From Burkholderiales bacterium (GTDB lineage: Bacteria; Pseudomonadota; Gammaproteobacteria; Burkholderiales; JACQAP01): a stretch of 64,000 nucleotides of DNA. The notes beneath the pieces were generated by a model that did no database searches, had not been told where the DNA came from, and saw only the letters and a program-made list of their open reading frames with translations. Shown here in pieces: positions 1 to 64,000 of this stretch. Numbering within the stretch: position 1 is the stretch's first letter; the number at the start of each line of letters is the position of its first letter. The position numbers and the translations under genes are program-made. Location: positions 5,952 through 69,951 of the forward strand of contig DASVNF010000100.1 of the NCBI GenBank assembly GCA_036384015.1, in the 5' to 3' direction.

Positions 1-406
1 GACCACGCGCAATATTCATGTGATAACCGCGCTGTCCGCGCAAGGTGTGGATACGCGGGGAGACAGGGTTCAGCTGCAGCAGGTCCTGCTGAATCTCGTC
101 GCCAACGCCTGTGAGGCCATGGATGCCCCGGGATCGACACGCCTGTTGACGATGAAGACCGCGCCGTCGGAAAACGGACAGGTGCAGATCTTCGTGATCG
201 ACGGCGGCGCCGGCATTCCCGCCGAGCTGATGGAAAAGCTGTTCGACCCGTTCGTTACTACCAAGACGCAGGGGCTTGGACTGGGCCTGTCGATCTCCAG
301 GTCGATCGTCACTGCGCATGGCGGGCAGCTGCTGGTGCGCAACAATCCCGATCGCGGCGCCACATTTCGCCTCCTCCTGCCGGGCATCGCCGGAGCACGA
401 ACTTGA
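1..406 (+). CDS. Sensor histidine kinase, C-terminal HATPase_c part (5' end lies outside the window)
   Basis: ORF 20..406 stays open to the window edge in the same frame. It has kinase ATP-binding motifs: QVLLNLVANA (N box), DGGAGIP (G1) and GLGLGLSISRSIV (G2). The stop TGA at 404-406 overlaps the TTG start of the next gene. Confidence 0.85.
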   Translation, partial: TTRNIHVITALSAQGVDTRGDRVQLQQVLLNLVANACEAMDAPGSTRLLTMKTAPSENGQVQIFVIDGGAGIPAELMEKLFDPFVTTKTQGLGLGLSISRSIVTAHGGQLLVRNNPDRGATFRLLLPGIAGART

Positions 407-1038
407 GCGGGCCGGCGACCGTATACGTGGTGGACGATGACGCCGCGGTCCTCAAGGCGCTGACCCGCCTTTTGCAAGCGGCCGGCCATGCCGTCGCCGC
501 TTTTCCGTCCCCGCAGGCCTTTCTCGATTCGCACGACGCTTCCACGCCGGGTTGCCTGCTGCTGGACGTCGCCATGCCCGAAATCAACGGACTGGAGTTG
601 CAGGAAAAACTGGCAGCGGACGACACCTGCCGCGCCATCGTGTTCATCAGCGGCCACGGCGACGTTCCCAAAATAGTGCAGGCCATGAAAGGCGGTGCCG
701 TCGATTTCCTGACCAAGCCCTTTAACGACGTCCAGCTTCTGGAAGCCGTCGATATCGCGATCCGCAAGGGATACGCCGCGCGTCAGGCGAACGGCGAACT
801 GAAGCAGATGGAACAGCGCCTGACCACGTTGACGGCGCGCGAACGCGAGGTTTTCGAGCACGTGGTCTCCGGCAAGCTCAACAAGCTTATCGCCACCGAC
901 CTCGGCACCGGGGAAAAAACCGTCAAGGTCCATCGCGCCCGCGTCATGCACAAGATGGGTGCGGCATCACTCGCCGATCTGGTGCGCATGGCCGAGAAAA
1001 TGGGTATCAGGCCGGGCGCCCCGTTTCCGGATCCTTGA
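403..1038 (+). CDS. Two-component response regulator, FixJ/NarL (LuxR-type HTH) family
   Basis: Receiver domain strings VYVVDDD, LLDVAMPEINGLEL and TKP. C-terminal LuxR HTH: LTAREREVFEHVVSGKLNKLIATDLGTGEKTVKVHRARVMHKM. Start is TTG at 403, coupled to the kinase stop. Confidence 0.85.
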   Translation: MSGPATVYVVDDDAAVLKALTRLLQAAGHAVAAFPSPQAFLDSHDASTPGCLLLDVAMPEINGLELQEKLAADDTCRAIVFISGHGDVPKIVQAMKGGAVDFLTKPFNDVQLLEAVDIAIRKGYAARQANGELKQMEQRLTTLTAREREVFEHVVSGKLNKLIATDLGTGEKTVKVHRARVMHKMGAASLADLVRMAEKMGIRPGAPFPDP

Positions 1039-1101
1039 CCGCGCCCTTCGATTCAGGGCCGGGAGCCGGGATTCACCCGTAATTGATTCCGGCGCAAAGG
1101 T

Positions 1102-1119
1102 ATTGGACCAAGGTCCAAT
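1102..1119. promoter_or_regulatory. 18-bp palindrome ATTGGACCAAGGTCCAAT (candidate operator, copy 1)
   Basis: Perfect 7-bp inverted arms ATTGGAC/GTCCAAT with a 4-nt spacer. It lies in the intergenic region about 160 nt 5' of the OM barrel gene at 1282 and is followed by TCTCCGG. Confidence 0.55.
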
Positions 1120-1281
1120 TCTCCGGCGCCACCGGGCGGGTTTAAAGTAAGCCGCACCGGACACTTCACCGGCACCTACCAGGGCAGGCTCGCTGCTTCC
1201 GATTTCCTCCCCCATTCCATGATCGCAAGTTGCACGACGGCCTGGCAACGCCTGGCGCCGAATACCACAAGGAGATTCCAG

Positions 1282-1917
1282 ATGACAGAAACGCGGCGCA
1301 TCGGGATGGCGGTGGTCTGGATGCTCGCCAGCGTGGCGGCCTGTCCGGCCGTTCTCGCCCAGCAACCCGGGCAGACGACCCGATTCGAGATCACGCCTTT
1401 CGCCGGTTACCAGAGCAGCGAGGAATTTTCCGACGAAGTCTCGGGGACGGAGCTTAAACTTGAGAGCACTGGCAACGCCGGGATCATCTTCAGCATGAAT
1501 CTGGCACAGGACACCCAACTCGAGTTCCTGTACAGCACGGCGACATCGTCGCTTGCGCCTAAGAGCGGCGGCCCCGCCCTCACCGACGTCAAGGTTGAAT
1601 ATCTGCATGTGGGGGCGGTTTACGTCTACAGCGGCGGTCGCGTGCGGCCGTTCTTCGGTGCCACCGGCGGCGCCAGCCGCTTTGCCCCGGACGCACCGGG
1701 ACTGGACAGCGATACCAACTTCTCCCTGGGCCTCGTCGGCGGCGTCAAGCTGTTCCTGACAGAAAATATCGGGCTGCGCGTCGAGGCGCGCGCTTTCGCC
1801 ACGCAGGTGGACAGCGACAGCGCGGCGTTCTGCAACAATGGCACCTGCAGGATTTTCTACGAGGGAGACTTTATCTGGCAGTACATGGCCAACGCCGGCA
1901 TCGTGATCGCTTTCTAG
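1282..1917 (+). CDS. Outer-membrane beta-barrel protein (OmpW/OmpA-like small barrel)
   Basis: ORF 1219..1917 trimmed to ATG 1282, which is preceded by AAGGAG. Signal peptide MAVVWMLASVAACPAVLAQQ. Alternating hydrophobic beta-strand pattern and a C-terminal aromatic end (IVIAF). Confidence 0.7.
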   Translation: MTETRRIGMAVVWMLASVAACPAVLAQQPGQTTRFEITPFAGYQSSEEFSDEVSGTELKLESTGNAGIIFSMNLAQDTQLEFLYSTATSSLAPKSGGPALTDVKVEYLHVGAVYVYSGGRVRPFFGATGGASRFAPDAPGLDSDTNFSLGLVGGVKLFLTENIGLRVEARAFATQVDSDSAAFCNNGTCRIFYEGDFIWQYMANAGIVIAF

Positions 1918-1977
1918 TGCGGAAAAAGCGGGGGCAGCCGTCCCGACGGACAATTCAAGAACTCTCAGGAGAATGGC

Positions 1978-2541
1978 ATGAAATACCGGAATAAACTCGC
2001 AATCATCATGGTTTCAACAGCGGTGTTTGCACTACCCGCCGCCCATGCCCAGGAAAAGGCGGGCGGGGTCGCCGCCGCGACAGCGGAAACCGTGGTAACG
2101 GTGGTGGAAGTCGACCGCGAAGCGCGGGTCGTTACCGTAATGGGCCCCGAGGGCGGTCTGACGACGATCAACGTCCCCCCTGAAGCGCAAAATCTCGACC
2201 AGGTAGTGCCAGGATCGCGCTTCAAGGTCACGTATCTCGCTTCCGTCGCACTGGCGCTGCGCAAAGGCAGCGGCGCGGCGAGTTCCAGCCAGGGCAGGAC
2301 CGTCCGCCTTGCACCGAAAGGCGATACGCCTGGCGGCGCGGTGGTCAGCGTGCGCGAAGTCAATGCCGTGGTCGAGAAAATCGATCGAGACACCCGCGTT
2401 CTGACGGTGCGCGGTCCCGAAGGAGGCCCACGCGAACTGCAGGTCGACGAGTCGGTCAAGGCTTTCGACCAGGTCAACGTCGGCGACACGATTACGGTCC
2501 AGTTTACCGAAGGCCTGGCGATGCGCATGATCAAGGAGTAA
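1978..2541 (+). CDS. Secreted hypothetical protein with an internal tandem domain duplication
   Basis: GGAG RBS. Signal peptide ending AAHAQE. Two homologous about 55-aa segments: VVEVDREARVVTVMGPEGG... and VVEKIDRDTRVLTVRGPEGG... Confidence 0.6.
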   Translation: MKYRNKLAIIMVSTAVFALPAAHAQEKAGGVAAATAETVVTVVEVDREARVVTVMGPEGGLTTINVPPEAQNLDQVVPGSRFKVTYLASVALALRKGSGAASSSQGRTVRLAPKGDTPGGAVVSVREVNAVVEKIDRDTRVLTVRGPEGGPRELQVDESVKAFDQVNVGDTITVQFTEGLAMRMIKE

Positions 2542-2646
2542 CGCCTGGCGCGCTGACTGGGGGTACCACAGCGGGCATCGGGCGGCCGCTGAACGCGCCG
2601 CCCGGTCCACTGATTTCAGGACGCCGGCATGTCATGGCCCGGCCAT

Positions 2647-2664
2647 ATTGGACTATGGTCCAAT
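2647..2664. promoter_or_regulatory. 18-bp palindrome ATTGGACTATGGTCCAAT (candidate operator, copy 2)
   Basis: Same 7-4-7 palindrome as at 1102. It lies 34 nt upstream of the CheY-like gene start at 2698 and is followed by TTTCCGG. Confidence 0.55.
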
Positions 2665-2697
2665 TTTCCGGAGGGCGCCGGACTGGTGCAATGAGCC

Positions 2698-3087
2698 ATG
2701 GCCTCACTTCTGGTCGCCGTGGTTGACGACGAAGAACCTGTTCGCAAGGCTCTCGGCCGCCTGCTGCGTGCCTCCGGTCTGAACGTGCACGCTTTTCCCT
2801 CGGGGCAGGCCTTCATCGACTCGATTGCCTCGGCCCGCCCCGATTGCCTCATCCTCGACCTGCACATGCCCGGACTGAACGGCCTGCAGGTACTCGAGCA
2901 TCTCAAGGCCTGCCGCACGCTTTTCCCCACCATCGTCATCACCGGGCATGACGAACCTGAAAACCAGACGCGCTGCCTGTCCGGAGGCGCGATGGCCTAC
3001 ATGCGCAAGCCGCTGGATGACCGGTTGCTGCTGCATGCCATCGACGAGGCGGTGAAAAATTCCGGCAGCGGGCACCCCCCCGCCTGA
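2698..3087 (+). CDS. Single-domain response regulator (CheY-like receiver only)
   Basis: 129 aa with receiver signatures VAVVDDE, LILDLHMPGLNGLQV and RKP. There is no output domain. Confidence 0.8.
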   Translation: MASLLVAVVDDEEPVRKALGRLLRASGLNVHAFPSGQAFIDSIASARPDCLILDLHMPGLNGLQVLEHLKACRTLFPTIVITGHDEPENQTRCLSGGAMAYMRKPLDDRLLLHAIDEAVKNSGSGHPPA

Positions 3088-3164
3088 GTAGGAATGGGAT
3101 AAGGAGCGGATCTCGTTCTCCGCGGCACAACGACTAACAACAACCAGCGAAAGATAAATAAAAA

Positions 3165-4031
3165 ATGACAAACACCCTTCTCCTGCTTTCGGCGCTCGGC
3201 ATCCTCGCAATGGCGACCGGCGTCTCCGCCGAACAGCAAGGCGATACGCTTGCGGCGATCAGGAACACGCAGTCCATCAGGCTCGGCTATCTCGACCAGT
3301 CCGTGCCGTTCTCCTTCGTGGACCAGAAGGGAAACCCGCCGCAGGGCTACTCGATTGAACTCTGCCTCAGGGTTGTCGCCGGCATCGAACAGCAGCTCGG
3401 GTTGCAGAAACTCAAGGTGCAATGGGTTCCCCTCACCATGGCGAATCGTTTCGACATGGTGGCGGACGGCAGCGTCGACCTCGAATGCGGCATATCGACC
3501 ATCACCCTGTCGCGCCAGCAGAAGGTGGCTTTCAGCCTGATGACCTGGATAGACGGCGGCAGCTTCGTCGTAAAAGCAGGACGGCCGCACGGCGGCCTGG
3601 GCGATCTCGCCGGCAAGAAAATCGCGGTCATCGCCGGCACCACCACCGAAAGCGCCCTGCGCGATGCGCTGAAGAAGGACTTCATCAAGGCGGACCTCGT
3701 CCTGGTCAAGGAACATCTCGAGGGCCTGGGCGCCTTGGACCAGGGCAGGGCCGACGCCTACGCGGCCGACCAGACGGTGCTGATCGGGCTGGGCCTCGCC
3801 GTCAAGGAGCAGTTGTCCCTGGCCCTCGCCGACCGCAACTTTTCCTTCGAGCCCTACGGGCTGACCCTGAGGCGAAACGACGCTGACTTCAAGCTGGCGG
3901 TCAACCAGGAACTGGCGCGCATCTACCGGACCGGCCAGATCGGCGCGATCTATGACCGCTGGTTCGGCAAGCTGGGCAAACCGTCGTCGATGCTCGCGGC
4001 GATGTTCGCGATCAATGGATTGCCTGAATGA
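3165..4031 (+). CDS. Periplasmic solute-binding protein, family 3 (amino-acid type), orphan
   Basis: Signal peptide ending SAEQQ. Strings IRLGY, PFSF, GYSIELC and VDLECGISTITLSR, with a C-terminal INGLPE. There is no adjacent ABC permease or ATPase gene. Confidence 0.8.
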   Translation: MTNTLLLLSALGILAMATGVSAEQQGDTLAAIRNTQSIRLGYLDQSVPFSFVDQKGNPPQGYSIELCLRVVAGIEQQLGLQKLKVQWVPLTMANRFDMVADGSVDLECGISTITLSRQQKVAFSLMTWIDGGSFVVKAGRPHGGLGDLAGKKIAVIAGTTTESALRDALKKDFIKADLVLVKEHLEGLGALDQGRADAYAADQTVLIGLGLAVKEQLSLALADRNFSFEPYGLTLRRNDADFKLAVNQELARIYRTGQIGAIYDRWFGKLGKPSSMLAAMFAINGLPE

Positions 4032-4306
4032 AAAGCGGCTTACATCGATGCCCCGCACATTGGACTGCGGGACTCCGCACATGCGACAGATGTTGTGTTG
4101 CCAACCGCCGCGCTTAATTTCAGCACTGCTCTCGTCGTACTGGGCGTGGTCTTTCTCATGGCAGGAAGCAGGACAAGTGGACCTATTGGGGAGCAAATAG
4201 AGCGGGCACCCGGTACCCCCCGCGACATGCTGCTTGAAGCTGTCGTCCTGTATGTGGGCGAAGCCTTGCGCCAGGCAGGCCAGCCCCGTGCAATGCGCAC
4301 TGGTGA

Positions 4307-4642
4307 TTACCTGCGGCGTCCTCCACCTCCGGCTCGCGCAGCAGGACGCGGCGCCGGCATGGGCCGCGACGTGGGCGGCTTCGCTATCGGCTGCGCGGGT
4401 TTCACCGGCCGGTCGACGTCCGGCCGATTCGCCGGCGGCGGGCCCACGACGACAGGGGGGCTGCCGTAGTAGCAGCACGGCCCCCAGCCCCATGAGTCAT
4501 AGTAGCCACCTCCCATGTACATGGATCCGTGCACTGATCCGGAACCGTTCGAAGCGCAGCCCGACGCGAAGATGGCGCCGCACAGCATCAACGCGTACGA
4601 CGAGTGACGCACGGGGTTGGACTTGCGGAAGGATTTTTTCAT
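4307..4642 (-). CDS. Small Gly/Pro-rich lipoprotein, hypothetical
   Basis: Lipobox-like AIFASGC after a basic N-terminus. Low-complexity Gly/Tyr/Pro-rich body. Its ATG overlaps the stop of the upstream VOC gene (ATGA). Confidence 0.5.
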   Translation of the reverse strand: MKKSFRKSNPVRHSSYALMLCGAIFASGCASNGSGSVHGSMYMGGGYYDSWGWGPCCYYGSPPVVVGPPPANRPDVDRPVKPAQPIAKPPTSRPMPAPRPAARAGGGGRRR

Positions 4643-5532
4643 TTCTGCCCCCCGTTCGCGTCATCGGCCCCGTCCTGCCAGTTGACGATGCCGAGCACGC
4701 CGCCGCGCGGGTCGGCGATCACCGCAAGATTTCCATCGAGCACGTCCCCGCGCGGCGGTACCAGCACACTGCCCCCGGCGGCGCTCACTTTGTCGAGCGT
4801 GGCGCGCACATCGTCGACCAGCACATACGGCAACCAACCCGGCTGCTGGACGACCTCGGGCTTCGGTACGATGCCGGCCCGTGCGTATCCTTCCGAGGAC
4901 AACACCACGCGCTTGATCGGTTCGCTTGCGCCGGGCGTCGCCCCGTAGCCGGCCAGGCCGCTATAGAACCTGGCGGCCCGCTCGGGCTCGCGCGCCAGCA
5001 GATCCACCCAGAAGAAATCCCCGGCGGCAACCGGCGTATCGGGCCGGTCGCCGCCTTCCGGCTTGAGCACGCCGAACACCGCCCCATCGGGATCGCGGAA
5101 CAGGGCATGGGTTCCCCTTCCCTTGACGGTGGCAGGCGGCACGAGGACGGTACCGCCTTGCTGCTTCACGTAGCGAGCCGCCTTGGCCGGGTCGTCCACC
5201 GAGATCAACGCCAGCCAGCGGGCGCTGCGCTGCGCGCCGGCCGGTGCGGGGCGTTGGAGAATGCCGCCGATGCGCGTGCCTTCGAGTTCTGCGAAGGTAT
5301 ACGACTCCGGTTTATCGCCCACAGTGGAAAACTTCCAGCCGAACACCTCGCCGTAGAACCGGCGCGCAGCGTCGAGATCGTCGGTGACGAGGTCGAACCA
5401 GGAAAATTTTCCGGGAAGATATTTTCCGCCCTGCTCCGCGCGGGCAGCCAGCGATGCTCCCGCCATGAGACCCAGCAATGCGAGCAGCAAGGCATTCCTT
5501 GCGGCGATCTTAACCATCCGTGAAAGATTCAT
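4639..5532 (-). CDS. Secreted VOC/glyoxalase-fold protein (two tandem glyoxalase-like domains)
   Basis: ORF 4639..5604 trimmed to ATG 5532, which begins the signal peptide MNLSRMVKIAARNALLLALLGLMAGASLAARA. The motif FSWFDL..DD...A..FY..VFGW occurs twice. Confidence 0.65.
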   Translation of the reverse strand: MNLSRMVKIAARNALLLALLGLMAGASLAARAEQGGKYLPGKFSWFDLVTDDLDAARRFYGEVFGWKFSTVGDKPESYTFAELEGTRIGGILQRPAPAGAQRSARWLALISVDDPAKAARYVKQQGGTVLVPPATVKGRGTHALFRDPDGAVFGVLKPEGGDRPDTPVAAGDFFWVDLLAREPERAARFYSGLAGYGATPGASEPIKRVVLSSEGYARAGIVPKPEVVQQPGWLPYVLVDDVRATLDKVSAAGGSVLVPPRGDVLDGNLAVIADPRGGVLGIVNWQDGADDANGGQK

Positions 5533-5705
5533 GCGCTTGTCCTCTGCGAAGCCCGCAGGATTCCGTACGACATCATACCTCCCCGAATCCGGTTCCATTT
5601 TCATGTGGGTGCTGCCCCGCAGCAGATCGGATACCCGAAATCCATGACGGTATTGTTATTCCAATTGCGTGAGCGCGATCAAGGATTTCGGCATAACCAC
5701 GCCGA

Positions 5706-5723
5706 ATTGGACTTTGGTCCAAT
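5706..5723. promoter_or_regulatory. 18-bp palindrome ATTGGACTTTGGTCCAAT (candidate operator, copy 3)
   Basis: Same palindrome. It sits in the divergent intergenic region between the VOC gene (start 5532, minus strand) and the porin/decarboxylase operon (start 5886, plus strand). Confidence 0.55.
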
Positions 5724-5885
5724 GGTGTTCGTCATGAGTGTGGCGCAAAGTGGTTTCAGTCGTCGAGGGGTGCTCCGGCAGTCAGCCAAGAGTAACAATA
5801 AAGAAGCGGCAAGTTCGGCCCATCGCTGAAGCCCTGCCATCACGGGAGTGCCCTGATCAGGTTATGACTTGACTGGGGGAAAATC

Positions 5886-7190
5886 ATGAAATCGCTCGCA
5901 CTTCTTCTGGCAGTGACGGCGTTCAGCAGTGGCGCGCTCGCGCAATCCAACGAGGAACTCAAGAAAACCGTCAAGGAGCTCGAGACCCGGGTCAAGACGC
6001 TCGAGCAGCAAAAAGCGGGCGCGCCTGCCACCTCCGAGTCGGGAGCGGCAGTCGTCGCGCCCGGTTCGACCGCCGAGGAAGGCTCACGCGATCCCAACAA
6101 GGCGCGCGTCGAGATCTTTGGCCAGATCATGCTCGACGCCATCTACGACTTCAAACGCGTCGACCCCGACTGGAACGCCACCCTGCGGCCCTCGAAGATC
6201 CCCGTGAACTGCCCTGGCGATGCCGGGTGCGGCAAAGATGGCGAGTCCATCTTCAGTATCCGGCAATCCAAGATTGGATTCAGAGGCTTCATTCCCACCA
6301 GCCTGGGCGAACTCACCACCCTGTTCGACATGGATCTGTTCAACAGCGGCGGGGGCAACACGGAGGCTCGCGTGCTCGATGCGTGGGCCGAGCTCGGCCA
6401 GTTTGGCGCCGGGCAGTACTACACCGTGTTCATGGACATCGACTCCTTTCCCAACACGATCGATTATTGGGGTCCCAACGGCATGGTATTCGTGCGCAAC
6501 CCGCAATTGCGCTATACCCCGTACAACCGCGATGGCATGAAGGTCGCGATCTCCCTGGAAGCGCCGGGTACCGCCATCGACACAGGCAAGATCTCGGAGG
6601 TGGATCCCGCCCTCGGCGCCGGAGTCTCGAGTCGTACGCGCCTTCCTGACCTGATCGCCAGCATCCGCGTGGATCGGGACTGGGGACATGCCCAGGCGGC
6701 GGGGATGATACGCCAGCTGGGGTATGACACGCCCGGCAATCCCGACGCCGAACCGTCCGGATCCGAAACCGGCTACGGCATCAACCTGAGCGGCTCGTTC
6801 AATACCATCGGCAAGAACCGCGTTACCGGCGCGATCGTCTTTGGCCGCGGCATCGCGAGCTACATGAATGACGGCGGTGTAGACCTTGCACCGGACGCCG
6901 GCCTGGCCGCCGAAGCCGTCGAGACCGTCGGCTGGTTCGCCTACTACGATCACTACTGGAACGAGAAATGGAGCAGCTCTGCCGGCGTCAGCGAACACAT
7001 CCAGTCCAACACCGACGGCCAGCTTCCAAACGCGTTCAAGAAAGGCAGCTATGGCTCCGCCAACCTGCTCTTCTATCCGGTAAAGAACGTCATGACCGGC
7101 GTCGAGCTGCTGTGGGGGCGCTACGAGCATAACGACGGCGCCGCCGGCAAGGACCAGCGCGTCCAGTTCTCGGCCAAGTTCACGTTCTAG
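5886..7190 (+). CDS. Outer-membrane porin with N-terminal coiled coil (DcaP-like)
   Basis: Signal peptide ending ALAQS. Coiled-coil segment NEELKKTVKELETRVKTLEQQK. Long beta-rich body ending in FSAKFTF (terminal Phe). Confidence 0.65.
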   Translation: MKSLALLLAVTAFSSGALAQSNEELKKTVKELETRVKTLEQQKAGAPATSESGAAVVAPGSTAEEGSRDPNKARVEIFGQIMLDAIYDFKRVDPDWNATLRPSKIPVNCPGDAGCGKDGESIFSIRQSKIGFRGFIPTSLGELTTLFDMDLFNSGGGNTEARVLDAWAELGQFGAGQYYTVFMDIDSFPNTIDYWGPNGMVFVRNPQLRYTPYNRDGMKVAISLEAPGTAIDTGKISEVDPALGAGVSSRTRLPDLIASIRVDRDWGHAQAAGMIRQLGYDTPGNPDAEPSGSETGYGINLSGSFNTIGKNRVTGAIVFGRGIASYMNDGGVDLAPDAGLAAEAVETVGWFAYYDHYWNEKWSSSAGVSEHIQSNTDGQLPNAFKKGSYGSANLLFYPVKNVMTGVELLWGRYEHNDGAAGKDQRVQFSAKFTF

Positions 7191-7210
7191 CCCCCCCGGA
7201 GCAACATGAC

Positions 7211-9469
7211 ATGGAATTCCTCCAGGCATTCCCGATCGCGATCATCGATGAAGACTATGAAGGCAAGAATGCCGCAGGTCGCGGCATGCGGCAGCTCGCC
7301 GCCGCAATCGAGAAAGAGGGTTTTCGCGTAGTCGCTGGCGTCACTTACGAGGACGCACGGCGCCTGGTCGACGTAATGAACGTCGAGTCATGCTGGCTGG
7401 TATCGGTCGACGGCGCGGAGAATAGCCCGAAACAGTGGCAGATCCTCGAGGAAGTGCTGGCCGCAAAGCGCAGCCGCAACGATCGCCTGCCGATCTTCCT
7501 GTTCGGCGACGAGCGCACCGCGGAAGTGGTTCCCGCCAGCGTCCTGAAGCACGCCAACGCCTTCATGCGCCTGTTCGAGGACTCGCCGGAGTTTCTGGCC
7601 CGTGCAATCGCCCGCTCGGCCCAGCTCTACCTCGAGCGCCTCGCCCCGCCGATGTTCAAGGCGCTGATGGACTACACCCTTCACGCGAGCTACTCGTGGC
7701 ATACCCCTGGCCACGGCGGCGGCACCGGCTTCCGCAAGAGTCCCGTCGGCACGCTGTTCTATGAGTTCTTCGGCGAGAACACGCTGCGCTCCGATGTCTC
7801 GGTGTCGGTGGGGCAGCTCGGCTCGCTGCTCGACCATACCGGACCGATCGCCGCCGGTGAGCGCAACGCCGCGCGCATCTTCGGCACCGACGAGACGCTG
7901 TTCGTGGTGGGCGGCACCTCGACAGCCAACAAGGTCATCTGGCACGGCATGGTGGGTCGAGGGGACCTTGTGCTGTGCGACCGCAACTGTCACAAGTCGA
8001 TCCTGCACTCGCTGATCATGACCGGCGCGACGCCGATCTACCTGGTGCCTTCGCGCAACGGCCTGGGCATCATCGGCCCGATTTCGCGCGACCAGTTCAC
8101 CCCCGCGTCGATCAAGAAGAAGATCGCCGCCAGCCCGTTCGCGAAGCAGACCAGCGGCAAGGTGCGCCTGATGGTGATCACCAATTCCACCTACGACGGC
8201 CTGTGCTACAACGTCGACGCCATCAAGGAAAGCCTGGGCGACGCGGTCGAAGTGTTGCATTTCGACGAGGCCTGGTACGCCTACGCCAACTTCCACGAAT
8301 TCTACGACGGGTTTCACGGCATTTCGTCGACCAATCCGGCGCGCGCGCCGCACGCCATCACCTTTGCCACGCATTCCACCCACAAGCTGCTCTGCGCCCT
8401 GTCGCAGGCCTCGATGATCCACGTGCAGCATGGCGAGACGCAGCGTCTTGACATGACCCGCTTCAACGACGCCTTCATGATGCATACCTCGACCTCGCCG
8501 CAGTACGGCATCATCGCCTCGTGCGACGTCGCCGCCGCGATGATGGAACAGCCTGGCGGTCGCGCACTGGTGCAGGAGATCATCGACGAGGCGCTCAGCT
8601 TCCGGCGCGCGATAACCGCGGTGAAGCAGCAGGTCAAGGGCTGGTGGTTCGATGTCTGGCAGCCCGACGCGATGGCGAAAAATCCGGCCGCAGACAAGGC
8701 GCGCTGGGTGCTCAAGCCGAAGGACCAGTGGCACGGCTTCGAGGATCTCGCCGCGAACCACGTCCTGGTCGACCCGATCAAGGTCACCATCCTCACGCCG
8801 GGCCTGACCGCCAACGGCACGATGCAGAAGAGCGGCATTCCGACAGCGGTGGTGGTGAAGTTCCTGTCGTCGCGGCGCATCGAGATCGAGAAGACCGGCC
8901 TGTACTCCTTCCTGGTCTTGTTCTCCATGGGCGTCACCAAAGGCAAGTGGAGCACGCTCGTTACCGAGCTGCTCAACTTCAAGGATTTGTACGACGCCAA
9001 CGCCCCGCTCAAGCGCGCGCTGCCGGCGCTTGCCGCGGCGCACCCGGAAGTCTACGAGCGAATGGGCCTCAAGGACCTGTGCGACGGCATCCACAAGGTT
9101 TATCACGACGACAAGGTGGCCAAGGCGCAGAAGGACATGTACACCGCGCTGCCCGAAATGGCCCTGCGCCCGGCCGACGCCTACGACCACCTGGTCCACG
9201 GCCGCGTGGAGACCGTGGAGATCGACAAGCTGATGAACCACATCCTGGCAGTAATGCTGGTGCCCTATCCACCGGGGATCCCGCTGATCATGCCAGGCGA
9301 GCGCCTGACCAAGGCCACCAAGTCGATCCAGGACTATCTCCTGTATGCACGCGAGTTCGACACCAAATTCCCGGGATTCGAGACCGACATCCACGGCCTG
9401 CGATTCGAACCCGCAGAAGGCGGCCGGCGCTACCTGGTGGACTGCGTGAAGGAAAAGGGCGGCAAATGA
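7211..9469 (+). CDS. Orn/Lys/Arg decarboxylase family (wing domain + PLP fold type I), lysine decarboxylase-like (CadA/LdcC/LdcA clade)
   Basis: 752 aa. Strings SWHTPGHGGG, GTSTANK, DRNCHKS, TNSTYDG and the PLP-lysine motif THSTHKLL. CadA-like strings WWFDVWQP, EKTG, PYPPGIPL and PGFETDIHG, as I recall the E. coli CadA sequence. Confidence 0.8.
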   Translation: MEFLQAFPIAIIDEDYEGKNAAGRGMRQLAAAIEKEGFRVVAGVTYEDARRLVDVMNVESCWLVSVDGAENSPKQWQILEEVLAAKRSRNDRLPIFLFGDERTAEVVPASVLKHANAFMRLFEDSPEFLARAIARSAQLYLERLAPPMFKALMDYTLHASYSWHTPGHGGGTGFRKSPVGTLFYEFFGENTLRSDVSVSVGQLGSLLDHTGPIAAGERNAARIFGTDETLFVVGGTSTANKVIWHGMVGRGDLVLCDRNCHKSILHSLIMTGATPIYLVPSRNGLGIIGPISRDQFTPASIKKKIAASPFAKQTSGKVRLMVITNSTYDGLCYNVDAIKESLGDAVEVLHFDEAWYAYANFHEFYDGFHGISSTNPARAPHAITFATHSTHKLLCALSQASMIHVQHGETQRLDMTRFNDAFMMHTSTSPQYGIIASCDVAAAMMEQPGGRALVQEIIDEALSFRRAITAVKQQVKGWWFDVWQPDAMAKNPAADKARWVLKPKDQWHGFEDLAANHVLVDPIKVTILTPGLTANGTMQKSGIPTAVVVKFLSSRRIEIEKTGLYSFLVLFSMGVTKGKWSTLVTELLNFKDLYDANAPLKRALPALAAAHPEVYERMGLKDLCDGIHKVYHDDKVAKAQKDMYTALPEMALRPADAYDHLVHGRVETVEIDKLMNHILAVMLVPYPPGIPLIMPGERLTKATKSIQDYLLYAREFDTKFPGFETDIHGLRFEPAEGGRRYLVDCVKEKGGK

Positions 9470-11811
9470 TCCCCGGCAAGGTCAAGCCGCCGACGATCCC
9501 GATCCCGTTCCACAAGATGCTGAAGGTGGTTGCGATCGTCGATCCCGGCGATCGCCAGAGCCGGGAACTGGTTGGCCAGATCACAGCAGCCAATTTCGAG
9601 GTGGAGGTCACCGAACGCTGCGAGCGCGACGTCTTCGAGGATGCGGACGTCGGCGCCTATATCGTACTGGTGGATGGGGAACGCCTGGAGACGGCGCGCA
9701 AGATGGCGTCGGAAGTGCGCGCAATCGGTTTTCGCACACCGCTCTGGGCACTGGCCAATTCCCGCAGGATATCCGACCTGGCCATCGTCAGTGGCCTTGG
9801 CGAAGTCGAGGGCTTCATTTATCTCGGGCAGCAGAGCCCCGCTTTCTACGCAAAGCAGGTCGTAGCTAGCGTCACCCGCTACGGCATGAGCCTGCTTCCC
9901 CCATTCTTCGGCGGCCTGATGGCTTACGACGGCGAGGCAACCATCGCCTTCGACTGCCCGGGCCACCAGGGTGGCCAGTTCTATCGCAAGTCGCCCGCGG
10001 GCCAGCTGTTCTTCCGCCATTTCGGCGAGAACATCTTCCGCAATGACCTGTGCAATGCCGACGTGGAGCTGGGCGACCTGCTGATCCATGAAGGCGTGGC
10101 GGCGGAAGCGCAAAAACACGCCGCCCGCGTGTTCGGCGCCGACCGCACTTATTTCGTCCTCAACGGCACCAGTTCGTCCAACAAGGTCGTCACCGGCTCG
10201 GTGTTGCGCCAGGGCGACCTGGTGCTGTTCGATCGCAACAACCACAAGTCCATGCACCAGGGCGGCTTGGTCCAGGCCGGCGCGATCCCGGTGTTCCTGC
10301 CCACGGCGCGCAACGGCTTCGGCATGATCGGACCGGTCGACTGGGAGGCGTGGGACGAGAAGTTCCTGCGCGAGCAAATCCGCGCCAATCCTTTGGTCAA
10401 GGACAAGGATCGGGCGAAGGCAGAACGCCCGTTCCGCCTCGCCTGCATCCAGCTTGCCACCTACGACGGCACCGTATACAACGTGCGCAAGGTCATGGAG
10501 AAGATCGGGCATCTTTGCGACTACATCCTCTGGGATGAGGCCTGGATCGGCTACAACGCCTTCCATCCGCTGTATGAAGACCACAGCCCGATGCGCATCA
10601 CGAAGCTCGGGCCCGAAATGCCGGGCCTCTTTTCCACCCAGTCCGTGCATAAACAGGGCGCCGGCTTTTCACAGGCCTCGCAGATCCACAAGCGCGACGA
10701 GCACATCCGCGGCCAGAAACGCTACGTCGAGCACAAGCGCTTCAACGAGGCCTTCCTGATGAATGCCTCGACCTCGCCGTTCTACCCGCTGTTCGCCTCG
10801 CTCGACGTCAACGCCAAGGTGCACGAAGGCAAGGCCGGCGAGATGCTGTGGGACCGCTGCATCGCGCTTGGCATCGAAGCCCGCAAGAAGCTGCGCGAAT
10901 TCGTGCGCCACTACGAGAAAAGCGGGAAGGGCAAGGAAGAACAATGGTTCTTCGATCCCTTCGTCCCCGATGTCGTCGCGCTCGACGGGAACGAGAAGCG
11001 CGCCTGGGAAGACATCCCCACACAGCAGCTCAAGCGTGACCAGCGCTGCTGGAACTTCCAGCCCGACGCAAAATGGCATGGCTACGCCGGCATGGCCGAC
11101 GGATACGCAATGGTCGACCCGAACAAGCTGATGCTGCTCACCCCGGGCATCGACCGGAAGAGCGGCGGCTACCTCGAATTCGGGGTGCCGGCAACGGTAG
11201 TGGCCAATTACCTGCGCGAGCAACGGATCGTTCCCGAGAAATGCGACCTCAACAGCATCCTGTTCCTGATGACGCCGGCGGAGGACGAAAGCAAGCTCAA
11301 CTCGCTGATCGGCAAGCTGGTGCGCTTCAAGGACCTGTGGGATCGCGACGCCCCGCTGGGCGAAGTCCTGCCAACGCTGGCAGGTACGCACGCGGAGCGC
11401 TATGACGGCTACACCCTGCGCAAGGTCTGCCGCGAAATGCACGATTTCTACCGCAAGGCGAACATCAAGGAGCTGCAGCGCTTGAGCTTTCGCGCTTCAA
11501 GTTTCCCGGAACTTGCCTGTACCCCGCAGGAGGCGTACCGCGCGCTGGTCGGCAACGAGGTCGACTACGTGCCGATGGAGCAGGCCAGGGGCCGCATCGC
11601 CGCCACCCTCGCCCTGATCTATCCCCCGGGTATCGGGGTGGTGGTGCCCGGGGAACGGTGGGACGCGCGAGCCCAGCCGATGATGGACTACCTGGCTGCG
11701 TTCGAGGAATCGTTCAACCGCTTTCCTGGCTTCAACTACGAAGTACAGGGCATTTACCAGGAAAGAATTGACGGCCGCATCAAATTCCACACTTACGTAG
11801 TCAAGGAGTAA
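9466..11811 (+). CDS. Orn/Lys/Arg decarboxylase family, ornithine decarboxylase-like (SpeC/SpeF clade)
   Basis: In-frame part of ORF 8521..11811. ATG 9466 overlaps the upstream stop (ATGA), and ATG 9517 is an alternative start. SpeF-like strings: FDCPGHQGG, DLCNADVELGDLLIHEG, TYFVLNGTSSSNKVV, FDRNNHKS, TQSVHKQGAGFSQASQIHKRD, STSPFYPLFASLDVNAK and VPEKCDLNSILFLMTPAED. Confidence 0.8.
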   Translation: MIPGKVKPPTIPIPFHKMLKVVAIVDPGDRQSRELVGQITAANFEVEVTERCERDVFEDADVGAYIVLVDGERLETARKMASEVRAIGFRTPLWALANSRRISDLAIVSGLGEVEGFIYLGQQSPAFYAKQVVASVTRYGMSLLPPFFGGLMAYDGEATIAFDCPGHQGGQFYRKSPAGQLFFRHFGENIFRNDLCNADVELGDLLIHEGVAAEAQKHAARVFGADRTYFVLNGTSSSNKVVTGSVLRQGDLVLFDRNNHKSMHQGGLVQAGAIPVFLPTARNGFGMIGPVDWEAWDEKFLREQIRANPLVKDKDRAKAERPFRLACIQLATYDGTVYNVRKVMEKIGHLCDYILWDEAWIGYNAFHPLYEDHSPMRITKLGPEMPGLFSTQSVHKQGAGFSQASQIHKRDEHIRGQKRYVEHKRFNEAFLMNASTSPFYPLFASLDVNAKVHEGKAGEMLWDRCIALGIEARKKLREFVRHYEKSGKGKEEQWFFDPFVPDVVALDGNEKRAWEDIPTQQLKRDQRCWNFQPDAKWHGYAGMADGYAMVDPNKLMLLTPGIDRKSGGYLEFGVPATVVANYLREQRIVPEKCDLNSILFLMTPAEDESKLNSLIGKLVRFKDLWDRDAPLGEVLPTLAGTHAERYDGYTLRKVCREMHDFYRKANIKELQRLSFRASSFPELACTPQEAYRALVGNEVDYVPMEQARGRIAATLALIYPPGIGVVVPGERWDARAQPMMDYLAAFEESFNRFPGFNYEVQGIYQERIDGRIKFHTYVVKE

Positions 11812-11814
11812 AGC

Positions 11815-14115
11815 ATGGCGCTTCCCGGTACAGGTCCGCTTCGTCCTCGCGTACTGATTGTCGATGACGCGCTTGCCCGGCCCGACACGGCAATCGGCCG
11901 CGCTGCCGAAGGCATTACGTCGGCCCTCGCGGCACGCAACTGCGACGTCGTCCGCGCACTGTCGTTCGAGGACGGGGCGGCAGTTGTTGGTTTCGATGCC
12001 TCGCTGCGCACCGTTCTTCTGAACTGGCACCTCGGCACCGAGGGAAAGACCGTGCCCGCCCAGGCGTCCTCCCTGCTGCACAAGCTGCGCGAACGGCACC
12101 CCAACGTGCCCGTATTCCTGACTGCGAATCGCAAGCTGGTCAGGGACAACATGAGCATCGAAGTCGCCGAGCTGGTGGACGAATTCGTCTGGCTGCTGGA
12201 GGACACTGCGGATTTTGTCGCCGGCCGCGTGATGGCAGCGATCAACCGCTACCAGGCAAAGCTCCTGCCACCTTATGCCCGTGCGCTCGCCACTTACTCG
12301 CAACTGCGCGAACACTCGTGGTCGGCACCGGGGCATCAGGGCGGCATTGCATTCACCAAGCTGCCCGCCGGGCGCGCGTTCTTCGACTTCATGGGCGAGA
12401 ACCTGTTTCGCACCGACATGGGCATCGAGCGCGGCGCGCTCGGCTCGCTGCTCGACCATACCGGACCCGTGGCGGAGAGCGAGAAGTACGCGGCGCGCGT
12501 CTTTGGAGCACACCGCAGCTATTCCGGTGTGGTCGGAACCTCGGGGTCGAACCGCAGCATCATGCAGGCCTGCATGAAAGCCGACGATCTGGTCGTGCTG
12601 GACCGCAACTGCCACAAGTCCATCGAGCAGGGCCTGATGCTGACCGGCGCGCGTCCCGTCTACATGGTGGCCTCGCGCAACCGTTACGGCATCATCGGGC
12701 CCATCGCACCGTCCGAGATGGATCCGAAGACCATCGTGGCCAAGGCGAAGGCAGGGCCGCTCACCAGGAAGTTTTCCGGCCGGAAGCCGGTATACGCTGT
12801 CGTCACGAACAGCACCTACGACGGCATGTGCTACAACTCCGCGCGCGTCGAAGCGCTGCTCGGGAAGTCCAGTGACAGGGTGCATATGGACGAAGCGTGG
12901 TACGGCTACGCGCGATTCAACCCGATGTACGAGAACCACTTCGCGATGCGCGGCGATCCGGCATCGCACAAGGGCCCGACGGTGTTCGCGACGCATTCGA
13001 CGCATAAGCTGCTCGCGGCGCTGTCGCAGGCGTCCTACATCCATGTGCGCGACGGCAAAGGGGCGATCGACCACCACCGCTTCAACCAGGCGTACATGAT
13101 GCACACCAGCACCTCGCCCCTCTACGCGATCGTCGCGTCGAACGACATCACGACCGCGATGATGGACGGTAGCGGAGGACAGTCCCTGACACAGGAAACG
13201 ATCAACGAAGCGGTCGACTTCCGGCAGGCGGTCGGCCGGGTGCGGCGCGAATTCTCGAAGAAGAAAGACTGGTTCTTCAAGCCGTGGAACGCCGAAACAG
13301 TGAAGCTCTCGAACGGGCGCAAGGTTGCATTCGAGGACGCCCCGGCCGAAAGCCTTTGCAACAGCCAGGAGCCGTGGGTGCTGCGTCCCGGCGACAAATG
13401 GCACGGCTTCGGGGATATTGCCGACGACTGGTGCATGCTCGACCCGATCAAGGTCAGCATCCTCTCGCCGGGGATGGGCGACGACGGCAAGCTGGAGAAG
13501 ACTGGCGTGCCGGCGGCCCTGGTGAACGCCTGGTTCAACCGCTTCGGCATCGTGCCGACGCGCGTAACCGATTTTCAGGTGATGTTTCTGTTCTCGATCG
13601 GCATCACGCGCGGCAAGTGGGGCACCCTGCTCACCAACTTGCTCGCATTCAAGCGCGATTACGACGCCAATCTTCCGGTGTCCCATTCGCTGCCGGAGAT
13701 CGCTGCGCAATACCCGCAGCGTTACGGCAAGATCGGCATGCGCGACCTGGGTAACGAGCTGTTCGAGTACCTGCGCGAGAACCGCCCCGGCGACGTGCTG
13801 AATGACGCCTACAAGACGCTCCCAGCGATGGACATGACGCCACGCGAAGCGTACGAGCGCCTGGTGTCCGGCGAAGTCGAACTGGTGCCGACCGACAAGC
13901 TCGCGCGGCGCACCGCAGCCAACGGCGTGATGCCCTACCCGCCCGGCATCCCTATGCTGATGTCCGGGGAGAACTTCGGTGGCAGGGATTCGCCCCAGAT
14001 CGAGTATCTGCGCAGCATGCAAAACCGGGAGAAACAGTTCCCCGGCTTCAGCGGAGTGATAGAAGGCGCGGAAATGATCGACGGGATCTTCCATGTCCTG
14101 TGCGTGAAAAAGTAG
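11815..14115 (+). CDS. adiA: Biodegradative arginine decarboxylase-like (AdiA clade of the Orn/Lys/Arg decarboxylase family)
   Basis: AAGGAG RBS. Near-colinear with E. coli AdiA as I recall it: LEDTADFVAGR, SWSAPGHQGG, GENLFRTDMGIERG, GTSGSNRSIMQAC, DRNCHKSIEQGLMLTGARPVYM, ATHSTHKLL, TDFQVMFLFSIGITRGKWGTL, PYPPGIPMLMSGENFG and C-terminal DGIFHVLCVKK. Confidence 0.8.
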   Translation: MALPGTGPLRPRVLIVDDALARPDTAIGRAAEGITSALAARNCDVVRALSFEDGAAVVGFDASLRTVLLNWHLGTEGKTVPAQASSLLHKLRERHPNVPVFLTANRKLVRDNMSIEVAELVDEFVWLLEDTADFVAGRVMAAINRYQAKLLPPYARALATYSQLREHSWSAPGHQGGIAFTKLPAGRAFFDFMGENLFRTDMGIERGALGSLLDHTGPVAESEKYAARVFGAHRSYSGVVGTSGSNRSIMQACMKADDLVVLDRNCHKSIEQGLMLTGARPVYMVASRNRYGIIGPIAPSEMDPKTIVAKAKAGPLTRKFSGRKPVYAVVTNSTYDGMCYNSARVEALLGKSSDRVHMDEAWYGYARFNPMYENHFAMRGDPASHKGPTVFATHSTHKLLAALSQASYIHVRDGKGAIDHHRFNQAYMMHTSTSPLYAIVASNDITTAMMDGSGGQSLTQETINEAVDFRQAVGRVRREFSKKKDWFFKPWNAETVKLSNGRKVAFEDAPAESLCNSQEPWVLRPGDKWHGFGDIADDWCMLDPIKVSILSPGMGDDGKLEKTGVPAALVNAWFNRFGIVPTRVTDFQVMFLFSIGITRGKWGTLLTNLLAFKRDYDANLPVSHSLPEIAAQYPQRYGKIGMRDLGNELFEYLRENRPGDVLNDAYKTLPAMDMTPREAYERLVSGEVELVPTDKLARRTAANGVMPYPPGIPMLMSGENFGGRDSPQIEYLRSMQNREKQFPGFSGVIEGAEMIDGIFHVLCVKK

Positions 14116-14160
14116 CACCCGAATGGCAGCGATCGAAACACCAAAAAAGGGGAGATGATC

Positions 14161-16413
14161 ATGGCAGCCAGCACCACGAAAAAAATGTCCTTGATGCAGC
14201 TGACGATCCTGGTCTCCGTCAACATGATGGGGTCCGGCATCATCATGCTGCCGACGAACATGGCCCAGGTCGGCGCGATCTCGCTGCTGTCCTGGATCGT
14301 GACTGCCGTCGGGTCGATGCTGATCGCGTACGGCTTCGCCCAGGCAGGCATTTTCAACAACCGGCCGGGCGGCATGTCGGCCTACGCCGAGGATGCCTAC
14401 GGCAAGCCCGGCTACTTCATGGTGTTCCTGCTCTATTTCTTCTCCCTCGCCATCGGCAACGTCGCGATCGCGATTTCCGCGGTGGGCTATCTTTCCGGCT
14501 TTTTTCCAGGCCTTTCGGCGACGCCGATCGCGACCTGCCTCAGCGTGATCGGCCTGATCTGGCTCACGTCCGTCGCCAATTTCGGCGGCCCTTCGATCAC
14601 CGGCAGGATCGGCTCCGTCACGGTGTGGGGCGTCATCATCCCGGTTGCCGGCCTGTCCATCATCGGCTGGTTCTGGTTCAAGAGCGACACCTTCATGCAG
14701 GCGTGGAATCCGCAGGGAATGAGCATCGGCGAAGGCATGGGCTCGAGCATTGCGCTGACGCTATGGGCCTTCCTGGGCATGGAGTCCGCGGCACAGAACT
14801 CCGATGCCGTGGAAGATCCCAAGCGCAACGTTCCACTCGCGTGCATGTTCGGCACGCTGGGCGCAGCGGTCATCTATATCCTCTCGACAACCGTGATCCA
14901 GGGCATTGTTCCCAACGCCGAGCTGGCAGAATCGACGGGCCCGTTCGCGCTTGCGTACGCCCACATGTTCAATCCGACCGTCGGCTCGATCATCATGGCA
15001 CTGGCGATCCTGGCCTGCCTCGGTTCGCTCCTCGGCTGGCAGTTCACCATCTCGCAAACCGCGAAGGCCGCCGCCGACGATCGCATGTTTCCTAGGTTTT
15101 TCTCGAAGCTCAACAAGCTGGGTGCCCCGGTGATGGGATTGATCATCATGGGCGTTGTCCAGTCGGTGATGGCGCTATCCACCATCTCGCCCAGCCTGAG
15201 CGAGCAGTTCAGCGCGCTGGTCAATCTTGCCGTGGTCACCAACGTGGTGCCCTACATCATTGCGCTCTCCGCGCTGGTCGTAATGATGAAAAAGGCGGGC
15301 GTCACCAGCGGGGTTTACAAGCGCAACGTCATCATAGGAGTGGGCGCCATGCTCTATTCTACGTACGCGATCTACGCCTCGGGCAAAGATGCCGTCCTTG
15401 GCGGGATGATCATCGTGGCACTCACCTACATCCTCTGGGGATTCCTCGCCCCACGCTTTGCGTCGGTCAAACCAGCGGCCGCTCCCGCTTCCGCCGGCGG
15501 TGTCGCCGCCTCCGGCATTGCGCTCGCTGCGCTGCTGGCGCTCGTGCTGCTGCTTGCCGGAACGCAACCCGCCGAGGCTGCCGGTACGATGGACCGCATC
15601 AAGAGTTCGGGCAAGCTGAAACTGGGCTATAGCGCCGACACCCGCCCCTTTACCTTTGACGGAGGATCCGGTCCGGCCGGCTTCGCGATCGACCTGTGCA
15701 TGGCGATCGCCGGCGAAGCGAAGGCGGCCCCTGGCATGGGGGCGCTAGCGGTGGAATTCGTCCCACTGGCGCATGACGAAGGGCCGCAGGCCGTGGCGCA
15801 AGGCAAGGTCGACATCTCGTGCGAGCCGACCGTGCCGACGAGGACCTCGCGCAAGCAGGTCTCGTACTCGATCCCGGTTTTCGCAAGCGGGGTCGGCGTT
15901 GTTGTCAGCAAGGACGCCTCCTCACGACTCAAGAACATTCTCTCCGGCCAAACGCCGCCAACAAGCCCCACCTGGCGCGCCAATGCGGACAAGCTTATTC
16001 GGGAAAGCACGTTTTCAGTGATTGAAGGCACGCAAAGCCAGCGCGTATTCGAGCAGCGGATGAGTCAGTTGAAGCTCATTCCCAAGGTCTCGACCGTCAA
16101 GGATTTCGACGCCGGCATTCAAGACGTCATCGACGGGCGTGCCAATGCCTTCTTCGGCAACCGCGCAATCCTTCTGGACGCGGTCAAGCGCAAAGGCGGG
16201 TCGGCTCACCTGGAGGTGCTCGACCGGCTGTTCACGAATGAAACCTATGCTTTTGCGGTTCCACGCGGTGACGAGGATTTCCGGCTCCTGGTGGACGGAG
16301 CCTTGAGCCGGCTGTTCCTGTCCAATGAACTTGGAGACGTCTACGGGAAGTGGTTCGGACTGCTCAACGAGAATGCGCGTTCCCTGTTCCAGCTGAATGC
16401 GCTCCCGGACTGA
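14161..16413 (+). CDS. potE: PotE-like basic amino acid/polyamine antiporter (APC family) fused to a C-terminal family-3 periplasmic solute-binding domain
   Basis: The N-terminal about 435 aa are colinear with E. coli PotE as I recall it: QLTIL..VNMMGSGIIMLPT, SWIVTAVGSM, GNVAIAISAVGY, ANFGG..ITG, VTVWGVIIPV, GWFWF, LTLWAFLG.ES, NVP, LGWQFTI and LVNLAVVTNV.PYI. A hydrophobic segment VAASGIALAALLALVLLLAG plus AEA follows. The SBP domain then has KLKLGY, FAIDLC and a C-terminal LNALPD. Start is ATG 14161 (GGGGAG RBS), with ATG 14155 as an alternative. Confidence 0.8.
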   Translation: MAASTTKKMSLMQLTILVSVNMMGSGIIMLPTNMAQVGAISLLSWIVTAVGSMLIAYGFAQAGIFNNRPGGMSAYAEDAYGKPGYFMVFLLYFFSLAIGNVAIAISAVGYLSGFFPGLSATPIATCLSVIGLIWLTSVANFGGPSITGRIGSVTVWGVIIPVAGLSIIGWFWFKSDTFMQAWNPQGMSIGEGMGSSIALTLWAFLGMESAAQNSDAVEDPKRNVPLACMFGTLGAAVIYILSTTVIQGIVPNAELAESTGPFALAYAHMFNPTVGSIIMALAILACLGSLLGWQFTISQTAKAAADDRMFPRFFSKLNKLGAPVMGLIIMGVVQSVMALSTISPSLSEQFSALVNLAVVTNVVPYIIALSALVVMMKKAGVTSGVYKRNVIIGVGAMLYSTYAIYASGKDAVLGGMIIVALTYILWGFLAPRFASVKPAAAPASAGGVAASGIALAALLALVLLLAGTQPAEAAGTMDRIKSSGKLKLGYSADTRPFTFDGGSGPAGFAIDLCMAIAGEAKAAPGMGALAVEFVPLAHDEGPQAVAQGKVDISCEPTVPTRTSRKQVSYSIPVFASGVGVVVSKDASSRLKNILSGQTPPTSPTWRANADKLIRESTFSVIEGTQSQRVFEQRMSQLKLIPKVSTVKDFDAGIQDVIDGRANAFFGNRAILLDAVKRKGGSAHLEVLDRLFTNETYAFAVPRGDEDFRLLVDGALSRLFLSNELGDVYGKWFGLLNENARSLFQLNALPD

Positions 16414-16450
16414 ATGACAGGCACTGCGTTTGCGGTCAGCTGCGGTTGAA

Positions 16451-17761
16451 ATGACAGCTACGCCAAACGCGGCCAAGAGCCTGGGGCTCGCCGCCTGTAC
16501 CGCGGTAGTGGTGGGGAACATGGTGGGTTCGGGCTTCTACCTGTCGCCCACCGCCACGGCACCCTACGGCCTGCTCGCGATCTTCGCCTGGAGCGTGATG
16601 GGCGCTGGTGCAATCTGCCTCGGCCTTACCTTCGCGCGCCTGGCGCGCATCGCGCCGGCGACCGGCGGACCGTTCGCCTACACGCGCATGGCGTACGGTG
16701 ACTTCGCCGGCTTCCTTGTCGCCTGGGGTTACTGGATCTCCATCTGGGCGTCGCTGCCGGCAATCGCGTTCGCCTTCGCCGGCGCACTCATAAACCTTTT
16801 TCCCGCCCTGCAGAACAGAACCATGGCACTGGCGCTGACGCTCGCCCCAATCTGGGCCGTGGTGCTGATAAACCTGCGCGGCGTGAAGACGGCCGGCATC
16901 TTCGCCGAGGTCACGACCTACTCCAAGCTCGTTCCCTTCGCCGCGGTCGCGCTGGTCGGCTTGTTTTACGTGCGCAGCGAGAACCTGCCGGCCTTCAATC
17001 CCACAGGAGAGTCGCTGCTCGCCTCCAGTGCGGCGCTCGCGCCGCTCGTGATGTTCGCCTACCTTGGCCTGGAGTCGGCAACCGTTCCGGCGGGCGATGT
17101 ACGCGACGCGACGCGCACCATCCCCCGTTCGACCATCATCGGTATCAGCATTGCCGCCGTGCTCTACGTGCTCGGCACCATAGTGGTTTTCGGCGTCGTG
17201 CCGCCCGACCAACTGCTGAAGTCGGTGGCCCCGTTCACCGACGCCGCGCGGATCATGTGGGGCGACTGGGGCGCCGGCGCGATCGCCGCCGCCGTGATTG
17301 TCTCTTCTATCGGCGCATTGAACGGCTGGACGCTCATGATGGGGCAAGTCCCCATGGCGGCCGCGCAGGAGGGCCTGTTCCCTCCCGCCTTCGGCCGGCT
17401 GTCAGCAAGCGGCGTCCCAGCGCTCGGCATCGTAATCTCGGCCATGCTTACCACCGCGATGGTGTTGGTCCAGACCTGGGGCGCACCGGGGGTGCGCGCG
17501 TTCTACAATCTGGTGGTCAGCCTGAGCACGATGGCGGCGGTGATCCCCTATGCGTTCTGCGCGCTGGCGGTAGGCTTGGTCGCCGCGCGCAACGGCGGAA
17601 AGGCGCGTATCGGTCCGGTCGAAATCATCGCATTCGTGTTCGCGATGTTCACCGTCTACGGCTGCGGCGCGGAAGCCGTCCTGTATGGCCTGCTGCTGCT
17701 CTTGCTTGGAATTCCGGTGTACGTGTGGCAGCGCCAGGGCACGCCTCCGGCGACTGGCTAG
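16451..17761 (+). CDS. APC-superfamily amino acid/polyamine transporter (second transporter of the operon)
   Basis: About 12 predicted hydrophobic segments. APC signature GNMVGSGFYLSP and GGPFAYTRMAYGDFAGFLVAWGYW. The ORF track starts at TTG 16430, and ATG 16451 was chosen. Confidence 0.75.
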   Translation: MTATPNAAKSLGLAACTAVVVGNMVGSGFYLSPTATAPYGLLAIFAWSVMGAGAICLGLTFARLARIAPATGGPFAYTRMAYGDFAGFLVAWGYWISIWASLPAIAFAFAGALINLFPALQNRTMALALTLAPIWAVVLINLRGVKTAGIFAEVTTYSKLVPFAAVALVGLFYVRSENLPAFNPTGESLLASSAALAPLVMFAYLGLESATVPAGDVRDATRTIPRSTIIGISIAAVLYVLGTIVVFGVVPPDQLLKSVAPFTDAARIMWGDWGAGAIAAAVIVSSIGALNGWTLMMGQVPMAAAQEGLFPPAFGRLSASGVPALGIVISAMLTTAMVLVQTWGAPGVRAFYNLVVSLSTMAAVIPYAFCALAVGLVAARNGGKARIGPVEIIAFVFAMFTVYGCGAEAVLYGLLLLLLGIPVYVWQRQGTPPATG

Positions 17762-17993
17762 GCGCGCGCGAGCAACAGCCTCCTTGCGTTCCTTCGCAAA
17801 CTGTCGACATCGAGCATGCCGGTATGCCGGCGCCGCGGGCATTTCAATATGTCCATGGACTGAAGCAATCCCTGGAAAAAGTGCCCCGGCAAGTCCTGGA
17901 CCCGGCATCTTCCGGAGTTGACCACTTCTGGATCATTGCTCCCCGCCCCGCTCTCCCGATAGCATTGCATTCTTGCATCAGAAGGAAATCTTG

Positions 17994-18338
17994 ATGAGGT
18001 ATGTCCCTTCCATCGTTGGCGCCTGGCTCCTGATTGCGGCATCAGGGGCATTCGAGATTGTCTTTTCTGTCCTCCTCAAGGAGTCCGACGGCTTCACCAG
18101 GCCGATCCCCACTGCGATCGGCATAACCGCCGCGCTCCTGAGCATCTGGCTGATGACGATCGCCCTGCGAACTCTTCCGCTCGGGCCGTCGTACGCGGTC
18201 TGGGCCGGAATCGGGACGCTGGGAACGGCCATTGCGGCAGTCGTCATCTACTCGGAATCGGTGACCGTCCCAAAGACGGTATTCATGCTTTTCATCATCA
18301 TCGGTATCGTCGGCCTGCAGCTGCACGGCCGGGACTAG
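17994..18338 (+). CDS. gdx: SMR-family small multidrug/guanidinium exporter (SugE/Gdx-like)
   Basis: 114 aa with 4 hydrophobic helices. Conserved membrane Glu in AFEIVFSVLLK, and PLGPSYAVWAGIGTLGTA resembles SugE PVGTAYAVWTGIGAVGAA. ATG 17994 has an AAGGA RBS. Confidence 0.75.
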   Translation: MRYVPSIVGAWLLIAASGAFEIVFSVLLKESDGFTRPIPTAIGITAALLSIWLMTIALRTLPLGPSYAVWAGIGTLGTAIAAVVIYSESVTVPKTVFMLFIIIGIVGLQLHGRD

Positions 18339-18375
18339 GCCGGGAGCGTCAACACGCGGGGGGAGCCGGTTTTTC

Positions 18376-18393
18376 ATTGGACCAAAGGCCAAT
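18376..18393. promoter_or_regulatory. 18-bp near-palindrome ATTGGACCAAAGGCCAAT (candidate operator, copy 4, one arm mismatch)
   Basis: Same motif with GGCCAAT in place of GTCCAAT. It lies 72 nt upstream of the OM barrel gene start at 18465 and is flanked by CCGGTTTTTC. Confidence 0.5.
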
Positions 18394-18464
18394 ACCGCAC
18401 CCTGCGGCGTTCTGAGAAAGTCTCCGGGATTATCGGGCAACCCTTTTGCCATGGAGGCTTCATC

Positions 18465-19148
18465 ATGATTTCAATGAAAAGCGCCCTGATCCAGCTGGCC
18501 GCTGCCGCCCTGACTATGGCCTGGATGGCCGGAGCATCCGGCCAGGATGTCACCGATCGCGCCGGCAAGTGGGAAGGCCACTTCAACATCCTCTACGGCG
18601 ACTCGCAGAACGTCACCGGCGACAACGGCTCGTCGGCGGACGTCGACAGCAGCGCCGGCTGGGGTTTCGGCTTCGGCTACAACTTCAATGACCACTGGGC
18701 ACTGGAGGGCAACTTCAGCTACCGGGATGCCGACTACCGCGCCACCGTCGCGCCCGGCGCCGGCAATCCCAATCTGCCGCAATCGATCTCCGGCACCATG
18801 GAAACCTCCACGCTTGCGTTCAATGCCACGTATAACCTGCTGGCCAGGTCGTTCACGCCGTTCGTAACCGGCGGGGTCGGCGGCACCTACGTGGACACCA
18901 ACATTCCCGACGGGCTTGCAGTACCGGTGTGCTGGTGGGATCCCTGGTGGGGGTACTACTGCGCTCCGGCCTATCCCACAAAGGCGGAAACCTACTTCAG
19001 CTACAACGTCGGCGCCGGGGTGCGCTGGGAATCCAAGGGTTCGCTGTTCCTGCGGGCCCTGGTCAGCGAGCAATGGATCGACGTGGGTGGCGACATCGGG
19101 ACCCCCGATTTCCTGCAGTTTCGTCTGGACATCGGCACGCGTTTCTGA
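18465..19148 (+). CDS. Outer-membrane beta-barrel protein (small porin/OmpA-like barrel family)
   Basis: GGAGG RBS. Signal peptide ending MAGASGQD. Gly/aromatic-rich alternating strands and a C-terminal LDIGTRF. Confidence 0.7.
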   Translation: MISMKSALIQLAAAALTMAWMAGASGQDVTDRAGKWEGHFNILYGDSQNVTGDNGSSADVDSSAGWGFGFGYNFNDHWALEGNFSYRDADYRATVAPGAGNPNLPQSISGTMETSTLAFNATYNLLARSFTPFVTGGVGGTYVDTNIPDGLAVPVCWWDPWWGYYCAPAYPTKAETYFSYNVGAGVRWESKGSLFLRALVSEQWIDVGGDIGTPDFLQFRLDIGTRF

Positions 19149-19568
19149 TGCGCCTTTCCTGGGCGGACTGTCGAATTGCCAGGGCGGGGGCGCTTTCGGG
19201 CACGCTGACATCCTTGCTCTGCGCCACCAGCATCTGGAACAGGAAAAGGGTTGAAAGTCGCGTCGGGCACGTATCTGGGCACCATGCAACCGGCCATCGC
19301 CATCAAGAGCGGCAAGGAGCGGCCCAAAGCCGCTGCCGCCGCCGTGCCTTATGGGGGGCTATAGGTATTGGGTCGATCGCGACGACGACGTGTCCAAGGT
19401 GACGTGGATGGCACGATGCTCTTCCGTCTTCTCGAGTCGGGCACACCGGGCAACCTGCCCGTGCGAACCATCCCGGCGGGTTGAGCGCGACATACCGGAC
19501 TGCAGTTGCGGAATGCGGGTGCGCATGCGATTCTCGCGTGCATCCATAATCCGGATCCCGAACCCTTC

Positions 19569-20942
19569 ATGACGCCGTCTTCCCGCGGTGGCCGTCCTGT
19601 ACTTTTTGCATGCATGCGCGGATACGGCATCGCCTGCCTGCTTCTCCTGGCGTCCGGATGCGTCATGCTCGACATCGGCAACGTGCCACAGCAGCAGCGC
19701 AAGATCGACAGCGCCTGCCGGATTCAAGGCAGCGTGAGGACGCAAGGCGACAAGGCCGATGCCCATCCGCTCGTGGTGGTGCTTGCCCGCCTTGCGGGGG
19801 ACGATCCGACGCGGCGCAATTCGTGGACGGTCGCCGACCACTTCGTCCTCGAACAGGCGGGCCGCTGGCAGTTCGCGGCGGGCGCCGGGACTTACGGCAT
19901 CCTCGCCTTCGAAGACGCCAACGCCAACCTGCGCTACGAGTCCGGGGAACCTTTCCTGCGGGGCGATCCGGCGAAGCTCATCGCCTGCAAGGCCGGCGAG
20001 ACATTCGCGGATATTGCCCTCGTCATTCCCGCCGATGGACGCCCGCGCGAAGAAGGCGATATCGATGTGACCGCCCTGCAGGCGCGCCCCGCATCGGACC
20101 AGATGCAGGCGACCCTCGGCGAAGTCACGGCCGTCGGGGAAATCGCTTCGCTGGATGATCCGCGCTTCACTGATGAGGTCGGCGTGATGGGACTGTGGCG
20201 CCCGTTCGACTTCCTGTTCGAGTACCGTCCCGGCATCTATCTGCTGGAGCCCTACGATCCGCAGAAAATCCCGGTGCTGTTCGTGCATGGCATCACCGGC
20301 CATCCCGCCAACTTCCGCAGCATCGTCGGGCATCTGGACCGCAGCCGCTACCAGCCCCTCCTGTATTTCTATCCTTCGGGGGGACACCTCGGACTCATCG
20401 CCGATCACCTGGCGCAAACCATGATGAAGCTCGAAGCCCGCTACGGCTTCCGCAAGTTCTACGTGGTCGCGCACAGCATGGGCGGCCTGACTGCACGCGG
20501 TTTCATCCTGCGCCACAAGTCACTGGCGCCGCGGGTCGAGATTCCGTTGTTCATCAGCCTGTCCACACCTTGGGCCGGCCACAAGGGCGCGAGTTACGGC
20601 GTGGAAATGTCGCCGGCCGTGGTCCGCGTCTGGTACGACATGGCGCCCGGGAGCGAGTACCTGCACAGCCTGTACTACAGCGATCCGCAAACCCGGAAGG
20701 TGCGTGTGACACTGGCGCCTGGAACCGCCCACCATCTGCTGTTCTCGTTCAAGAGCAGCAGCACCGTCGCCATCGGAGAAGCGAATGACGACACCGTCAC
20801 GGTTTCAAGCGAGCTGCTCTGGGACGCGCAGCGGGACGCGGTCCGCGTCTACGGATTCGACGAAACCCACATGGGCATCCTCGACAGCGCCGGGGCGTTG
20901 ACCCTCATCGGCGAACTCATGAACAAGGCGTCCGGAAACTAG
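19569..20942 (+). CDS. Alpha/beta-hydrolase (lipase/esterase-like), probable lipoprotein
   Basis: ORF 19506..20942. ATG 19569 or 19614 precedes the lipobox-like LLLLASGC. Nucleophile elbow VAHSMGG and FVHGITGHPANF (oxyanion region). Confidence 0.7.
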   Translation: MTPSSRGGRPVLFACMRGYGIACLLLLASGCVMLDIGNVPQQQRKIDSACRIQGSVRTQGDKADAHPLVVVLARLAGDDPTRRNSWTVADHFVLEQAGRWQFAAGAGTYGILAFEDANANLRYESGEPFLRGDPAKLIACKAGETFADIALVIPADGRPREEGDIDVTALQARPASDQMQATLGEVTAVGEIASLDDPRFTDEVGVMGLWRPFDFLFEYRPGIYLLEPYDPQKIPVLFVHGITGHPANFRSIVGHLDRSRYQPLLYFYPSGGHLGLIADHLAQTMMKLEARYGFRKFYVVAHSMGGLTARGFILRHKSLAPRVEIPLFISLSTPWAGHKGASYGVEMSPAVVRVWYDMAPGSEYLHSLYYSDPQTRKVRVTLAPGTAHHLLFSFKSSSTVAIGEANDDTVTVSSELLWDAQRDAVRVYGFDETHMGILDSAGALTLIGELMNKASGN

Positions 20943-20945
20943 GGC

Positions 20946-21680
20946 ATGAATGCCGGCTTGCCATGGCGCCTTTCGGGAACGAGGCTCCTGGCCGCTGCCG
21001 GCGCATTCGCGCTGATGACCACGGCTTGCGATGCGGCGGAAGAACAGTTCTGGCCCGAGGTGGACGGATTCTTCAAGCTGGACGATCGGTCGCGGCTGTT
21101 CCTGATGGGCTCCCTCACGCGGGCCGAGAATACCGATTACCGGACGGGCAGCCCCAGGTATGAAAATGGCAAGGTCGGCGCCCATGTCGACATCAGCCTG
21201 CGCCCCCTGCTCCGGCCGGCCCTGCAGGAGCAGGACTGGGAACGCAACCGCTACCTGTGGGTGAGGATCGGCTATAACTATGTGGGGAATTACCGCGCGG
21301 ATGGCGAAACGTACCATGAAGATCGCGGCATCCTGGAACTGTCCCTGCGGCAACCGGCGGCACACGGAATTACGCTGACGGGCCGGCTGAAATGGGACCT
21401 GCGCGACATCGACGGCGACTATTCAAATCGCTACCGGGTGCGGGCCGGACTGGAACGTGCATTCGAAGCAGGTGGGCATGCGCTGGTGCCCTATGCCCAT
21501 GCGGAAGCGGCTTATGACTCGCGCTATGAAACATGGAACCGGCAGCACTATCAGGCCGGCGTTGAAGTCTCCATCAACAAGGCTTGGCGAATCGAGCCTT
21601 ACCTTGGCCGGCAAAACGACAGCCGGTCCGACGCTGCCCATATCAATATCCTGGGCCTGATTCTCAAGTACTACCACTAG
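20946..21680 (+). CDS. Hypothetical outer-membrane barrel protein (DUF2490-like)
   Basis: N-terminal signal-like region. Alternating beta pattern with repeated R/Y/W-rich strands (RYRVRAGLERAF, HYQAGVEVSINKAWRIEPYLG). Starts 3 nt after the hydrolase stop. The family call is from memory only. Confidence 0.4.
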   Translation: MNAGLPWRLSGTRLLAAAGAFALMTTACDAAEEQFWPEVDGFFKLDDRSRLFLMGSLTRAENTDYRTGSPRYENGKVGAHVDISLRPLLRPALQEQDWERNRYLWVRIGYNYVGNYRADGETYHEDRGILELSLRQPAAHGITLTGRLKWDLRDIDGDYSNRYRVRAGLERAFEAGGHALVPYAHAEAAYDSRYETWNRQHYQAGVEVSINKAWRIEPYLGRQNDSRSDAAHINILGLILKYYH

Positions 21681-21748
21681 GCATCGGGATGCGGCCTGCG
21701 GCCACAACGGACTCACCAGGTCTCAATTGCGACAATCCAACGGGAGAA

Positions 21749-22378
21749 ATGAAAATGAAACTGTCCAGGCGAATCCTCCAGCAGGCCGCTCTGCTACTTG
21801 TTGCCGCGGGGCTGTACGCATGTGCTTCAACCACGCTCGACAATTCCTGGAGGGACCCGAAATACAGCGGCGGTCCGGTGACCAAGGTGCTGGTGACCGG
21901 CATTTCGAACCAGGCCAGCGTGAGGCGCGCATTCGAGGAGACGTTCGCGCAGGCGTTGACGCAGGCCGGCGTGAAAGCGGTAACCAGCCATAGCCTGATT
22001 CCCCAGGATGGCCAGATTGAGGAAGATATCCTGAAGAACGCCGTGGAGCAGGCGGGTGCAGACGGTGTCCTGATCACCCGCATGGTCGGACGGCAAACGG
22101 ATATCGCCATGACCCCCACGCCGGTGGCACCTTCAGCGTATGGAATGCGCGGGCACTACACCCAGTTCTATGCCACATCCTGGAATGGCTATTACGAACC
22201 GACGGTGGTCCAACAATTCAACTATGTCCTGACGGAAACAACGCTGTTCCGGTCGGACGCGCCGGAGCCGGTCTGGTCGGGGACGGCACGCACCCTGGAC
22301 CCAACGGATGTGCGCAAGGCAACTGCGGACTTCGCCAAAGTCGTGATTGCCGCATTGAAGAAAGAAGGTTTGATCTGA
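21749..22378 (+). CDS. Lipoprotein, hypothetical (DUF4136-like)
   Basis: ORF 21584..22378 trimmed to ATG 21749 with a GGGAG RBS. Signal plus lipobox: LLLVAAGLYAC. Confidence 0.5.
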   Translation: MKMKLSRRILQQAALLLVAAGLYACASTTLDNSWRDPKYSGGPVTKVLVTGISNQASVRRAFEETFAQALTQAGVKAVTSHSLIPQDGQIEEDILKNAVEQAGADGVLITRMVGRQTDIAMTPTPVAPSAYGMRGHYTQFYATSWNGYYEPTVVQQFNYVLTETTLFRSDAPEPVWSGTARTLDPTDVRKATADFAKVVIAALKKEGLI

Positions 22379-22562
22379 GCCGTTGCGTGAACCGGTGGCT
22401 TGCCGCCATGCGGTCCATGCCAGGTCAGTAAGCCTCGCAGAGAGCAGGAATTCATGAACACCGTGGCAGTTAACGCGTCAGCCTTGAATGTAGCGAGTGC
22501 AGGCGAATTTCAGGAGGAGTCTCGTTTTTCAACGTTGAAGCCTTAGGGAGGAACAATAAATC

Positions 22563-23456
22563 ATGGCAACCAGGAAAATCGCCAGGACCACCAAAGTCAC
22601 TGTACGCACCAGAGCCGCCGGAAGCAGGAAAGCCGCCACTGTAAGAAAAACCGCCAAGGCCGGCAGCGCTGCGGCGACGCTTTCGCCCGAGCAGATCGGC
22701 CAGGTCATCGAACTCATCAAGGGGGCGAACAGCGTCGAACTGAAGCTTTCCGTACCTGTCGTGAGCCACCAAGCCACGATCAAGGCTATCGGCCTCGACC
22801 CGGTAGAGGCGCAGCCGCGGCAGGCGTTCTTCTTCGATACGCCGGATCTTGCCTTGAACCGCGCCGGGCTGGTCGTCCGCGTCCGGCGAACCCAGGGCGG
22901 AACTGCCGACACGGTCATCAAGCTCCGCCCGGTAGACCCGGCCACGATTGACAAGGAGCTCAGACGCTCGGACAGCTTCAAGGTCGAGGTGGATGTGATG
23001 CCGGGAGGGTTCGTCTGTTCGGCGTCGTTCAAGGGCGTGTGTCCGACCAAGGATGCGAGGGACGTGGCGGCCGGCCTGGCTCCCGTGAGTTCGCTGTTCT
23101 CGAAGGAGCAGCGCGCGTTCTTCAAAGCGCACGCTCCGGCGAAGGTCAATCTGGACAAGCTGACCGTGCTGGGCCCCACTTTCGTGCTGAAGGCCAAGCA
23201 CCAGCCGAAGGACTTCGATCGGCGCATTGTCGTCGAAATGTGGCTCTATCCCGACGGTTCGCGCATCCTCGAAGTCTCCACCAAGGGCCTGCCGGTCGAG
23301 GCCTTCCAGGTCGCCGCCACATTCAAGGCTTACCTGGCGAAGCTGGGCGTCTCGCTCGCCGCAAAGCAGGAAACGAAGACCAAGGCCGCGCTGGATTTCT
23401 ACAGGGCCAAAGTCAGATCGGATCTGGGCGGCGTTGTGCCGGCGGCGATGCGATGA
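22563..23456 (+). CDS. CYTH-like domain protein with a basic Lys/Arg/Ala/Thr-rich N-terminal tail
   Basis: GGAGG RBS. The first about 40 aa (MATRKIARTTKVTVRTRAAGSRKAATVRKTAKAG) are strongly basic. The body shows a CYTH-like pattern of alternating charged beta strands (VELKLSV, LVVRVRR, VIKLRP, FKVEVDV, VVEMWLY, ILEVSTK). Confidence 0.4.
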   Translation: MATRKIARTTKVTVRTRAAGSRKAATVRKTAKAGSAAATLSPEQIGQVIELIKGANSVELKLSVPVVSHQATIKAIGLDPVEAQPRQAFFFDTPDLALNRAGLVVRVRRTQGGTADTVIKLRPVDPATIDKELRRSDSFKVEVDVMPGGFVCSASFKGVCPTKDARDVAAGLAPVSSLFSKEQRAFFKAHAPAKVNLDKLTVLGPTFVLKAKHQPKDFDRRIVVEMWLYPDGSRILEVSTKGLPVEAFQVAATFKAYLAKLGVSLAAKQETKTKAALDFYRAKVRSDLGGVVPAAMR

Positions 23457-23625
23457 GGCCCGCCGGCATTTCGAGGAGAATACGCAAGGCGCAATCGAGG
23501 CCGGCAAGCTGGCCGGCTTCGTCGTGCTTCGGACAATCCGCTGACGGTCGACCGGTCGAGTCCACCGAGCTGAAAGTGCGCAAGGCGACCAGGAGAGGCC
23601 GGTCGATTTACCGTGAGGCTAATTC
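23455..23625 (+). pseudogene. Remnant of the 3' end of an amidohydrolase-family gene (frameshifted fragment)
   Basis: Across three frames the DNA reads ...FEENTQGAIEAGKLAGFVVL / DNPLTVD / ELKVRKATRRGRSIYRE. This resembles the usual amidohydrolase C-terminus (GS.E.GK.AD.VVLD.NPL.V....IK...V..T.V.G..VY). No N-terminal part is present. Confidence 0.35.
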
Positions 23626-23645
23626 CCGGGCCGCGCCCCGCCGCC

Positions 23646-24017
23646 TCAGAGAAATCGGTTCGGCTGCAGGAACATTCCCAGCAAGAGCGCACCCTCAGGC
23701 GCGGTCGCGACGTGCCTGCTGCCCGCCGGCCGCCAGACATACTCGCCGGCTTTGACCTCGCCCTCCCCGTCCACCAGCCTGCCTTCCAGGACGTAGGTCT
23801 GCTCTACGCCGGCGTGCTCGTGCAACGGCAGCACGGCACCCGGCGCCATGCGGGTGAGGCTGGTCATCAGTCCGGTCTCCTTGTCCTCCAGCAACACCTT
23901 GATCTCCACGCCGGAAAATGCAGTCTTGCGCCAGGACAGGTCCTGCATTTTCACGTAACGCGACGACAGCGGCTTCAGTTCGCCTTCGGGTTTCCAGTCG
24001 GGTGTATGTGCGGTCAC
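23646..24017 (-). CDS. Cupin-domain protein (ChrR-like cupin)
   Basis: ORF 23646..24218 trimmed to the in-frame GTG 24017, which is preceded by GGAGGG. Cupin motifs: VLPLHEHAGVEQTYVLEG and GEYVWRPAGSRH. The longer ORF would translate the 7-bp repeat. Confidence 0.65.
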   Translation of the reverse strand: MTAHTPDWKPEGELKPLSSRYVKMQDLSWRKTAFSGVEIKVLLEDKETGLMTSLTRMAPGAVLPLHEHAGVEQTYVLEGRLVDGEGEVKAGEYVWRPAGSRHVATAPEGALLLGMFLQPNRFL

Positions 24018-24033
24018 GTTCCCTCCAAATGAC

Positions 24034-24151
24034 GTGCTGAGTGCTGAGTGCTGAGTGCTGAGTGCTGAGTGCTGAGTGCTGAGTGCTGAGTGCTGAGTGC
24101 TGAGTGCTGAGTGCTGAGTGCTGAGTGCTGAGTGCTGAGTGCTGAGTGCTG
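24034..24151. repeat. Heptanucleotide tandem repeat (GTGCTGA) x16 perfect copies plus a 6-nt partial 17th
   Basis: Counted directly: units begin at 24034+7k for k=0..15, and the 17th unit is GTGCTG followed by c. The array ends 16 nt upstream of the cupin GTG start and RBS. Confidence 0.95.
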
Positions 24152-24205
24152 CAATTGGACGTTCCTGCGTATTCGCGGTTCTCCGATCTCGTTGTATTCC
24201 TCTCG

Positions 24206-24298
24206 CAGCACACAGCACTCGGTATGCAGCACGCCTTCCTTCTCAGTCACGCGTCACGCTTCTCCGTTCCCGTCACGCTTTTCTGTCACCCGCCACGC
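24206..24298. repeat. Degenerate inverted copies of the heptamer (CAGCAC motifs, 24206-24232) followed by five direct GTCACGC-like heptamers (24246-24298)
   Basis: CAGCACACAGCACTCGGTATGCAGCAC is complementary to (GTGCTGA)n. GTCACGC occurs at 24246, 24253 and 24272, GTCACCC at 24285 and GCCACGC at 24292. Confidence 0.8.
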
Positions 24299-24304
24299 GG
24301 CATT

Positions 24305-25240
24305 TCAGACCCGCGTTACCAGCGGCTTGCCGGCGAAGAACGCCGCCAGGTTGTCCACCACCAGTTGCCCCATTGCCGCGCGCGTCTGGTGCGTTCCGCT
24401 GGAAACATGCGGCTGCAGCACCACGTTGTCGAGCGTGAAGAGGGCTTCCGGCACTTTGGGCTCGGCGACGAACACGTCCAGTCCGGCGCCGGCCAGCTTG
24501 CCGCTGACCAGCGCCTCGACGAGAGCGGGCTCGTCCACTGTCGAACCGCGCGACACGTTGATCAGATAGCGCTTGCTTCCCAATGCTTCGATGACCTCGC
24601 GGCTGACGATGCGCTCGGTTTCCTTGCCGCCGGGGCAGGACACCATCAGGATATCCACTGCGCGGGCCAGATCCACCGGCCGGTCGTAAAAGTCATAGGC
24701 AACGCCTGCCTGCTTGTGGCGGCCGTGATAGGAGATTTTCATGCCGAATGCTTCGGCGCGCCGGGCAATGGCCTTGCCGATCGCGCCGAGGCCGATGATG
24801 CCGAGGCGACTGCCCGACACCTTGTCGGTCAGCGGGGCGCCGCCCTTCAGCCAGTTGCCCGCCCGCACGAAATTATCGTTGAACACCGTGCGCCGCACCG
24901 TGCTGAGCAGCAGCGCCAGCGCATTGTCCGCGACGCATTCGGTCAGCACGTCAGGCGTGTTGGTCACGGCGATGCCGAGCTCGCGCGCCGCCGGCACGTC
25001 GATGCCGTCCACGCCGACACCGAAGCAGGAGATGATTTTGAGTTTCGGAAAGCGCTTCATCAGCGCCACCGTCATGCCTTCGTGGCCCGCCGTCGCCGCG
25101 GCGGTGATGCGGCCGGCGACGGATGCGACGAACGCGTCCTTTTCCGCGGCCTCGTAGTAGCGGTGCACGGTGTAAGCGGCATCGAGTTGTTTCATGGTCG
25201 CGGGAAACAACGGGCAGATCAGCAGCAGGTCGGGTTTCAT
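24305..25240 (-). CDS. D-isomer-specific 2-hydroxyacid dehydrogenase (glyoxylate/hydroxypyruvate reductase-like)
   Basis: ORF 24305..25321 trimmed to ATG 25240. NAD-binding GIIGLGAIGKAIARR. Catalytic region INVSRGSTVDE...LDVF..EP and QPHVSSGT. Confidence 0.8.
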   Translation of the reverse strand: MKPDLLLICPLFPATMKQLDAAYTVHRYYEAAEKDAFVASVAGRITAAATAGHEGMTVALMKRFPKLKIISCFGVGVDGIDVPAARELGIAVTNTPDVLTECVADNALALLLSTVRRTVFNDNFVRAGNWLKGGAPLTDKVSGSRLGIIGLGAIGKAIARRAEAFGMKISYHGRHKQAGVAYDFYDRPVDLARAVDILMVSCPGGKETERIVSREVIEALGSKRYLINVSRGSTVDEPALVEALVSGKLAGAGLDVFVAEPKVPEALFTLDNVVLQPHVSSGTHQTRAAMGQLVVDNLAAFFAGKPLVTRV

Positions 25241-25286
25241 GTTTTGCAGTTCCTGTTGGTGAATTTTTGATCCTCCGACTTCCGGC

Positions 25287-26423
25287 TCAAAATGCGTCGC
25301 CGATGTAAAAATACCACGCATCCTCGCCCTTGACGCGCGAGTAATCGATGCTGGCGGTCACCTTGTGCTTTTCCGATGCGAGGTAGCGCAGGCCGGCACC
25401 GGCGCTGCTCAGCACGTCGGAGTCGAACTTTCCCCAGTCCGGGGCAACCTGGCCGAAGCCGGCGAAAAACACGCCACCGAAGCGATGGAAGAACGGAGTG
25501 CGGTATTCGACCTGCGCCGCATACATCGCATGATCGCGGTAACGGCCGCTGACATAGCCGCGCAGATCCTTTTTCTGCCCGAACTGGCAAAGGTCGAAAA
25601 ACGGCGCGCCGTCGGAGGCGCTGCACGCCGACATCCTGCCCGCGATCACGCCGTAGCGGCCGATGCCGAAGTACTTGTTCCACTGGGCATCGAGCAGTTC
25701 GTATTCGAGGTCGCTGCCGAGCGCTTCGTCGAACCGATACAAGGTCAGGGACGCGAACGAGCCCGAGCCGGGACTAAAACTGCTGTCGCGCGTGTCGTAC
25801 TGGCCGATCAGGCTGACGCCGACCGTGTCCACGTTGAGCTCGGACGACAGCAGGTCGTACATGGGACCCGGCGGAAGATCGGTATCGAGGGACGTTTCGG
25901 TGCCCGCGTAGCGCATGCCGGCACCGCCATAGAAACCGGCGCCGATGCGGCGCAGGACGGAGCCGAACATGGCATTGGTGCGCGTCGCGACCGGTACCGA
26001 TGCGCCGATATCGCCCGCCGTCTCGCCGATGCCGTAGAAATCGTAGTGCACGTCCGCGACGCCGGCGCCGAATGTCACCCGCCACAGGTCCTCCTTGAAA
26101 CGCAACTGCGTGCCGGCGCCCGCGATCCAGGTTCCGTTGGAAGTCACGGCCGCGCCCGCGCCGATCAGCGAAGGTTGCGTGGAGCCGCCGAATGGGAACA
26201 AGTGCAGCGCCGTCAGCGCGAGTCCGGTACCGATACTCGGGTTGGAAATCGGGATGGGCATGAAGACCCAGTCCGCGGTCGTTTTGATGCCGGTTTCGGG
26301 CTTGGGCTCGACTTCCTCCACGCCCTTGACGGGAGCGATCTCCGGCCCGGCCGCCAGTGCCGGCGAGAGCAACGGCACAATCAGCGCCAGGACCGTGCAG
26401 CGAAAGCCCCTTTTGTTCTTCAT
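25287..26423 (-). CDS. Outer-membrane beta-barrel protein (bacterial surface antigen/Omp85-barrel-like, no POTRA region seen)
   Basis: ATG 26423 overlaps the stop of the upstream gene (ATGA). Signal peptide ending PALAAGPE. Gly/aromatic-rich strands and a C-terminal YFYIGDAF. Confidence 0.6.
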   Translation of the reverse strand: MKNKRGFRCTVLALIVPLLSPALAAGPEIAPVKGVEEVEPKPETGIKTTADWVFMPIPISNPSIGTGLALTALHLFPFGGSTQPSLIGAGAAVTSNGTWIAGAGTQLRFKEDLWRVTFGAGVADVHYDFYGIGETAGDIGASVPVATRTNAMFGSVLRRIGAGFYGGAGMRYAGTETSLDTDLPPGPMYDLLSSELNVDTVGVSLIGQYDTRDSSFSPGSGSFASLTLYRFDEALGSDLEYELLDAQWNKYFGIGRYGVIAGRMSACSASDGAPFFDLCQFGQKKDLRGYVSGRYRDHAMYAAQVEYRTPFFHRFGGVFFAGFGQVAPDWGKFDSDVLSSAGAGLRYLASEKHKVTASIDYSRVKGEDAWYFYIGDAF

Positions 26424-29389
26424 TTGAGCGGCTGGATCTCGCCCGGCCGCCAAGTCCTGTCGAACCAGGGCTGCAGCGGCCCGTACAACCGCAGGATCAT
26501 GTTCCAACCCTTGCCGGGCACGGTCTGCACCCAGTTGCTTTCCCTGGCCGCCGGGGCTTCCGGCCCGAAGTACACGTCGATGGAGCCGTCGGCATTCTTC
26601 TGCAGCCCCTTGCGCTGGCTGCCGATGCTCGGAAACTGCTCGTCCGTCTGCAGCATCGAACGCGTCTGGTTGTCGTAGAGCACCAGCGACCAGAAATCCT
26701 TCGCCGGGACCTTCGGCGGCATTCGCAGCCTGTAGTTCCTGCCGCCGTCGAGGGCGTCGCCGTTCGCATCGCGGAAAATCAACCCGTACTGCGAGCCGGC
26801 GCCCACCATTTTTGCCGACATCGCGGGCGTGATGCCCGTGGCGTAGTAAAACATCCGGGTGCGTGCATCGAGCAGGCGCACACCGTCTTTCAGGAACTCA
26901 TGGCTTCCGCCGAGGAAGCCGACCTGCCACTGGCTTTTCGGGTACAGGAAGGCTTCGGGGAAACGGGAGGCGAACAGGATGGAGCGCGCGGTCGCATTGC
27001 CCACTGCGGCCGCTTCGTCGAGGATCGCTTTCATGCGATCGTCCGGATCGAACGGCGCGCCCTTGACGATGCCGATGGCCGCCAGCAATCCAAGGGATTC
27101 CGGATCCAGTGCCGCGGCGGGCTCTTCCGCAACCAGCCGGGCAACTTCGGAATAGAAGTGCGTGTTGTTCGCATGGATGGTATTGAACTCCCGTCCCGAC
27201 AGGTTCATGAATTCTCCCTGCACCGGACGCGCTTCGCCGAGCGGATAGATGCGGGCATTGCGCCTGACGTTGTCCACCGCAGGCTCGGGATCGCCTCTCA
27301 CCTTGAAGCCACGCCAGAACAGAACATTGCCGAACGTGGGCGACCGGAAGGTGTAATAGCCTTTCGGAACCTCTCCCTTGTGGTCCGGGGGCAGGAACAG
27401 GAATCTCCCGCCCTTGCCCTTGTCCGGGCCGGCGTTGCCCAGGTCGGCGACATAGTCGAACCAGCCTGTGTCGACGATGCCCAGGGTGTTGGGCGGACTC
27501 TCCACCACCATCGGGCCCTGGCTCAGATCGAGGTAGCCCAGCACATAGATGGAGTCCGTGTTCGGCGTGAGGAACAGGGATTTAGAATCCATCAGCGTTT
27601 CGAAAATGCCGATGCTGCCGTTCCCGATCCCGAGCTCACCAATGCCCTGCCGGTAACCCACCGTGGACGCGCCCCGCATGGCGTTGAGAAATGCCTCGAC
27701 CCCGCGCATGAAGTCGAGGTTGTCGTACACGAGCTGCACCGTATCCTCTGTAGGAATGCCGTCGAAGAACTCCAGGACGCCGATGCGCGTTTCGACCCGG
27801 TCCGGCGTCGTCACGTGGAGCGGGATCGCGGTGGCCATTTTCGGTCTGTAACCGGGCACCGGTTTTACCGCGGGGATATCTTCCATCTCCTCGATTTCGC
27901 CGGGCCGCCAGGTCTTGTCGAACCAGGGTTCGAGAGGACCGTACAGCCGCAACAGGGTATTCCAGCCTTTGCCGGGTATCGTCTGCACCCAGTTGCTCTC
28001 CTTGCCGGCCGGTGCGGCGGGGCCGAAGTAGACATCGACCGAACCGTCTGCATTCGTATGCAGGCCCGCCTTCCGGCTGCCGATGCCGGGAAGGCGCTGA
28101 TCGGTTTGCAGGAGCGAGCGCGTCTGGTTGTCATACACGACGAACGACCAGAAATCCCTGGCTGGCACGCCGGGCGGCAGCGTCAGCCTGTAGGTCTTGC
28201 CGCCGTCGAGCGGCCGGCCGTTCGAGTCAAAAAAATTGGACGCATACTGCGACCCGGATCCGACCATCTTGGCTGACATCGCCGGCGTGACGCCGGTGGC
28301 GTAGTAAAAGAACCGCGTTCGGGCATCGAGCAGGCGCACCCCGTCTTTCTCGAACTCGTGTCCGCCACCGCCGCTGCCTGCAAGCCAGTTGCCGTCTGGG
28401 TAGAGGCGGAAACCCGGGTCGCGGGGCGCGAACAGCAGCGAACGGGCCGTTGCGTTGCCGACCGCAGCGGCATCGTCCAGGATCTTGCGCATGCGACCGT
28501 CCGGCTTGAAAGCCTTGCCCTTCTCGATGCCGATCGCCGCGAGCAGGCCGAGCGTCTCGGGGTCGAGAGCCTCGTTGGGTTCCTCCTGCACGATGCGCGC
28601 GACCTCGTCGTAAAACTTCACGTTGCCGGCGTGGAGGGTATTGAACACCTTGCCGGACAGGTTGACGAAGCGTGTCCTGGGGGGCTCCTTGCGCTGCGCG
28701 TAGGGATACACCTTCAGGTGCTTGCGGAAGCCGGCCACGGCGGGCTTGGGGTCGCCGTCCACGAGGAAGCCGCGCGCGGCGAGCCAGACGCCATAGGTAC
28801 GCGAACGGGCAACGTGGTAGCCGGTCGGAACCTTGCCCTTGTAGCCCGGTGGCAGCACCAGGAATTTGCCGCCCTGCCCCTGGTCCGGTCCGGCATTGCC
28901 CATGTCGACGATGTAGCGGAACCAGAAGTCGTCGAGGAAGCCGAGGATGTTCGGCGGGATCTCGACCACCATGGGCCCCTTCTTCAGGTCCAGCCAGCCC
29001 ACTGCATAAACAGTTTCGGTATTGGGCGTCAGGAACAGGGACTTCGAATCCATCAGGGTTTCTGTGATACCCACCGTGCCGCCGCCGACGCCGACGCTCT
29101 TCAGCCCTTCGCGCATGGCGTACAGCGATGCACCGGGGATGGCGTTGAGGAATACCTGCACGCCGCGGATGAAATCCAGGTTGTCGTAGGCCTTCGTGAC
29201 AGTAAGCGAATCCGGAAAGCCGTCGAAAAACTTGAGTGTTCCGATGCGGGTCTCGATACTGTCCGGGGTGGTGATTTCCGGCGGAATCCCGGTCGCCATG
29301 CTGGGCGCCACCGGATCCTCCGTCTGCGCCACGGCCGAAGCTCCGAATCCCAAACCCAGCGTCAGCCATGCCGCGATCAGCTTCTTCAC
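26420..29389 (-). CDS. Secreted protein made of two tandem DUF1254-DUF1214-type modules (internal whole-protein duplication)
   Basis: GTG start at 29389 with a GGGAGG RBS. Signal peptide ending SAVAQT. The two halves align along their whole length, for example TPD.IETRIG.L.FFDG.P, YDNLDF.RGV..FLNA, ETLMDSKSLFLTPNT, GNAGPD.G.GG.FL.LPP and a WF D.TWRPGEI ending in both halves. Confidence 0.7.
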   Translation of the reverse strand: MKKLIAAWLTLGLGFGASAVAQTEDPVAPSMATGIPPEITTPDSIETRIGTLKFFDGFPDSLTVTKAYDNLDFIRGVQVFLNAIPGASLYAMREGLKSVGVGGGTVGITETLMDSKSLFLTPNTETVYAVGWLDLKKGPMVVEIPPNILGFLDDFWFRYIVDMGNAGPDQGQGGKFLVLPPGYKGKVPTGYHVARSRTYGVWLAARGFLVDGDPKPAVAGFRKHLKVYPYAQRKEPPRTRFVNLSGKVFNTLHAGNVKFYDEVARIVQEEPNEALDPETLGLLAAIGIEKGKAFKPDGRMRKILDDAAAVGNATARSLLFAPRDPGFRLYPDGNWLAGSGGGGHEFEKDGVRLLDARTRFFYYATGVTPAMSAKMVGSGSQYASNFFDSNGRPLDGGKTYRLTLPPGVPARDFWSFVVYDNQTRSLLQTDQRLPGIGSRKAGLHTNADGSVDVYFGPAAPAGKESNWVQTIPGKGWNTLLRLYGPLEPWFDKTWRPGEIEEMEDIPAVKPVPGYRPKMATAIPLHVTTPDRVETRIGVLEFFDGIPTEDTVQLVYDNLDFMRGVEAFLNAMRGASTVGYRQGIGELGIGNGSIGIFETLMDSKSLFLTPNTDSIYVLGYLDLSQGPMVVESPPNTLGIVDTGWFDYVADLGNAGPDKGKGGRFLFLPPDHKGEVPKGYYTFRSPTFGNVLFWRGFKVRGDPEPAVDNVRRNARIYPLGEARPVQGEFMNLSGREFNTIHANNTHFYSEVARLVAEEPAAALDPESLGLLAAIGIVKGAPFDPDDRMKAILDEAAAVGNATARSILFASRFPEAFLYPKSQWQVGFLGGSHEFLKDGVRLLDARTRMFYYATGITPAMSAKMVGAGSQYGLIFRDANGDALDGGRNYRLRMPPKVPAKDFWSLVLYDNQTRSMLQTDEQFPSIGSQRKGLQKNADGSIDVYFGPEAPAARESNWVQTVPGKGWNMILRLYGPLQPWFDRTWRPGEIQPLK

Positions 29390-29486
29390 GCCAATCCTCC
29401 CGGAATCCGTATTGTTGGTTTATCGCCTGCGGCGGGTGCTGCCCGGACGCCCAACATGTTACCGAAGGCGCCCGCGCCGTGCCCGT

Positions 29487-31085
29487 TCAGAGCTGCGATT
29501 CGATCGGCAGCCAGGACAGGAACCACACGCCGATGCGCCGCCAGATGCCGGCCTGGGGCTCGGTGTGATGACGCACCTCCTGTCCGTTGTCCTGCTCGAT
29601 CCATTCGATCCTTCGCGCGGTATTTGCCGCCGCTTCCGGCGGCACGAGGGCGAGCCGATAAGTGGCCCCGGCAATCCCGGCCATGAGGTCTGCAGCTCCT
29701 TGCGCCGCCAGTTCCGGGGTCTCGAACACCAGCCCGATTTCCGTATTCAGCGAAGCCGACCTGGGATCCAGGTTCAGCGAACCGACAAACAGAACTTTGC
29801 GATCGAATAGGAATACCTTGGCATGCAGGCTGGCACGCGATGAACCCCCCAGGCCCGGACCGGAACCGCCGCGCGTCTTCTCTTCACCGGGTCGCCGAGC
29901 GGTGGCCTTGACCTCGTAGAGCTCGACACCCGACTCCAGGAGCGCCCGGCGGTAACGGCTGTACCCGGCGTGAACAGCGGAAACATCTGTCGCCGCCAGG
30001 GAATTCGTCAGAATCACCACGTGCACGCCGCGTGCACGCATGTGCTTGAAGTAGTCGACCCCTGCCTTACCCGGAATAAAATACGGGGAAATGATCAGTA
30101 GTTCGCCTTGGGTGGCATCGGTGATCTTTGCGAGCTTCGGGAGCAGGTGCGTGCCCTGGTCCTGCGGGGACTGCGTGATTTTTGCCGGATCGTCGTACAA
30201 GGCCTCGGCCTTGCCCCAGAAGAACGTCAGGGAACCCGTCCGCAGGTTCTGTGCAAGCTTGCTGTTTCGCAACGCGTCCGCGTAGGTGCCCGCCCGCTGC
30301 GATTCGCCGTATTCGGCCAGGGCCGCGCGGGCGCGGTTCACATCTTTCTCCGACACCCGTTTCGATGCCAGGGCCGCGATGGGAATCGCCGCCGGGCTGT
30401 TCCAGTACAGGTCGAAGGAATCGGCCACCTGCTTCACCACCGGGCCGATGGCAAGCACATCCATGTCGGCGAAATCGAGATCTGACGCGGCCTCGAAATA
30501 CTCGTCGCCGACATTGCGCCCGCCGACGATGGTGGCCTGGCCGTCGGCGGTGAAGGACTTGTTGTGCATGCGCCGGTTGACGCGCCCGAAGTCGGTCAGC
30601 GTACCGAACAGCCGCGCACCGCGCGACGCAATGGGATTGAACAGGCGCACCTCGATATTGGGGCTGCCATCGATCAGCAGCAGGTGCGCATCGTTGGGCG
30701 CCGTCCCGAGATCATCGATCAGCAGGCGGACCCGTACCCCCCGCCCGGCGGCACGGACCAGGTGATCCAGCAGCACGCGGCCCGTGGTGTCGTTTCGCCA
30801 GATGTAGTACTGGACGTCGAGGCTGCGTTCGGCGGTTTCCGCCAGCGCCAGCCTCGCCAGGAACGCATCCCGGCCCCGCGAGAGCGGATAGGCGCCGGAC
30901 AATCCCGGATGGGCCGCCGCTTGCTCACTGGCCATGCGGCCGAGCCGTGTCCCATCGGTATCCCTCATGACATGCGACTCCTCCCGCTGAAAGTCCTTCG
31001 GAAGCGACGCACAGGCCGCCAGTCCGAGCGTCGCTGCAAGCATGCATGCAGGCGCCATCTGGAACGGAAGCAAGTATCGTTTCAT
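29487..31085 (-). CDS. Phospholipase D-family protein with two HKD motifs (cardiolipin synthase/PLD-like), probable lipoprotein
   Basis: Lipobox-like LGLAACAS. HKD motifs MHNKSFTADG and LHAKVFLFD, each followed by a GS.N.D region. Confidence 0.8.
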   Translation of the reverse strand: MKRYLLPFQMAPACMLAATLGLAACASLPKDFQREESHVMRDTDGTRLGRMASEQAAAHPGLSGAYPLSRGRDAFLARLALAETAERSLDVQYYIWRNDTTGRVLLDHLVRAAGRGVRVRLLIDDLGTAPNDAHLLLIDGSPNIEVRLFNPIASRGARLFGTLTDFGRVNRRMHNKSFTADGQATIVGGRNVGDEYFEAASDLDFADMDVLAIGPVVKQVADSFDLYWNSPAAIPIAALASKRVSEKDVNRARAALAEYGESQRAGTYADALRNSKLAQNLRTGSLTFFWGKAEALYDDPAKITQSPQDQGTHLLPKLAKITDATQGELLIISPYFIPGKAGVDYFKHMRARGVHVVILTNSLAATDVSAVHAGYSRYRRALLESGVELYEVKATARRPGEEKTRGGSGPGLGGSSRASLHAKVFLFDRKVLFVGSLNLDPRSASLNTEIGLVFETPELAAQGAADLMAGIAGATYRLALVPPEAAANTARRIEWIEQDNGQEVRHHTEPQAGIWRRIGVWFLSWLPIESQL

Positions 31086-31103
31086 TCCGGCGGACGGCGC
31101 GCG

Positions 31104-31463
31104 CTATTGCGGTTCGATTTTCCAGTCGCCTTCCGCCTGCTTGCACAGGGTCAAGACCACCCGGTTGTCCCGGCCCTTGGCCGAGTTCGCCACTTCGAGT
31201 TCGCGGCAGGGCTGGCCTGCGCGTTGAAAAGTGGCGCGCGGCGTGAGGTCGCCGTGGGCACCCGTTTTCGGATTCTCCCAGCGCGCCGTTTCCCCATCCT
31301 TGTTGCGCGCCAGGACCTCCGCGACCGCCGATTTCAGGATCTCCCGGTCTTCATCGGTCATGTAGCGCACCGGCAGGTCCCGCGCCGAGAAGATATTCGC
31401 CGCCGTCGCAAGCGCAGGCAGCGAGAGACTGACGATGGCGGCCATGCAAACCAGTTTTACCAT
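31104..31463 (-). CDS. Small secreted protein ('surface antigen'-type, COG4520-like)
   Basis: The C-terminal 119 aa of run-on ORF 31104..32036. ATG 31463 has a GGGGAGG RBS. Signal peptide ending ALATAAN. Two Cys (QPCRELE, LTLCKQAEGDW). The family call is tentative. Confidence 0.45.
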   Translation of the reverse strand: MVKLVCMAAIVSLSLPALATAANIFSARDLPVRYMTDEDREILKSAVAEVLARNKDGETARWENPKTGAHGDLTPRATFQRAGQPCRELEVANSAKGRDNRVVLTLCKQAEGDWKIEPQ

Positions 31464-31540
31464 GATTCCTCCCCAATTTCGGCGCTGCAAGGATTGCCGA
31501 TTCCAGAAATACGCAGATGAATTTTCTGAGCACCCAGTAC

Positions 31541-31870
31541 TCAGCCCTGCCTTTCCTTCACCCATTCCTTCAGGTTCCAGGGTTCGTACAGCGTCCAGAT
31601 GTAGTCCGAGGTCGCATTCTCGCGCAAATGGTGAATGTTCTGGTTCTCGGCTTCGTCGATGAATTGCTCGAAGATTTCCAGGCTCGGAAACTCGACCACG
31701 ATCAGCTGCCGGCGCGTCGTGTCGCCGTGCATTTCCCGCAGCGGCCCCGTGCCCGAGCTCACCACCCTGCCGCCCAGGCCGTAGATGATTTTGCCGGCCT
31801 TGACCGAATAGTCCCGGTATTCGTCTTCCCGTCCCGGGATGAGGTTGAACACGTTCAATGCGTAGATCAT
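31541..31870 (-). CDS. DUF1330-domain protein
   Basis: ORF 31541..31951 trimmed to ATG 31870. About 109 aa with an MIYALNVF...EY..Y......I...GG beginning, typical of DUF1330 as I recall it. Confidence 0.5.
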   Translation of the reverse strand: MIYALNVFNLIPGREDEYRDYSVKAGKIIYGLGGRVVSSGTGPLREMHGDTTRRQLIVVEFPSLEIFEQFIDEAENQNIHHLRENATSDYIWTLYEPWNLKEWVKERQG

Positions 31871-31944
31871 GCGGGGCTCCGGAAGCGGTTTGGAAGGCTC
31901 CGGTAGAATGGCACGCAACAACCCAACGAACAAGGGAGGATGCC

Positions 31945-32943
31945 ATGGCAAAGAACCTGCAAGTCCTGCTCGCGAGCCGCCCCACCGGACCGGTCGAGGA
32001 GTCCAACTTCAACATCGTCGAATCCGACATCCCCAAACCCGGCAGCGGCGAGATCCTGGTGAAGAACTACTGGCTCTCGCTCGACCCTTACATGCGCGGC
32101 CGCATGAATGCGGTGAAGTCCTACGCCAAATACGTCGAGATCGGTGAAGTCATGACCGGCGGCACAGTCGGCAAGGTCGTCGAGTCCAACAACCCCAAAT
32201 TCAAAGCCGGTGACCATGTTGTCGGCTCGCTTGGCTGGCAGAACTATGCAACCAGCAGCGGCGAAGGACTTGCCGTCGTCGACGTGAATATCGTTCCGCC
32301 GTCGGCGTACCTCGGCGTCTGCGGCATGCCGGGCGTGACCGCCTGGATGGGCCTGCTCGAATACTGCGCGCCGAAGGCCGGCGAGACCGTGCTGGTCTCC
32401 GCCGCGAGTGGCGCGGTGGGCGGAGTCGTCGGCCAACTTGCAAAGCTACAGGGTTGCCGTGCAGTTGGCATTGCCGGCGGACCGAAGAAATGCGAATACG
32501 CGGTGAAGGAACTGGGCTTCGACGCCTGCGTGGATTACAAGGCCGGAAAGCTCATCGACGACCTCAAGGCCGCCTGCCCGAACGGCGTCGACGCGCTGTT
32601 CGAGAACGTCGGCGGCGAAGTCCTGGATGCGTCCTTCCGGCTGCTCAATCCGTTCTCACGCGTGGCGCTCTGCGGCCTGATTTCCGACTACAACCGGCCG
32701 GAACCCTATGGCGTGAAAATGATCCGCGCGTTGCTGGTGAATCGCGTCAAGCTGCAGGGCTTCATCGTCTTCGACCGCCCGGACCTTTATTCGAAAGCCG
32801 TCGCCCATCTCGTCAAGGCGGTCGCGGCTGGAAAGATCAAGTACCACGAGACGATTGCGGAGGGAATTCGCAGCGCCCCGAAAGCATTCATGGGATTGCT
32901 GAAGGGGGAGAATCTCGGGAAGCAGCTGGTCAAGCTGGCGTAA
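31945..32943 (+). CDS. NADP-dependent oxidoreductase, medium-chain dehydrogenase/reductase family (YncB/CurA/PTGR-like)
   Basis: ATG 31945 with a GGGAGG RBS. Strings WLSLDPYMRGRM, GVCGMPGVTAW and nucleotide-binding VSAASGAVGGVVGQLAK. Confidence 0.8.
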   Translation: MAKNLQVLLASRPTGPVEESNFNIVESDIPKPGSGEILVKNYWLSLDPYMRGRMNAVKSYAKYVEIGEVMTGGTVGKVVESNNPKFKAGDHVVGSLGWQNYATSSGEGLAVVDVNIVPPSAYLGVCGMPGVTAWMGLLEYCAPKAGETVLVSAASGAVGGVVGQLAKLQGCRAVGIAGGPKKCEYAVKELGFDACVDYKAGKLIDDLKAACPNGVDALFENVGGEVLDASFRLLNPFSRVALCGLISDYNRPEPYGVKMIRALLVNRVKLQGFIVFDRPDLYSKAVAHLVKAVAAGKIKYHETIAEGIRSAPKAFMGLLKGENLGKQLVKLA

Positions 32944-32952
32944 CCTCATGGA

Positions 32953-33060
32953 AGGAGGGAGGATGGCATGCGAACGAAAATGCAAGTTCCGCTTGCGGGC
33001 CAGCCCACCGAACCGGTAGAGAAGTCCACATCGAGTGGCGGCGACAGCGACCGCCGGGAC
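32953..33060 (+). pseudogene. Degenerate duplicate of the RBS and first about 22 codons of the upstream oxidoreductase gene
   Basis: GGGAGGATGGCATGCGAACGAAAATGCAAGTTCCGCTTGCGGGCCAGCCCACCGAACCGGTAGAGAAGTCC aligns with 31930-32005 (GGGAGGATGCCATGGCAAAGAACCTGCAAGTCCTGCTCGCGAGCCGCCCCACCGGACCGGTCGAGGAGTCC). Similarity is lost afterwards. Confidence 0.55.
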
Positions 33061-33131
33061 CGATCCCGGCCCATGGATCCAGGGCGGTATCAGGGCCAGG
33101 TTCCGGAGGGCTCGCCCGCGAGGAGACATTG

Positions 33132-33650
33132 ATGCGAGCCGGCAGCTACCCGCACCGGGGCGTGTTTGCGTGGCGGTTCGCGCTCAACGTTTTCGTCGGC
33201 TCAACCCTCGTCTGGGCCACGCTGCGGTATCTCGAAGTTCCGGATCCGATCTGGGCCGTCGCCTCCCTGATTGCGGCCGCGGACCCACAGGTCAAGGTGG
33301 CGGCCCACATGTTCAAGAGCCGCATCGTCAACGTGCTCGTCGGCTCCGCGATCGGCTTGCTCTTCTTGTCCGTTGGCGGATCGAGCGAGTGGAAACTTCC
33401 CCTCGCCGTAGCGGTGACAGTGCTGGTCTCCGCTTATCTGGTCCGCCTCCAGACGATGTGGCGCCAGGCGCCAATAACAGCCGCCCTGATCATCGGCTCA
33501 GGCCTGACTCATCAATCGACCGTGACCGGTGTCGAGTTCGGCCTGAGCAAGACCGCAGAGGTCATCTTCGGCTGTGTCGTCGGCCTGTTCGTGAGCTGGT
33601 TCATCGCGCGACTATGGCCCCTGGCGGAACTCCCGCAGGCGGTCGAGTAG
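33132..33650 (+). CDS. Small integral membrane protein (FUSC/aromatic-acid-exporter-like)
   Basis: In-frame part of ORF 32454..33650 from ATG 33132. It has 4-5 hydrophobic segments and a sequence style like FUSC N-terminal modules. The family call is tentative. Confidence 0.4.
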   Translation: MRAGSYPHRGVFAWRFALNVFVGSTLVWATLRYLEVPDPIWAVASLIAAADPQVKVAAHMFKSRIVNVLVGSAIGLLFLSVGGSSEWKLPLAVAVTVLVSAYLVRLQTMWRQAPITAALIIGSGLTHQSTVTGVEFGLSKTAEVIFGCVVGLFVSWFIARLWPLAELPQAVE

Positions 33651-33782
33651 TCCTGAAGCGAGCATGCGACTCTGATCGGCCAGGTATTACACGGGGCACG
33701 GATCCTGCGGTCTAAAAAGTGGAAACGACGCCTCCTGCCGCACTGCACGGGCCTCGAACTCAACCTCTCCGCCCGGTACGCT

Positions 33783-34346
33783 TCAGACCCTGAGCGAACC
33801 ACGGAACGCCCTGGCGGCATAGTACGATTCCGCGCCATTGTGATACACGAAAACGTGGCCGTAGCGACGATCGCAAAAAAGGGCGCCGCCGCGCTTCCTG
33901 ATATCGGCAGGCGTCTTCACCCAGCTCGACGTTTTCATGTCGAACTCTCCAAGCTTCTGCAAATCCCGGTATTGCTCTTCCGTCAGGAGCTCCATGCCCA
34001 TTGCAGCCGCCAATTCCGCGGCGCTGTTTTCAGGCTTGTGTTCTTTCCTTGACTGCAGCGCTTCGCGGTCATAACAGACGCTCCTGCGGCCTTTGGGACT
34101 TTCCGCCGAACAATCGTAAAAAATGTACTCGCCGGTCTTCTTTTCGAATCCGACGACATCCGGCTCACCGCCGGTCCTTTCCATTTCGCCGAGCGACCCA
34201 AGTTTTTCAGCATTGGCTTCCAGCCTTGCCTGTACCTTGGTCCACTCGAGGCCCCTATGACGATTCATGTTGGCCTCGAAACGGGCCTTCAACGTTCGGA
34301 GAAGTTCTTCACGCTGCTTGGGTTTCATGTTTTGGCTTTTTTGCAT
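33783..34346 (-). CDS. DUF4256-domain protein
   Basis: C-terminal part of run-on ORF 33783..34823. Candidate ATG starts at 34346 and 34328. Strings GGEPDVVGF, YIFYDCSAESPKGRRSVCYD, KTSSWVKTP and GGALFCDRRYGHVFVYHNGAESYY match my memory of DUF4256. Confidence 0.5.
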   Translation of the reverse strand: MQKSQNMKPKQREELLRTLKARFEANMNRHRGLEWTKVQARLEANAEKLGSLGEMERTGGEPDVVGFEKKTGEYIFYDCSAESPKGRRSVCYDREALQSRKEHKPENSAAELAAAMGMELLTEEQYRDLQKLGEFDMKTSSWVKTPADIRKRGGALFCDRRYGHVFVYHNGAESYYAARAFRGSLRV

Positions 34347-34357
34347 TTTGTCTGGGC

Positions 34358-34902
34358 CTACAGCCATTTTCGCCTGCGCTTGATGGGAACTTGAACGCCG
34401 CCGCGCCCATCCTCCAGTTCCTCCACGACTTCGTAGCCGCAGGCCCGGTAAAGCGGCTCCCCGGACAATGTGCCCATGAGTTCGACTTTTCTGAAACCTT
34501 CCGCCCGCGCGGCCGATTCGCACAGGGAAAGGATCAGCCGCCCCACGCCCTTGCGGACATGGCTGGGATGCGTATACATGGCGCGGACCCGGGCCGCATC
34601 CCGCTGCGGGTCCAGCAGCGCAGGACTGCGCCCCGGCGTCTGGTCCCCCCGTACAACGTGGCGCGTCGGCTCCATCCGCCGCAGCCGGCGACCTCGCCGC
34701 CAGACTCGACGACGAAGTAGGTGCCGTCGTCGATGAGCTGGGTGTCGAGGCCCATGATGGTCCGGCTGGACTCGATCTGCCGCGCATCCAGAAACGGCTT
34801 CTGCAGCTGACCGATGGCCGCATCCATCAACTGCCGGAGCATCTCGAGGTCGGCACGGGTGGCGAGCCGATGCGCGAGTGTTTGTACAGGCATCCCTTGC
34901 AT
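34358..34902 (-). pseudogene. GNAT-family N-acetyltransferase interrupted by a -1 frameshift in a homopolymer (C6 on plus strand, 34645-34650)
   Basis: The N-terminal part (MQGMPVQTL...GGWSRRATLYGG) is in ORF 34534..35415. The C-terminal part (DQTPGRSPALLDP...AMYTHPSHVRKGVGRLIL...GFRKVELMGTLSGEPLYRACGY) is in ORF 34358..35278. Adding one G to TACGGGGGGACC restores one continuous frame. Confidence 0.7.
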
Positions 34903-34949
34903 GGCTCCTGTGTGATTGGGTCGAAGGACAACCTCCGCAGGAAAAGCCG

Positions 34950-35717
34950 TCAAGCGGCGGCGATGACGATTTCCTGCCGCACGGCACGGGCTTCGAGCTC
35001 CACCTCTGCGCCAACAAGGGGTGGGCGCGCCCGATAGACGAGAATTCCGCGGGTAACGGCATCTCCCAACCGGCCAAGCAACCCCGGCCCCCAGACATCC
35101 GGGATGTCGATCGCGTGGAACAGCGCGACCTGGGTGGTATCGTCCCAGCCGACCCCGAGTTTCCGCAGCGTAGCGCCGACGGTATCGATGACGAAGCGTG
35201 CCCGCTTCTGCATGGCCGCGGGCGCGGTGTCCCCCTCGGCGACGATCTTTCCCGCATCGATGTCGGCCTGGCCGGCAAGGAAGAACGTCTTCACCTTCCC
35301 GGCGGCGGGCACCACATAGGAGAACGCGCAAACCGACGTAACCCCGGGCGCTCCCAGCGCCAGCGCAATGTTGGAACGGCAAACCGCGCTCTGGTCGCCG
35401 AAGATCAATCCCCATTCATTGAGCTTCTTCAGGTACGGGACATTGAAAGTCGACCAGTCGGCAAAGCTGAGCGGCGCCGGCACGCGCAGCTCGATGCCGC
35501 AGAATGCCTGCGGCGGACGTCCGATGCTCTTGAGATGCCTTTCAATGAATCCGTAGGCCTGTTCCAGCGGCACCCAGGGGCGCAGGACCGCTCGCACGAC
35601 TTCGAATCCCGGATGGGGAACGACGCCTGCGCAGAATACCGGCCCTCCTCGCAGGATTCTGTATCCACCCGTCTTGTTGTCTATCAGGGACGGCGAACCG
35701 GGACTTTCATTGCTCAT
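34950..35717 (-). CDS. Hypothetical protein
   Basis: ORF 34950..35885 trimmed to ATG 35717 with a GAGGAG RBS. Coding-like composition and no family recognised. Confidence 0.45.
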   Translation of the reverse strand: MSNESPGSPSLIDNKTGGYRILRGGPVFCAGVVPHPGFEVVRAVLRPWVPLEQAYGFIERHLKSIGRPPQAFCGIELRVPAPLSFADWSTFNVPYLKKLNEWGLIFGDQSAVCRSNIALALGAPGVTSVCAFSYVVPAAGKVKTFFLAGQADIDAGKIVAEGDTAPAAMQKRARFVIDTVGATLRKLGVGWDDTTQVALFHAIDIPDVWGPGLLGRLGDAVTRGILVYRARPPLVGAEVELEARAVRQEIVIAAA

Positions 35718-35832
35718 CTTGTTCTCCTCGGCGATTCTTACGAGCCCGCTGCGTCGGCTTGTACCGACGCGACGGGCAGGGTCCTTCCATGCCAGGTGGC
35801 TTCCCGGCAACCTGGATTGCATCCAGACGCAA

Positions 35833-36810
35833 TTACTTCGGCTGAATCGGGATGGCCAGGGGGCGAATCGGCGACGCGGTCGCACCGCGCAGCTTGAGGG
35901 GGGAAGCGATGAAAAGAAACTCGTAGACCCGATCCTTCGACAGGTCTTCGAGCCACACGGCTTCGAGCAGGGAGACGCCCCGCTCGGCTTGGAGATAAGA
36001 ATGCAGCGGGACGAAATTCTCGGGGTCCTTCGACGGGAAAGCCTCGACGCCGAAGTTATCCGCCCCCAACAGCATCGCCTTGTTCTTCTCGACCAGCCAC
36101 TGGGCCGCCTCGAGGCCCAGTCCCGGCTGGTCCGCCAGACGGTATTTTTCCGGATCCGGCCAAAGGGCCATGGCTCCGGTCCGCGTCAGCACGACATCGC
36201 CCGGCCGAAGTGTCGTACCCTGCTTTTTCAGCGCATCCTCCAGGTCCGCCACCGTGATCGCATAGGAAGTCGGCAGGTGCGCCACATTCTTGGACCTTGC
36301 CACATCGATGAGCACGCCCCGGGCAATGATCGGCGGATACTTGTCGGCGCCGGACTTGGTCCATCCGCGAACGCCAAGCGCTTCCTTGGCGCTGACCTGA
36401 TTCCAGATCTGCCCATGCAGGCCGAAGTGATTGAGGGTGTCGAGATGGGTGCCGGTGTGGGTATACATGGAGATCCCATCGCCCGAGTAGGACAGCAGTT
36501 CCTTCGATGAATCCTGAGCCGGCGTATGCGTCATGAAGATCTGAAAGGTGGGATCCCCAAAGGGGGCGCAGCAGGTCGGCATCCCCACAAACAGGTCGAC
36601 GCCCAGATCGTAGACCTTGCCCCCGGCGATCTGCTTGAGAACGTCGAATCTCGAAGCATCGGTCATCATGTTGAGGGTGCCGATTTCATCGGCCGGACCC
36701 CAGGGACTCTTTGCCGCTACATTCTTGGCAATCTGCGCGAAGGCGGAACCTGTGGCGACCGCAAGGCCAACCGCAACAACAAACCCCAGGATGGCAATCT
36801 TCGATTTCAT
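35833..36810 (-). CDS. Cyclase-family protein (kynurenine formamidase-like fold), secreted
   Basis: Signal peptide ending GSAFAQ. Motif HTGTHLDTLNHFG (H.GTH.D...H), characteristic of the putative cyclase family. Confidence 0.7.
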   Translation of the reverse strand: MKSKIAILGFVVAVGLAVATGSAFAQIAKNVAAKSPWGPADEIGTLNMMTDASRFDVLKQIAGGKVYDLGVDLFVGMPTCCAPFGDPTFQIFMTHTPAQDSSKELLSYSGDGISMYTHTGTHLDTLNHFGLHGQIWNQVSAKEALGVRGWTKSGADKYPPIIARGVLIDVARSKNVAHLPTSYAITVADLEDALKKQGTTLRPGDVVLTRTGAMALWPDPEKYRLADQPGLGLEAAQWLVEKNKAMLLGADNFGVEAFPSKDPENFVPLHSYLQAERGVSLLEAVWLEDLSKDRVYEFLFIASPLKLRGATASPIRPLAIPIQPK

Positions 36811-37047
36811 GGCACGTCTCCTCTTCTCGGGTGGAATGGCAAGTGGAACGACAATGCGCCGGGCTGTCCTCCATTTCCCATGCGCACTACCCTGGGAGTC
36901 GGGGACAAGGTCTCACGCGGAACCCGGTTGAAAAAATATTATCCTCCTCACGATGGCGCATGGGGAAGCCGGCGATTCTTTTCGCGGCGCCGCCTGAACG
37001 ACGTTCATTCCAGGCGCCGCATATCACGCCTAAAGCCTCTTCGGATC

Positions 37048-37770
37048 CTAACGGGTGAACATCCACAGCAATAGCGGGAACAGGATCGACGACGCCAGCG
37101 CCGTCAGCGCCATCGCCACGCCCGCAAAAGCGCCGGCCTCCTCGCTGACCTGAAACGCGCGGGCGATGCCCATGCCGTGCGCCGCGACGCCGATCGAGAA
37201 GCCGCGCACGGCGTGATCGGTAATCTTCAGAAAGTTCAGGACGTATTTCGCGCTGATCACCCCGACGACACCTGTGACCATGACCAGCACGGCCGTAAGT
37301 GAAGGAAGGCCGCCGATCTTTTCCGAAATGCCCATGGCAATCGGCGCCGTAACGGATTTCGGCGCGATCGACAGCATCGTCGTGTCACTGGCCCCGAGCA
37401 GCCACGCGATGCCTACGGCGGACCCCACCGCTACCACCCCGCCGACCAGCAGCGCCCCGATGACAGGTATGACGGCGCGCCGCAGTTTTCCCAGTAAGGG
37501 ATAGAGCGGAACGGCCAGCGCGACCGTCGCCGGCCCCAGGAGAAAGTGCACGAACTGCGCGCCGTCGAAGTAGGTCTGGTACGGCGTGTGCGTAACCGTC
37601 AGCAACACCACCAGCACCGCCACCGAAATGGGCACCGGATTGAGCAGCGGGTTGAAGTTCGCGCGCTTGTAGATCCAGAATGCGCCCTGGTACACGAGCA
37701 AGGCCACGGTCAAGCCCAGCAGCGGCGTGGTGGAAAGATAGACCCAGATGTCGGTGAGCTTCGGCGTCAC
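37048..37770 (-). CDS. lrgB: LrgB-family membrane protein
   Basis: GTG 37770 overlaps the lrgA stop (GTGA). Multi-pass membrane protein with LrgB-like strings LLGPATVALAVPLY, APKSVTAPIAMGISE.IGG and PSLTA. Confidence 0.75.
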   Translation of the reverse strand: MTPKLTDIWVYLSTTPLLGLTVALLVYQGAFWIYKRANFNPLLNPVPISVAVLVVLLTVTHTPYQTYFDGAQFVHFLLGPATVALAVPLYPLLGKLRRAVIPVIGALLVGGVVAVGSAVGIAWLLGASDTTMLSIAPKSVTAPIAMGISEKIGGLPSLTAVLVMVTGVVGVISAKYVLNFLKITDHAVRGFSIGVAAHGMGIARAFQVSEEAGAFAGVAMALTALASSILFPLLLWMFTR

Positions 37771-38126
37771 GCTTCCTCCTTCTCGCGGGAGAATCGGTGC
37801 ATCAGCCAGTTCATTACCAGCGCCGTGCAGGCAATGGTCAGGAGCGTGCCCAGGACCAACGCTACCGTGATCGGCAGCCATTCATCCTTCAGCCGCGACA
37901 GGTGCACCATTACCCCGACACCAGCCGGCACGAACATGAGGGAGAAATGCTGCAGCATCCCCGTCGCCGTCGTCCGCAACTCCTCGGGCACGCCGCGCCG
38001 CAGGATCAGGGCGACCAGCAACAGCGCGAATCCGATCACCGGGCCCGGCACCGGCAGGCCGAAGCCGTGCGAGATCGCCTCCCCCGCGAGTTGGAACACC
38101 AGCAGGACTGTCAGGGCACCCAGCAT
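37767..38126 (-). CDS. lrgA: LrgA/CidA holin-like membrane protein
   Basis: 119 aa with 4 hydrophobic helices. Strings LLVFQLAGEAI, PVPGPVIGFALL and LFVPAGVGVM. Confidence 0.75.
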   Translation of the reverse strand: MLGALTVLLVFQLAGEAISHGFGLPVPGPVIGFALLLVALILRRGVPEELRTTATGMLQHFSLMFVPAGVGVMVHLSRLKDEWLPITVALVLGTLLTIACTALVMNWLMHRFSREKEEA

Positions 38127-38144
38127 CTCACCGTCCGCAGGCGC

Positions 38145-39221
38145 TCAGGGAACGACGGCAAAGAACAGGAAAGCCGCGAAAATCGCCAGGTGGACCACGC
38201 CCTGCAACATCGTGGTGCGGCCCGTGCCGAGCGTAATGACCCCGACGATCAACGTCAGCGCCAGGAGCACGATTTCCTTCGGCTGCAGCCCGAGCAGGAT
38301 GGGGTGATCGAACAGGATCGACACCGCAGCCACCGTCGGAATCGTCAGTCCGATGCTGGCGAGCGCGGACCCGAGCGCGAGGTTGAGGCTGGTCTGCAGC
38401 CGGTCGGCGCGGGCATTGCGCACGGCCGCGAACCCCTCGGGCAGGAGCACCAGAGCCGCGATGATGATGCCGACCACGGCAGCCGGCGCGCCAAGCCGGC
38501 TCACGCCGCTTTCGACGATCGACGACAGGATTTTCGCGAGGCCGACGACGCCGACGAGGGCCACGAACAGCAGCCCCAGGCTTGCCAGCGCGACCCGGTT
38601 GGAGGGCGGCTCGGCGTGGACTTCCTCGTTGGCGCTTGCCGCGAGGAAATAATCGCGGTGGCGGATGGTCTGGATAAAGACGAACACCAGGTAAAGCACC
38701 AGGGAGACGATGCCGGCAAAAACAAGCTGCGAATTCGACAGGCCCGGCCCCGGCACCGTCGTCGCGTAACTGGGCAGGACCATCGACAGCACGGACAAGG
38801 CGCAGAGCACGGCCAGTGCCGAACTGGCACCCTGGATCTGGAATCCCTGTTCGTGATGGCGCATGCCGCCCATCAGGAGGCACAGGCCGACGATGCCGTT
38901 GCAACAGATCATGATCGCCGCGAACACCGTGTCGCGCGGCAGCGCCTCCTTGCCCGGGCCGCCGGATAGCATCACCGATACGATCAGCGCCACTTCGATG
39001 ACCGTCACCGCGACCGCCAGCACCAGCGTGCCGAAAGGCTCGCCGACTTTGTGGGCCACGACTTCGGCGTGGTGGACCGCGGCGATGACCGCACCGACCA
39101 GGGCAACCGCCGCCAGCGCCGTCATGAATGCGCCCGGAATGACCAGGGAAATGGCCATGACCAGCCACGCCAGCGCCGGCACGAACCAAGTCCAGTGTGG
39201 ATTGGTAATGCGCTGTGACAT
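38145..39221 (-). CDS. chaA: Calcium/proton antiporter (CaCA family, ChaA-like)
   Basis: C-terminal 358 aa of run-on ORF 38145..40505 from ATG 39221. Two alpha-repeat regions: GTLVLAVAVTVIEVALI and ALVLLPEGFAAVRNA...LNLALGSALASIGLTIP. Confidence 0.75.
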   Translation of the reverse strand: MSQRITNPHWTWFVPALAWLVMAISLVIPGAFMTALAAVALVGAVIAAVHHAEVVAHKVGEPFGTLVLAVAVTVIEVALIVSVMLSGGPGKEALPRDTVFAAIMICCNGIVGLCLLMGGMRHHEQGFQIQGASSALAVLCALSVLSMVLPSYATTVPGPGLSNSQLVFAGIVSLVLYLVFVFIQTIRHRDYFLAASANEEVHAEPPSNRVALASLGLLFVALVGVVGLAKILSSIVESGVSRLGAPAAVVGIIIAALVLLPEGFAAVRNARADRLQTSLNLALGSALASIGLTIPTVAAVSILFDHPILLGLQPKEIVLLALTLIVGVITLGTGRTTMLQGVVHLAIFAAFLFFAVVP

Positions 39222-39235
39222 ATCCGCGGCGAGGA

Positions 39236-39757
39236 TCAGTTGTGGGGACGCACCAGCACCAGCGCCAGGCGGAACGGCAGCAGTGCGAACAGCGCAATAG
39301 CCACCTTGACGCCCAGATCGCCGAGCGCCAGGGTAACCCAGGGCATGTCGGTGCCGGCGAAAGCCAGAGTGAAGAAAATCGCCGTATCCAGAACGGAGCC
39401 GGCCAGCGTGGACACGAGCGGCGGCTTCCACCAGGCGAGCCGGCGCAGGCGGTTGAACACCGTCACGTCGAGCAGTTCGGCGCACAGGAACGCGGTGCCG
39501 GACGCGATCGCGATGCGCGGCGTGGCGAGCCAGGCCGATAGCAGCAACGCAACCATGAAGCCGGCATACACGATCTGGCGGGCAACGCGCGGACCGTGAT
39601 AGCGGTTCGCGAGATCCACCACGAGGAACGAAAACGGATAGGTGAGCGCCCCCCAGGTGAGCCAGTCGCCAAGGGGGTATTGCACCAGGATATTTGAGCT
39701 CACGATGATGACGACCATCGCAGCCGCGAAAACGGCGGTGACGTACAGGGGTTTCAT
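39236..39757 (-). CDS. yhhQ: VUT/YhhQ-family membrane protein (queuosine-precursor transporter family, DUF165)
   Basis: 173 aa. Strings ALTYPFSFLVVDL, AELLDVTVFNRLR and GSVLDTAIFFTLAF match my memory of YhhQ-type proteins. Confidence 0.6.
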   Translation of the reverse strand: MKPLYVTAVFAAAMVVIIVSSNILVQYPLGDWLTWGALTYPFSFLVVDLANRYHGPRVARQIVYAGFMVALLLSAWLATPRIAIASGTAFLCAELLDVTVFNRLRRLAWWKPPLVSTLAGSVLDTAIFFTLAFAGTDMPWVTLALGDLGVKVAIALFALLPFRLALVLVRPHN

Positions 39758-39902
39758 GGGATTCCCGGGGATCGAAGGCCATGATTATGCTGTGGCATCG
39801 TTGCCGTTGCCAGCACATCCGGGAGCCTGGGGTTTTGTGCTCTAATCCCGTTACCCGAATTGAAACGCCGGGTTCGGTGAAACCCTTCAAGAGGAGATGT
39901 CC

Positions 39903-41201
39903 ATGCGCCGCCTGCTGCCCGCCCTTGCCCTTTTGCTGCTCGCCGCCGGCAGCCCCGCCCCGGCGCAGGACCTTGCGGCCACGGTGGACCGGCAAGTCCG
40001 CAGTCTGGAGGGCAAGGTCATCGGGTGGCGGCGCCATGCCCATCAGAATCCGGAGCTCTCGAACCGCGAGGTCAAGACCGCGGAATGGGTCGCCGGGCAT
40101 CTGCGCAAGCTCGGCATGGAAGTGAAAACGGGCGTGGCAAAGACGGGGGTGATCGGCCTGCTGAAGGGCGGCAAGCCGGGAGCGGTGGTGGCGTTGCGCG
40201 CCGACATGGACGCCCTGCCCGTCGTCGAGGAATCCGACCTTTCCTTCAAGTCCACCGTAAAAACGGAGTATCTCGGCCAGCAGGTCGGCGTCATGCATGC
40301 CTGCGGACATGACGCGCATATCGCCATCCTGATGGGCGTGGCCGAGGCCCTCGCCGGCGTCCGCGAACAGCTGCCCGGTACGGTGAAGTTCATCTTCCAG
40401 CCGGCAGAGGAAGGTCCACCGCCCGGCGAGACCGGCGGGGCGCCGCTGATGGTGGCGGAAGGCGCGCTCGAAGATCCGAAACCGGACGCCATTTTCGGCC
40501 TGCACGTGATCTCCGGGCAGCCCGCAGGGATGATCACCTACCGCGCGGGCCCGCTCATGGCGAGCGCCGACTGGCTATACATCACCGTCAAGGGCAAGCA
40601 GACCCACGGCGCGTGGCCGTGGATGGGCATCGATCCCGTCGTGACTTCCGCGCAGATCGTGACCGGCCTGCAGAACATCGTGGCGCGGCAGATCGATGTT
40701 TCCAGGGAGCCCGCTGTGGTCTCCGTCGCCACCATCAACGGCGGCGCCCGCAAGAACATCATTCCCGACAAGGTGGAGATGACGGGCACCATCCGCAGCT
40801 TCGACGAGGAAATGCGCCAGGACATCCATGCGCGCATCAAGCACATTTCGGAAGCGATCGCCGAAGCCAACCACGCGCACGCGGAGGTCAAAGTGGAGAA
40901 GGCCGTTCCGGTGACGGTGAACGACCCGACGCTGACGGAGAGGATGATCCCGACCCTGAAGCGCATCGGCGGCGAAGGCGGAGCCGCGGTGTCCAAGCGC
41001 GTGATGGTTGCCGAGGATTTCTCCTACTTCCAGGAAAAGGTGCCGGGCATGTTCTACTTCGTCGGCATCACCCCGAAAGACCAGGACATGGCCGCAGCGG
41101 CACCCAACCACTCGCCGCGCTTTTTCATCGACGAATCGGGATTGCTGCAAGGCACGCGATCGCTCGCCGCGCTGGCGGTGGATTTCCTGACGGGGCGCTG
41201 A
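39903..41201 (+). CDS. M20-family amidohydrolase/peptidase (aminoacylase/hippurate hydrolase-like), secreted
   Basis: Signal peptide ending SPAPAQD. Metal-binding motif MHACGHDAHIAILMG and FQPAEEG. ATG 39903 has GAGGAG 6 nt upstream, and ATG 39897 is an alternative. Confidence 0.8.
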   Translation: MRRLLPALALLLLAAGSPAPAQDLAATVDRQVRSLEGKVIGWRRHAHQNPELSNREVKTAEWVAGHLRKLGMEVKTGVAKTGVIGLLKGGKPGAVVALRADMDALPVVEESDLSFKSTVKTEYLGQQVGVMHACGHDAHIAILMGVAEALAGVREQLPGTVKFIFQPAEEGPPPGETGGAPLMVAEGALEDPKPDAIFGLHVISGQPAGMITYRAGPLMASADWLYITVKGKQTHGAWPWMGIDPVVTSAQIVTGLQNIVARQIDVSREPAVVSVATINGGARKNIIPDKVEMTGTIRSFDEEMRQDIHARIKHISEAIAEANHAHAEVKVEKAVPVTVNDPTLTERMIPTLKRIGGEGGAAVSKRVMVAEDFSYFQEKVPGMFYFVGITPKDQDMAAAAPNHSPRFFIDESGLLQGTRSLAALAVDFLTGR

Positions 41202-41229
41202 CAAACATCGCAAGACACCGGAATCAGCC

Positions 41230-42063
41230 ATGCGCAAAGACCCGGTAGTGGGAATTGCGGGTTGTGGCTCGATGGGACTGCCGATGGCGCAGGCATTGCA
41301 GGACACCAGCTACGAAGTCTGGGGTCTCGATGTCCGTCCGGCGAACGAGTTCGGCACCTTCCAGTCGCGCATGCTCGAAGACCCTGCGGAGTTTGGCCGC
41401 CGCGTGCAAGTCGTCATCTCGGTGGTCAGGGATGTAGCCCAGACCCTGGACGTGTGTTTCGATCGACAGGCCTTGTTCGCGCAACCGCAGTATCCGAAGA
41501 CCCTGATCATCAGTTCGACACTGACACCACGTTTCATTCCGGAATTGCGCCGCCGGCTTCCCGCTGACGTCACCCTCATTGATGCGCCGATGTCCGGCGC
41601 CCCGCACGCAGCACGTTTGCGCAAGCTCAGCTTCATGCTGGGGGGGCCGAACGAGGCCTTAGACCATCTGATGCCGTTGTTCGACGCCATGGGCCAGCAC
41701 GTTTTCAGGCTCGGTCCGCTCGGCGCGGGCATGACGGCAAAGGTGTTGAATAATTATGTGGCCAGCGCTTCCGTCGTTGCCGTGCGCCGCGCGTATGCAC
41801 GCGCAAGGGAACTGGGCGCGGACCTGGAAACGCTGCGATCGGTCATGCAAGCCAGTTCCGGGGCAACCTGGTTCGGCGACCACTTTCACGAGATCGACTG
41901 GTCGCGCGAAGGTTACGACCCCGACAACACGATCGGGATTCTCGAGAAGGACATTCGCTCCGGGCTGGATGCAATGGCAGGAGCGGAGCACGCTGCTCCG
42001 GATGCGTTCGATGCCGCGTTGCTCGAAGCGATACGGGCGATGGAGCCGTTTGAAGGGACCTGA
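41230..42063 (+). CDS. NAD(P)-dependent oxidoreductase, 3-hydroxyisobutyrate/6-phosphogluconate dehydrogenase-like family
   Basis: N-terminal Rossmann motif VGIAGCGSMGLPMA. Central GAGMTAKVLNN, typical of the HIBADH family. Confidence 0.7.
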   Translation: MRKDPVVGIAGCGSMGLPMAQALQDTSYEVWGLDVRPANEFGTFQSRMLEDPAEFGRRVQVVISVVRDVAQTLDVCFDRQALFAQPQYPKTLIISSTLTPRFIPELRRRLPADVTLIDAPMSGAPHAARLRKLSFMLGGPNEALDHLMPLFDAMGQHVFRLGPLGAGMTAKVLNNYVASASVVAVRRAYARARELGADLETLRSVMQASSGATWFGDHFHEIDWSREGYDPDNTIGILEKDIRSGLDAMAGAEHAAPDAFDAALLEAIRAMEPFEGT

Positions 42064-42199
42064 CGCGGTAGTCAGATTGATCCATGGCATCCGCATAACG
42101 AAACATCTGTTCAAGGAAAGGCCTTGCCCCCCTTCCAGCAAGCCAGGCCACCCTCACCCTGGCGGCCTGGCCCTGCCCGTGCATATGCCTGTCAGAGCG

Positions 42200-42922
42200 T
42201 CATTTCCAGACTGCTGGCTGGCTAAAACCAAAGGCAGCCTCTCGCAGCTCGGCGGCCCAGAGCAACTTCTCCGGCTTTACTCCAGCGATGTCGGAGTCCG
42301 GAAAATTGATCTCCACTGTAACGGGCTCAGCTCCGCAAGCGATGGTGGCAAAGGGAATCTGCATCCTGGACAGCTTCGATCCGTCGGGCGACGGAATGAA
42401 ATAGTTCAGGGTCCCCGCCGCGTTCCCGCACTGATCGGAGGTCTTGATCCTGACCGTCCCCCAGACTTTGCCGCTCATCATTCCGGTTGCCTGAAGGACG
42501 CCGTCCGCGGTTTCCAGCTTGGTGCCGCCGCTGCGTATCCCCGACCCCCAGATCCTGGTAAAGGCCTCAGTGATGTTCGCCGTCGGCCCCACGCCAGCAC
42601 GGAAGATGTAGCGCGCTTTGCTCCCATCGGCAGCATCTTGTCCCGCAAGGTCAATCCACCCATACCCGGATTGGTAAGGCGCGGCGCCATAGCCGCGTGG
42701 GGAGTGATAGATGTTTATCCCGCCTGTCCGTTCCGGGGTGGCCGAAAGACCCTTGGGGACAATCTTGAGAACTGCCTCATTCCACATGACCCCGACCAGG
42801 ACGTGATTGTTTCCCGCCATCTGCCACGGCAGCCCCGGAACGTCGCCTTCCGCCGCGCTTGCCGATACACTCAGCATTACACCTGCAAGTAACCCCCTTC
42901 CAATCGTCCGCGAACGTTGCAT
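42200..42922 (-). CDS. Secreted hypothetical protein (possibly acetoacetate-decarboxylase-like fold)
   Basis: Signal peptide LLAGVMLSVSASAAEG. Beta-rich. The family suggestion is weak. Confidence 0.35.
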   Translation of the reverse strand: MQRSRTIGRGLLAGVMLSVSASAAEGDVPGLPWQMAGNNHVLVGVMWNEAVLKIVPKGLSATPERTGGINIYHSPRGYGAAPYQSGYGWIDLAGQDAADGSKARYIFRAGVGPTANITEAFTRIWGSGIRSGGTKLETADGVLQATGMMSGKVWGTVRIKTSDQCGNAAGTLNYFIPSPDGSKLSRMQIPFATIACGAEPVTVEINFPDSDIAGVKPEKLLWAAELREAAFGFSQPAVWK

Positions 42923-43369
42923 GTGATCCCCCGTAATGTATGAATAAGGTGCAGTGCCACGCGGCTACGTTTGTCGAAAGATATCAGCGCGGCGAATGCA
43001 CACGACCTGCCCCCAAACTGCCAGGGACTATTTGGTGAATCTCTGTGTATAACAGTTGGAGCAGGACGCTCCGAAGATGTGGCGCCGGCCGTGTTTGGCC
43101 GGGGAATTGTTTAGGCTGGAATCAGGGAAATTGTAACGCAAGTCGTGCTACCGGGATCCGGAGCCAATTCGTTTGGCATATGCTTGATTTCCAGCGGGGA
43201 GCTTGCGCGATGAATCCAGCACCCCGACACGAGCTGATGCCATGGGCTGGGCACGGTACACCAAAGTCCCCCATTGGCCGATTGCAGGCGCCTTACTACC
43301 GCCGGCGGACATTCGACGCTCGAGTTCACCGGCTGCCGAAGGCAGCCCGGTGGAACGAAGGGTTGGGCT

Positions 43370-43774
43370 TCATCGCGCTGGCTTCGTAACTGGCGGCCGG
43401 CTCTTGCGGTAGGAGTTCTTCAGAAATATCTTGCCGCCCCGCAGGGTGAACAGGTCGCAACCATGAACTTCGACGCGGGTTCCGTCCGCCCGCGTTCCCG
43501 TGAACGTCCACTCCGATACCCCCCGGTCTCCGTGGACAAAATGGCGCGCGTTGCCCCAGTGGGCATCGGGAAAGACCGCCCAGACCTCGGCGAAGCCGGC
43601 CCGCACGGCCTCCGCGCCTTCGTATCGGGTTCCGCAGACATCGGCGCCGGCAGAGGATTCGAAAACACAATCCTCCGTCATGAACGACATCAGGGCATCG
43701 ACATCGTGGCGATTCCACGCGTCGGCAAAGGCCTGCAATACTTCGGTGGTCACTTCAGGAATCATTGCCTGCAT
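43370..43774 (-). CDS. SnoaL/NTF2-like domain protein
   Basis: ATG 43774 with a GGAGG RBS. Strings FADAWNRHDVDALMSFMTEDCVFE and LFTLRGGKI are typical of SnoaL-like proteins. Confidence 0.6.
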   Translation of the reverse strand: MQAMIPEVTTEVLQAFADAWNRHDVDALMSFMTEDCVFESSAGADVCGTRYEGAEAVRAGFAEVWAVFPDAHWGNARHFVHGDRGVSEWTFTGTRADGTRVEVHGCDLFTLRGGKIFLKNSYRKSRPPVTKPAR

Positions 43775-43852
43775 GACGGGAATCCTCCATACAGCCTTCA
43801 TGCGGGCGCAGCGCATGGCCGGTTGGCATGCACGCTCCGCGGGACGGGTTCG

Positions 43853-44272
43853 TTACAGGTCCAGCTCGATCCTGTTATGGTCGACCTTGACCGGATCGCC
43901 GACCCGCAGGTCGGCGCCGTAGCGCGTTTCGACGATGCCGTTGCGGCCGTCGTTGTAGCGGACGTCGATTTCATAGCTGATCTCGGTCAGGCGATCGCGC
44001 ATTTCCTGGTTGCCGACCGCGCCGACGAATCCCTTCACATGCGAATCGCCGCCGAACGTGAATCCGAACACCGGACCGACCGGCGGCAACCGCTGCGTCA
44101 ACGTGCTTGCGGACGCGCGCTCCTGCTGCAGTTCGCGAATGCTGGTGATGACGCCGCATTGGCGGCAGGAGGAATCCCTGCCCGCAGGAGGCGAATCCTG
44201 CTGGGCGGCAAGATAGCCTGCGGTTCCGAGCGCGCACGCCAGGGACAGGCGGGAAAGCAGACGCATGCTCAT
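43853..44272 (-). CDS. Secreted hypothetical protein
   Basis: ORF 43853..44362 trimmed to ATG 44272. Signal peptide LSLACALGTAGYLAAQQ. CRQCG motif. No family recognised. Confidence 0.4.
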   Translation of the reverse strand: MSMRLLSRLSLACALGTAGYLAAQQDSPPAGRDSSCRQCGVITSIRELQQERASASTLTQRLPPVGPVFGFTFGGDSHVKGFVGAVGNQEMRDRLTEISYEIDVRYNDGRNGIVETRYGADLRVGDPVKVDHNRIELDL

Positions 44273-44282
44273 CGACGTCCCC

Positions 44283-45137
44283 TCACTCCGGAAGGGCCTG
44301 CAGTACATAGAGCGACGACAGCAGCAGGCCGGGCCGCCCGAGCTTCCCCAGCCACAGGTCATAGATCTTCATGATGTCGCCCGACCGGTAAACCCGCGCC
44401 AGGGCGCGGTTCACCGCCAGCCGGAAATCGTGGTCGTCGCGGCGCAGCGCCAGCGCGTAAGGTTCGATGGAAAAATCATCGTCGATCAGGCTGAACGCCT
44501 GCTTGCCCTGGGAATCCAGGGCCAGTCCAAGCAGGACCAGGCGATCGGACGCATACGCGTCGACCTCGCCCGCATCGAGCATCGCCATGCCCTTGCGCTC
44601 GTCGCTGACGGGCGTGACTTTGGCCTGGATGCCGAGGCGCTTGAGCTCCCGCGTCAGCGCGTCGGTGGTCGTCGTCCCCTTCACCACCGCAATGCGCTTG
44701 CCGGAAAAATCAGCCATGCGCCGCAGGCCGGCGCCAAGCTTTACCAGCAGGCTGCCGCCATCGACGAAGGTCATCAGACTGAAATCCACGTCCTGGCTAC
44801 GGGACAGCGTCCAGGTCGTCGTCCCGCACTCCAGGTCGATCCGCCCTTCCCTGACCGCCTGCAGGCGATCCTGCAGCGTGACCTTGACCCATTCGGTCCG
44901 CAGCCCGGGCAATTTCAGCTCCGTGCGCAGATCCTCGACCACGCGGTTGCACAGGTCGATCGCGTAGCCCGCCGGCGGTTTACCGCTTTCCGCGTGGGAA
45001 AACGGCGCCGCGGCTTCCAGGTAGCCCAGCCGGATCACCCCGCTCTTGCCTATGCGTTCGAGGGTGCCCGGAGCGGCATTTGCGCCGGTGGCGATCAAGG
45101 ACAGCAGCACGGACAGCAGGCCGATTGCAGATTTCAT
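44283..45137 (-). CDS. Periplasmic solute-binding protein, family 3, orphan (paralog of 3165..4031)
   Basis: Signal peptide ending GANAAP. Strings IRLGY, GYAIDLC, IDLECGTTTWTLSR and a C-terminal LQALPE. Alignable along its full length with the SBP at 3165..4031. Confidence 0.8.
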   Translation of the reverse strand: MKSAIGLLSVLLSLIATGANAAPGTLERIGKSGVIRLGYLEAAAPFSHAESGKPPAGYAIDLCNRVVEDLRTELKLPGLRTEWVKVTLQDRLQAVREGRIDLECGTTTWTLSRSQDVDFSLMTFVDGGSLLVKLGAGLRRMADFSGKRIAVVKGTTTTDALTRELKRLGIQAKVTPVSDERKGMAMLDAGEVDAYASDRLVLLGLALDSQGKQAFSLIDDDFSIEPYALALRRDDHDFRLAVNRALARVYRSGDIMKIYDLWLGKLGRPGLLLSSLYVLQALPE

Positions 45138-45245
45138 GTCAGTTCCCGAATGAATTGTGGGTTCGGCTTCCGGCAGGCGACAACCATCACAGGATAACCC
45201 AGAGCGGAAAAACGGGCAGCCCGAAAATATCGGGCCTGCACCCGC

Positions 45246-46142
45246 CTAGAAGGGCAACGACGTGAACAGGCTTACGCCGAACACTTCCTCGCTGCTGCGG
45301 ATGGCGAGGCCGATCCGGTCGACGTCGAAATACTTCAGCCTCCACGGCTTGCGGCTCAACATGCTGATGTTCAGCTCGAACTGCTCGCGCAGGCGGTTGT
45401 CGACGTCGTCGAATTCGGCAAACCTGAGCTTGTTGAAATACTTGGAATAAACCGGCGTGAAGCCGAAGAAGACATTGCGGTCGAACAGGATGAGTTTCGT
45501 CGGAATGACGATATCCACGCCGATGGACAGCACCCCGAAAGGCTGGCGCGGCCCCCCGCGGGGGCGGTAGCCGGCGGCAGTCAGCGCGCCGACCAGGGCG
45601 AATTCGACGTCCTTGTCCTCGCCGATCACGTAGCGGCTCTTGACGCCGAGATCGTAGATCAGCGCAGACTCCTTGCCGGACAGATCCTGGCCGTAGCCGG
45701 CGGAGATGTAGGGTTTCACGGTCCAGCGGGACGACAGCGGCATTTCCCATTCGAGGCCCGGCATCACGCTGACCGTGCTCACCTCCTCCGGAAATTCGCC
45801 CGTGAACGCATCGTCGAAAGCGTAGTCGTAGAAACCGAACGTGATCGGGATTTTCAGCCGGAGGCCGTAGTTGTCTTCGCCGAGGGGACGCAATACGCGG
45901 GAAATCGGCAGCTGGATGACCGCGACGGTGCGGTCGCCGGCCGTATAGACCCCGGTGCCGAACGTCGCGGCGTAATACCAGTTGATGAGGTCCTGCTGGT
46001 CCTGTACCGCCCGGGTCTGTGCATGCGCTGCCGTTGCGGCTGCGGCGGACAGCACGAACGACAGGCACAGGCGCGCAAGGAAGGGAAACGGAATGCCGAA
46101 GCTCACTGCGTGATTATATTGGCGGCGCCTTCCAGAATTCAC
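45246..46142 (-). CDS. Hypothetical outer-membrane beta-barrel protein
   Basis: Signal peptide ending ATAAHAQT. Alternating strands and a C-terminal LFTSLPF. The start is uncertain: GTG 46142 overlaps the upstream gene, and GTG 46106 is an alternative. Confidence 0.5.
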   Translation of the reverse strand: MNSGRRRQYNHAVSFGIPFPFLARLCLSFVLSAAAATAAHAQTRAVQDQQDLINWYYAATFGTGVYTAGDRTVAVIQLPISRVLRPLGEDNYGLRLKIPITFGFYDYAFDDAFTGEFPEEVSTVSVMPGLEWEMPLSSRWTVKPYISAGYGQDLSGKESALIYDLGVKSRYVIGEDKDVEFALVGALTAAGYRPRGGPRQPFGVLSIGVDIVIPTKLILFDRNVFFGFTPVYSKYFNKLRFAEFDDVDNRLREQFELNISMLSRKPWRLKYFDVDRIGLAIRSSEEVFGVSLFTSLPF

Positions 46143-47361
46143 CGTTTTTCATGATGGCGGACAATTTTTCAGGCCGCTGCAGGATCGCCACATCGGCGAG
46201 CGGATCGCCTTCCACCAGCAGGAGGTCCGCCAGGTAGCCGGGCCGGACCTGGCCTACTCGATCTCCCATGCCCATGATTTCCCCGCCGAGCCGGGTGGCG
46301 GCGACGATTGCGTCCATGGGCGAGAACGCCAGCAGCTTGACGAACTGCTCGATGTCGCGGGCGTCGGCTCCCACCGGATTCCAGGCGAAACCGTAGTCTC
46401 CGCCGATCAGGACCCGCACGCCGCGGCGGTGCAGCTGGCGCATGCTTTCGATGCCACGGTCGAGCTCGTGCGCGACACCTCGCTGCTCGGCGACCTGCCG
46501 CGTGATGCCCCACGGCGCAGCTTCGTTCAGGGTCGTGTACAAATGTCCGAGTACGGGGCCGACGAACACCTCGTCCCTCGCCTGTTCCAGGGCATCCATC
46601 GCTTCGTCGTCCAGCAGCGTTGCGTGGTAGATCACCTGCACGCCGTGGCGCAGGCACATCTTCACCGACTCGGCACTGCGGGCATGGGCGGCGATGCGCT
46701 TGCCATGTGCATGAGCGACGTCGCAGACGGCCGCCACCTCGGCTTCGTTCATCACGGTCGTATCGGCCGGCGAGTGCGGCGTTCCCGCGTCGCCCGACAC
46801 GTTGATCTTCAGCGTATCCGCGCCCTCGCGCACCATGGTCCGCGAGAACTTGCGGAATTCCGCGGCACCGTCGCAGACCACCGCGAAGTTCTCCCGGTAC
46901 ATGTGATAGAGGCGCACGTCGCCCAGTCCCGCCGAAACCGTCATTTCCGGGCTCGCGGCGAGGGTTCGGGGGCCGGGGATAGAACCGCTGTCGATCGCAT
47001 TGCGCAGCGCCACGTCTAGCCGCGGCTTCGCCGCGGCGGCACTGAAACAGGACGTGAAGCCGGCATCAAGCATGCGCCGCGCGTTCCGCGCGGTCTTGAG
47101 CATGTGCTCTTCCGGGGGAATGAAGCCCAGTTCCACCGTGACCGCGACATCCGTGAATGTGAGGTGGGAATGCGCCTCGATCATTCCCGGCATCAGCGTT
47201 GCCCCCTGTCCGTCGACAACCAGCGCATCCCTGTCGGCCAATGCCGCGCCCCGCGGGACAACCGCCTCTATGCGCTCGCCCCGGACCAGCACGCTGCCGG
47301 GGAACGGCTGCGCCCCGCTGCCATCCAGGATATCGACGTTGGTGAACAGTGTTGCGCGCAT
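46114..47361 (-). CDS. Amidohydrolase-family metal-dependent hydrolase
   Basis: N-terminal DILDGSG...VLVRGERI, metal-binding MIEAHSHL, later AAHA and a GGDYG region, and a C-terminal GQVRPGYLADLLLVEGDPL. Confidence 0.75.
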   Translation of the reverse strand: MRATLFTNVDILDGSGAQPFPGSVLVRGERIEAVVPRGAALADRDALVVDGQGATLMPGMIEAHSHLTFTDVAVTVELGFIPPEEHMLKTARNARRMLDAGFTSCFSAAAAKPRLDVALRNAIDSGSIPGPRTLAASPEMTVSAGLGDVRLYHMYRENFAVVCDGAAEFRKFSRTMVREGADTLKINVSGDAGTPHSPADTTVMNEAEVAAVCDVAHAHGKRIAAHARSAESVKMCLRHGVQVIYHATLLDDEAMDALEQARDEVFVGPVLGHLYTTLNEAAPWGITRQVAEQRGVAHELDRGIESMRQLHRRGVRVLIGGDYGFAWNPVGADARDIEQFVKLLAFSPMDAIVAATRLGGEIMGMGDRVGQVRPGYLADLLLVEGDPLADVAILQRPEKLSAIMKNGEFWKAPPI

Positions 47362-47367
47362 GCGCCG

Positions 47368-48117
47368 CTACAGGTTGTCGATGTACATCCGGTTCCAGGT
47401 CGGGCTGATGATCAACTGGTTGATGCAGGCGTGGGCCGGCATCTCGGCGATGAAACGGATGGTATTGCCCAGGTCTTCCGGCTGCAGCATGCGCGCCCGG
47501 TCGGCGGCGCTCGGGGGAACCGGCCGCCGGTCCATGATCGGCGTCGCGACTTCCGCCGGGCAGATGGCGCAGGCGCGGATGCCGTTCTGGCACTCTTCCA
47601 TGTTGATGGTTTCGGTCATCGCCGTGACCGCGTGCTTGCTGGCGTTGTAAGCCGCGCCGGTAAGTTTGGGATGGAATACGCCGGCCCAGGACGAAACGTT
47701 GATGATCAGCCCGTCCTTCTTCGCGCGCATCGCCGCGATCACCGCCTGAATGGTGTAGAAGGACCCATCGAGGTTGATGCCGACCACGTCCCGCCAGCCG
47801 TCGACGGTCTGGTTTTTCCAGTAGCGATTCGGCGTGTTCAGACCCGCGCTGTTGACCAGAATGTCGATATGCCCGTGCCGGGACAGGATCGCATCCGCCA
47901 CTTTCTTGACCGACCTGGCTTCGGAAACATCCAGGGCCTCGACTTCCGCCGCGCCGCCCTTGATGCGGATTTTCTCCGCCTCCGGCGCCAGGACCTCCTT
48001 GCGGCGGCCCGACATCACGACGATTGCGCCGGCATCCGCCAGCGCCTTTGCACCCGCAAGCCCGATGCCGGTGCCGGCGCCGGTGATCCACGCCACCTTT
48101 CCTTTCAGACTACCCAT
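47368..48117 (-). CDS. Short-chain dehydrogenase/reductase (SDR)
   Basis: ATG 48117 with an AGGAG RBS (the ORF track begins at GTG 48138). Strings TGAGTGIG, NSAG and Y..SK (AAYNASKHAV). Confidence 0.8.
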   Translation of the reverse strand: MGSLKGKVAWITGAGTGIGLAGAKALADAGAIVVMSGRRKEVLAPEAEKIRIKGGAAEVEALDVSEARSVKKVADAILSRHGHIDILVNSAGLNTPNRYWKNQTVDGWRDVVGINLDGSFYTIQAVIAAMRAKKDGLIINVSSWAGVFHPKLTGAAYNASKHAVTAMTETINMEECQNGIRACAICPAEVATPIMDRRPVPPSAADRARMLQPEDLGNTIRFIAEMPAHACINQLIISPTWNRMYIDNL

Positions 48118-48134
48118 GGTCTCTCTCCTGTCCG

Positions 48135-49112
48135 TCACGCCGTTTTTGAAATTTTTCTGTCGATTCCACGAGCGGCATCGAATGCCTCGCGCAATGCCCT
48201 GGCCGACTCGGAGACCGCGCGCTTCGCCGCATCCACCGCGCCGCCCATGAGGTAAAACCCGTGAACCATGCCTTCGTAGTTCGACAGCCGCACCTGGTTT
48301 CCCGCCTCAATCAGCCTCTTTCCATACTCGATGCCTTCGTCGCGAAGCGGGTCGTAACCGGCGACGATGATCAGGGACGGCGGCAGGCCTGCCAGATCGT
48401 CCAGCAGCAGCGGCGCGAAACGGAAGTCGTTCGCATCCTTGCCGGAGCGCAGGTACTGGCGATAGAACCAGGTGATCGAATTGCGCGACAGGACATAGCC
48501 TTCCTTGAACTTGTGATGCGAAGCGGTTTCCGGTTCGGGCGCGACGCAGGGATAAACCAGCAGCTGGAACACCAGCTTCGGGTGCGCGGCATCGCGCGCC
48601 AGGATCGCCATCACCGTTGCCAGGTTGGCGCCGGCGCTGTCCCCGCCGACTGCGATGCAGTTCCCGTCGCCGCCGAACTCGACGGCGTGCAATGCGACCC
48701 ACTTCATCGCGGCCTGGCAATCCTCCACCGCCGCGGGAAACCTGGCTTCGGGCGCCAGGCGGTAGTCCACCGACACGACAATGCACCCCGCCTGGTTGGC
48801 GAGCATGCGGCAGACGGAATCGTGGGTTTCCAGCGAACCGATGACGAATCCGCCGCCGTGGAACCACAACAGCACCGGCAGCTTCTCCGCGGTCTTGAGT
48901 TCGCGCGGCGTATAGATGCGAATCGGAATGTCGCTGCCGGGACCGGGAATGCGCCGGTCCTCGGTGCGAAAAATGCTCTCGCTGACCTTCAGCCTGTTTA
49001 CGCGCGTCAGGTACTGCTCGCGCCCCTGGTCCGGCGTGAGCTGCCAGACTTCGGGCAGGTTGGCCTGCCTGGCCAGGCCAAGCAGGATTTCGATTTGCGG
49101 ATCAAGCGCCAT
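48135..49112 (-). CDS. Alpha/beta-hydrolase, hormone-sensitive-lipase-type esterase
   Basis: GGAG RBS. Oxyanion HGGGF motif, nucleophile GDSAGANL, and DPLRDEG and VHGF near the C-terminus. Confidence 0.8.
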   Translation of the reverse strand: MALDPQIEILLGLARQANLPEVWQLTPDQGREQYLTRVNRLKVSESIFRTEDRRIPGPGSDIPIRIYTPRELKTAEKLPVLLWFHGGGFVIGSLETHDSVCRMLANQAGCIVVSVDYRLAPEARFPAAVEDCQAAMKWVALHAVEFGGDGNCIAVGGDSAGANLATVMAILARDAAHPKLVFQLLVYPCVAPEPETASHHKFKEGYVLSRNSITWFYRQYLRSGKDANDFRFAPLLLDDLAGLPPSLIIVAGYDPLRDEGIEYGKRLIEAGNQVRLSNYEGMVHGFYLMGGAVDAAKRAVSESARALREAFDAARGIDRKISKTA

Positions 49113-49164
49113 CGTTCATTCTCCAGATTCGGTTCATCTCAAGCACGGTGGTCTCACGCTTTCC

Positions 49165-49209
49165 GCGCACCACGGACAAGGGAACATCATGCTCCTTCGT
49201 TGCGCGCAG
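49165..49209. repeat. Degenerate hairpin of the GCGCACCACGAAGG / CCTTCGTGGTGCGC element family
   Basis: GCGCACCACGGA ... CCTTCGTTGCGCGCAG, similar to the arms at 50596-50609 and 52464-52479. It lies in the gap between the esterase start and the thioesterase stop. Confidence 0.5.
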
Positions 49210-49220
49210 TGGATTCCGTC

Positions 49221-49628
49221 CTATTCCTTCGCGGAAGGATAAAGAAGCTTGAACGTGCCGGTGGCTTTTGCCAGCAGGGTGCCGTCCTCGGCGCGCAATT
49301 CCCCTTCCGAGAAGATCAGCGAGCGGCCGGCACGCTGGGCACGGCCTTCGCCCAGCACCGCGCCCGTGGCGGCGGCGATGAAATTCACCTTCATCTCCAC
49401 GGTCAGGGCGCCGTTGCAGGTCCCGTCCAGCGCCCTGCCGGCGCTCGCAAGCGCCACATCCAGCATGGTCATCAGCACGCCACCATGCACCGATCCCCAG
49501 CTGTTGGCCAGTTCCGGGCGCGGATCCAGCCGCAATTTCACGACTCCCTCCCCCTTCTCGAGGATCCTGATTCCCAGGTGCTCGACAAAGGGAACGTGGA
49601 TATTGAACCCTGCTTTCTGCTCCGCCAT
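49221..49628 (-). CDS. PaaI/hotdog-fold thioesterase
   Basis: ORF 49221..49697 trimmed to ATG 49628. Strings N..G.VHGGVLMTMLD and a GR...SEGEL pattern are typical of PaaI-type thioesterases. Confidence 0.7.
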   Translation of the reverse strand: MAEQKAGFNIHVPFVEHLGIRILEKGEGVVKLRLDPRPELANSWGSVHGGVLMTMLDVALASAGRALDGTCNGALTVEMKVNFIAAATGAVLGEGRAQRAGRSLIFSEGELRAEDGTLLAKATGTFKLLYPSAKE

Positions 49629-49635
49629 GTCTGTC

Positions 49636-50412
49636 TTACATCGAAACAAGGCCGCCGTCGACCGCCACGGTCTGGCCCGTGATGTAAGCCGATGCATCCG
49701 AGGCCAGAAGCACCGCCAGGCCCTTGAGGTCCCAATCGGTTCCCAGGCGCTTCATCGGCGTGATGTCCATGATGATCTGCTCGGCCTTGTCTATCATGCC
49801 GCGGGACATTTTCGACGGGAATACGCCGGGGGCGATCGCATTTACGGTAATGCCGTGCAGCGCCCATTCCACGGCCAGCGAGCGGGTGAGGTTGACGACC
49901 CCGCCCTTGCTGGCGTTGTAGGCAATGGTCGGCATCATGCGCGGATCCGTACCGACCAGGCCTGCGATGGAGGCCAGGTTGATGATGCGGCCATACTTGC
50001 GGGGAATCATGCTGAGCTTGCCGACGGCCTGGCTCAGCAGGAATACCGCGGTCAGGTTCAGGTTGATGACCTTGTACCAGGCGTCGAGCGGATGGTCCTC
50101 CGCCAATGCGCCCCACACCGCGCCGGCGTTGTTGACCAGGATGTCGATCTGTCCCTGGCTTTTGAGGACCTGCTCCACCATCGGTTTCACGGAATCGGTG
50201 TTCTGCAGGTCATTGGTCACCGTGAGCGCATCGATGCCCATGCCTTTCAGGTGCGCCTTCGCTTCCTCCAGCTCGCCGGCCTTGCGCGCGGTGATCACCA
50301 CCTTCGCGCCCATTTCGCCGAGGGCTTCGGCCATCTGCAAGCCCAGGCCGCGGGAACCGCCGGTGATCACAGCGACCTTTCCCGACAGATCGAACAATTG
50401 TTTTACATTCAT
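49636..50412 (-). CDS. Short-chain dehydrogenase/reductase (SDR)
   Basis: Strings TGGSRGLG, NNAG and YNASKGGV. Confidence 0.8.
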   Translation of the reverse strand: MNVKQLFDLSGKVAVITGGSRGLGLQMAEALGEMGAKVVITARKAGELEEAKAHLKGMGIDALTVTNDLQNTDSVKPMVEQVLKSQGQIDILVNNAGAVWGALAEDHPLDAWYKVINLNLTAVFLLSQAVGKLSMIPRKYGRIINLASIAGLVGTDPRMMPTIAYNASKGGVVNLTRSLAVEWALHGITVNAIAPGVFPSKMSRGMIDKAEQIIMDITPMKRLGTDWDLKGLAVLLASDASAYITGQTVAVDGGLVSM

Positions 50413-50540
50413 GCGCCGCTCCGTAACGTGTGTTGTTTCTGCTATCCGGTGTACTTGCCGAAGCCCTTTGCGCCCCTGCCCGCAAACGGGCGTACCGCTA
50501 ACGAGTCCGGGGCGCCCTCGGCCTTCCTCAGTTAGTTATT

Positions 50541-50609
50541 CACCACGAACAATTCTTTTTCGCCTTTCTTCGTGCACCTTCGTGTTCCTCGTGCCTTCGT
50601 GGTGCGCAG
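50541..50609. repeat. Intercistronic element: CACCACGAA ... four CTTCGTG-type direct units ... CCTTCGTGGTGCGCAG
   Basis: CTTCGTG occurs at 50568, 50578 and 50595, and CCTCGTG at 50587. CACCACGAA (50541-50549) is complementary to TTCGTGGTG (50596-50604). Positions 50578-50609 are about 30/32 identical to the reverse complement of 52464-52495. Confidence 0.8.
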
Positions 50610-50613
50610 TAAA

Positions 50614-52422
50614 TCAGAACCAGCCGTCCTGCATTTCCAGCGTCGTGCGATCGAGGCTGGCGAGCAGCTCGTGCCACTGTTTCGTCTTCGGCAGTTCCCA
50701 GCGGAAGAACCAGGCACACGTCTGCAGCTTGCCCTGGTAAAAATCCTTCTCCTCCGCGGTAGCGGCGCCGACTTTCCTCACCGCGACCAATGCCTGCCGC
50801 AGCCAGATCCAGGACAGGATGGTGTGGCCGGCCAAGTCGAGATACACCGATGCGTTCGCCAGGCCGAGTTCCACTTCGCCCCGCCCGGTCACGCACAGGA
50901 GATTGCGCGTTACATCCATGACCCGGTCCAGGGCTTCGTTCAGCGCTTCGCCGCAACGGCGCAACTCGTCCGAATCGCAGGCCCGGGCTTCGCGCACCAC
51001 GTCATCGATCTCCCGTGCCAGCAACTGGATCCCCGCGCCGTCGGCAATCCCGGCCTTGCGGCCGAGGAGATCGATAGCCTGAATGCCATTGGTGCCTTCA
51101 TGGATCGGATTGAGCCGGTTGTCGCGGTAGAACTGTTCGACGGGATACTCGCGGGTATAACCGTAGCCTCCGTATACCTGGATCGCCAGGCTGTTGGCTT
51201 CGAGGCAATAGTGCGACGGCCAGGCCTTGGCCACCGGCGTCAGGATTTCGAGCAGCAGGCCCGCATTGCCGCGCGCCTTCTCGTCTTTGCCCGAATGCGC
51301 CTCGTCCACCAGGCGCGCGCAGTAGAGGCAAAGCGCAAACGCGCCTTCGACGTAGGCCTTCTGCGCGAGCAGCATGCGCCTCACGTCGGCATGTTCGATG
51401 ATCCTGACCGGCGGCTGGGCCGGGTCCTTGCCGCCGGGCAGCCGGCCCTGCGGCCGCTGGCGCGCATAGTCGAGCGCATGCAGGTAACCGGTATAACCCA
51501 GCACAGTCGCGCCCATGCCGACGCCGATCCGGGCCTCGTTCATCATCTGGAACATATAAGCGAGACCCTTGTTCGGCTCTCCGACCAGTTCCGCCCATGC
51601 ACCACCGTGCTCGCCGAAATTCAGCACGCAGTTGGTGGTGCCGCGGAAACCCATCTTGTGATTGAGGCCGGCCAGCGCGACGTCGTTGCGAGCGCCCCGC
51701 GACCCATCGTCGTTGAGCCGGTACTTGGGAACGAGGAACAGGGAAATCCCCTTTACGCCTGCGGGCGCGCCCTTGATGCGCGCCAGCACCAGATGCACGA
51801 TGTTTTCGGAAAGCTCGTGGTCGCCGGCCGAGATCCACATCTTGTTGCCCGTGATCCGATAACTGCCGTCGGCCTGCGGATGCGCCGTGGTGCGCACGTC
51901 GGCGAGCGACGAACCTGCCTGCGGTTCGGACAGGCACATGGTGCCGAAATAGCGGCCATCCAGCAGCGACGGCAGGTAACGCCGCTTCTGCTGTTCCGTC
52001 CCGAAGGCGCGGATCAGGTTGGCGTTGGCGATGGTGAGGAAGGGATAAGCCGCGGTCGAGACGTTCGCCGCATTGAACCAGGCGAAGCAGGCCTGCGCGA
52101 CGGTCCAGGGCAGCTGCATGCCGCCAAGGTCGAAATCCTGGGAAGCCGACATGAATCCCGCCTGGCGGAAGGCCTCCAGCGCCTCGCCCACCTCCGGGAT
52201 CATGGTCACCTTGCCGCCGTCGAAGCGTGGTTCGTTCAGATCCGACTTGCGGTTGTGCGGAGCGAACTTCTCTTCCGCGATTTTTGCCGCGGTCTCCAGG
52301 GCGGCATCGAATGTCTCGCGCGAGTGATCCGCGAATCGCGGCCGCTGCGTCAGCGACTCGATGTCGAGGAGTTCGTATAGTACGAACGCAACGTCACGCG
52401 GATTGAGCAATTTGGATTGCAT
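50614..52422 (-). CDS. Acyl-CoA dehydrogenase, long (about 600 aa) type with an extended C-terminal domain
   Basis: ORF 50614..52503 trimmed to ATG 52422. Strings GTMCLSEPQAGS, NKMWISAGDHE and IHEGTNGIQAIDL are typical ACAD motifs. Confidence 0.85.
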   Translation of the reverse strand: MQSKLLNPRDVAFVLYELLDIESLTQRPRFADHSRETFDAALETAAKIAEEKFAPHNRKSDLNEPRFDGGKVTMIPEVGEALEAFRQAGFMSASQDFDLGGMQLPWTVAQACFAWFNAANVSTAAYPFLTIANANLIRAFGTEQQKRRYLPSLLDGRYFGTMCLSEPQAGSSLADVRTTAHPQADGSYRITGNKMWISAGDHELSENIVHLVLARIKGAPAGVKGISLFLVPKYRLNDDGSRGARNDVALAGLNHKMGFRGTTNCVLNFGEHGGAWAELVGEPNKGLAYMFQMMNEARIGVGMGATVLGYTGYLHALDYARQRPQGRLPGGKDPAQPPVRIIEHADVRRMLLAQKAYVEGAFALCLYCARLVDEAHSGKDEKARGNAGLLLEILTPVAKAWPSHYCLEANSLAIQVYGGYGYTREYPVEQFYRDNRLNPIHEGTNGIQAIDLLGRKAGIADGAGIQLLAREIDDVVREARACDSDELRRCGEALNEALDRVMDVTRNLLCVTGRGEVELGLANASVYLDLAGHTILSWIWLRQALVAVRKVGAATAEEKDFYQGKLQTCAWFFRWELPKTKQWHELLASLDRTTLEMQDGWF

Positions 52423-52463
52423 CGGGATGCTTCGCTTTTTGGCCCATACCTCATGTCGGTCTA

Positions 52464-52653
52464 CTGCGCACCACGAAGGCACGAAGAACACGAGGTGACA
52501 CAAAGAAATGCAAAATAAGAAATAGAGGCACGTCAGTGCGTTGATTTTCGCGTGAAGTTCACCCTTTTCGACTCGCCAGATCAGCCCGTTCCCACCTCAT
52601 GTTTCGATTCTCTTCGTGTTCCTTCGTGTTCTGCGCGCCTTCGTGGTGCGCGG
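52464..52653. repeat. Long-range inverted repeat of the CTTCGTG/GTGCGC element (arms 52464-52495 and 52612-52653)
   Basis: GCGCACCACGAAGG (52466-52479) is perfectly complementary to CCTTCGTGGTGCGC (52638-52651). The right arm carries CTTCGTGTTC twice in tandem. Confidence 0.85.
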
Positions 52654-52659
52654 TAGGCC

Positions 52660-53835
<1,176 letters not shown>

Positions 53836-53860
53836 AGCGTTCTCCTTTGGATCACCCAAT

Positions 53861-53971
53861 GCCGTGAAGGTGTGAATGAGTGAAAGTGAAGCAAGCGTAA
53901 AGGGGTAAATGCCTTCATGCCTCACACTCATTCACACATTCAGGCCCTCACTCATTCACGCCCTTCACGCG
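53861..53971. repeat. Intercistronic hairpin built from GTGAAGG/GTGAATGA-type units (one left arm, two tandem right-arm copies)
   Basis: Left arm: GCCGTGAAGGTGTGAATGAGTGAAAGTGAAGC. Right arm: CTCACACTCATTCACACATTCAGG plus CCCTCACTCATTCACGCCCTTCACGCG. The stop codon of the upstream fadB-like gene (TGA, 53965-53967) lies inside the outer stem. Confidence 0.85.
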
Positions 53972-56064
53972 TTGAACTTCTTGCCTTCGGCAGCGAGCTT
54001 TTCGAGCAACGGCGCCGGTTTCCAGAACTCGCCATGGACCGAATGATAGCGCCGCACGGCTTCCAACACCTTGTCCAGGCCGACGGTATCTGCATAGAAC
54101 ATGGGGCCGCCGCGGTATCGGGGGAAACCGTAGCCGTAGATGTAAACGATGTCGATGTCGCTGGCGCGCTGGGCAATGCCTTCGTCGAGGATTTCCGCGG
54201 CTTCGTTGACCAGCGCATAGATGCAGCGCTCGAGGATTTCCTGATCGCTGACCTTGCGGCGCTGGATGCCCGCTTCCTTCGAAGCTTTCACGATCAGGTC
54301 TTCCACGACGGGATCGGGAATCGGATTGCGGTTTCCGGCCTCGTAGCGATACCACCCGGCACCGGTCTTCTGGCCGAAGCGGCCGAGTTCGCAGACCTGG
54401 TCCGCCACCTTCGAGTACCGCAGGTGCGCCGGGCGCGTTGCGGCCTGGCGCTTGCGGATGTACCAGCCCACGTCGAGGCCCGCCAGATCGCCGACCCGGA
54501 ACGGACCCATCGCGAAACCGAAATCCTCGATGACCTTGTCCACCTGTTGCGGCAACGCGCCTTCCTCCAGCAGGAAGCCCGCCTCGCGGAAGTAACCGTG
54601 CAGCATGCGGTTGCCGATGAAGCCATCGCACACGCCGGAGACAACACCCACCTTCTTGATCGCCTTCGACAGCTTCATGGCCGTGGCGAGCACGTCCTTG
54701 CCGGTCTTGTCGGCCCGGACCACTTCGAGCAGCTTCATGACGTTCGCCGGGCTGAAGAAATGCAATCCGAGCACGTCCTGCGGACGCGAGGTCACCGCGG
54801 CAATCTCGTTCACGTCGAGCGTGGAAGTATTGGTGGCAATGATCGCGCCGCGCTTGGCAACCTTGTCGAGTTTCTCGAATACCTGTTTCTTGACTGCCAT
54901 GTCCTCGAACACGGCTTCGATGACGATGTCCACGTCCTTGATATCGTCGTAGCTGGTGACGCCGGTGAACAACGACATGCGCTTGTCCATGGCTTCCTGG
55001 CTGAGGCGGCCTTTCGCAACCGTGGCGGCGTAGTTCTTGCGCACGATCCCGAGGCCCCGGTCCAGCGCCTCCTGGTTCAGCTCGAGCATTTTTACCGGGA
55101 TCCCGGCATTGGCGAAATTCATTGCGATGCCGCCGCCCATGGTGCCCGCGCCGATCAGCGCCGCGGACTTGATTTCGCGCACCGGCGTGTCGTCGGGCAC
55201 ATCGGGAATCTTGCTGACCTGGCGTTCGGCGAAGAACAAATGCCGCAAGGCGCGCGACTCGTCGGTTTTCACCAGTTTCTCGAACTGCTGGCGCTCGAAG
55301 GCCACGCCTTTGGCAAAGGGCAGGCTGGTGGCGGCTTCAACGCAAGAGGTGATCGCCAGCGGCGCCGGGTAACCGCGCCACGCCTTGGCGATGCGCTCGC
55401 GCGCTGCCGAGAAGAAAGCTTCCGCCGGCTGGTCGAGGGCGGCATTCAACTGGCTGGCTCGGCGCACGCCCTGGCCTTCCTTCAACAGCCGATTGGTGTA
55501 GGAAATGGCCGCGGCCCGCAGGTCGCCGGTAACCACCTCGTCCACCAGTCCGGATTCCATGGCCTTCTCGCTCGAGATCGGGTCGCCCACGACCATGAAG
55601 TCCAGTGCCTTTTCCACGCCCATCAATCGGGGTGCGCGCTGCGTTCCGCCGGCTCCCGGAAGGATGCCAAGCTTCACCTCCGGCAGGGCGATCTGCGCGC
55701 CGGTCAGCGCGATTCTGTAATGGCAGGCCAGCGCCAGTTCCAGCCCCCCGCCCATCGTCGGGCCTGAAATGGCTGCCACGATGGGCTTGGTGACGGTGTC
55801 CATGTACGCCAGCGCATCCGGCAGCGTCGCTTTGCCCGGTTCATAGGGCTTGCCGAATTCGCTGATGTCGGCGCCGCCGCTGAAATTGCGGCCGCCGCCG
55901 ATGATGACGAAGGCGCGGATGTGGTGATCATGGTCGCCCTCCTTGAGGGCCTCCAGGATGCCCTGGATTACGCCCTTGTTCACCGACAGCGCGTTGACCG
56001 GCGGATTGTTGAGCGTGATGATGCCTATGCTGCCCTGCTTCTGGAAATCGACAATATTGGTCAT
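53965..56064 (-). CDS. Bifunctional enoyl-CoA hydratase / 3-hydroxyacyl-CoA dehydrogenase (FadB/FadJ-like)
   Basis: ORF trimmed to ATG 56064. N-terminal crotonase part (ITLNNPPVNAL, FSGGADI). Central Rossmann IGAGTMGGGIA and an HFFSPA motif. Confidence 0.9.
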   Translation of the reverse strand: MTNIVDFQKQGSIGIITLNNPPVNALSVNKGVIQGILEALKEGDHDHHIRAFVIIGGGRNFSGGADISEFGKPYEPGKATLPDALAYMDTVTKPIVAAISGPTMGGGLELALACHYRIALTGAQIALPEVKLGILPGAGGTQRAPRLMGVEKALDFMVVGDPISSEKAMESGLVDEVVTGDLRAAAISYTNRLLKEGQGVRRASQLNAALDQPAEAFFSAARERIAKAWRGYPAPLAITSCVEAATSLPFAKGVAFERQQFEKLVKTDESRALRHLFFAERQVSKIPDVPDDTPVREIKSAALIGAGTMGGGIAMNFANAGIPVKMLELNQEALDRGLGIVRKNYAATVAKGRLSQEAMDKRMSLFTGVTSYDDIKDVDIVIEAVFEDMAVKKQVFEKLDKVAKRGAIIATNTSTLDVNEIAAVTSRPQDVLGLHFFSPANVMKLLEVVRADKTGKDVLATAMKLSKAIKKVGVVSGVCDGFIGNRMLHGYFREAGFLLEEGALPQQVDKVIEDFGFAMGPFRVGDLAGLDVGWYIRKRQAATRPAHLRYSKVADQVCELGRFGQKTGAGWYRYEAGNRNPIPDPVVEDLIVKASKEAGIQRRKVSDQEILERCIYALVNEAAEILDEGIAQRASDIDIVYIYGYGFPRYRGGPMFYADTVGLDKVLEAVRRYHSVHGEFWKPAPLLEKLAAEGKKFNA

Positions 56065-56085
56065 GGGTACTCCGAAAAATGCGCC

Positions 56086-56242
56086 AACCGCAAAGGCGCG
56101 AAGGCGCCAAGGGGTCAAAGAAGTGCAGACATGCATTCACGTACCGCACCGGCGCAATCTCCAATGCCAACGCGAACCTGGTTTGAATTTTGCCGGAATG
56201 GTGTTCTCTGCGTAACCTTTGCGCCTTCGCGCCTTTGCGGTT
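56086..56242. repeat. 22-bp perfect inverted repeat AACCGCAAAGGCGCGAAGGCGC / GCGCCTTCGCGCCTTTGCGGTT separated by 113 nt
   Basis: The arms at 56086-56107 and 56221-56242 were checked base by base. They are internally periodic (CAAAGGCG, CGAAGGCG, CCAAGGGG). Confidence 0.9.
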
Positions 56243-56254
56243 AGTGGGATAGCT

Positions 56255-56950
56255 CTACACTTCCAGCCATTCCTTGCGAACGGCCTCGTTGCTCCTCAAG
56301 CCATCTGGCGTGCCTTCGAACACGATCTGGCCGTGCCCCATCACATACAGGCGCTGCGAGATCTTCAGGGCAATCGTCAACTTCTGCTCGACCAGCAGGA
56401 TCGACACGCCACGATTCTTGATCTCCTCGAACAGCCGGGCGACCTGCTCCACGATCTTCGGCGCCAGGCCCTCGGTCGGTTCGTCGATCATCACCAGGTC
56501 GGGATCGCCCATCAGGGTGCGGCACAACGTAAGCATCTGCTGCTCGCCGCCCGACATGACGCCGGCAGGGGCATCGGCGCGCTCCTGCAGGCGCGGGAAC
56601 AGCGTGTACATGTCATCGATGCTCCAGCGGCCCTTCTGGTTCGAGCTTTTCATGCCGAGCAGGAGGTTCTGTTTCACGGTCAGCGAAGGAAAGATGTCGC
56701 GGTTCTCCGGCACGTACCCCAACCCCCTGCGCGCGATCATGTAGGTCTTCTGCCCGCCCAGTTCCTCGCCCTTGAACTTCACCGAACCCGTCGAATTGAC
56801 CTGGCCCATGATGGACTTGATGGTCGTGGAGCGGCCGACGCCGTTGCGCCCCAGCAGACTGACGATCTCGCCCTGCCCCACCCGCAGATGGACCCCATGC
56901 AGGATGTGGCTCTTGCCGTAGTAAGCGTGCAGATCCTTTACCTCGAGCAT
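56255..56950 (-). CDS. ABC transporter ATP-binding protein, LivF-like (branched-chain amino acid/HAAT family)
   Basis: C-terminal 231 aa of ORF 56255..57385. Walker A GRNGVGRST, signature MSGGEQQML and Walker B LVMIDEP. The ATG overlaps the livG-like stop (TGATG). Confidence 0.85.
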   Translation of the reverse strand: MLEVKDLHAYYGKSHILHGVHLRVGQGEIVSLLGRNGVGRSTTIKSIMGQVNSTGSVKFKGEELGGQKTYMIARRGLGYVPENRDIFPSLTVKQNLLLGMKSSNQKGRWSIDDMYTLFPRLQERADAPAGVMSGGEQQMLTLCRTLMGDPDLVMIDEPTEGLAPKIVEQVARLFEEIKNRGVSILLVEQKLTIALKISQRLYVMGHGQIVFEGTPDGLRSNEAVRKEWLEV

Positions 56951-57702
56951 CAGTGCTGCTCCGTTCCAAGGTAGGCTTCCTGAACCGCCTTGTTGGCGCG
57001 GATGTCCTCCGGCTTGCCGGTGGCGATGACCTCGCCATAGACCAGCACGGAGATCCGGTCGGCGAGGTTGAACACCACGCTCATGTCGTGCTCGACCATG
57101 ATGAGGGTGCGGCCTTCCGTTACCTTGCGAATGAGCTCCACGGCCTCGTCGGTTTCGCTGCGGCTCATGCCGGCGGTCGGCTCGTCGAGCAGGATGACCT
57201 TGGCGCCGCCCGCGATGGTGACGCCGATTTCCAGGGCGCGCTGTTCCGCATAGGTCAGCACGCCCGCCACGCGCTCGCGGCGCTTCGTCATGCCGATGCG
57301 TTCCACGATTTCCTCGCAGCGCTCGCGCACGTCCTTGAGCGAGCCGACCCGATGCCAGAAGGAATACTTGTAGCCGAGCGACCACATCACGGCGCAGCGG
57401 ATGTTTTCGTAGACCGAAAGCTTCGGGAAAATGTTGGTGATCTGGAAGCTGCGGGCCAGGCCCTTGCGGTTGATGATTTCGGCCTCGAGGCCGTCGATCT
57501 GTTCGCCGTTCAGGTCGATGCGTCCGGAACTGACCGGGAAGCGGCCGCTGATCAGGTTGAATAGGGTGGACTTGCCGGCGCCATTCGGGCCGATGATCGC
57601 ATGGCGCTCGCCGGGTTCGATGGCCAGGTTGACGCCGTTGATGATCGAAGTCCGGCCGAAACTCTTGCGCACATCGTGCAGCTGCAGGGCCGGGGCACTC
57701 AT
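56950..57702 (-). CDS. ABC transporter ATP-binding protein, LivG-like
   Basis: Walker A GPNGAGKST, signature LTYAEQRALEI and Walker B ILLDEPTAG. The ATG overlaps the upstream permease stop (ATGA). Confidence 0.85.
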   Translation of the reverse strand: MSAPALQLHDVRKSFGRTSIINGVNLAIEPGERHAIIGPNGAGKSTLFNLISGRFPVSSGRIDLNGEQIDGLEAEIINRKGLARSFQITNIFPKLSVYENIRCAVMWSLGYKYSFWHRVGSLKDVRERCEEIVERIGMTKRRERVAGVLTYAEQRALEIGVTIAGGAKVILLDEPTAGMSRSETDEAVELIRKVTEGRTLIMVEHDMSVVFNLADRISVLVYGEVIATGKPEDIRANKAVQEAYLGTEQH

Positions 57703-58961
57703 ACGGCGCCTGCCTTCTGCAAATCCACCGTCAGGTTCTCCCAGGCACGCCGCACGACCTTGCTCGCTCCGTAGAACAGGGCGATGCCGACCGCGAATAC
57801 CGCCAGCGTGCCGATCCAGGCCGAGGCCTTCGACGGGTCCAGTTCGACGCCGAAGAAGGAGAAGGCCTTGTTGACCGATTCCTTGGCTTCGTAGTGATAG
57901 ATCATTTCTATCAGCGCGAAGAATCCGAGCATCATGACCGTCCCGGCCACGGCGGCAATCGCGTAGGACGGGAACAGGCGCGGCAGCAGGCGCGCCTTCC
58001 ACGCCGGCTTGTGCAGCGTCACCAGGTTGGCGATGCCGCCCGGCGAGAACATGATGATCACCAGGAAGAACAGGCCGAAGTACAGCAGCCAGGCCTGGGT
58101 GTAGTTTGACAGCGCCGACTGCAGCATCGTGACCAGGACTGCGCCGATGATCGGCCCCCAGAAATGGCCGACGCCCCCGATGAACGCCATCAGCACCACG
58201 TTGCCGGATGCCACCAGTCCCAGCGTTTCGGCCGTGACGATCTCGTAATTGATCGCGGCGAGGCCGCCGCCGATGCCGGCGAAGAAGCTGGCGAGCGACA
58301 TCATCAGCCAGCGCACCCGGGTCGGGTTGTAGCCGACGAACTTCGCGCGCTCCGGGTTATCCCGCACCGCGTTGGCCATGCGGCCCAGCGGCGTCCAGGT
58401 CAGTGCAAACATTGCCATCATCGACACCAGGCACCAGCCGGCAATGAGATAGTAGACCTGGATCTGCGGGCCGTAGCTGATGCCCATCACGGTGCCGCCG
58501 ACGGTGCGATTCGTGGCAATGCCGCCTTCGCCGCCGAAAAAGCCGGTGAACATGAGCGCGCTGGCCGCCACCATTTCGGCGATCCCCAGGGAAATCATCG
58601 CGAACGGCGTACCGGCACGGCGTGTCGTGACGAACCCGAACAACAGGCCGAACACCAGGCCTGCAACGCCGCCGATCAGCGGCACCATGGTGACCGGGAA
58701 CGAGAACTTGCCGGCGCCGATCAGGTTGAGGGCGTGGGCGCAGAAGAACGCACCCAGGCCGAAATATACGGCATGCCCGAAGGACAGCAGGCCGGTCTGG
58801 CCCAGCAGCATGTTGTAGGACAGGGCGAATATCACCGCGATGCCCATCTGCGAAAGCATGGACAGCGCAAAGCTCTGCTTGAACAGCAGCGGCAAGACGG
58901 CGAAGAAGATCGCAACCGCGGCCCAGAAAGCCAGCCGGCGCACGTGAAAGACCCGGTTCAT
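57699..58961 (-). CDS. ABC transporter permease, LivM-like
   Basis: Multi-pass membrane protein with GQTGLLSFGHAVYFGLGAF. ATG 58961 is preceded by GGAG, and ATG 58985 is an alternative. Confidence 0.8.
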   Translation of the reverse strand: MNRVFHVRRLAFWAAVAIFFAVLPLLFKQSFALSMLSQMGIAVIFALSYNMLLGQTGLLSFGHAVYFGLGAFFCAHALNLIGAGKFSFPVTMVPLIGGVAGLVFGLLFGFVTTRRAGTPFAMISLGIAEMVAASALMFTGFFGGEGGIATNRTVGGTVMGISYGPQIQVYYLIAGWCLVSMMAMFALTWTPLGRMANAVRDNPERAKFVGYNPTRVRWLMMSLASFFAGIGGGLAAINYEIVTAETLGLVASGNVVLMAFIGGVGHFWGPIIGAVLVTMLQSALSNYTQAWLLYFGLFFLVIIMFSPGGIANLVTLHKPAWKARLLPRLFPSYAIAAVAGTVMMLGFFALIEMIYHYEAKESVNKAFSFFGVELDPSKASAWIGTLAVFAVGIALFYGASKVVRRAWENLTVDLQKAGAV

Positions 58962-58998
58962 GCGCTCACTCCGCTGCCGGAACATCCGGGGACGTGCG

Positions 58999-59946
58999 TC
59001 ATGTTTCCCGGGTCCCCATCAGTCCGCGCGGCCGCACGATCAGCATCAGCACCATCATCAGGTAGGGCAGCACCGGCGCCGTCTGCGACACGGTGATCGC
59101 CAGCAGGCCGTGCCATGCCGAATCGCGTGAAACGTTGATGCCGATCCCCGCCAGCAGGTCCACGATCGAGTAGTCGAGCGCCACGGAAAAAGTCTGCAAG
59201 GCGCCGATGATCAATGACGCGATGAAAGCGCCGGCCAGCGATCCCATGCCGCCGAATACCACCACGACGAAGACGATGCTCCCCACGGCCACCGCCATGC
59301 CGGGCTCGGTGATGAACGCGTTGCCGCCGATGACCCCGGCCAGCCCCGCCAGCGCGGCCCCGCCTGCGAACACCAGCATGAACACCCGCGGCACGTTGTG
59401 GCCGAGGGATTCGACCATGTCCGGATGGGTCAGCGAAGCCTGAATCACGAGGCCGATGCGGGTACGGGTGAGCAGCAGGTAGAGCGCAAGCAGCATGCCC
59501 ACCGAGACCAGCATCATGAAGCCGCGGTACGCGGGATACTGGGTGGTGAACAACGTGAACAGCGTGAAATCGAGTTCCGGTGGAATCCGGTAGTCCACCG
59601 GCGCTCGGCCCCAGATCAGGTGCACCACTTCCTCGATCACGTAGGCCAGGCCGAATGTGAACAGCAGCTCGGCGACGTGCCCGAACTTGTGGACCGTGCG
59701 CAAGCCGAAGCGTTCTGTCGCCGCACCCAGCGCCCCGACGATGAGGGGCGCCAGGAACAGTGCCGGCCAGAAGCCGGTATGCAACCCGACCTGGTAGGCG
59801 AAGTACGCGCCCAGCATGTAGAAGCTGGCATGGGCAAAGTTCAGCACGCCCATCATGCTGAAGATCAGCGTCAGCCCGGAGGACAGCATGAACAGCAGCA
59901 GTCCGTAGGACAGGCTGTTCAGCAGGGTGACGAGGAAGAATTCCAT
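58999..59946 (-). CDS. ABC transporter permease, LivH-like
   Basis: Strings LLNSLSYGLLLFMLSSGLTLIFSMMGVLNFAHASFYMLGAY are typical of the LivH N-terminus. Confidence 0.85.
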   Translation of the reverse strand: MEFFLVTLLNSLSYGLLLFMLSSGLTLIFSMMGVLNFAHASFYMLGAYFAYQVGLHTGFWPALFLAPLIVGALGAATERFGLRTVHKFGHVAELLFTFGLAYVIEEVVHLIWGRAPVDYRIPPELDFTLFTLFTTQYPAYRGFMMLVSVGMLLALYLLLTRTRIGLVIQASLTHPDMVESLGHNVPRVFMLVFAGGAALAGLAGVIGGNAFITEPGMAVAVGSIVFVVVVFGGMGSLAGAFIASLIIGALQTFSVALDYSIVDLLAGIGINVSRDSAWHGLLAITVSQTAPVLPYLMMVLMLIVRPRGLMGTRET

Positions 59947-59958
59947 GTTTGGAAGGCG

Positions 59959-60037
59959 GTGATTAAGTGACTGGTGATTGGTCGCTAAATCTCTTAAGGG
60001 TACTTATTTATTACCAATCACCATTCACCAATCACGG
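59959..60037. repeat. Intercistronic hairpin built from GTGATTG/GTGACTG/GTGAATG heptamers, between the SBP and permease genes
   Basis: The left arm GTGATTAAGTGACTGGTGATTGGT pairs with the right arm ACCAATCACCATTCACCAATCAC. The inner 10 bp are perfect and the loop is AT-rich, about 30 nt. The SBP stop (TGA, 60032-60034) lies inside the outer stem. Confidence 0.85.
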
Positions 60038-61285
60038 CTTTTGGAACCTGCACGTCGTCGGCATCACCGTGGCCTTCGCCTCGATGCGCGCGTCCGTGCG
60101 AAATCCGAAACCGGTCTTCTCGACGTCGTATTTCACGTCCTTGCCGTTGGCCCGCACCAAAGTCGAAATGTACAGCGGCTGGATGACCTGGTGGTTGTCG
60201 GCCCGCACCGAAATTTCGCCGGAGTCGTCCTCATACCTGACCGTTTCCATCGCGGTCACGACTTTCTGCGTGTCCGCGGTCTTCGCCAGGTCGATGGCGC
60301 GGGCCAGTGTTTCCACGGAATTGCGCACGGACGAGTAGTACAGGTCGTCCTTGACCTCGGGAAATCGGGTGCGGTAGGCAACGGTATGTTCGGCAGCGCC
60401 TTTGCCGCCGATGTTCGAATGCCAGGTGGTTACCTGCTTGACATGGCCGACACCCGCCTCGCCGAGCGCCGTAACGACGCCGCCCGCGCCTGTGTAGTAG
60501 GTGTAATAGTCCACCTTGAGCCCGGCTTCCTTGCCGGCTTTCACCAGCAATGCCAGGTCGTTGCCCCAGTTCCCGGTGATGACGCTGTCCGCGCCGGAGG
60601 ATTTGATCTTGCTTACGTAGGGCGAGAAATCCTTGACCTTGCCCAGCGGATGCAAGTCTTCGCCGACGATCTCCACGTCGGCACGTTTCGCGGCCAGCAT
60701 GGCGCGGGCGGACTTCGCCACGGCCTGGCCGAACGAGTAGTCCTGGTTGATCAGGTAGACCTTCCTGATGCTTTTTTGCTGCGCCATGTAGTCGGTCAGC
60801 GCCTGCATTTTCATGTCGGCATCCGCGTCGAAGCGGAAGTGCCAGTAGTTGCATTTTTCGTTGGTCAGTTGCGGATCGACCGCCGCGTAGTTCAGGAAGA
60901 TCACCGCCTTGTCCGGATTGCGCTCGTTGTGCTTGGCGACCGCATCCGACAGCGCGATGGCCACGCTGGAGCCGTTGCCCTGGGCGATGTAGCGGATGCC
61001 CTGGTCGATGGCCTGCTTGAGGACCAGCAGGGCCTCCTGCGGACTGGTCTTGGTGTCGAACGCCACCACCTCGAGCTTCCTGCCGCCGAGGACGCCGCCG
61101 CGGGCGTTCACCGCTTCGGTGGCGATCTGGTAATGGCGCAGGCCGATTTCGCCGATGTTGGCGAACGGACCGCTCAGTCCCTCGATGAAGGCGATGCGGA
61201 CGGTTTCCTGCGCTGAAACGGTGCAAGCGAATCCGCACAGCCAGAGGCCAAGCAGGATCGCGGGCTTCAATTTGTTCAAATCCAT
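60032..61285 (-). CDS. ABC transporter periplasmic substrate-binding protein, type I (LivK/Leu-Ile-Val-binding family)
   Basis: ORF 60032..61651 trimmed to ATG 61285 (a nearby TTG is possible). Signal peptide ending CTVSAQE. Strings IRIAFIEGLSGPFA, FDTKTSPQ and VITGNWGND. Confidence 0.8.
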   Translation of the reverse strand: MDLNKLKPAILLGLWLCGFACTVSAQETVRIAFIEGLSGPFANIGEIGLRHYQIATEAVNARGGVLGGRKLEVVAFDTKTSPQEALLVLKQAIDQGIRYIAQGNGSSVAIALSDAVAKHNERNPDKAVIFLNYAAVDPQLTNEKCNYWHFRFDADADMKMQALTDYMAQQKSIRKVYLINQDYSFGQAVAKSARAMLAAKRADVEIVGEDLHPLGKVKDFSPYVSKIKSSGADSVITGNWGNDLALLVKAGKEAGLKVDYYTYYTGAGGVVTALGEAGVGHVKQVTTWHSNIGGKGAAEHTVAYRTRFPEVKDDLYYSSVRNSVETLARAIDLAKTADTQKVVTAMETVRYEDDSGEISVRADNHQVIQPLYISTLVRANGKDVKYDVEKTGFGFRTDARIEAKATVMPTTCRFQKP

Positions 61286-61645
61286 CTCCTCCAGGACGCG
61301 CGACGCCTCGCGACGGCAATTGCGTAACCGACCGTTACCTTTTTTGGATTGATCGCAGGAGGCGCGGTCGTCGGCGTCAATATAATTATTTATCTGTCTG
61401 TGCCACGTTCTCTCGATTCGCTCGCCGACCGGGTCGAGCGCACGGAATACATCCCTGCCGCACGCCCGGATTCTATTCGTAAACCCGAACCCTTGTAAAC
61501 CGAACGACCGGTCCTGCCACGCCCATTTGGCTGCCGATTTCCCCGCCGGAATTTCGCTCACGTGGCAGCGCAGCAATCGGGTGTCCGGGGTACCCAAGCT
61601 GCTAGAATCGGCCCCGACAAGAATGCACCGGAAAGGGAGCCCGCG

Positions 61646-63286
61646 ATGCAAGGCCTGATGATGGAAATGCCGCTGCTGATCTCATCGCTGATCAAGCACG
61701 CGGACCGCTACCACGGCGACACCGAAATCGTATCCCGGATGGTGGAAGGCGGGATCCACCGCTACACCTATCGCGACGCGCACCGCCGAACCCGCCAGCT
61801 GGCCAATGCCCTGACCCTCCTGGACGTGAAAATGCACGACCGGGTCGCCACCCTGGCCTGGAACGGCTTCCGCCACCTGGAGGCCTACTATGCAGTGGCC
61901 GGCATGGGCGCCGTATCCCATACCGTCAACCCGCGCCTGTTCCCCGAGCAAATCGTCTACATCGTCAATCACGCGGAAGACCGCTACGTCTTCCTCGACC
62001 TGACCTTCGTCCCGTTGGCCGAGGCCATCGCCGACAAATGCCCCGGCGTGAAGGGTTGGATCATCATGACGGACAAGGCGCACATGCCGCAGACCAGGCT
62101 GAAGAATGCGCTGTGCTACGAGAACCTGATCGAGGCGAACAAACCCGATTTCGAGTGGCCGGACTTCGACGAGCGCACCGCCTCTTCGTTGTGCTACACC
62201 TCGGGCACCACCGGCAATCCCAAGGGTGTGCTCTACAGCCATCGCAGCACCATTATTCATTGCTACGCGTCCAGCATGCCGGATGCGCTGAACATCTCCG
62301 CCCGCGACGTCATCCTGCCCGTGGTGCCCATGTTCCACGTCAACGCCTGGGGCCTGCCCTACTGCGCGGCCATGGTCGGCGCGAAGATGGTATTCCCCGG
62401 CGCCGGCCTGGACGGTGCCAGCGTGTTCGAGCTGTTCGAGAAGGAGAAGGTGACGGTCTCGGCCGGCGTGCCGACGGTGTGGATGGGCCTGCTCAACTTC
62501 ATGAAACAGAACAACCAGCGCTTCAGCACCCTCAAGCGCACCGTGATCGGCGGTTCGGCCTGCCCACCCGCTATGATCCGCAGCTTCGAGAAGGATTACG
62601 GCATCCAGGTCATCCATGCCTGGGGCATGACCGAAATGAGCCCGCTGGGCACGGTGAACACCTTCAAGGTCAAGCACGACGGCTGGGACGCGGAGCAACG
62701 CCTGGCCCTGCAGAACAAGCAGGGCCGCGCCATCTACGGCGTGGACATGAAAATCGTCGACGACCAGGGCAAGGAGCTGCCCTGGGACGGCAAGGCGTTC
62801 GGCGACCTCCTGGTGCGCGGCCCCTGGATCTGCGCCGAATACTTCAAGTCCGAGGGCGGCAATCCGCTGCGCAAGGACGAGCATGGGCACGAGTGGTTCC
62901 CGACCGGGGACGTCGCCACGATCGATCCCGACGGCTACATGCAGATTACCGACCGCTCCAAGGATGTCATCAAGTCGGGTGGCGAGTGGATCAGCTCGAT
63001 CGACCTCGAAAATGCGGCGGTCGGCCATCCCGCGGTTGCCGAAGCGGCGGTGGTCGGGATCCGGCACCCGAAATGGGACGAACGGCCGCTGCTGGTCATC
63101 GTCAGGAAGAAGGATGCCCAGCTGACGCGCGAGGAAATGCTCAAATTCTTCGAGGGCAAGGTGGCGAAGTGGTGGATGCCCGACGACGTGGTGTTCGTCG
63201 ACCAGCTTCCGCATACCGCCACGGGAAAACTGCTGAAGACCAAGCTGCGCGAAGACTTCAAGGACTACCAACTTCCCACGGCCTGA
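61646..63286 (+). CDS. Acyl-CoA synthetase / fatty-acid--CoA ligase (AMP-binding family)
   Basis: ORF 61562..63286 trimmed to ATG 61646 with a GGGAG RBS. AMP-binding motif [12 protein letters not shown], and WGMTE, TGD and SGGEWISS. Confidence 0.9.
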
Positions 63287-63290
63287 AAAT

Positions 63291-63364
63291 CCGTGAACGC
63301 CGTGAATGTCGTGAATGCCGATCCAGAGCCCCAAGGGGGTTACGACATTCACGACATTCACGGG
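63291..63364. terminator. Bidirectional terminator-like hairpin with a 17-bp perfect stem made of tandem CGTGAATGT units
   Basis: CGTGAATGTCGTGAATG (63301-63317) pairs perfectly with CATTCACGACATTCACG (63346-63362). It is followed by GGGCTTTTG on the plus strand and GGATTTTC on the minus strand. It sits between convergent stops at 63286 and 63374. Confidence 0.7.
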
Positions 63365-63373
63365 CTTTTGCGG

Positions 63374-64000
63374 CTAGTAACCCTTCTTTCGGTCCACCAC
63401 GCCAAGCGGCGGTTCGCCGCGCTCCAGGCGCCTGATGTTTTCGATCACCTGGATTTCCGCGGCGGCGATGATGGTCGGTGCGGCGACATGCGGCGTAATG
63501 ACGATCTTCGGGTGGCGCCAGAAAGCATGTGACGCGGGCAGCGGCTCCTGCCGGAATACGTCCAGCATCGCGCCCTCCAGATGCCCGGAATCCAGCGCAT
63601 CGATCAGGTCTTCATCCACAAGGTGCGCGCCGCGGCCGATGTTGACCACGAACGCCCCCGCCGGCATGGCGGCAAAGGCCTTGGCGCCGAGTATGTCCTG
63701 CGTCTCCGGCGTCAACGGCAGGGCATTGATCACGACGCGGGTGCGGGCAAGGAATTGCCGCAGTTTGTTCATGCCTGCGAAGACTTCGATGCCCTCGACC
63801 GCTCTGGGGCTGCGTACCCAGCCCGCCACCGGGTAGCCCAGCGCGGCTATTCGCCTTGCGATCAGGCCGCCCATGATGCCCAGGCCCATCACGCCAACCG
63901 GCCACTCCTGTGCCAGCTTCCAGGGCAGCGGACGCCAGTTCGCGTCTTGCTGATGGACGGCGTATTCGCGCATGCGCCGCTGGAAATGCAGCACGGCGTG
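63374..64000 (-). CDS. D-isomer-specific 2-hydroxyacid dehydrogenase (GhrA-like), C-terminal part (5' end outside the window)
   Basis: NAD-binding VGVMGLGIMGGLIARR. Strings NIGRGAHLVDEDL, LDVF..EPLP and TPHVAA. The ORF is open at the window edge. Confidence 0.8.
   Translation of the reverse strand, partial: HAVLHFQRRMREYAVHQQDANWRPLPWKLAQEWPVGVMGLGIMGGLIARRIAALGYPVAGWVRSPRAVEGIEVFAGMNKLRQFLARTRVVINALPLTPETQDILGAKAFAAMPAGAFVVNIGRGAHLVDEDLIDALDSGHLEGAMLDVFRQEPLPASHAFWRHPKIVITPHVAAPTIIAAAEIQVIENIRRLERGEPPLGVVDRKKGY

Follow-up and report, generated by a model that had tools for sequence, protein, structure and literature searches.

A hypermutable heptanucleotide array, likely the arm of a leader hairpin, between a dehydrogenase and a cupin gene of an uncultured soil Burkholderiales

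We analysed a 64,000-nt stretch of Burkholderiales DNA (hereafter the window), in which a perfect array of the heptanucleotide GTGCTGA lies immediately upstream of a cupin gene. Our results make it likely that this array is a hypermutable VNTR in the untranslated, transcribed gap between a dehydrogenase gene and the cupin gene, that it constitutes the over-expanded 3' arm of an RNA hairpin, and that any effect it has is graded. Such an effect on expression would be exerted through the mRNA leader and not by an on/off frame switch. The array is a new, unusually long member of the known class of heptameric LSSRs.

Tandem Repeats Finder (TRF) delineated the array at positions 24034-24151, with a period of 7, 16.9 copies, 100% matches, no indels and a score of 236, and a regular-expression count returned 118 nt, or 16.86 copies. 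These values agree with the sequence-only reading of this DNA, which had counted 16 perfect copies and a 6-nt partial one over 118 uninterrupted bp. The array reads (GTGCTGA)16.9 on the plus strand and CAGCAC(TCAGCAC)16 on the minus strand, which is the sense strand. It is the single array of this unit in 64 kb, and none of the other perfect arrays in the window (at least 2.5 copies, period of 5-12 nt) comes near its length; the 14-mer GTGCTGAGTGCTGA, searched with up to two mismatches, has 17 matches in the window, against 0.56 expected from dinucleotide shuffles. The array is located between the stop codon of the dehydrogenase gene (24305) and the start of the cupin gene (24017). On the minus strand it is followed by GTCATTTGGAGGGAACGTG (24015-24033), a string found identically in a related contig (L001, below), which carries the SD GGAGGG (24026-24021) and the GTG start codon of the cupin gene (24017-24015). 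The array thus ends 7 nt before the SD and exactly 16 nt before the start codon, at the distance, and with the RBS and GTG, that had been assigned from the sequence alone.

The downstream gene (23646-24017, minus strand) encodes a 123-aa stand-alone Cupin_7 protein, or ChrR-like cupin (Pfam E = 7.8e-24), 100% identical to HEX7811671.1 from a third-party MAG ('MAG TPA Burkholderiales bacterium'). Its pN/pS between the window and L001 is 0.10, by which measure the cupin is under purifying selection where present, indicating that the array does not silence or abolish its expression. Its upstream partner (24305-25240, minus strand) is a D-2-hydroxyacid dehydrogenase of 311 aa, assigned by Pfam and 100% identical to P0121 (311 aa). 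The gene order DUF1254/DUF1214, Omp85, dehydrogenase, cupin is kept in relatives (synteny across L002-L004 and L130-L180). At 19 syntenic loci the dehydrogenase-cupin gap measures 22, 22, 24, 25, 80, 85, 111, 144, 228, 233, 241, 241, 252, 252, 265, 271, 287 (the window), 329 and 334 nt. A promoter would not fit into gaps of 22-25 nt, so the simplest reading of the pair is an operon, and synteny together with the short gaps in relatives suggests that the two genes are probably co-transcribed. Just after the dehydrogenase stop, three copies of a repeat of about 20 nt, GCGTGACGnGTGAC, form a second small VNTR (24239-24298, minus strand; TRF period 20, 3.0 copies). These GTGAC-type repeats also occur in five relatives (L002-L006), and one unit is missing from the related contig L192.

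The sequence-only reading had also proposed that copy number alters the spacing between promoter and RBS. A scan of positions 23500-24500 found neither a sigma-70-like promoter nor an intrinsic terminator, a search of the same interval matched no Rfam family, and the unit TCAGCAC contains nothing like a -10 element. With no promoter-like site, no -10 element in the unit and only 16 nt left before the start codon, the array should be part of every cupin-encoding transcript. The spacing proposal does not survive these scans and the gaps of 22-25 nt in relatives. A location of the array between -35 and -10 elements, or any other role in setting promoter geometry, was likewise ruled out by its 118-nt length, by the lack of a promoter-like site and by the orthologous gaps of 22-25 nt. 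We conclude that the array is probably intercistronic or leader RNA, and not a promoter spacer.

The same array was recovered from three further independent assemblies, L195, L001 and L192, of a lineage of about 95-97% DNA identity. L195 (Logan, SRR10695391) matches the window with 100% identity across 4119 nt, reproduces the distal junction of the array exactly and ends 30 nt into it, as is expected of a Logan contig with k = 31. L001 (Logan, SRR29333055; 95.1% nucleotide identity, cupin 96% identical at the amino acid level) starts inside the array, and the two units nearest to its cupin gene are both the variant GCAGCAC, an adjacent pair which indicates that a variant unit was duplicated through slippage. 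L192 (JGI 3300066520, Ga0606624_0018518; 96.6% and 95.2% nucleotide identity on the two sides of the array) carries a perfect array of 12.29 copies, together with the inverted partner block and the spacer described below. A fourth contig, L194 (Logan, SRR29333087), ends before the array and is therefore outside this comparison. Copy number thus differs between populations of about 96% identity, 16.86 in the window versus 12.29 in L192, a comparison of the two full-length alleles, both from short-read assemblies and the second lacking the cupin gene. In the unique intergenic DNA beside the array, 5 of 85 positions differ between the window and L192, and both arrays are perfect. The cupin pS between the window and L001 is 0.175, and the array shows no substitution where about 10 would be expected per 118 neutral bases. 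This absence of substitutions, despite the divergence of flanks and cupin, argues that gains and losses of units remodel the array much faster than point mutations accumulate in it. Replication slippage, as we infer, would grow, shrink and homogenise it. In the relatives L002-L006, with cupins of 93% identity, the array is missing altogether and the GTGAC-type 20-nt repeats alone are present. The expectation of the sequence-only reading that the array is prone to slippage is thus borne out by the two copy numbers, by the duplicated GCAGCAC unit and by the purity of the array amid diverged flanks; between related populations, copy number is not invariant.

L192 also differs from the window by the loss of the cupin gene. 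Contig alignment placed L192 positions 1-1707 on window positions 25794-24066 and L192 positions 1704-5490 on window positions 23457-19670, so that a segment of 577 bp (23457-24033) is deleted, which in the window holds the cupin gene with its SD as well as the spacer downstream. In L192 the array is directly followed by TCATCGCATCC, which corresponds, reverse-complemented, to the stop codon and 3' end of a convergent 297-aa gene, whose 3' end lies at window position 23456 and downward; the array hence adjoins the stop codon of this gene, with a TCA microhomology at the array end. A search of JGI metagenome contigs for the junction pattern CAGCACGTCATTTGGAGGGAAC gave no match, and L192 does not have that junction because its cupin gene is deleted. 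Since De Bruijn assemblers cannot invent junction k-mers, we take the deletion to be a real allele. As the deletion starts at the array, the array appears to be also a breakpoint, or hot spot, for illegitimate recombination, and the cupin appears dispensable in at least one population. Recombination at such a hot spot would account for the loss of the cupin in this related population. Copy-number drift and the deletion of an adjacent gene are the documented consequences of the array.

An inverted-repeat search, supported by MFE and centroid structures, identified a degenerate inverted partner of the array at 24198-24232 (minus strand; GUGCUGC-AUACCGA-GUGCUGU-GUGCUGC in the sense RNA), which forms the 5' arm of the predicted hairpin. 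The two arms measure 27-35 nt and are 77-82% complementary, which substantiates the inverted degenerate copies noted earlier at 24206-24232; the block is kept in L192 and L195. Between the arms lies a unique spacer (24152-24197, minus strand), 94% identical in L192 and absent from the relatives at 93% cupin identity. The sense RNA therefore reads, in order, dehydrogenase stop, three GTGAC repeats, partner block, spacer, (UCAGCAC)17, 7 nt and SD. In both the MFE and the centroid structures, it is the first four array units that pair with the block, around a loop of 54 nt. The local hairpin has a predicted energy of -48.2 kcal/mol (z = -4.0) and none of 200 shuffles folds as well; the whole intergenic region is no more stable than its shuffles (z = 0.28). 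When the window was aligned with L002, a stretch of about 200 nt was seen to stand in place of about 17 nt of L002, with neither clean insertion boundaries nor target-site duplications of the hairpin element visible.

The earlier reading had further suggested that the size of this hairpin depends on copy number. In models refolded with 0 to 30 units, the pairing between block and array levels off at about 23 bp from n = 5 onward, and the predicted probability that the SD is unpaired stays flat, at 0.31, from n = 12 to n = 30. The hairpin with the inverted copies thus stands, but its dependence on copy number does not: at present lengths, above roughly 5-12 units, copy number is predicted to alter neither hairpin size nor access to the RBS. 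What copy number sets is the length of the predicted unpaired tract between hairpin and RBS, here about 90 nt or some 13 units. The sense strand of the array has a C:G ratio of 34:11 per 78 nt (about 3:1), among the three most skewed 78-nt windows of the 64 kb (top 0.05%). Unpaired RNA that is C-rich and G-poor resembles a Rho utilisation site and is accessible to S1 or nucleases. The roughly 90-nt tract before the RBS could therefore plausibly serve as a Rho loading site or as a nuclease or S1 target, and the hairpin itself as an RNase III target. In summary, the predicted element is an inverted heptamer-array hairpin, (GUGCUGN)4, a 54-nt loop and (UCAGCAC)17, whose 3' arm would be greatly over-expanded.

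The dehydrogenase-cupin gap of other relatives carries hairpins of different sequence. Arms made of CACGAAG/CTTCGTG repeats are present at nine loci (L007, L134, L135, L140, L142, L144, L148, L149 and L154), a GTGACG/CGTCAC hairpin in L130, GGGAGAG-type hairpins in L009, L141 and L193, and a plain 24-nt inverted repeat in L137. By this survey, the gap is a hot spot for repeat-armed hairpin elements. Elsewhere in the window, at least five more intergenic hairpins have arms of short tandem repeats. Elements of the REP/BIME type are non-coding hairpins found between co-transcribed genes of enterobacterial operons and variably present among relatives; they could shift the relative expression of upstream and downstream cistrons, including by Rho-dependent attenuation. 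In contrast to these, the element in the window has no dispersed conserved consensus, and its arms are locus-specific short tandem repeats. One relative, L136 (cupin 84% identical), carries an independent perfect array, (CACTAGC)13.4, which ends 21 nt before the ATG. CACTAGC and TCAGCAC have the same sense-strand composition, C3 A2 T1 G1.

To place the unit among bacteria, (TCAGCAC)3 was scanned in one genome per GTDB species, and at least 120 loci were found. The matches listed include Nostocales, Acidobacteriota, Chloroflexota, Longimicrobium, Chlorobiaceae, Comamonadaceae, Treponema, Pantoea and others. The 150 arrays of the TCAGCAC unit among these matches reach at most 15.6 copies (median 4.4) and are all shorter than the array of the window, with its 16.9. 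Perfect arrays in the same matches are overwhelmingly of period 7 (242 arrays, 62 units), versus 2, 8, 9 and 1 for periods 5, 6, 8 and 9, respectively. Paired opposite arrays, 20-200 nt apart, follow the order (GTGCTGA)n, spacer, (TCAGCAC)m in 12 of 12 listed loci from other phyla as well as in the window, which suggests that the same design, unit and polarity recur in many bacterial phyla, usually with about four units per arm. The spacers of these 12 loci share no sequence, which rules out a conventional mobile element with conserved cargo. A survey of the orientation and distance of the 150 arrays, based on crude ORF calls, gave mixed contexts and is confounded: GTGCTGA stops all frames and TCAGCAC stops none, which biases the ends and starts of ORFs towards the arrays.

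These properties are those of heptameric LSSRs. The array is made of perfect head-to-tail 7-nt repeats far beyond chance (16.9 copies; 17 matches versus 0.56 expected), lies between genes, as the lengths of the cupin homologs exclude translation, differs in length between relatives (16.86 versus 12.29 copies at 95-97% flank identity, with variant units in L001), and is convergently paired with the inverted block at 24198-24232. According to Mrazek 2007, as far as it is summarised in PMC4679880, heptamers are in excess in many genomes, and Burkholderia is among the richest genera. The GGGAATC arrays of Xanthomonas most often comprise four units (range 2-26), form 70-75 'convergent' inverted pairs, an arrangement described by Rehm et al., and differ in length between species (PMC4692102). 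With such heptameric LSSRs, which include Xanthomonas GGGAATC and Nostocales STRR/GGGGAYT, the TCAGCAC arrays share a period of 7, an intergenic location and a modal number of about four units; rare long perfect arrays (14-26 units), inverted pairs capable of forming stem-loops and length differences between relatives are also seen in both. By contrast, the GTGCTGA/TCAGCAC unit is not rich in G and lacks G-quadruplex potential, a single array is present in 64 kb, and its arms are unequal, 17 units facing 4 degenerate ones.

Beyond a hypermutable VNTR, the array could be a true contingency locus, in which selection keeps a long pure array and reversible copy-number changes switch or tune the cupin, through a hairpin and RNase III as in hmw1A of H. 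influenzae. There, a (ATCTTTC)n repeat in the 5'-UTR forms one arm of a hairpin that is cut by RNase III, and repeat length is inversely related to expression (PMC12721329). The likeness is substantial: as in hmw1A and hmw2A, a heptanucleotide SSR of more than 10 units would be transcribed in the leader and forms one arm of a long, significant predicted hairpin (-48.2 kcal/mol, z = -4.0). Its position, 7 nt ahead of the SD and with no fitting promoter further downstream, leads us to infer this transcription. It is hypermutable next to a gene, as seen in its purity despite flank divergence and in its copy-number polymorphism, it has persisted across a split with a pS of 0.175, and an independent heptamer array occupies the same position in L136. 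However, about 10 repeats pair in hmw and only about 4 here, so that the predicted hairpin does not scale with copy number, and both its size and the accessibility of the SD are constant above about 5-12 units. In hmw, both the inverse link of expression to copy number and the need for RNase III have been established by experiment; for the window array they would be conjecture. Moreover, hmw is a surface adhesin of a host-adapted pathogen, whereas the array precedes a small, stand-alone 123-aa Cupin_7 protein, predicted to be cytoplasmic, of a soil bacterium, which is not a surface, restriction-modification or host/phage-interaction gene, and the repeat does not lie within its reading frame. 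Arrays of the GTGCTGA unit are common between genes in many phyla, whatever the gene context; there are relatives with no array at all, and one population (L192) has deleted the cupin. The contingency locus proposed by the sequence-only reading is a possibility, still unproven, and we consider this hmw-like form of it unlikely.

A related and similarly doubtful proposal, which we put forward as speculation, assigns the function to the unpaired (UCAGCAC)n tract instead of the hairpin. This tract would be a length-tunable entry site for Rho, RNase or S1, and slippage would produce heritable, reversible and graded polarity of the operon, making the array a contingency 'rheostat'. The (CACTAGC)13 array of L136, an unrelated heptamer of identical composition that appears to have expanded independently at the same position, fits this proposal. 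Its recurrence suggests that long C/A-rich arrays before the cupin could be favoured by selection, in which case the array may be more than a passive VNTR, and it is the main observation that a purely neutral view leaves unexplained.

It is quite improbable that S1, a Csp-like protein, CsrA or another RNA- or DNA-binding protein uses the array as a multivalent platform. A protein-binding role has been proposed for the TAACTGA repeats found upstream of start codons in Beggiatoaceae (PMC4679880), which offers a precedent. Those repeats, present in marine Beggiatoaceae, Cyanobacteria and Bacteroidetes, resemble ours in being a heptamer that ends in CTGA on one strand, crosses phyla and lies a few nt from start codons, with a suspected, unproven post-transcriptional role (PMC4679880). 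The fixed polarity of one heptamer across phyla, the location of the array directly upstream of the RBS and a (TCAGCAC)8 array in sense orientation 2 nt before a candidate ATG in a Comamonadaceae MAG (L013) would all suit such a platform. On the other hand, sense TAACTGA stops every frame and replaces the RBS, whereas sense TCAGCAC is open and followed by a canonical GGAGGG SD, and the BOGUAY genome has 169 sets, compared with the single array of the window. Other loci of the lineage use different units, and the survey of orientation and context, with its mixed contexts, is confounded. We know of no protein that binds the unit.

That the array is translated is very unlikely. This explanation holds either that the cupin carries an (STQHSAL)n extension initiated at GTG 24218, as the sequence-only reading had offered as an alternative, or that an upstream ORF starting at GTG 24250 couples translation to the cupin, with steps of 7 nt yielding three expression states. 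Its attraction is that none of the three sense frames of the array contains a stop, that the ORF 23646-24218 reads in frame across the array into the cupin, and that the ORF 24014-24250 ends in a TGA that overlaps the GTG start (GTGA). However, because the sense strand is open in three frames, the in-frame 190-aa ORF is a one-in-three accident, and GTG codons are abundant because the partner block consists of GTGCTG units. Among the 120 best cupin homologs, 108 are exactly 123 aa long, the longest has 153 aa and none is near 190 aa. In array-free relatives, the cupin starts at the same M(A/T)AHTPDW N-terminus behind a GGAGG-type SD. No SD precedes GTG 24218, and the GGAG nearest to GTG 24250 is 11 nt away from it. 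The upstream segment is missing in relatives at 93% identity, and L192 keeps the same array with no ORF downstream. Homolog lengths, the conserved N-terminus with its own SD and the lack of an SD at GTG 24218 hence rule out translation across the array from that codon. The idea that only every third copy number keeps the cupin in frame falls with it, since the array lies outside the coding sequence. Regarding the upstream frame itself, the ORF from 24250 to 24014 comprises 78 codons and is noted here merely for its curiosity.

Finally, although the source is a third-party metagenome-assembled genome and Logan contigs (k = 31) break inside the array, an assembly artefact, with a repeat collapsed or invented in a short-read MAG, is scarcely credible, as the junctions on both sides and the repeat itself came out of independent assemblies (SRR10695391, SRR29333055 and JGI 3300066520) that differ in lineage-specific ways, and 118 nt is shorter than the largest k-mer of usual assemblers.

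Taken together, these data favour a hypermutable VNTR, over-expanded within a leader hairpin, and provide a well-documented heptameric example of one, apparently homogenised faster than point mutation and seeding a gene deletion. The array may be of use as a strain marker, and it calls for caution in the assembly and annotation of MAGs, since an ORF caller can read across it. Alleles with 0, about 12 and about 17 units, together with the deletion allele, would constitute a natural series for testing its effect if the repeat does tune the cupin. If the tuning of operon polarity by the unpaired tract proved true, the cross-phylum (GTGCTGA)n...(TCAGCAC)m hairpins of fixed polarity would represent an unrecognised class of structured intergenic elements with expandable arms, and a free-living soil bacterium would hold a metabolic gene under contingency control. 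Should the repeat indeed tune the cupin, SSR contingency regulation would extend beyond host-adapted pathogens to the metabolic operon of an uncultured Burkholderiales from soil.

A contig from a closely related population (L192; JGI 3300066520, Ga0606624_0018518), approximately 96% identical to the window, carries the same heptamer array as the window, in 12.29 copies, but no cupin gene. There, the convergent 297-aa gene directly adjoins the array (L192:1622-1707) with its stop codon, and the 577 bp corresponding to window 23457-24033, with the entire cupin gene, are missing. This deletion displays a TCA microhomology at the array end. On the other side of the array, 3' of the dehydrogenase stop codon, lie repeats of about 20 nt, GCGTGACGnGTGAC, which are kept in relatives at 93% identity and whose unit number is polymorphic, with three units in the window (24239-24298) and two in L192 (1510-1535).

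In both array-bearing alleles, the cupin start codon is GTG (window 24015-24017; L001:54-56, in Logan assembly SRR29333055), while it is ATG in relatives without the array (e.g., L002:3001-3003). A putative 78-codon ORF on the minus strand (window 24014-24250) crosses the array in a second frame, starting from a GTG with GGAG 11 nt upstream; its TGA stop codon shares bases with the GTG of the cupin gene (GTGA). This overlap has the geometry of translational coupling.

In JGI Ga0315912_10059518 (L136:1876-1969), a perfect (CACTAGC)13.4 array, independent of that of the window, is located 21 nt upstream of the ATG of a relative's cupin gene (84% identity); its unit differs from TCAGCAC, with an identical sense-strand base composition. 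In a Comamonadaceae MAG, also of the Burkholderiales (PCUV01000060.1, L013:3156-3212), two co-directional genes flank a sense-oriented (TCAGCAC)8 array, with a candidate ATG 2 nt after the array end and no obvious SD.

Among the matches listed from other genomes, including Acidobacteriota, Cyanobacteria and Chlorobiaceae, the arrays of 12 loci are paired (L031, L035, L040, L042, L051, L063, L081, L082, L094, L102, L123 and L128). All 12 follow the order (GTGCTGA)n, spacer, (TCAGCAC)m, and none the opposite order; therefore, the strand with TGA in every frame faces outward on both sides. The resulting palindrome is often prolonged by flanking sequence.

In nine relatives (L134, L135, L140, L142, L144, L148, L149, L154 and L007), the dehydrogenase-cupin gap contains a family of elements of ~150-250 nt, with CACGAAG(N) arrays facing inverted CTTCGTG arrays at their ends (e.g., CTCACCACGAAGGCACGAAGGACACGAAG ... 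CTTCGTGTCCTTCGTGCCTTCGTGGTGAG in L135) and variable central regions. This architecture is MITE- or REPIN-like, without placement in a known family. The window itself bears five further intergenic hairpins, each arm built of locus-specific 7-10-nt tandem repeats: 56086-56112/56216-56242 (units CGCAAAGG/CCTTTGCG), 63286-63320/63342-63368 (CGTGAATGN/ACGACATTC), 53865-53882/53925-53942 (GTGAATGA/CACTCATT), 59967-59982/60013-60028 (GTGAYTG/ACCAATC) and 52458-52520/52597-52659 (CTTCGTGTTC-type). Hairpins with tandem-repeat arms appear to be a genome-wide habit of this lineage.

Follow-up and report, generated by a model that had tools for sequence, protein, structure and literature searches.

The closest description of elements like those analysed here is that of the inverted GGGAATC heptamer arrays of Xanthomonas. 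Rehm et al. (2015; PMC4692102) reported G-rich heptamer SSR arrays with the unit GGGAATC in Xanthomonas and GGGGA(C/T)T in Nostoc, and in Xanthomonas there are 70-75 cases of two convergent arrays making an inverted repeat. The present elements share with these arrays their intergenic tandem organisation and 7-nt unit, the placing of a purine- or G-rich array on the coding strand 0-50 bp past, or overlapping, a stop codon, their under-representation between divergent ORFs, and the variation of unit number and sequence between close relatives at the same gap (PMC4692102). They differ in the unit sequences, in the additional use of 8-10-nt units, in a commonest arm of three units rather than four, and in that one family combines conserved termini with a transposable centre and a range spanning several phyla.

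REP, BIME and REPIN sequences (PMC2817692, PMC3116915, PMC3733652) are likewise high-copy extragenic palindromic repeats located downstream of stop codons, between co-directional or convergent genes; as here, doublets form long hairpins, target-site duplications are absent and sub-families coexist in one genome. The REP unit itself, however, is a 20-40-nt imperfect palindrome, usually tagged with GTAG/CGTC, whereas here the arm is a non-palindromic, purine-rich tandem array. The cyanobacterial STRR and the TAACTGA repeats of Beggiatoaceae, Cyanobacteria and Bacteroidetes (PMC4679880) resemble our elements in their short tandem intergenic units and in being scattered patchily across phyla, which suggests horizontal spread, but they are almost always direct arrays (169 direct sets versus 1 indirect) just upstream of start codons, rather than inverted pairs after stop codons. 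Foldback transposons such as FB, Galileo and Tetris (PMC3573991, PMC4079207) also have terminal inverted repeats of short tandem sub-repeats, with arms of variable and unequal length, a variable or nearly absent centre and possible inversion between the arms. They are eukaryotic and much larger, their transposases are known (P or MULE superfamilies), and they produce target-site duplications, which the present elements do not; the resemblance is architectural only. Bacterial MITEs in operons (e.g. Chunjie of Geobacter and Correia/NEMIS) are non-coding, 100-250 bp long and have terminal inverted repeats. Our elements share this size and these repeats and lie between cistrons, presumably co-transcribed, without breaking the operon, but they lack target-site duplications and their inverted repeats consist of tandem sub-repeats in varying number. 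We know of no insertion sequence that matches them, the Rfam comparison called for in the original prediction gave no match even at E<=1, and no name for the repeat family seems to exist in the literature.

Within the window, the whole 64-kb stretch of DNA analysed, the original prediction had placed a single architecture, an inverted repeat whose arms are tandem arrays of short units, at no fewer than eight intergenic loci. The features found there are:

24034-24151, minus strand: expanded arm, (GTGCTGA)x16.9 on the plus strand and (TCAGCAC)n on the sense strand (TRF: period 7, 100% matches)

24198-24232, minus strand: short partner arm of 3-4 degenerate CAGCAC-type units, complementary to the inner end of the GTGCTGA array

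24239-24298, minus strand: irregular GTCACGC array (GCGTGAC on the sense strand; TRF: period 20, 3 copies) adjoining the partner arm

49163-49212, minus strand: degenerate remnant of family A (CACGAAG type) in the thioesterase-esterase gap, with termini ACTGCGCGC...GCGCGG and one unit per arm

50540-50609, minus strand: one-sided remnant of family A, an unpaired cluster, in the ACAD-SDR gap

52458-52659, minus strand: full family A element (CACGAAG sub-type) in the thiolase-ACAD gap, arms 52458-52520 and 52597-52659

53861-53971, minus strand: family B hairpin of GTGAATGA / GTGAAGG units in the fadB-thiolase gap

56086-56242, minus strand: full family A element (CGCAAAG / CGCGAAG sub-type) in the livF-fadB gap, termini AACC...GGTT

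59959-60037, minus strand: family B hairpin of GTGATTG / GTGACTG / GTGAATG units in the livK-livH gap

63286-63368, no strand assigned: family B hairpin (CGTGAATGY x3) between convergent acyl-CoA synthetase and 2-hydroxyacid dehydrogenase genes

We favour the reading, with a probability of about 0.6, that these hairpins represent dispersed repeats of a 'foldback' type, small and non-coding, some copies of which have decayed; the families are intergenic, high-copy and apparently mobile. Such an element has a pair of inverted arms, each a tandem array of 7-10-nt units, flanking a centre that varies in length.

The architecture itself is real. An inverted-repeat scan of the window (arms of at least 16 nt, at least 78% complementarity, loop of at most 220 nt) recovered 10 inverted repeats, six of them at the predicted loci (24137-24220, 52461-52656, 53865-53942, 56086-56242, 59967-60028 and 63291-63363). 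Arm self-periodicity of at least 0.78 at lag 7, 8 or 9 was seen in five of these six, and the four that fall within coding sequence all lacked it. Inverted repeats numbered 4.1 on average across 30 first-order Markov resamples of the window, and none of them had periodic arms; the periodic-arm hairpin architecture is far from chance. When regions were compared with dinucleotide shuffles, the fold z-scores on the minus strand were -10.8 (52455-52662), -7.0 (56080-56250), -7.3 (59950-60040) and -3.8 (53840-53970), with -6.3 and -6.6 on the two strands of 63284-63372, so that five loci are strong hairpins. Scores for 50536-50613, 49113-49220 and 24016-24304 were -1.3, -1.5 and +0.7. Hence the eight predicted loci comprise five strong periodic-arm hairpins, a weak one at 24 kb with one arm hugely expanded, and decayed remnants at 49.2 and 50.6 kb.

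The accompanying claim that each locus has a different unit was overstated, as the window has two or three unit families. Family A, with the unit C-R-C-R-R-A-G-G-N, occupies four loci, where CACGAAG (49.2, 50.6 and 52.5 kb) and CGCAAAG/CGCGAAG (56.1 kb) are variants of the consensus C[AG]C[AG][AG]AG. Family B, with the unit GTGAWKG, occupies three (53.9, 60.0 and 63.3 kb), with units that are all GTGA(A/T)(T/G)G, and the GTGCTGA unit occurs only once in the window. The proposal of a conserved structure with a locus-specific sequence was not supported; units group into families with a common consensus and common termini.

The 52.5-kb element has a centre of ~76-130 nt, 33-nt arms at 91% in the inverted-repeat scan and an RNA fold of -102 kcal/mol. 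The arms of the 56.1-kb element (27 nt, 96% complementary, 103 nt apart; fold -85.3 kcal/mol) are of a type found nearly identical in the same gap of one relative. In the 50.6-kb remnant the right arm keeps four CTTCGTG units and the terminus GGTGCGCAGT, and the left arm is cut to one unit, TCACCACGAA. The gap orthologous to the 49.2-kb locus is empty (12-18 nt) in eight relatives and holds a full element in others. The 53.9-kb hairpin (arm periodicity 0.80/0.90 at lag 8) has orthologous GTGAAKG hairpins at five related loci. Across 1.25 Mb, comprising the window and 78 related loci, we found 71 paired arrays of C[AG]C[AG][AG]AG, whose sub-types have their own termini, e.g. GAACCACGGAG...CTCCGTGGTTC and TCACCGCAAAG...CTTTGCGGTGA.

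Comparison among relatives shows that the families move between sites without target-site duplication and are gained and lost at orthologous gaps. In the closest relative, five consecutive gaps hold one element each. Another carries two copies that are ~96% identical over ~197 bp, with unrelated flanks and sharp boundaries. Copies from different genomes, lying in five different gaps, share one centre of ~137 nt and have CACAGAG, CACGGAG or CGCGGAG arms; the centres at two related loci match in inverted orientation. At five related loci the orthologous gaps are empty or retain only a stem base or solo arm. One element in a relative has a nested 27-nt insert mirrored in both arms, a sign of symmetry at the DNA level, and a separate REP-like family of small palindromes (ATACCC...GGGTAT, sometimes beside GTAG) inserts into the arms. 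In related spacers, whose comparison the original prediction had called for, unit number differs among relatives and the two arms change in step. Unit counts can also be unequal between arms, 17 versus 3-4 at 24 kb in the window and 7/3, 2/6 and 5/2 in relatives. Replication slippage would be the simplest account of differences in unit number, and the joint change of the arms suggests that one may be copied from the other in hairpin-folded DNA. Family A behaves like a dispersed and probably mobile 'foldback' element.

The distribution of this family is wide. A 25-mer of the form (CACGGAGGA)2-3 matched at least 120 metagenome stretches on contigs of 46-76% GC, including one Bacteroidota and one Gemmatimonadota contig, and among the matches listed there are 79 inverted pairs with the same termini. 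The cultured Gemmatirosa kalamazoonensis has three chromosomal elements in 21 kb, its two megaplasmids have at least 40 and at least 34 matching places (at least 74 together), and Bacteroides ovatus has one element between gmd and the fucose synthase gene. Judged by arms and termini, family A is present in at least two other bacterial phyla.

How the elements might move bears on a second reading, in which they belong to the ordinary REP/BIME or REPIN elements and owe their mobility to a RAYT (TnpA-REP) transposase whose gene lies elsewhere in the genome. A target-site duplication is lacking in 49 of the 71 copies, and the rest have 1-2 nt, as chance predicts. Classical DDE transposition is therefore excluded, and the elements are not DDE-type MITEs; HUH/Y1 enzymes would be expected to leave no duplication. 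The elements are also extragenic, high-copy, placed after stop codons and missing from divergent gaps, their doublet hairpins resemble those of REPINs, and the 52.5-kb copy is flanked by CTAC...GTAG. However, the purine-rich arms contain no internal palindrome and so cannot form a REP-type hairpin each, the termini are AACC, CACC or GGCC rather than GTAG or CGTC, the truly REP-like palindrome (ATACCC...GGGTAT) is a different family, and we saw neither a RAYT nor any Y1 transposase in the window. We regard this reading as very improbable, and a REP/BIME identity was rejected since the elements fall outside the REP definition. The original prediction had named membership in a known REP/BIME family with a common consensus as an outcome that would refute it; in spirit this is what was found, in that the families recur across numerous loci and genomes and in further phyla, but they are not a known REP/BIME family. 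No transposase or mobilising gene was found among the main ORFs of the window or between far-apart arms in metagenome contigs, and a 4.1-kb insert between the arms of one related copy has no transposase domain.

The elements abut gene 3' ends, as proposed, and twice a stop codon lies inside the outermost unit of the stem (fadB, 53965-53967, in the 53.9-kb hairpin; livK, 60032-60034, in the 60.0-kb hairpin). The claim that every minus-strand gap longer than 40 nt carries an element stood: all such gaps between 49.1 and 60.0 kb hold an element or a remnant. None of the tightly packed liv junctions has one, as had been stated. Elements occur in 10/21, 13/35, 15/37, 16/30 and 8/18 co-directional gaps (up to ~50%) and in four of eight convergent gaps, and in none of 16 divergent acs-livK gaps despite their median length of 352 nt (Fisher test of 0/16 versus 77/200 co-directional gaps, pooled approximately, p ~8e-4). 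Their density is 0.26 per kb inside the operon versus 0.12 per kb outside. This bias agrees with a REP-like existence in transcribed 3' spacers, and the elements are found almost only in transcribed spacers right behind a stop codon, where the flanking genes are co-directional or convergent, and not in promoter-bearing divergent gaps.

A similar layout of coding-strand G-rich arrays less than 50 bp after stops, with convergent pairs and few cases between divergent ORFs, characterises the GGGAATC arrays (PMC4692102), for which, as for those of Nostoc, action at the DNA level through non-B structures (G-quadruplex/i-motif or cruciform) has been proposed. Some relatives do have GGGGCTA, GGGACTA or GGGGCGA units. 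The window units (GTGAATG, GTGATTG, GTGCTGA, CACGAAGG and CGCAAAGG), however, contain no run of three or more G and are not expected to form G-quadruplexes, and the commonest arm does not have the four units preferred in Xanthomonas. We consider such a role here to be the least probable of the readings.

The arms also have a strong polarity. Among periodic inverted repeats with arms of at least 18 nt the 5' arm is purine-rich in 51 of 53 and pyrimidine-rich in none, versus 207 purine-rich and 176 pyrimidine-rich in non-periodic control inverted repeats; counts of purine-first versus pyrimidine-first pairs were 46 versus 0 and 50 versus 4. At least two of these four pyrimidine-first pairs, and probably all four, are merely neighbouring elements. 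A possible reason is that the reverse order would expose C-rich, G-poor RNA on which Rho could load before the complement is made.

Within operons the elements would presumably be co-transcribed, with RNA able to fold into 20-60-bp stems, so any host effect would be REP-like, with the stem acting as a barrier at the 3' end, as a site of processing or as a partial terminator. An alternative is that they are locally evolved RNA structures (mRNA stabilisers, RNase III sites or terminators, including bidirectional ones) whose stems grow by unit slippage independently at each locus. In favour of this, at livK-livH the hairpin (periodicity 0.89 at lag 7) is replaced in relatives by heptamer hairpins of other units, which chain by single-base steps in both arms together (GTGACTG - GTGACGA - GTGGCTA - GGGGCTA - GGGGCGA - GGCGCGA), and in outgroups by plain GC hairpins with a T run. 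The 63.3-kb hairpin (arms of 22-27 nt, 85-95% complementary) folds equally well on both strands and looks like a putative bidirectional terminator because AAAA and TTTT flank it. Sense-strand mismatches in family B show a weak wobble bias (19 G·U versus 8 A·C, one-sided p = 0.026, with orthologues non-independent); together with the outgroup hairpins this suggests that some hairpins may be selected RNA structures. The lack of elements in divergent gaps also speaks for local evolution. Against this, family A has no wobble bias (31 G·U versus 39 A·C; 14 versus 20 at unit positions 2, 4 and 5), the very same arms, termini and centres turn up again at loci that are not orthologous and in other phyla, and a terminator scan flagged none of the elements. 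GTGAAKG units, too, are found in at least four different gaps. The absence of a wobble signature in family A, and the many relatives with no element or just a remnant, speak against an RNA function that is indispensable. We judge independent local origin to be unlikely, though it carries some weight; the data favour near-neutral or selfish DNA rather than selected RNA structure for the nonamer family, and some constraint at the RNA level may act on the heptamer hairpins.

Copies in the same genome agree far more closely in their arms than in their centres, and this could instead reflect selection on the arms by a trans-acting factor, with the arms serving as arrays of binding sites, on DNA or RNA, for a protein or the ribosome. 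In family A, unit positions 1, 3, 6 and 7 have no mismatches between arms and positions 2, 4, 5, 8 and 9 vary, the 9-nt period is regular with three units per arm commonest, and near-identical arms occur on copies with unrelated centres. Furthermore, ACACGGAGGA fits the RsmE/CsrA consensus, (A/U)CANGGANG(U/A), and every family A unit has a Shine-Dalgarno-like RRAGG. However, units are homogeneous within one element and different between elements (CACAGAG, CGCAAAG, CGCCAAG), which a tolerant binder would not explain, the motifs are paired rather than exposed in folded RNA, and no candidate protein was identified. The family is also present in Bacteroidota, where Shine-Dalgarno pairing plays little part and CsrA is as a rule missing. 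We therefore consider binding arrays improbable and retain the dispersed foldback-type repeat as the preferred reading.

The 24-kb locus bears out the proposal that one arm can expand. It consists of a 16-35-nt inverted repeat and a one-sided expanded array, and its whole spacer folds no better than shuffles. The partner-arm repeats pair at 77-82% complementarity, with the best pair (24137-24152 / 24205-24220) reaching 94%, and no complementary partner was found for the adjoining GTCACGC array. A cupin gene (Cupin_7 domain) has its ribosome-binding site and GTG start (~24015) immediately downstream of the expanded GTGCTGA array.

A neutral inverted-repeat scan of the 64 kb found 10 inverted repeats, six of which lie at loci that the original prediction had described as intergenic hairpins with arms built from short tandem units, and in five of these six the arms had a period of 7, 8 or 9. 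None of the four inverted repeats in coding regions of the window had periodic arms, and a periodic-arm inverted repeat never arose in 30 Markov resamples of the window. The hairpins with tandem-unit arms are a real, well-observed feature. The further claim that eight loci form such hairpins was borne out for five, which fold strongly (52.5, 53.9, 56.1, 60.0 and 63.3 kb, z-scores of -3.8 to -10.8), but not for the 49.2 and 50.6-kb loci or the 24-kb spacer taken whole, which folded no better than shuffles. We read the 49.2 and 50.6-kb loci as remnants; the former has a single unit in each arm, and the latter a right arm of four units and a left arm reduced to a stump. The (GTGCTGA)16.9 array at 24 kb is perfect and stands opposite a degenerate arm of 3-4 units, in agreement with the massive expansion of one arm predicted there. 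The genes around these loci are as follows.

48-61 kb, minus strand: livKHMGF-like ABC transporter genes, then beta-oxidation genes
48-61 kb, minus strand: the beta-oxidation genes, namely fadB-like, thiolase, acyl-CoA dehydrogenase, SDR, thioesterase and esterase
63.3 kb: acyl-CoA synthetase gene (plus strand), convergent with a 2-hydroxyacid dehydrogenase gene
24 kb, minus strand: 2-hydroxyacid dehydrogenase and cupin genes, consecutive

The genes around the elements form a conserved syntenic operon, in DNA of 63% GC from an uncultured soil Burkholderiales lineage, and the top relatives of the window FadB are MAGs at 85-95% amino-acid identity. The statements that every longer gap of the minus-strand array holds an element and that two stop codons lie within stems were correct. 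Throughout the window's first 49 kb, gene ends have ordinary hairpins or none.

The units had been thought to be specific to each locus. Comparison of orthologous spacers from 78 related loci contradicts this, as the units belong to shared families. Family A, the nonamer type (unit CRCRRAGGN; the 49.2, 50.6, 52.5 and 56.1-kb loci), builds each arm from some three units of the form C[AG]C[AG][AG]AG plus 1-3 nt, including CACAGAGGA, CACGGAGGA, CGCGGAGGA, CGCAAAGGC and CACGAAGG, and the termini are specific to the sub-type; we counted 71 paired copies across 1.25 Mb. The elements measure 70-250 bp in total with arms of 27-60 nt, most commonly of three units, and the termini seen are (G/T)AACC, TCACC or GGCC. 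Family B, the heptamer type (GTGAWKG; 53.9, 60.0 and 63.3 kb), has 7-8-nt units (GTGAAKG and related) and short loops, and its units recur in several different gaps among the relatives. Between livK and livH, other heptamers can be ordered so that each differs from the next by one base, with both arms changing in step, and some relatives have GGGGCTA or GGGGCGA units. Unit number also differs between relatives, so that both kinds of change the original prediction had looked for between relatives, in unit number and in paired arms, are present. In one relative (L019, thioesterase-esterase gap, ~16860-17040) about twelve GTGAATG-type units are followed directly by six or seven TCCTCAG units, the two adjacent arrays not being mutually complementary.

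Family A is a dispersed element. One genome (L015) holds two copies that are ~96% identical across ~197 bp within unrelated flanks, with sharp boundaries from CTAACCGCAGAGG to CCTCTGCGGTGA. Furthermore, one centre of ~137 nt is common to copies in five different gaps with three arm sub-types. In one orthologous pair the centre is inverted. Some orthologous gaps are empty and others hold remnants only, for example GTTCAAC next to TGCGTTTCAAG in L023, one unit in L038 and solo arms in L031, L032 and L011; new copies were found adjoining old solo arms. Unit counts of the two arms are unequal, at 7/3, 2/6 and 5/2 in relatives and 17 vs 3-4 in the window. In the livF-fadB gap of L003 (~5115-5310) a nested 27-nt palindrome is mirrored in both arms, which suggests that one arm was copied from the other. 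The best explanation is that the hairpins are copies of dispersed, foldback-type repeats between genes, with arms prone to slippage, and the strongest architectural likeness is to the eukaryotic Foldback transposons. Like a MITE of the DDE type they have a short body without coding sequence and inverted repeats at their ends; unlike one, they lack a target-site duplication of fixed length. A duplication was absent in 49 of the 71 copies and only 1-2 nt long in the remainder, and was likewise absent when the two L015 copies were compared.

A second, much smaller palindromic repeat family (ATACCCCCTTGAGGGGTA, ATACCCTCGCGCAGCGTGGAGTACCCTTTTAG, GATACCCTACGTGCGTAGCACGTAGGGTATC) is nested inside foldback-element arms. 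It occurs in L003, where both arms carry it in mirror image, in the livG-livF gap of L013, the livF-fadB gap of L048, the fadB-thiolase gaps of L019 and L040, the thioesterase-esterase gap of L018 and at L055 11268-11298, and some copies carry GTAG, which gives them a REP-like look. Three-unit arms also lie inside larger tandem repeats in L145 (6122-6484, a Bacteroidota contig, period ~100 nt) and L091 (1-300, period 84 nt).

The elements begin 12-30 nt past a stop codon and stop 15-35 nt short of the following start codon, at a density of 0.26 per kb within the operon vs 0.12 per kb outside. Up to about half (53%) of co-directional gaps hold an element, as do four of eight convergent gaps, and none of 16 divergent acs-livK gaps does despite a median length of 352 nt. 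In the window, this divergent gap, which never holds a repeat element, contains a good sigma-70-like promoter match, TTTACA-18-TAGAAT, upstream of livK (61470-61499, minus strand).

The hairpins are also strongly polar. The purine-rich arm lies 5' in 51 of 53 well-formed periodic-arm repeats, with none reversed, and the left arm has a mean purine content of 0.67-0.71. Non-periodic controls were purine-first or pyrimidine-first in 207 vs 176 cases; for family A two counts gave 46 vs 0 and 50 vs 4. Of the four reversed pairs, at least two (L096, L109), probably all, are neighbouring elements. We infer that a pyrimidine-first hairpin would expose C-rich, G-poor RNA and so cause Rho-dependent polarity. 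Purine-first polarity may then be a cost of residing in operons, paid for example by avoiding Rho loading. It provides a concrete rule on which hairpins transcription units tolerate, and is seen too in the unexplained heptamer arrays of Xanthomonas.

Roles of the hairpin at the RNA level were weighed through arm mismatches on the operon sense strand. In family A, G·U pairs number 31 vs 39 A·C pairs, and 14 vs 20 at variable core positions. G·U is not above A·C, and therefore there is no sign of selection for sense-RNA pairing; on these wobble counts we rejected sense-strand RNA selection on family A. In family B, G·U exceeds A·C (19 vs 8, p = 0.026 on non-independent data), and the livK-livH gap of outgroups is occupied by ordinary terminator-like hairpins. 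Together these suggest that the heptamer hairpins may have some RNA-level role.

An intrinsic terminator has a GC-rich stem, a short loop and a U tract directly after the stem. TTTT and AAAA flanks are present at 63286-63368 only, a terminator scan flagged none of the elements, and the in-operon copies lead directly into the next ribosome-binding site; by these features we did not class the elements as intrinsic terminators. A unit acting as a CsrA, Shine-Dalgarno or anti-Shine-Dalgarno sequence was suggestive for CACGGAGGA but fails for CGCAAAGGC, CACAGAGAA and CGCCAAGAC, and does not explain the occurrence in Bacteroidota. The likeness of GAACCGCAGAGG...CCTCTGCGGTTC to 16S helix 45 was judged coincidental.

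The nonamer elements extend well beyond the operon relatives. At least 120 metagenome stretches contain the 25-mer CACGGAGGACACGGAGGRCACGGAG; among the matches listed, contig GC spans 0.46-0.76 and there are 79 inverted pairs with AACC/CACC termini. One metagenome contig is from Bacteroidota, with Chitinophagaceae-like neighbours, and one is from Gemmatimonadota. Cultured Gemmatirosa kalamazoonensis has three elements within 21 kb of its chromosome, and at least 40 and at least 34 matching places on its two megaplasmids, a density of at least roughly 35-40 per Mb. Apart from Gemmatirosa, the only matches among 72,556 plasmids were Bacteroides ovatus, where the element lies between gmd and a fucose synthase gene, and B. 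finegoldii; the window's own 52.5-kb element, searched against plasmids by BLAST, gave no match. Beside the foldback-holding gaps of the Gemmatirosa chromosome, the spacer upstream of a sugar isomerase gene carries four direct tandem copies of the 15-nt unit GTCCCGCAGTAAGGC (L199, 9859-10000).

No Rfam family matches the elements at its gathering threshold. Rfam gave nothing for the window or 14 loci, nothing at E<=1 for 49.0-63.5 kb, and only sub-threshold eukaryotic miRNA hairpin models for the Gemmatirosa and Bacteroides copies. In the full-text literature arm 14-16-mers matched unrelated eukaryotic primers only, and a keyword search found no description of a bacterial foldback type. With neither an Rfam family nor a description found, the element family is currently invisible to annotation.

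We also searched for a gene that could mobilise the elements. No transposase domain was found by Pfam in ~59 window ORFs, and 1.9 Mb of loci contained no parent element with the same ends and a transposase. In the ACAD-SDR gap of L040 the element arms are split by a 4.1-kb insert (6022-10169) with ~52% GC vs ~62% in the flanks, which has hypothetical ORFs only and no transposase domain. In metagenome contigs seven pairs of far-apart arms flank ordinary metabolic genes; neither these nor the L040 insert supplied an autonomous parent element. A 1.35-kb segment of L125 (2200-3850) that carries an aldo/keto-reductase-like gene lies between the arms of a perfect inverted repeat, at least 50 nt long with the (CACGGAGGA)3 arms included; the segment is potentially invertible or mobilised. 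Viral contigs from IMG/VR (L200-L219) gave twenty matches. Most were solo (CACGGAGGA)3 arrays with no inverted partner closer than 230 nt, groups of contigs shared a recurring upstream flank (e.g. ...GGGTGTCAAAGACTAGGATTTAAC or ...TGCGTTTGGGGAATCATGATTTAAC), and a few were coding-type or longer tandem arrays. Such matches, mainly lone arms whose upstream flank is conserved, are not informative about a vector.

The nearest description is that of the GGGAATC heptamer arrays of Xanthomonas, of which 70-75 are arranged in convergent pairs whose G-rich array belongs to the coding strand and lies within 50 bp of the stop codon (PMC4692102). They seldom lie between divergent ORFs, vary from one relative to another and have no known function; the Xanthomonas/Nostoc type has 7-nt GGGNATC or GGGGAYT units, is G-quadruplex-capable and prefers four units (PMC4692102). 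Our elements likewise form convergent pairs; their purine-rich array belongs to the coding strand and follows the stop within 50 bp, and they are rare in divergent gaps. In contrast, the units in the window (GTGAWKG, GTGCTGA, CRCRRAGGN) include nonamers and have no G3 tracts, so they lack G-quadruplex potential. Three units are commonest, and in at least one family the termini are conserved, the centre is movable and the range covers several phyla.

Each REP unit, 20-40 nt long, forms an imperfect palindrome on its own. One of its ends is marked by the conserved tetranucleotide GTAG or CGTC (PMC3733652). Our elements resemble REP/BIME in being extragenic, of high copy number, 3' of genes and rare in divergent gaps. 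They differ in that the arms are purine-rich tandem arrays without self-complementarity and the termini are not GTAG/CGTC, only the 52.5-kb copy being flanked by CTAC...GTAG; the earlier view that they are not classical REP/BIME thus stands. A further REP/BIME feature is a genomic RAYT (Y1/HUH transposase) gene, usually with the repeats on its sides; the ~59 window ORFs have no transposase domain. An integron attC site is an imperfect palindrome downstream of a gene cassette, bounded by R'' (RYYYAAC) and R' (GTTRRRY) cores. The element termini fit neither core and the flanking genes are not cassettes. The Bordetella BRE is a ~90-bp tandem repeat for which an inverted-repeat structure is not reported (PMC3110155); its sequence is not printed, and we judged it architecturally different. 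The intrastrand-triplex motifs studied in E. coli are G/C-rich and do not have the architecture of these elements (PMC4666352).

A more far-reaching reading of the nonamer elements is tentative, and we give it a joint probability of about 0.35. The (CRCRRAGGN)x3...inverted elements with AACC/GGTT-type termini would be an undescribed class of bacterial foldback-type mobile DNA, ranging over at least Pseudomonadota (the uncultured Burkholderiales lineage), Gemmatimonadota and Bacteroidota, with hairpin-dependent movement that leaves no target-site duplication and with polarity as the price of operon life. Such movement could be carried out by some enzyme or by host replication and repair machinery. 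If they do move by a new mechanism without target-site duplication, this adds a type of bacterial mobile DNA, and the paired arms offer a natural system for slippage and conversion between palindrome arms. Short repeats between genes influence how operons are expressed, how genomes rearrange and how well they assemble, and are hardly catalogued beyond a few model organisms; in a widespread soil lineage this family occupies as many as half of the gaps between the cistrons of a conserved operon, and it is also present in a gut Bacteroides.

Away from the elements, two Orn/Lys/Arg decarboxylase paralogues adjoin two amino-acid permease genes in the window (7211-9469, 11815-14115, 14155-16413 and 16430-17761), and the permease at 14155-16413 has a C-terminal fusion to an SBP_bac_3 solute-binding domain.
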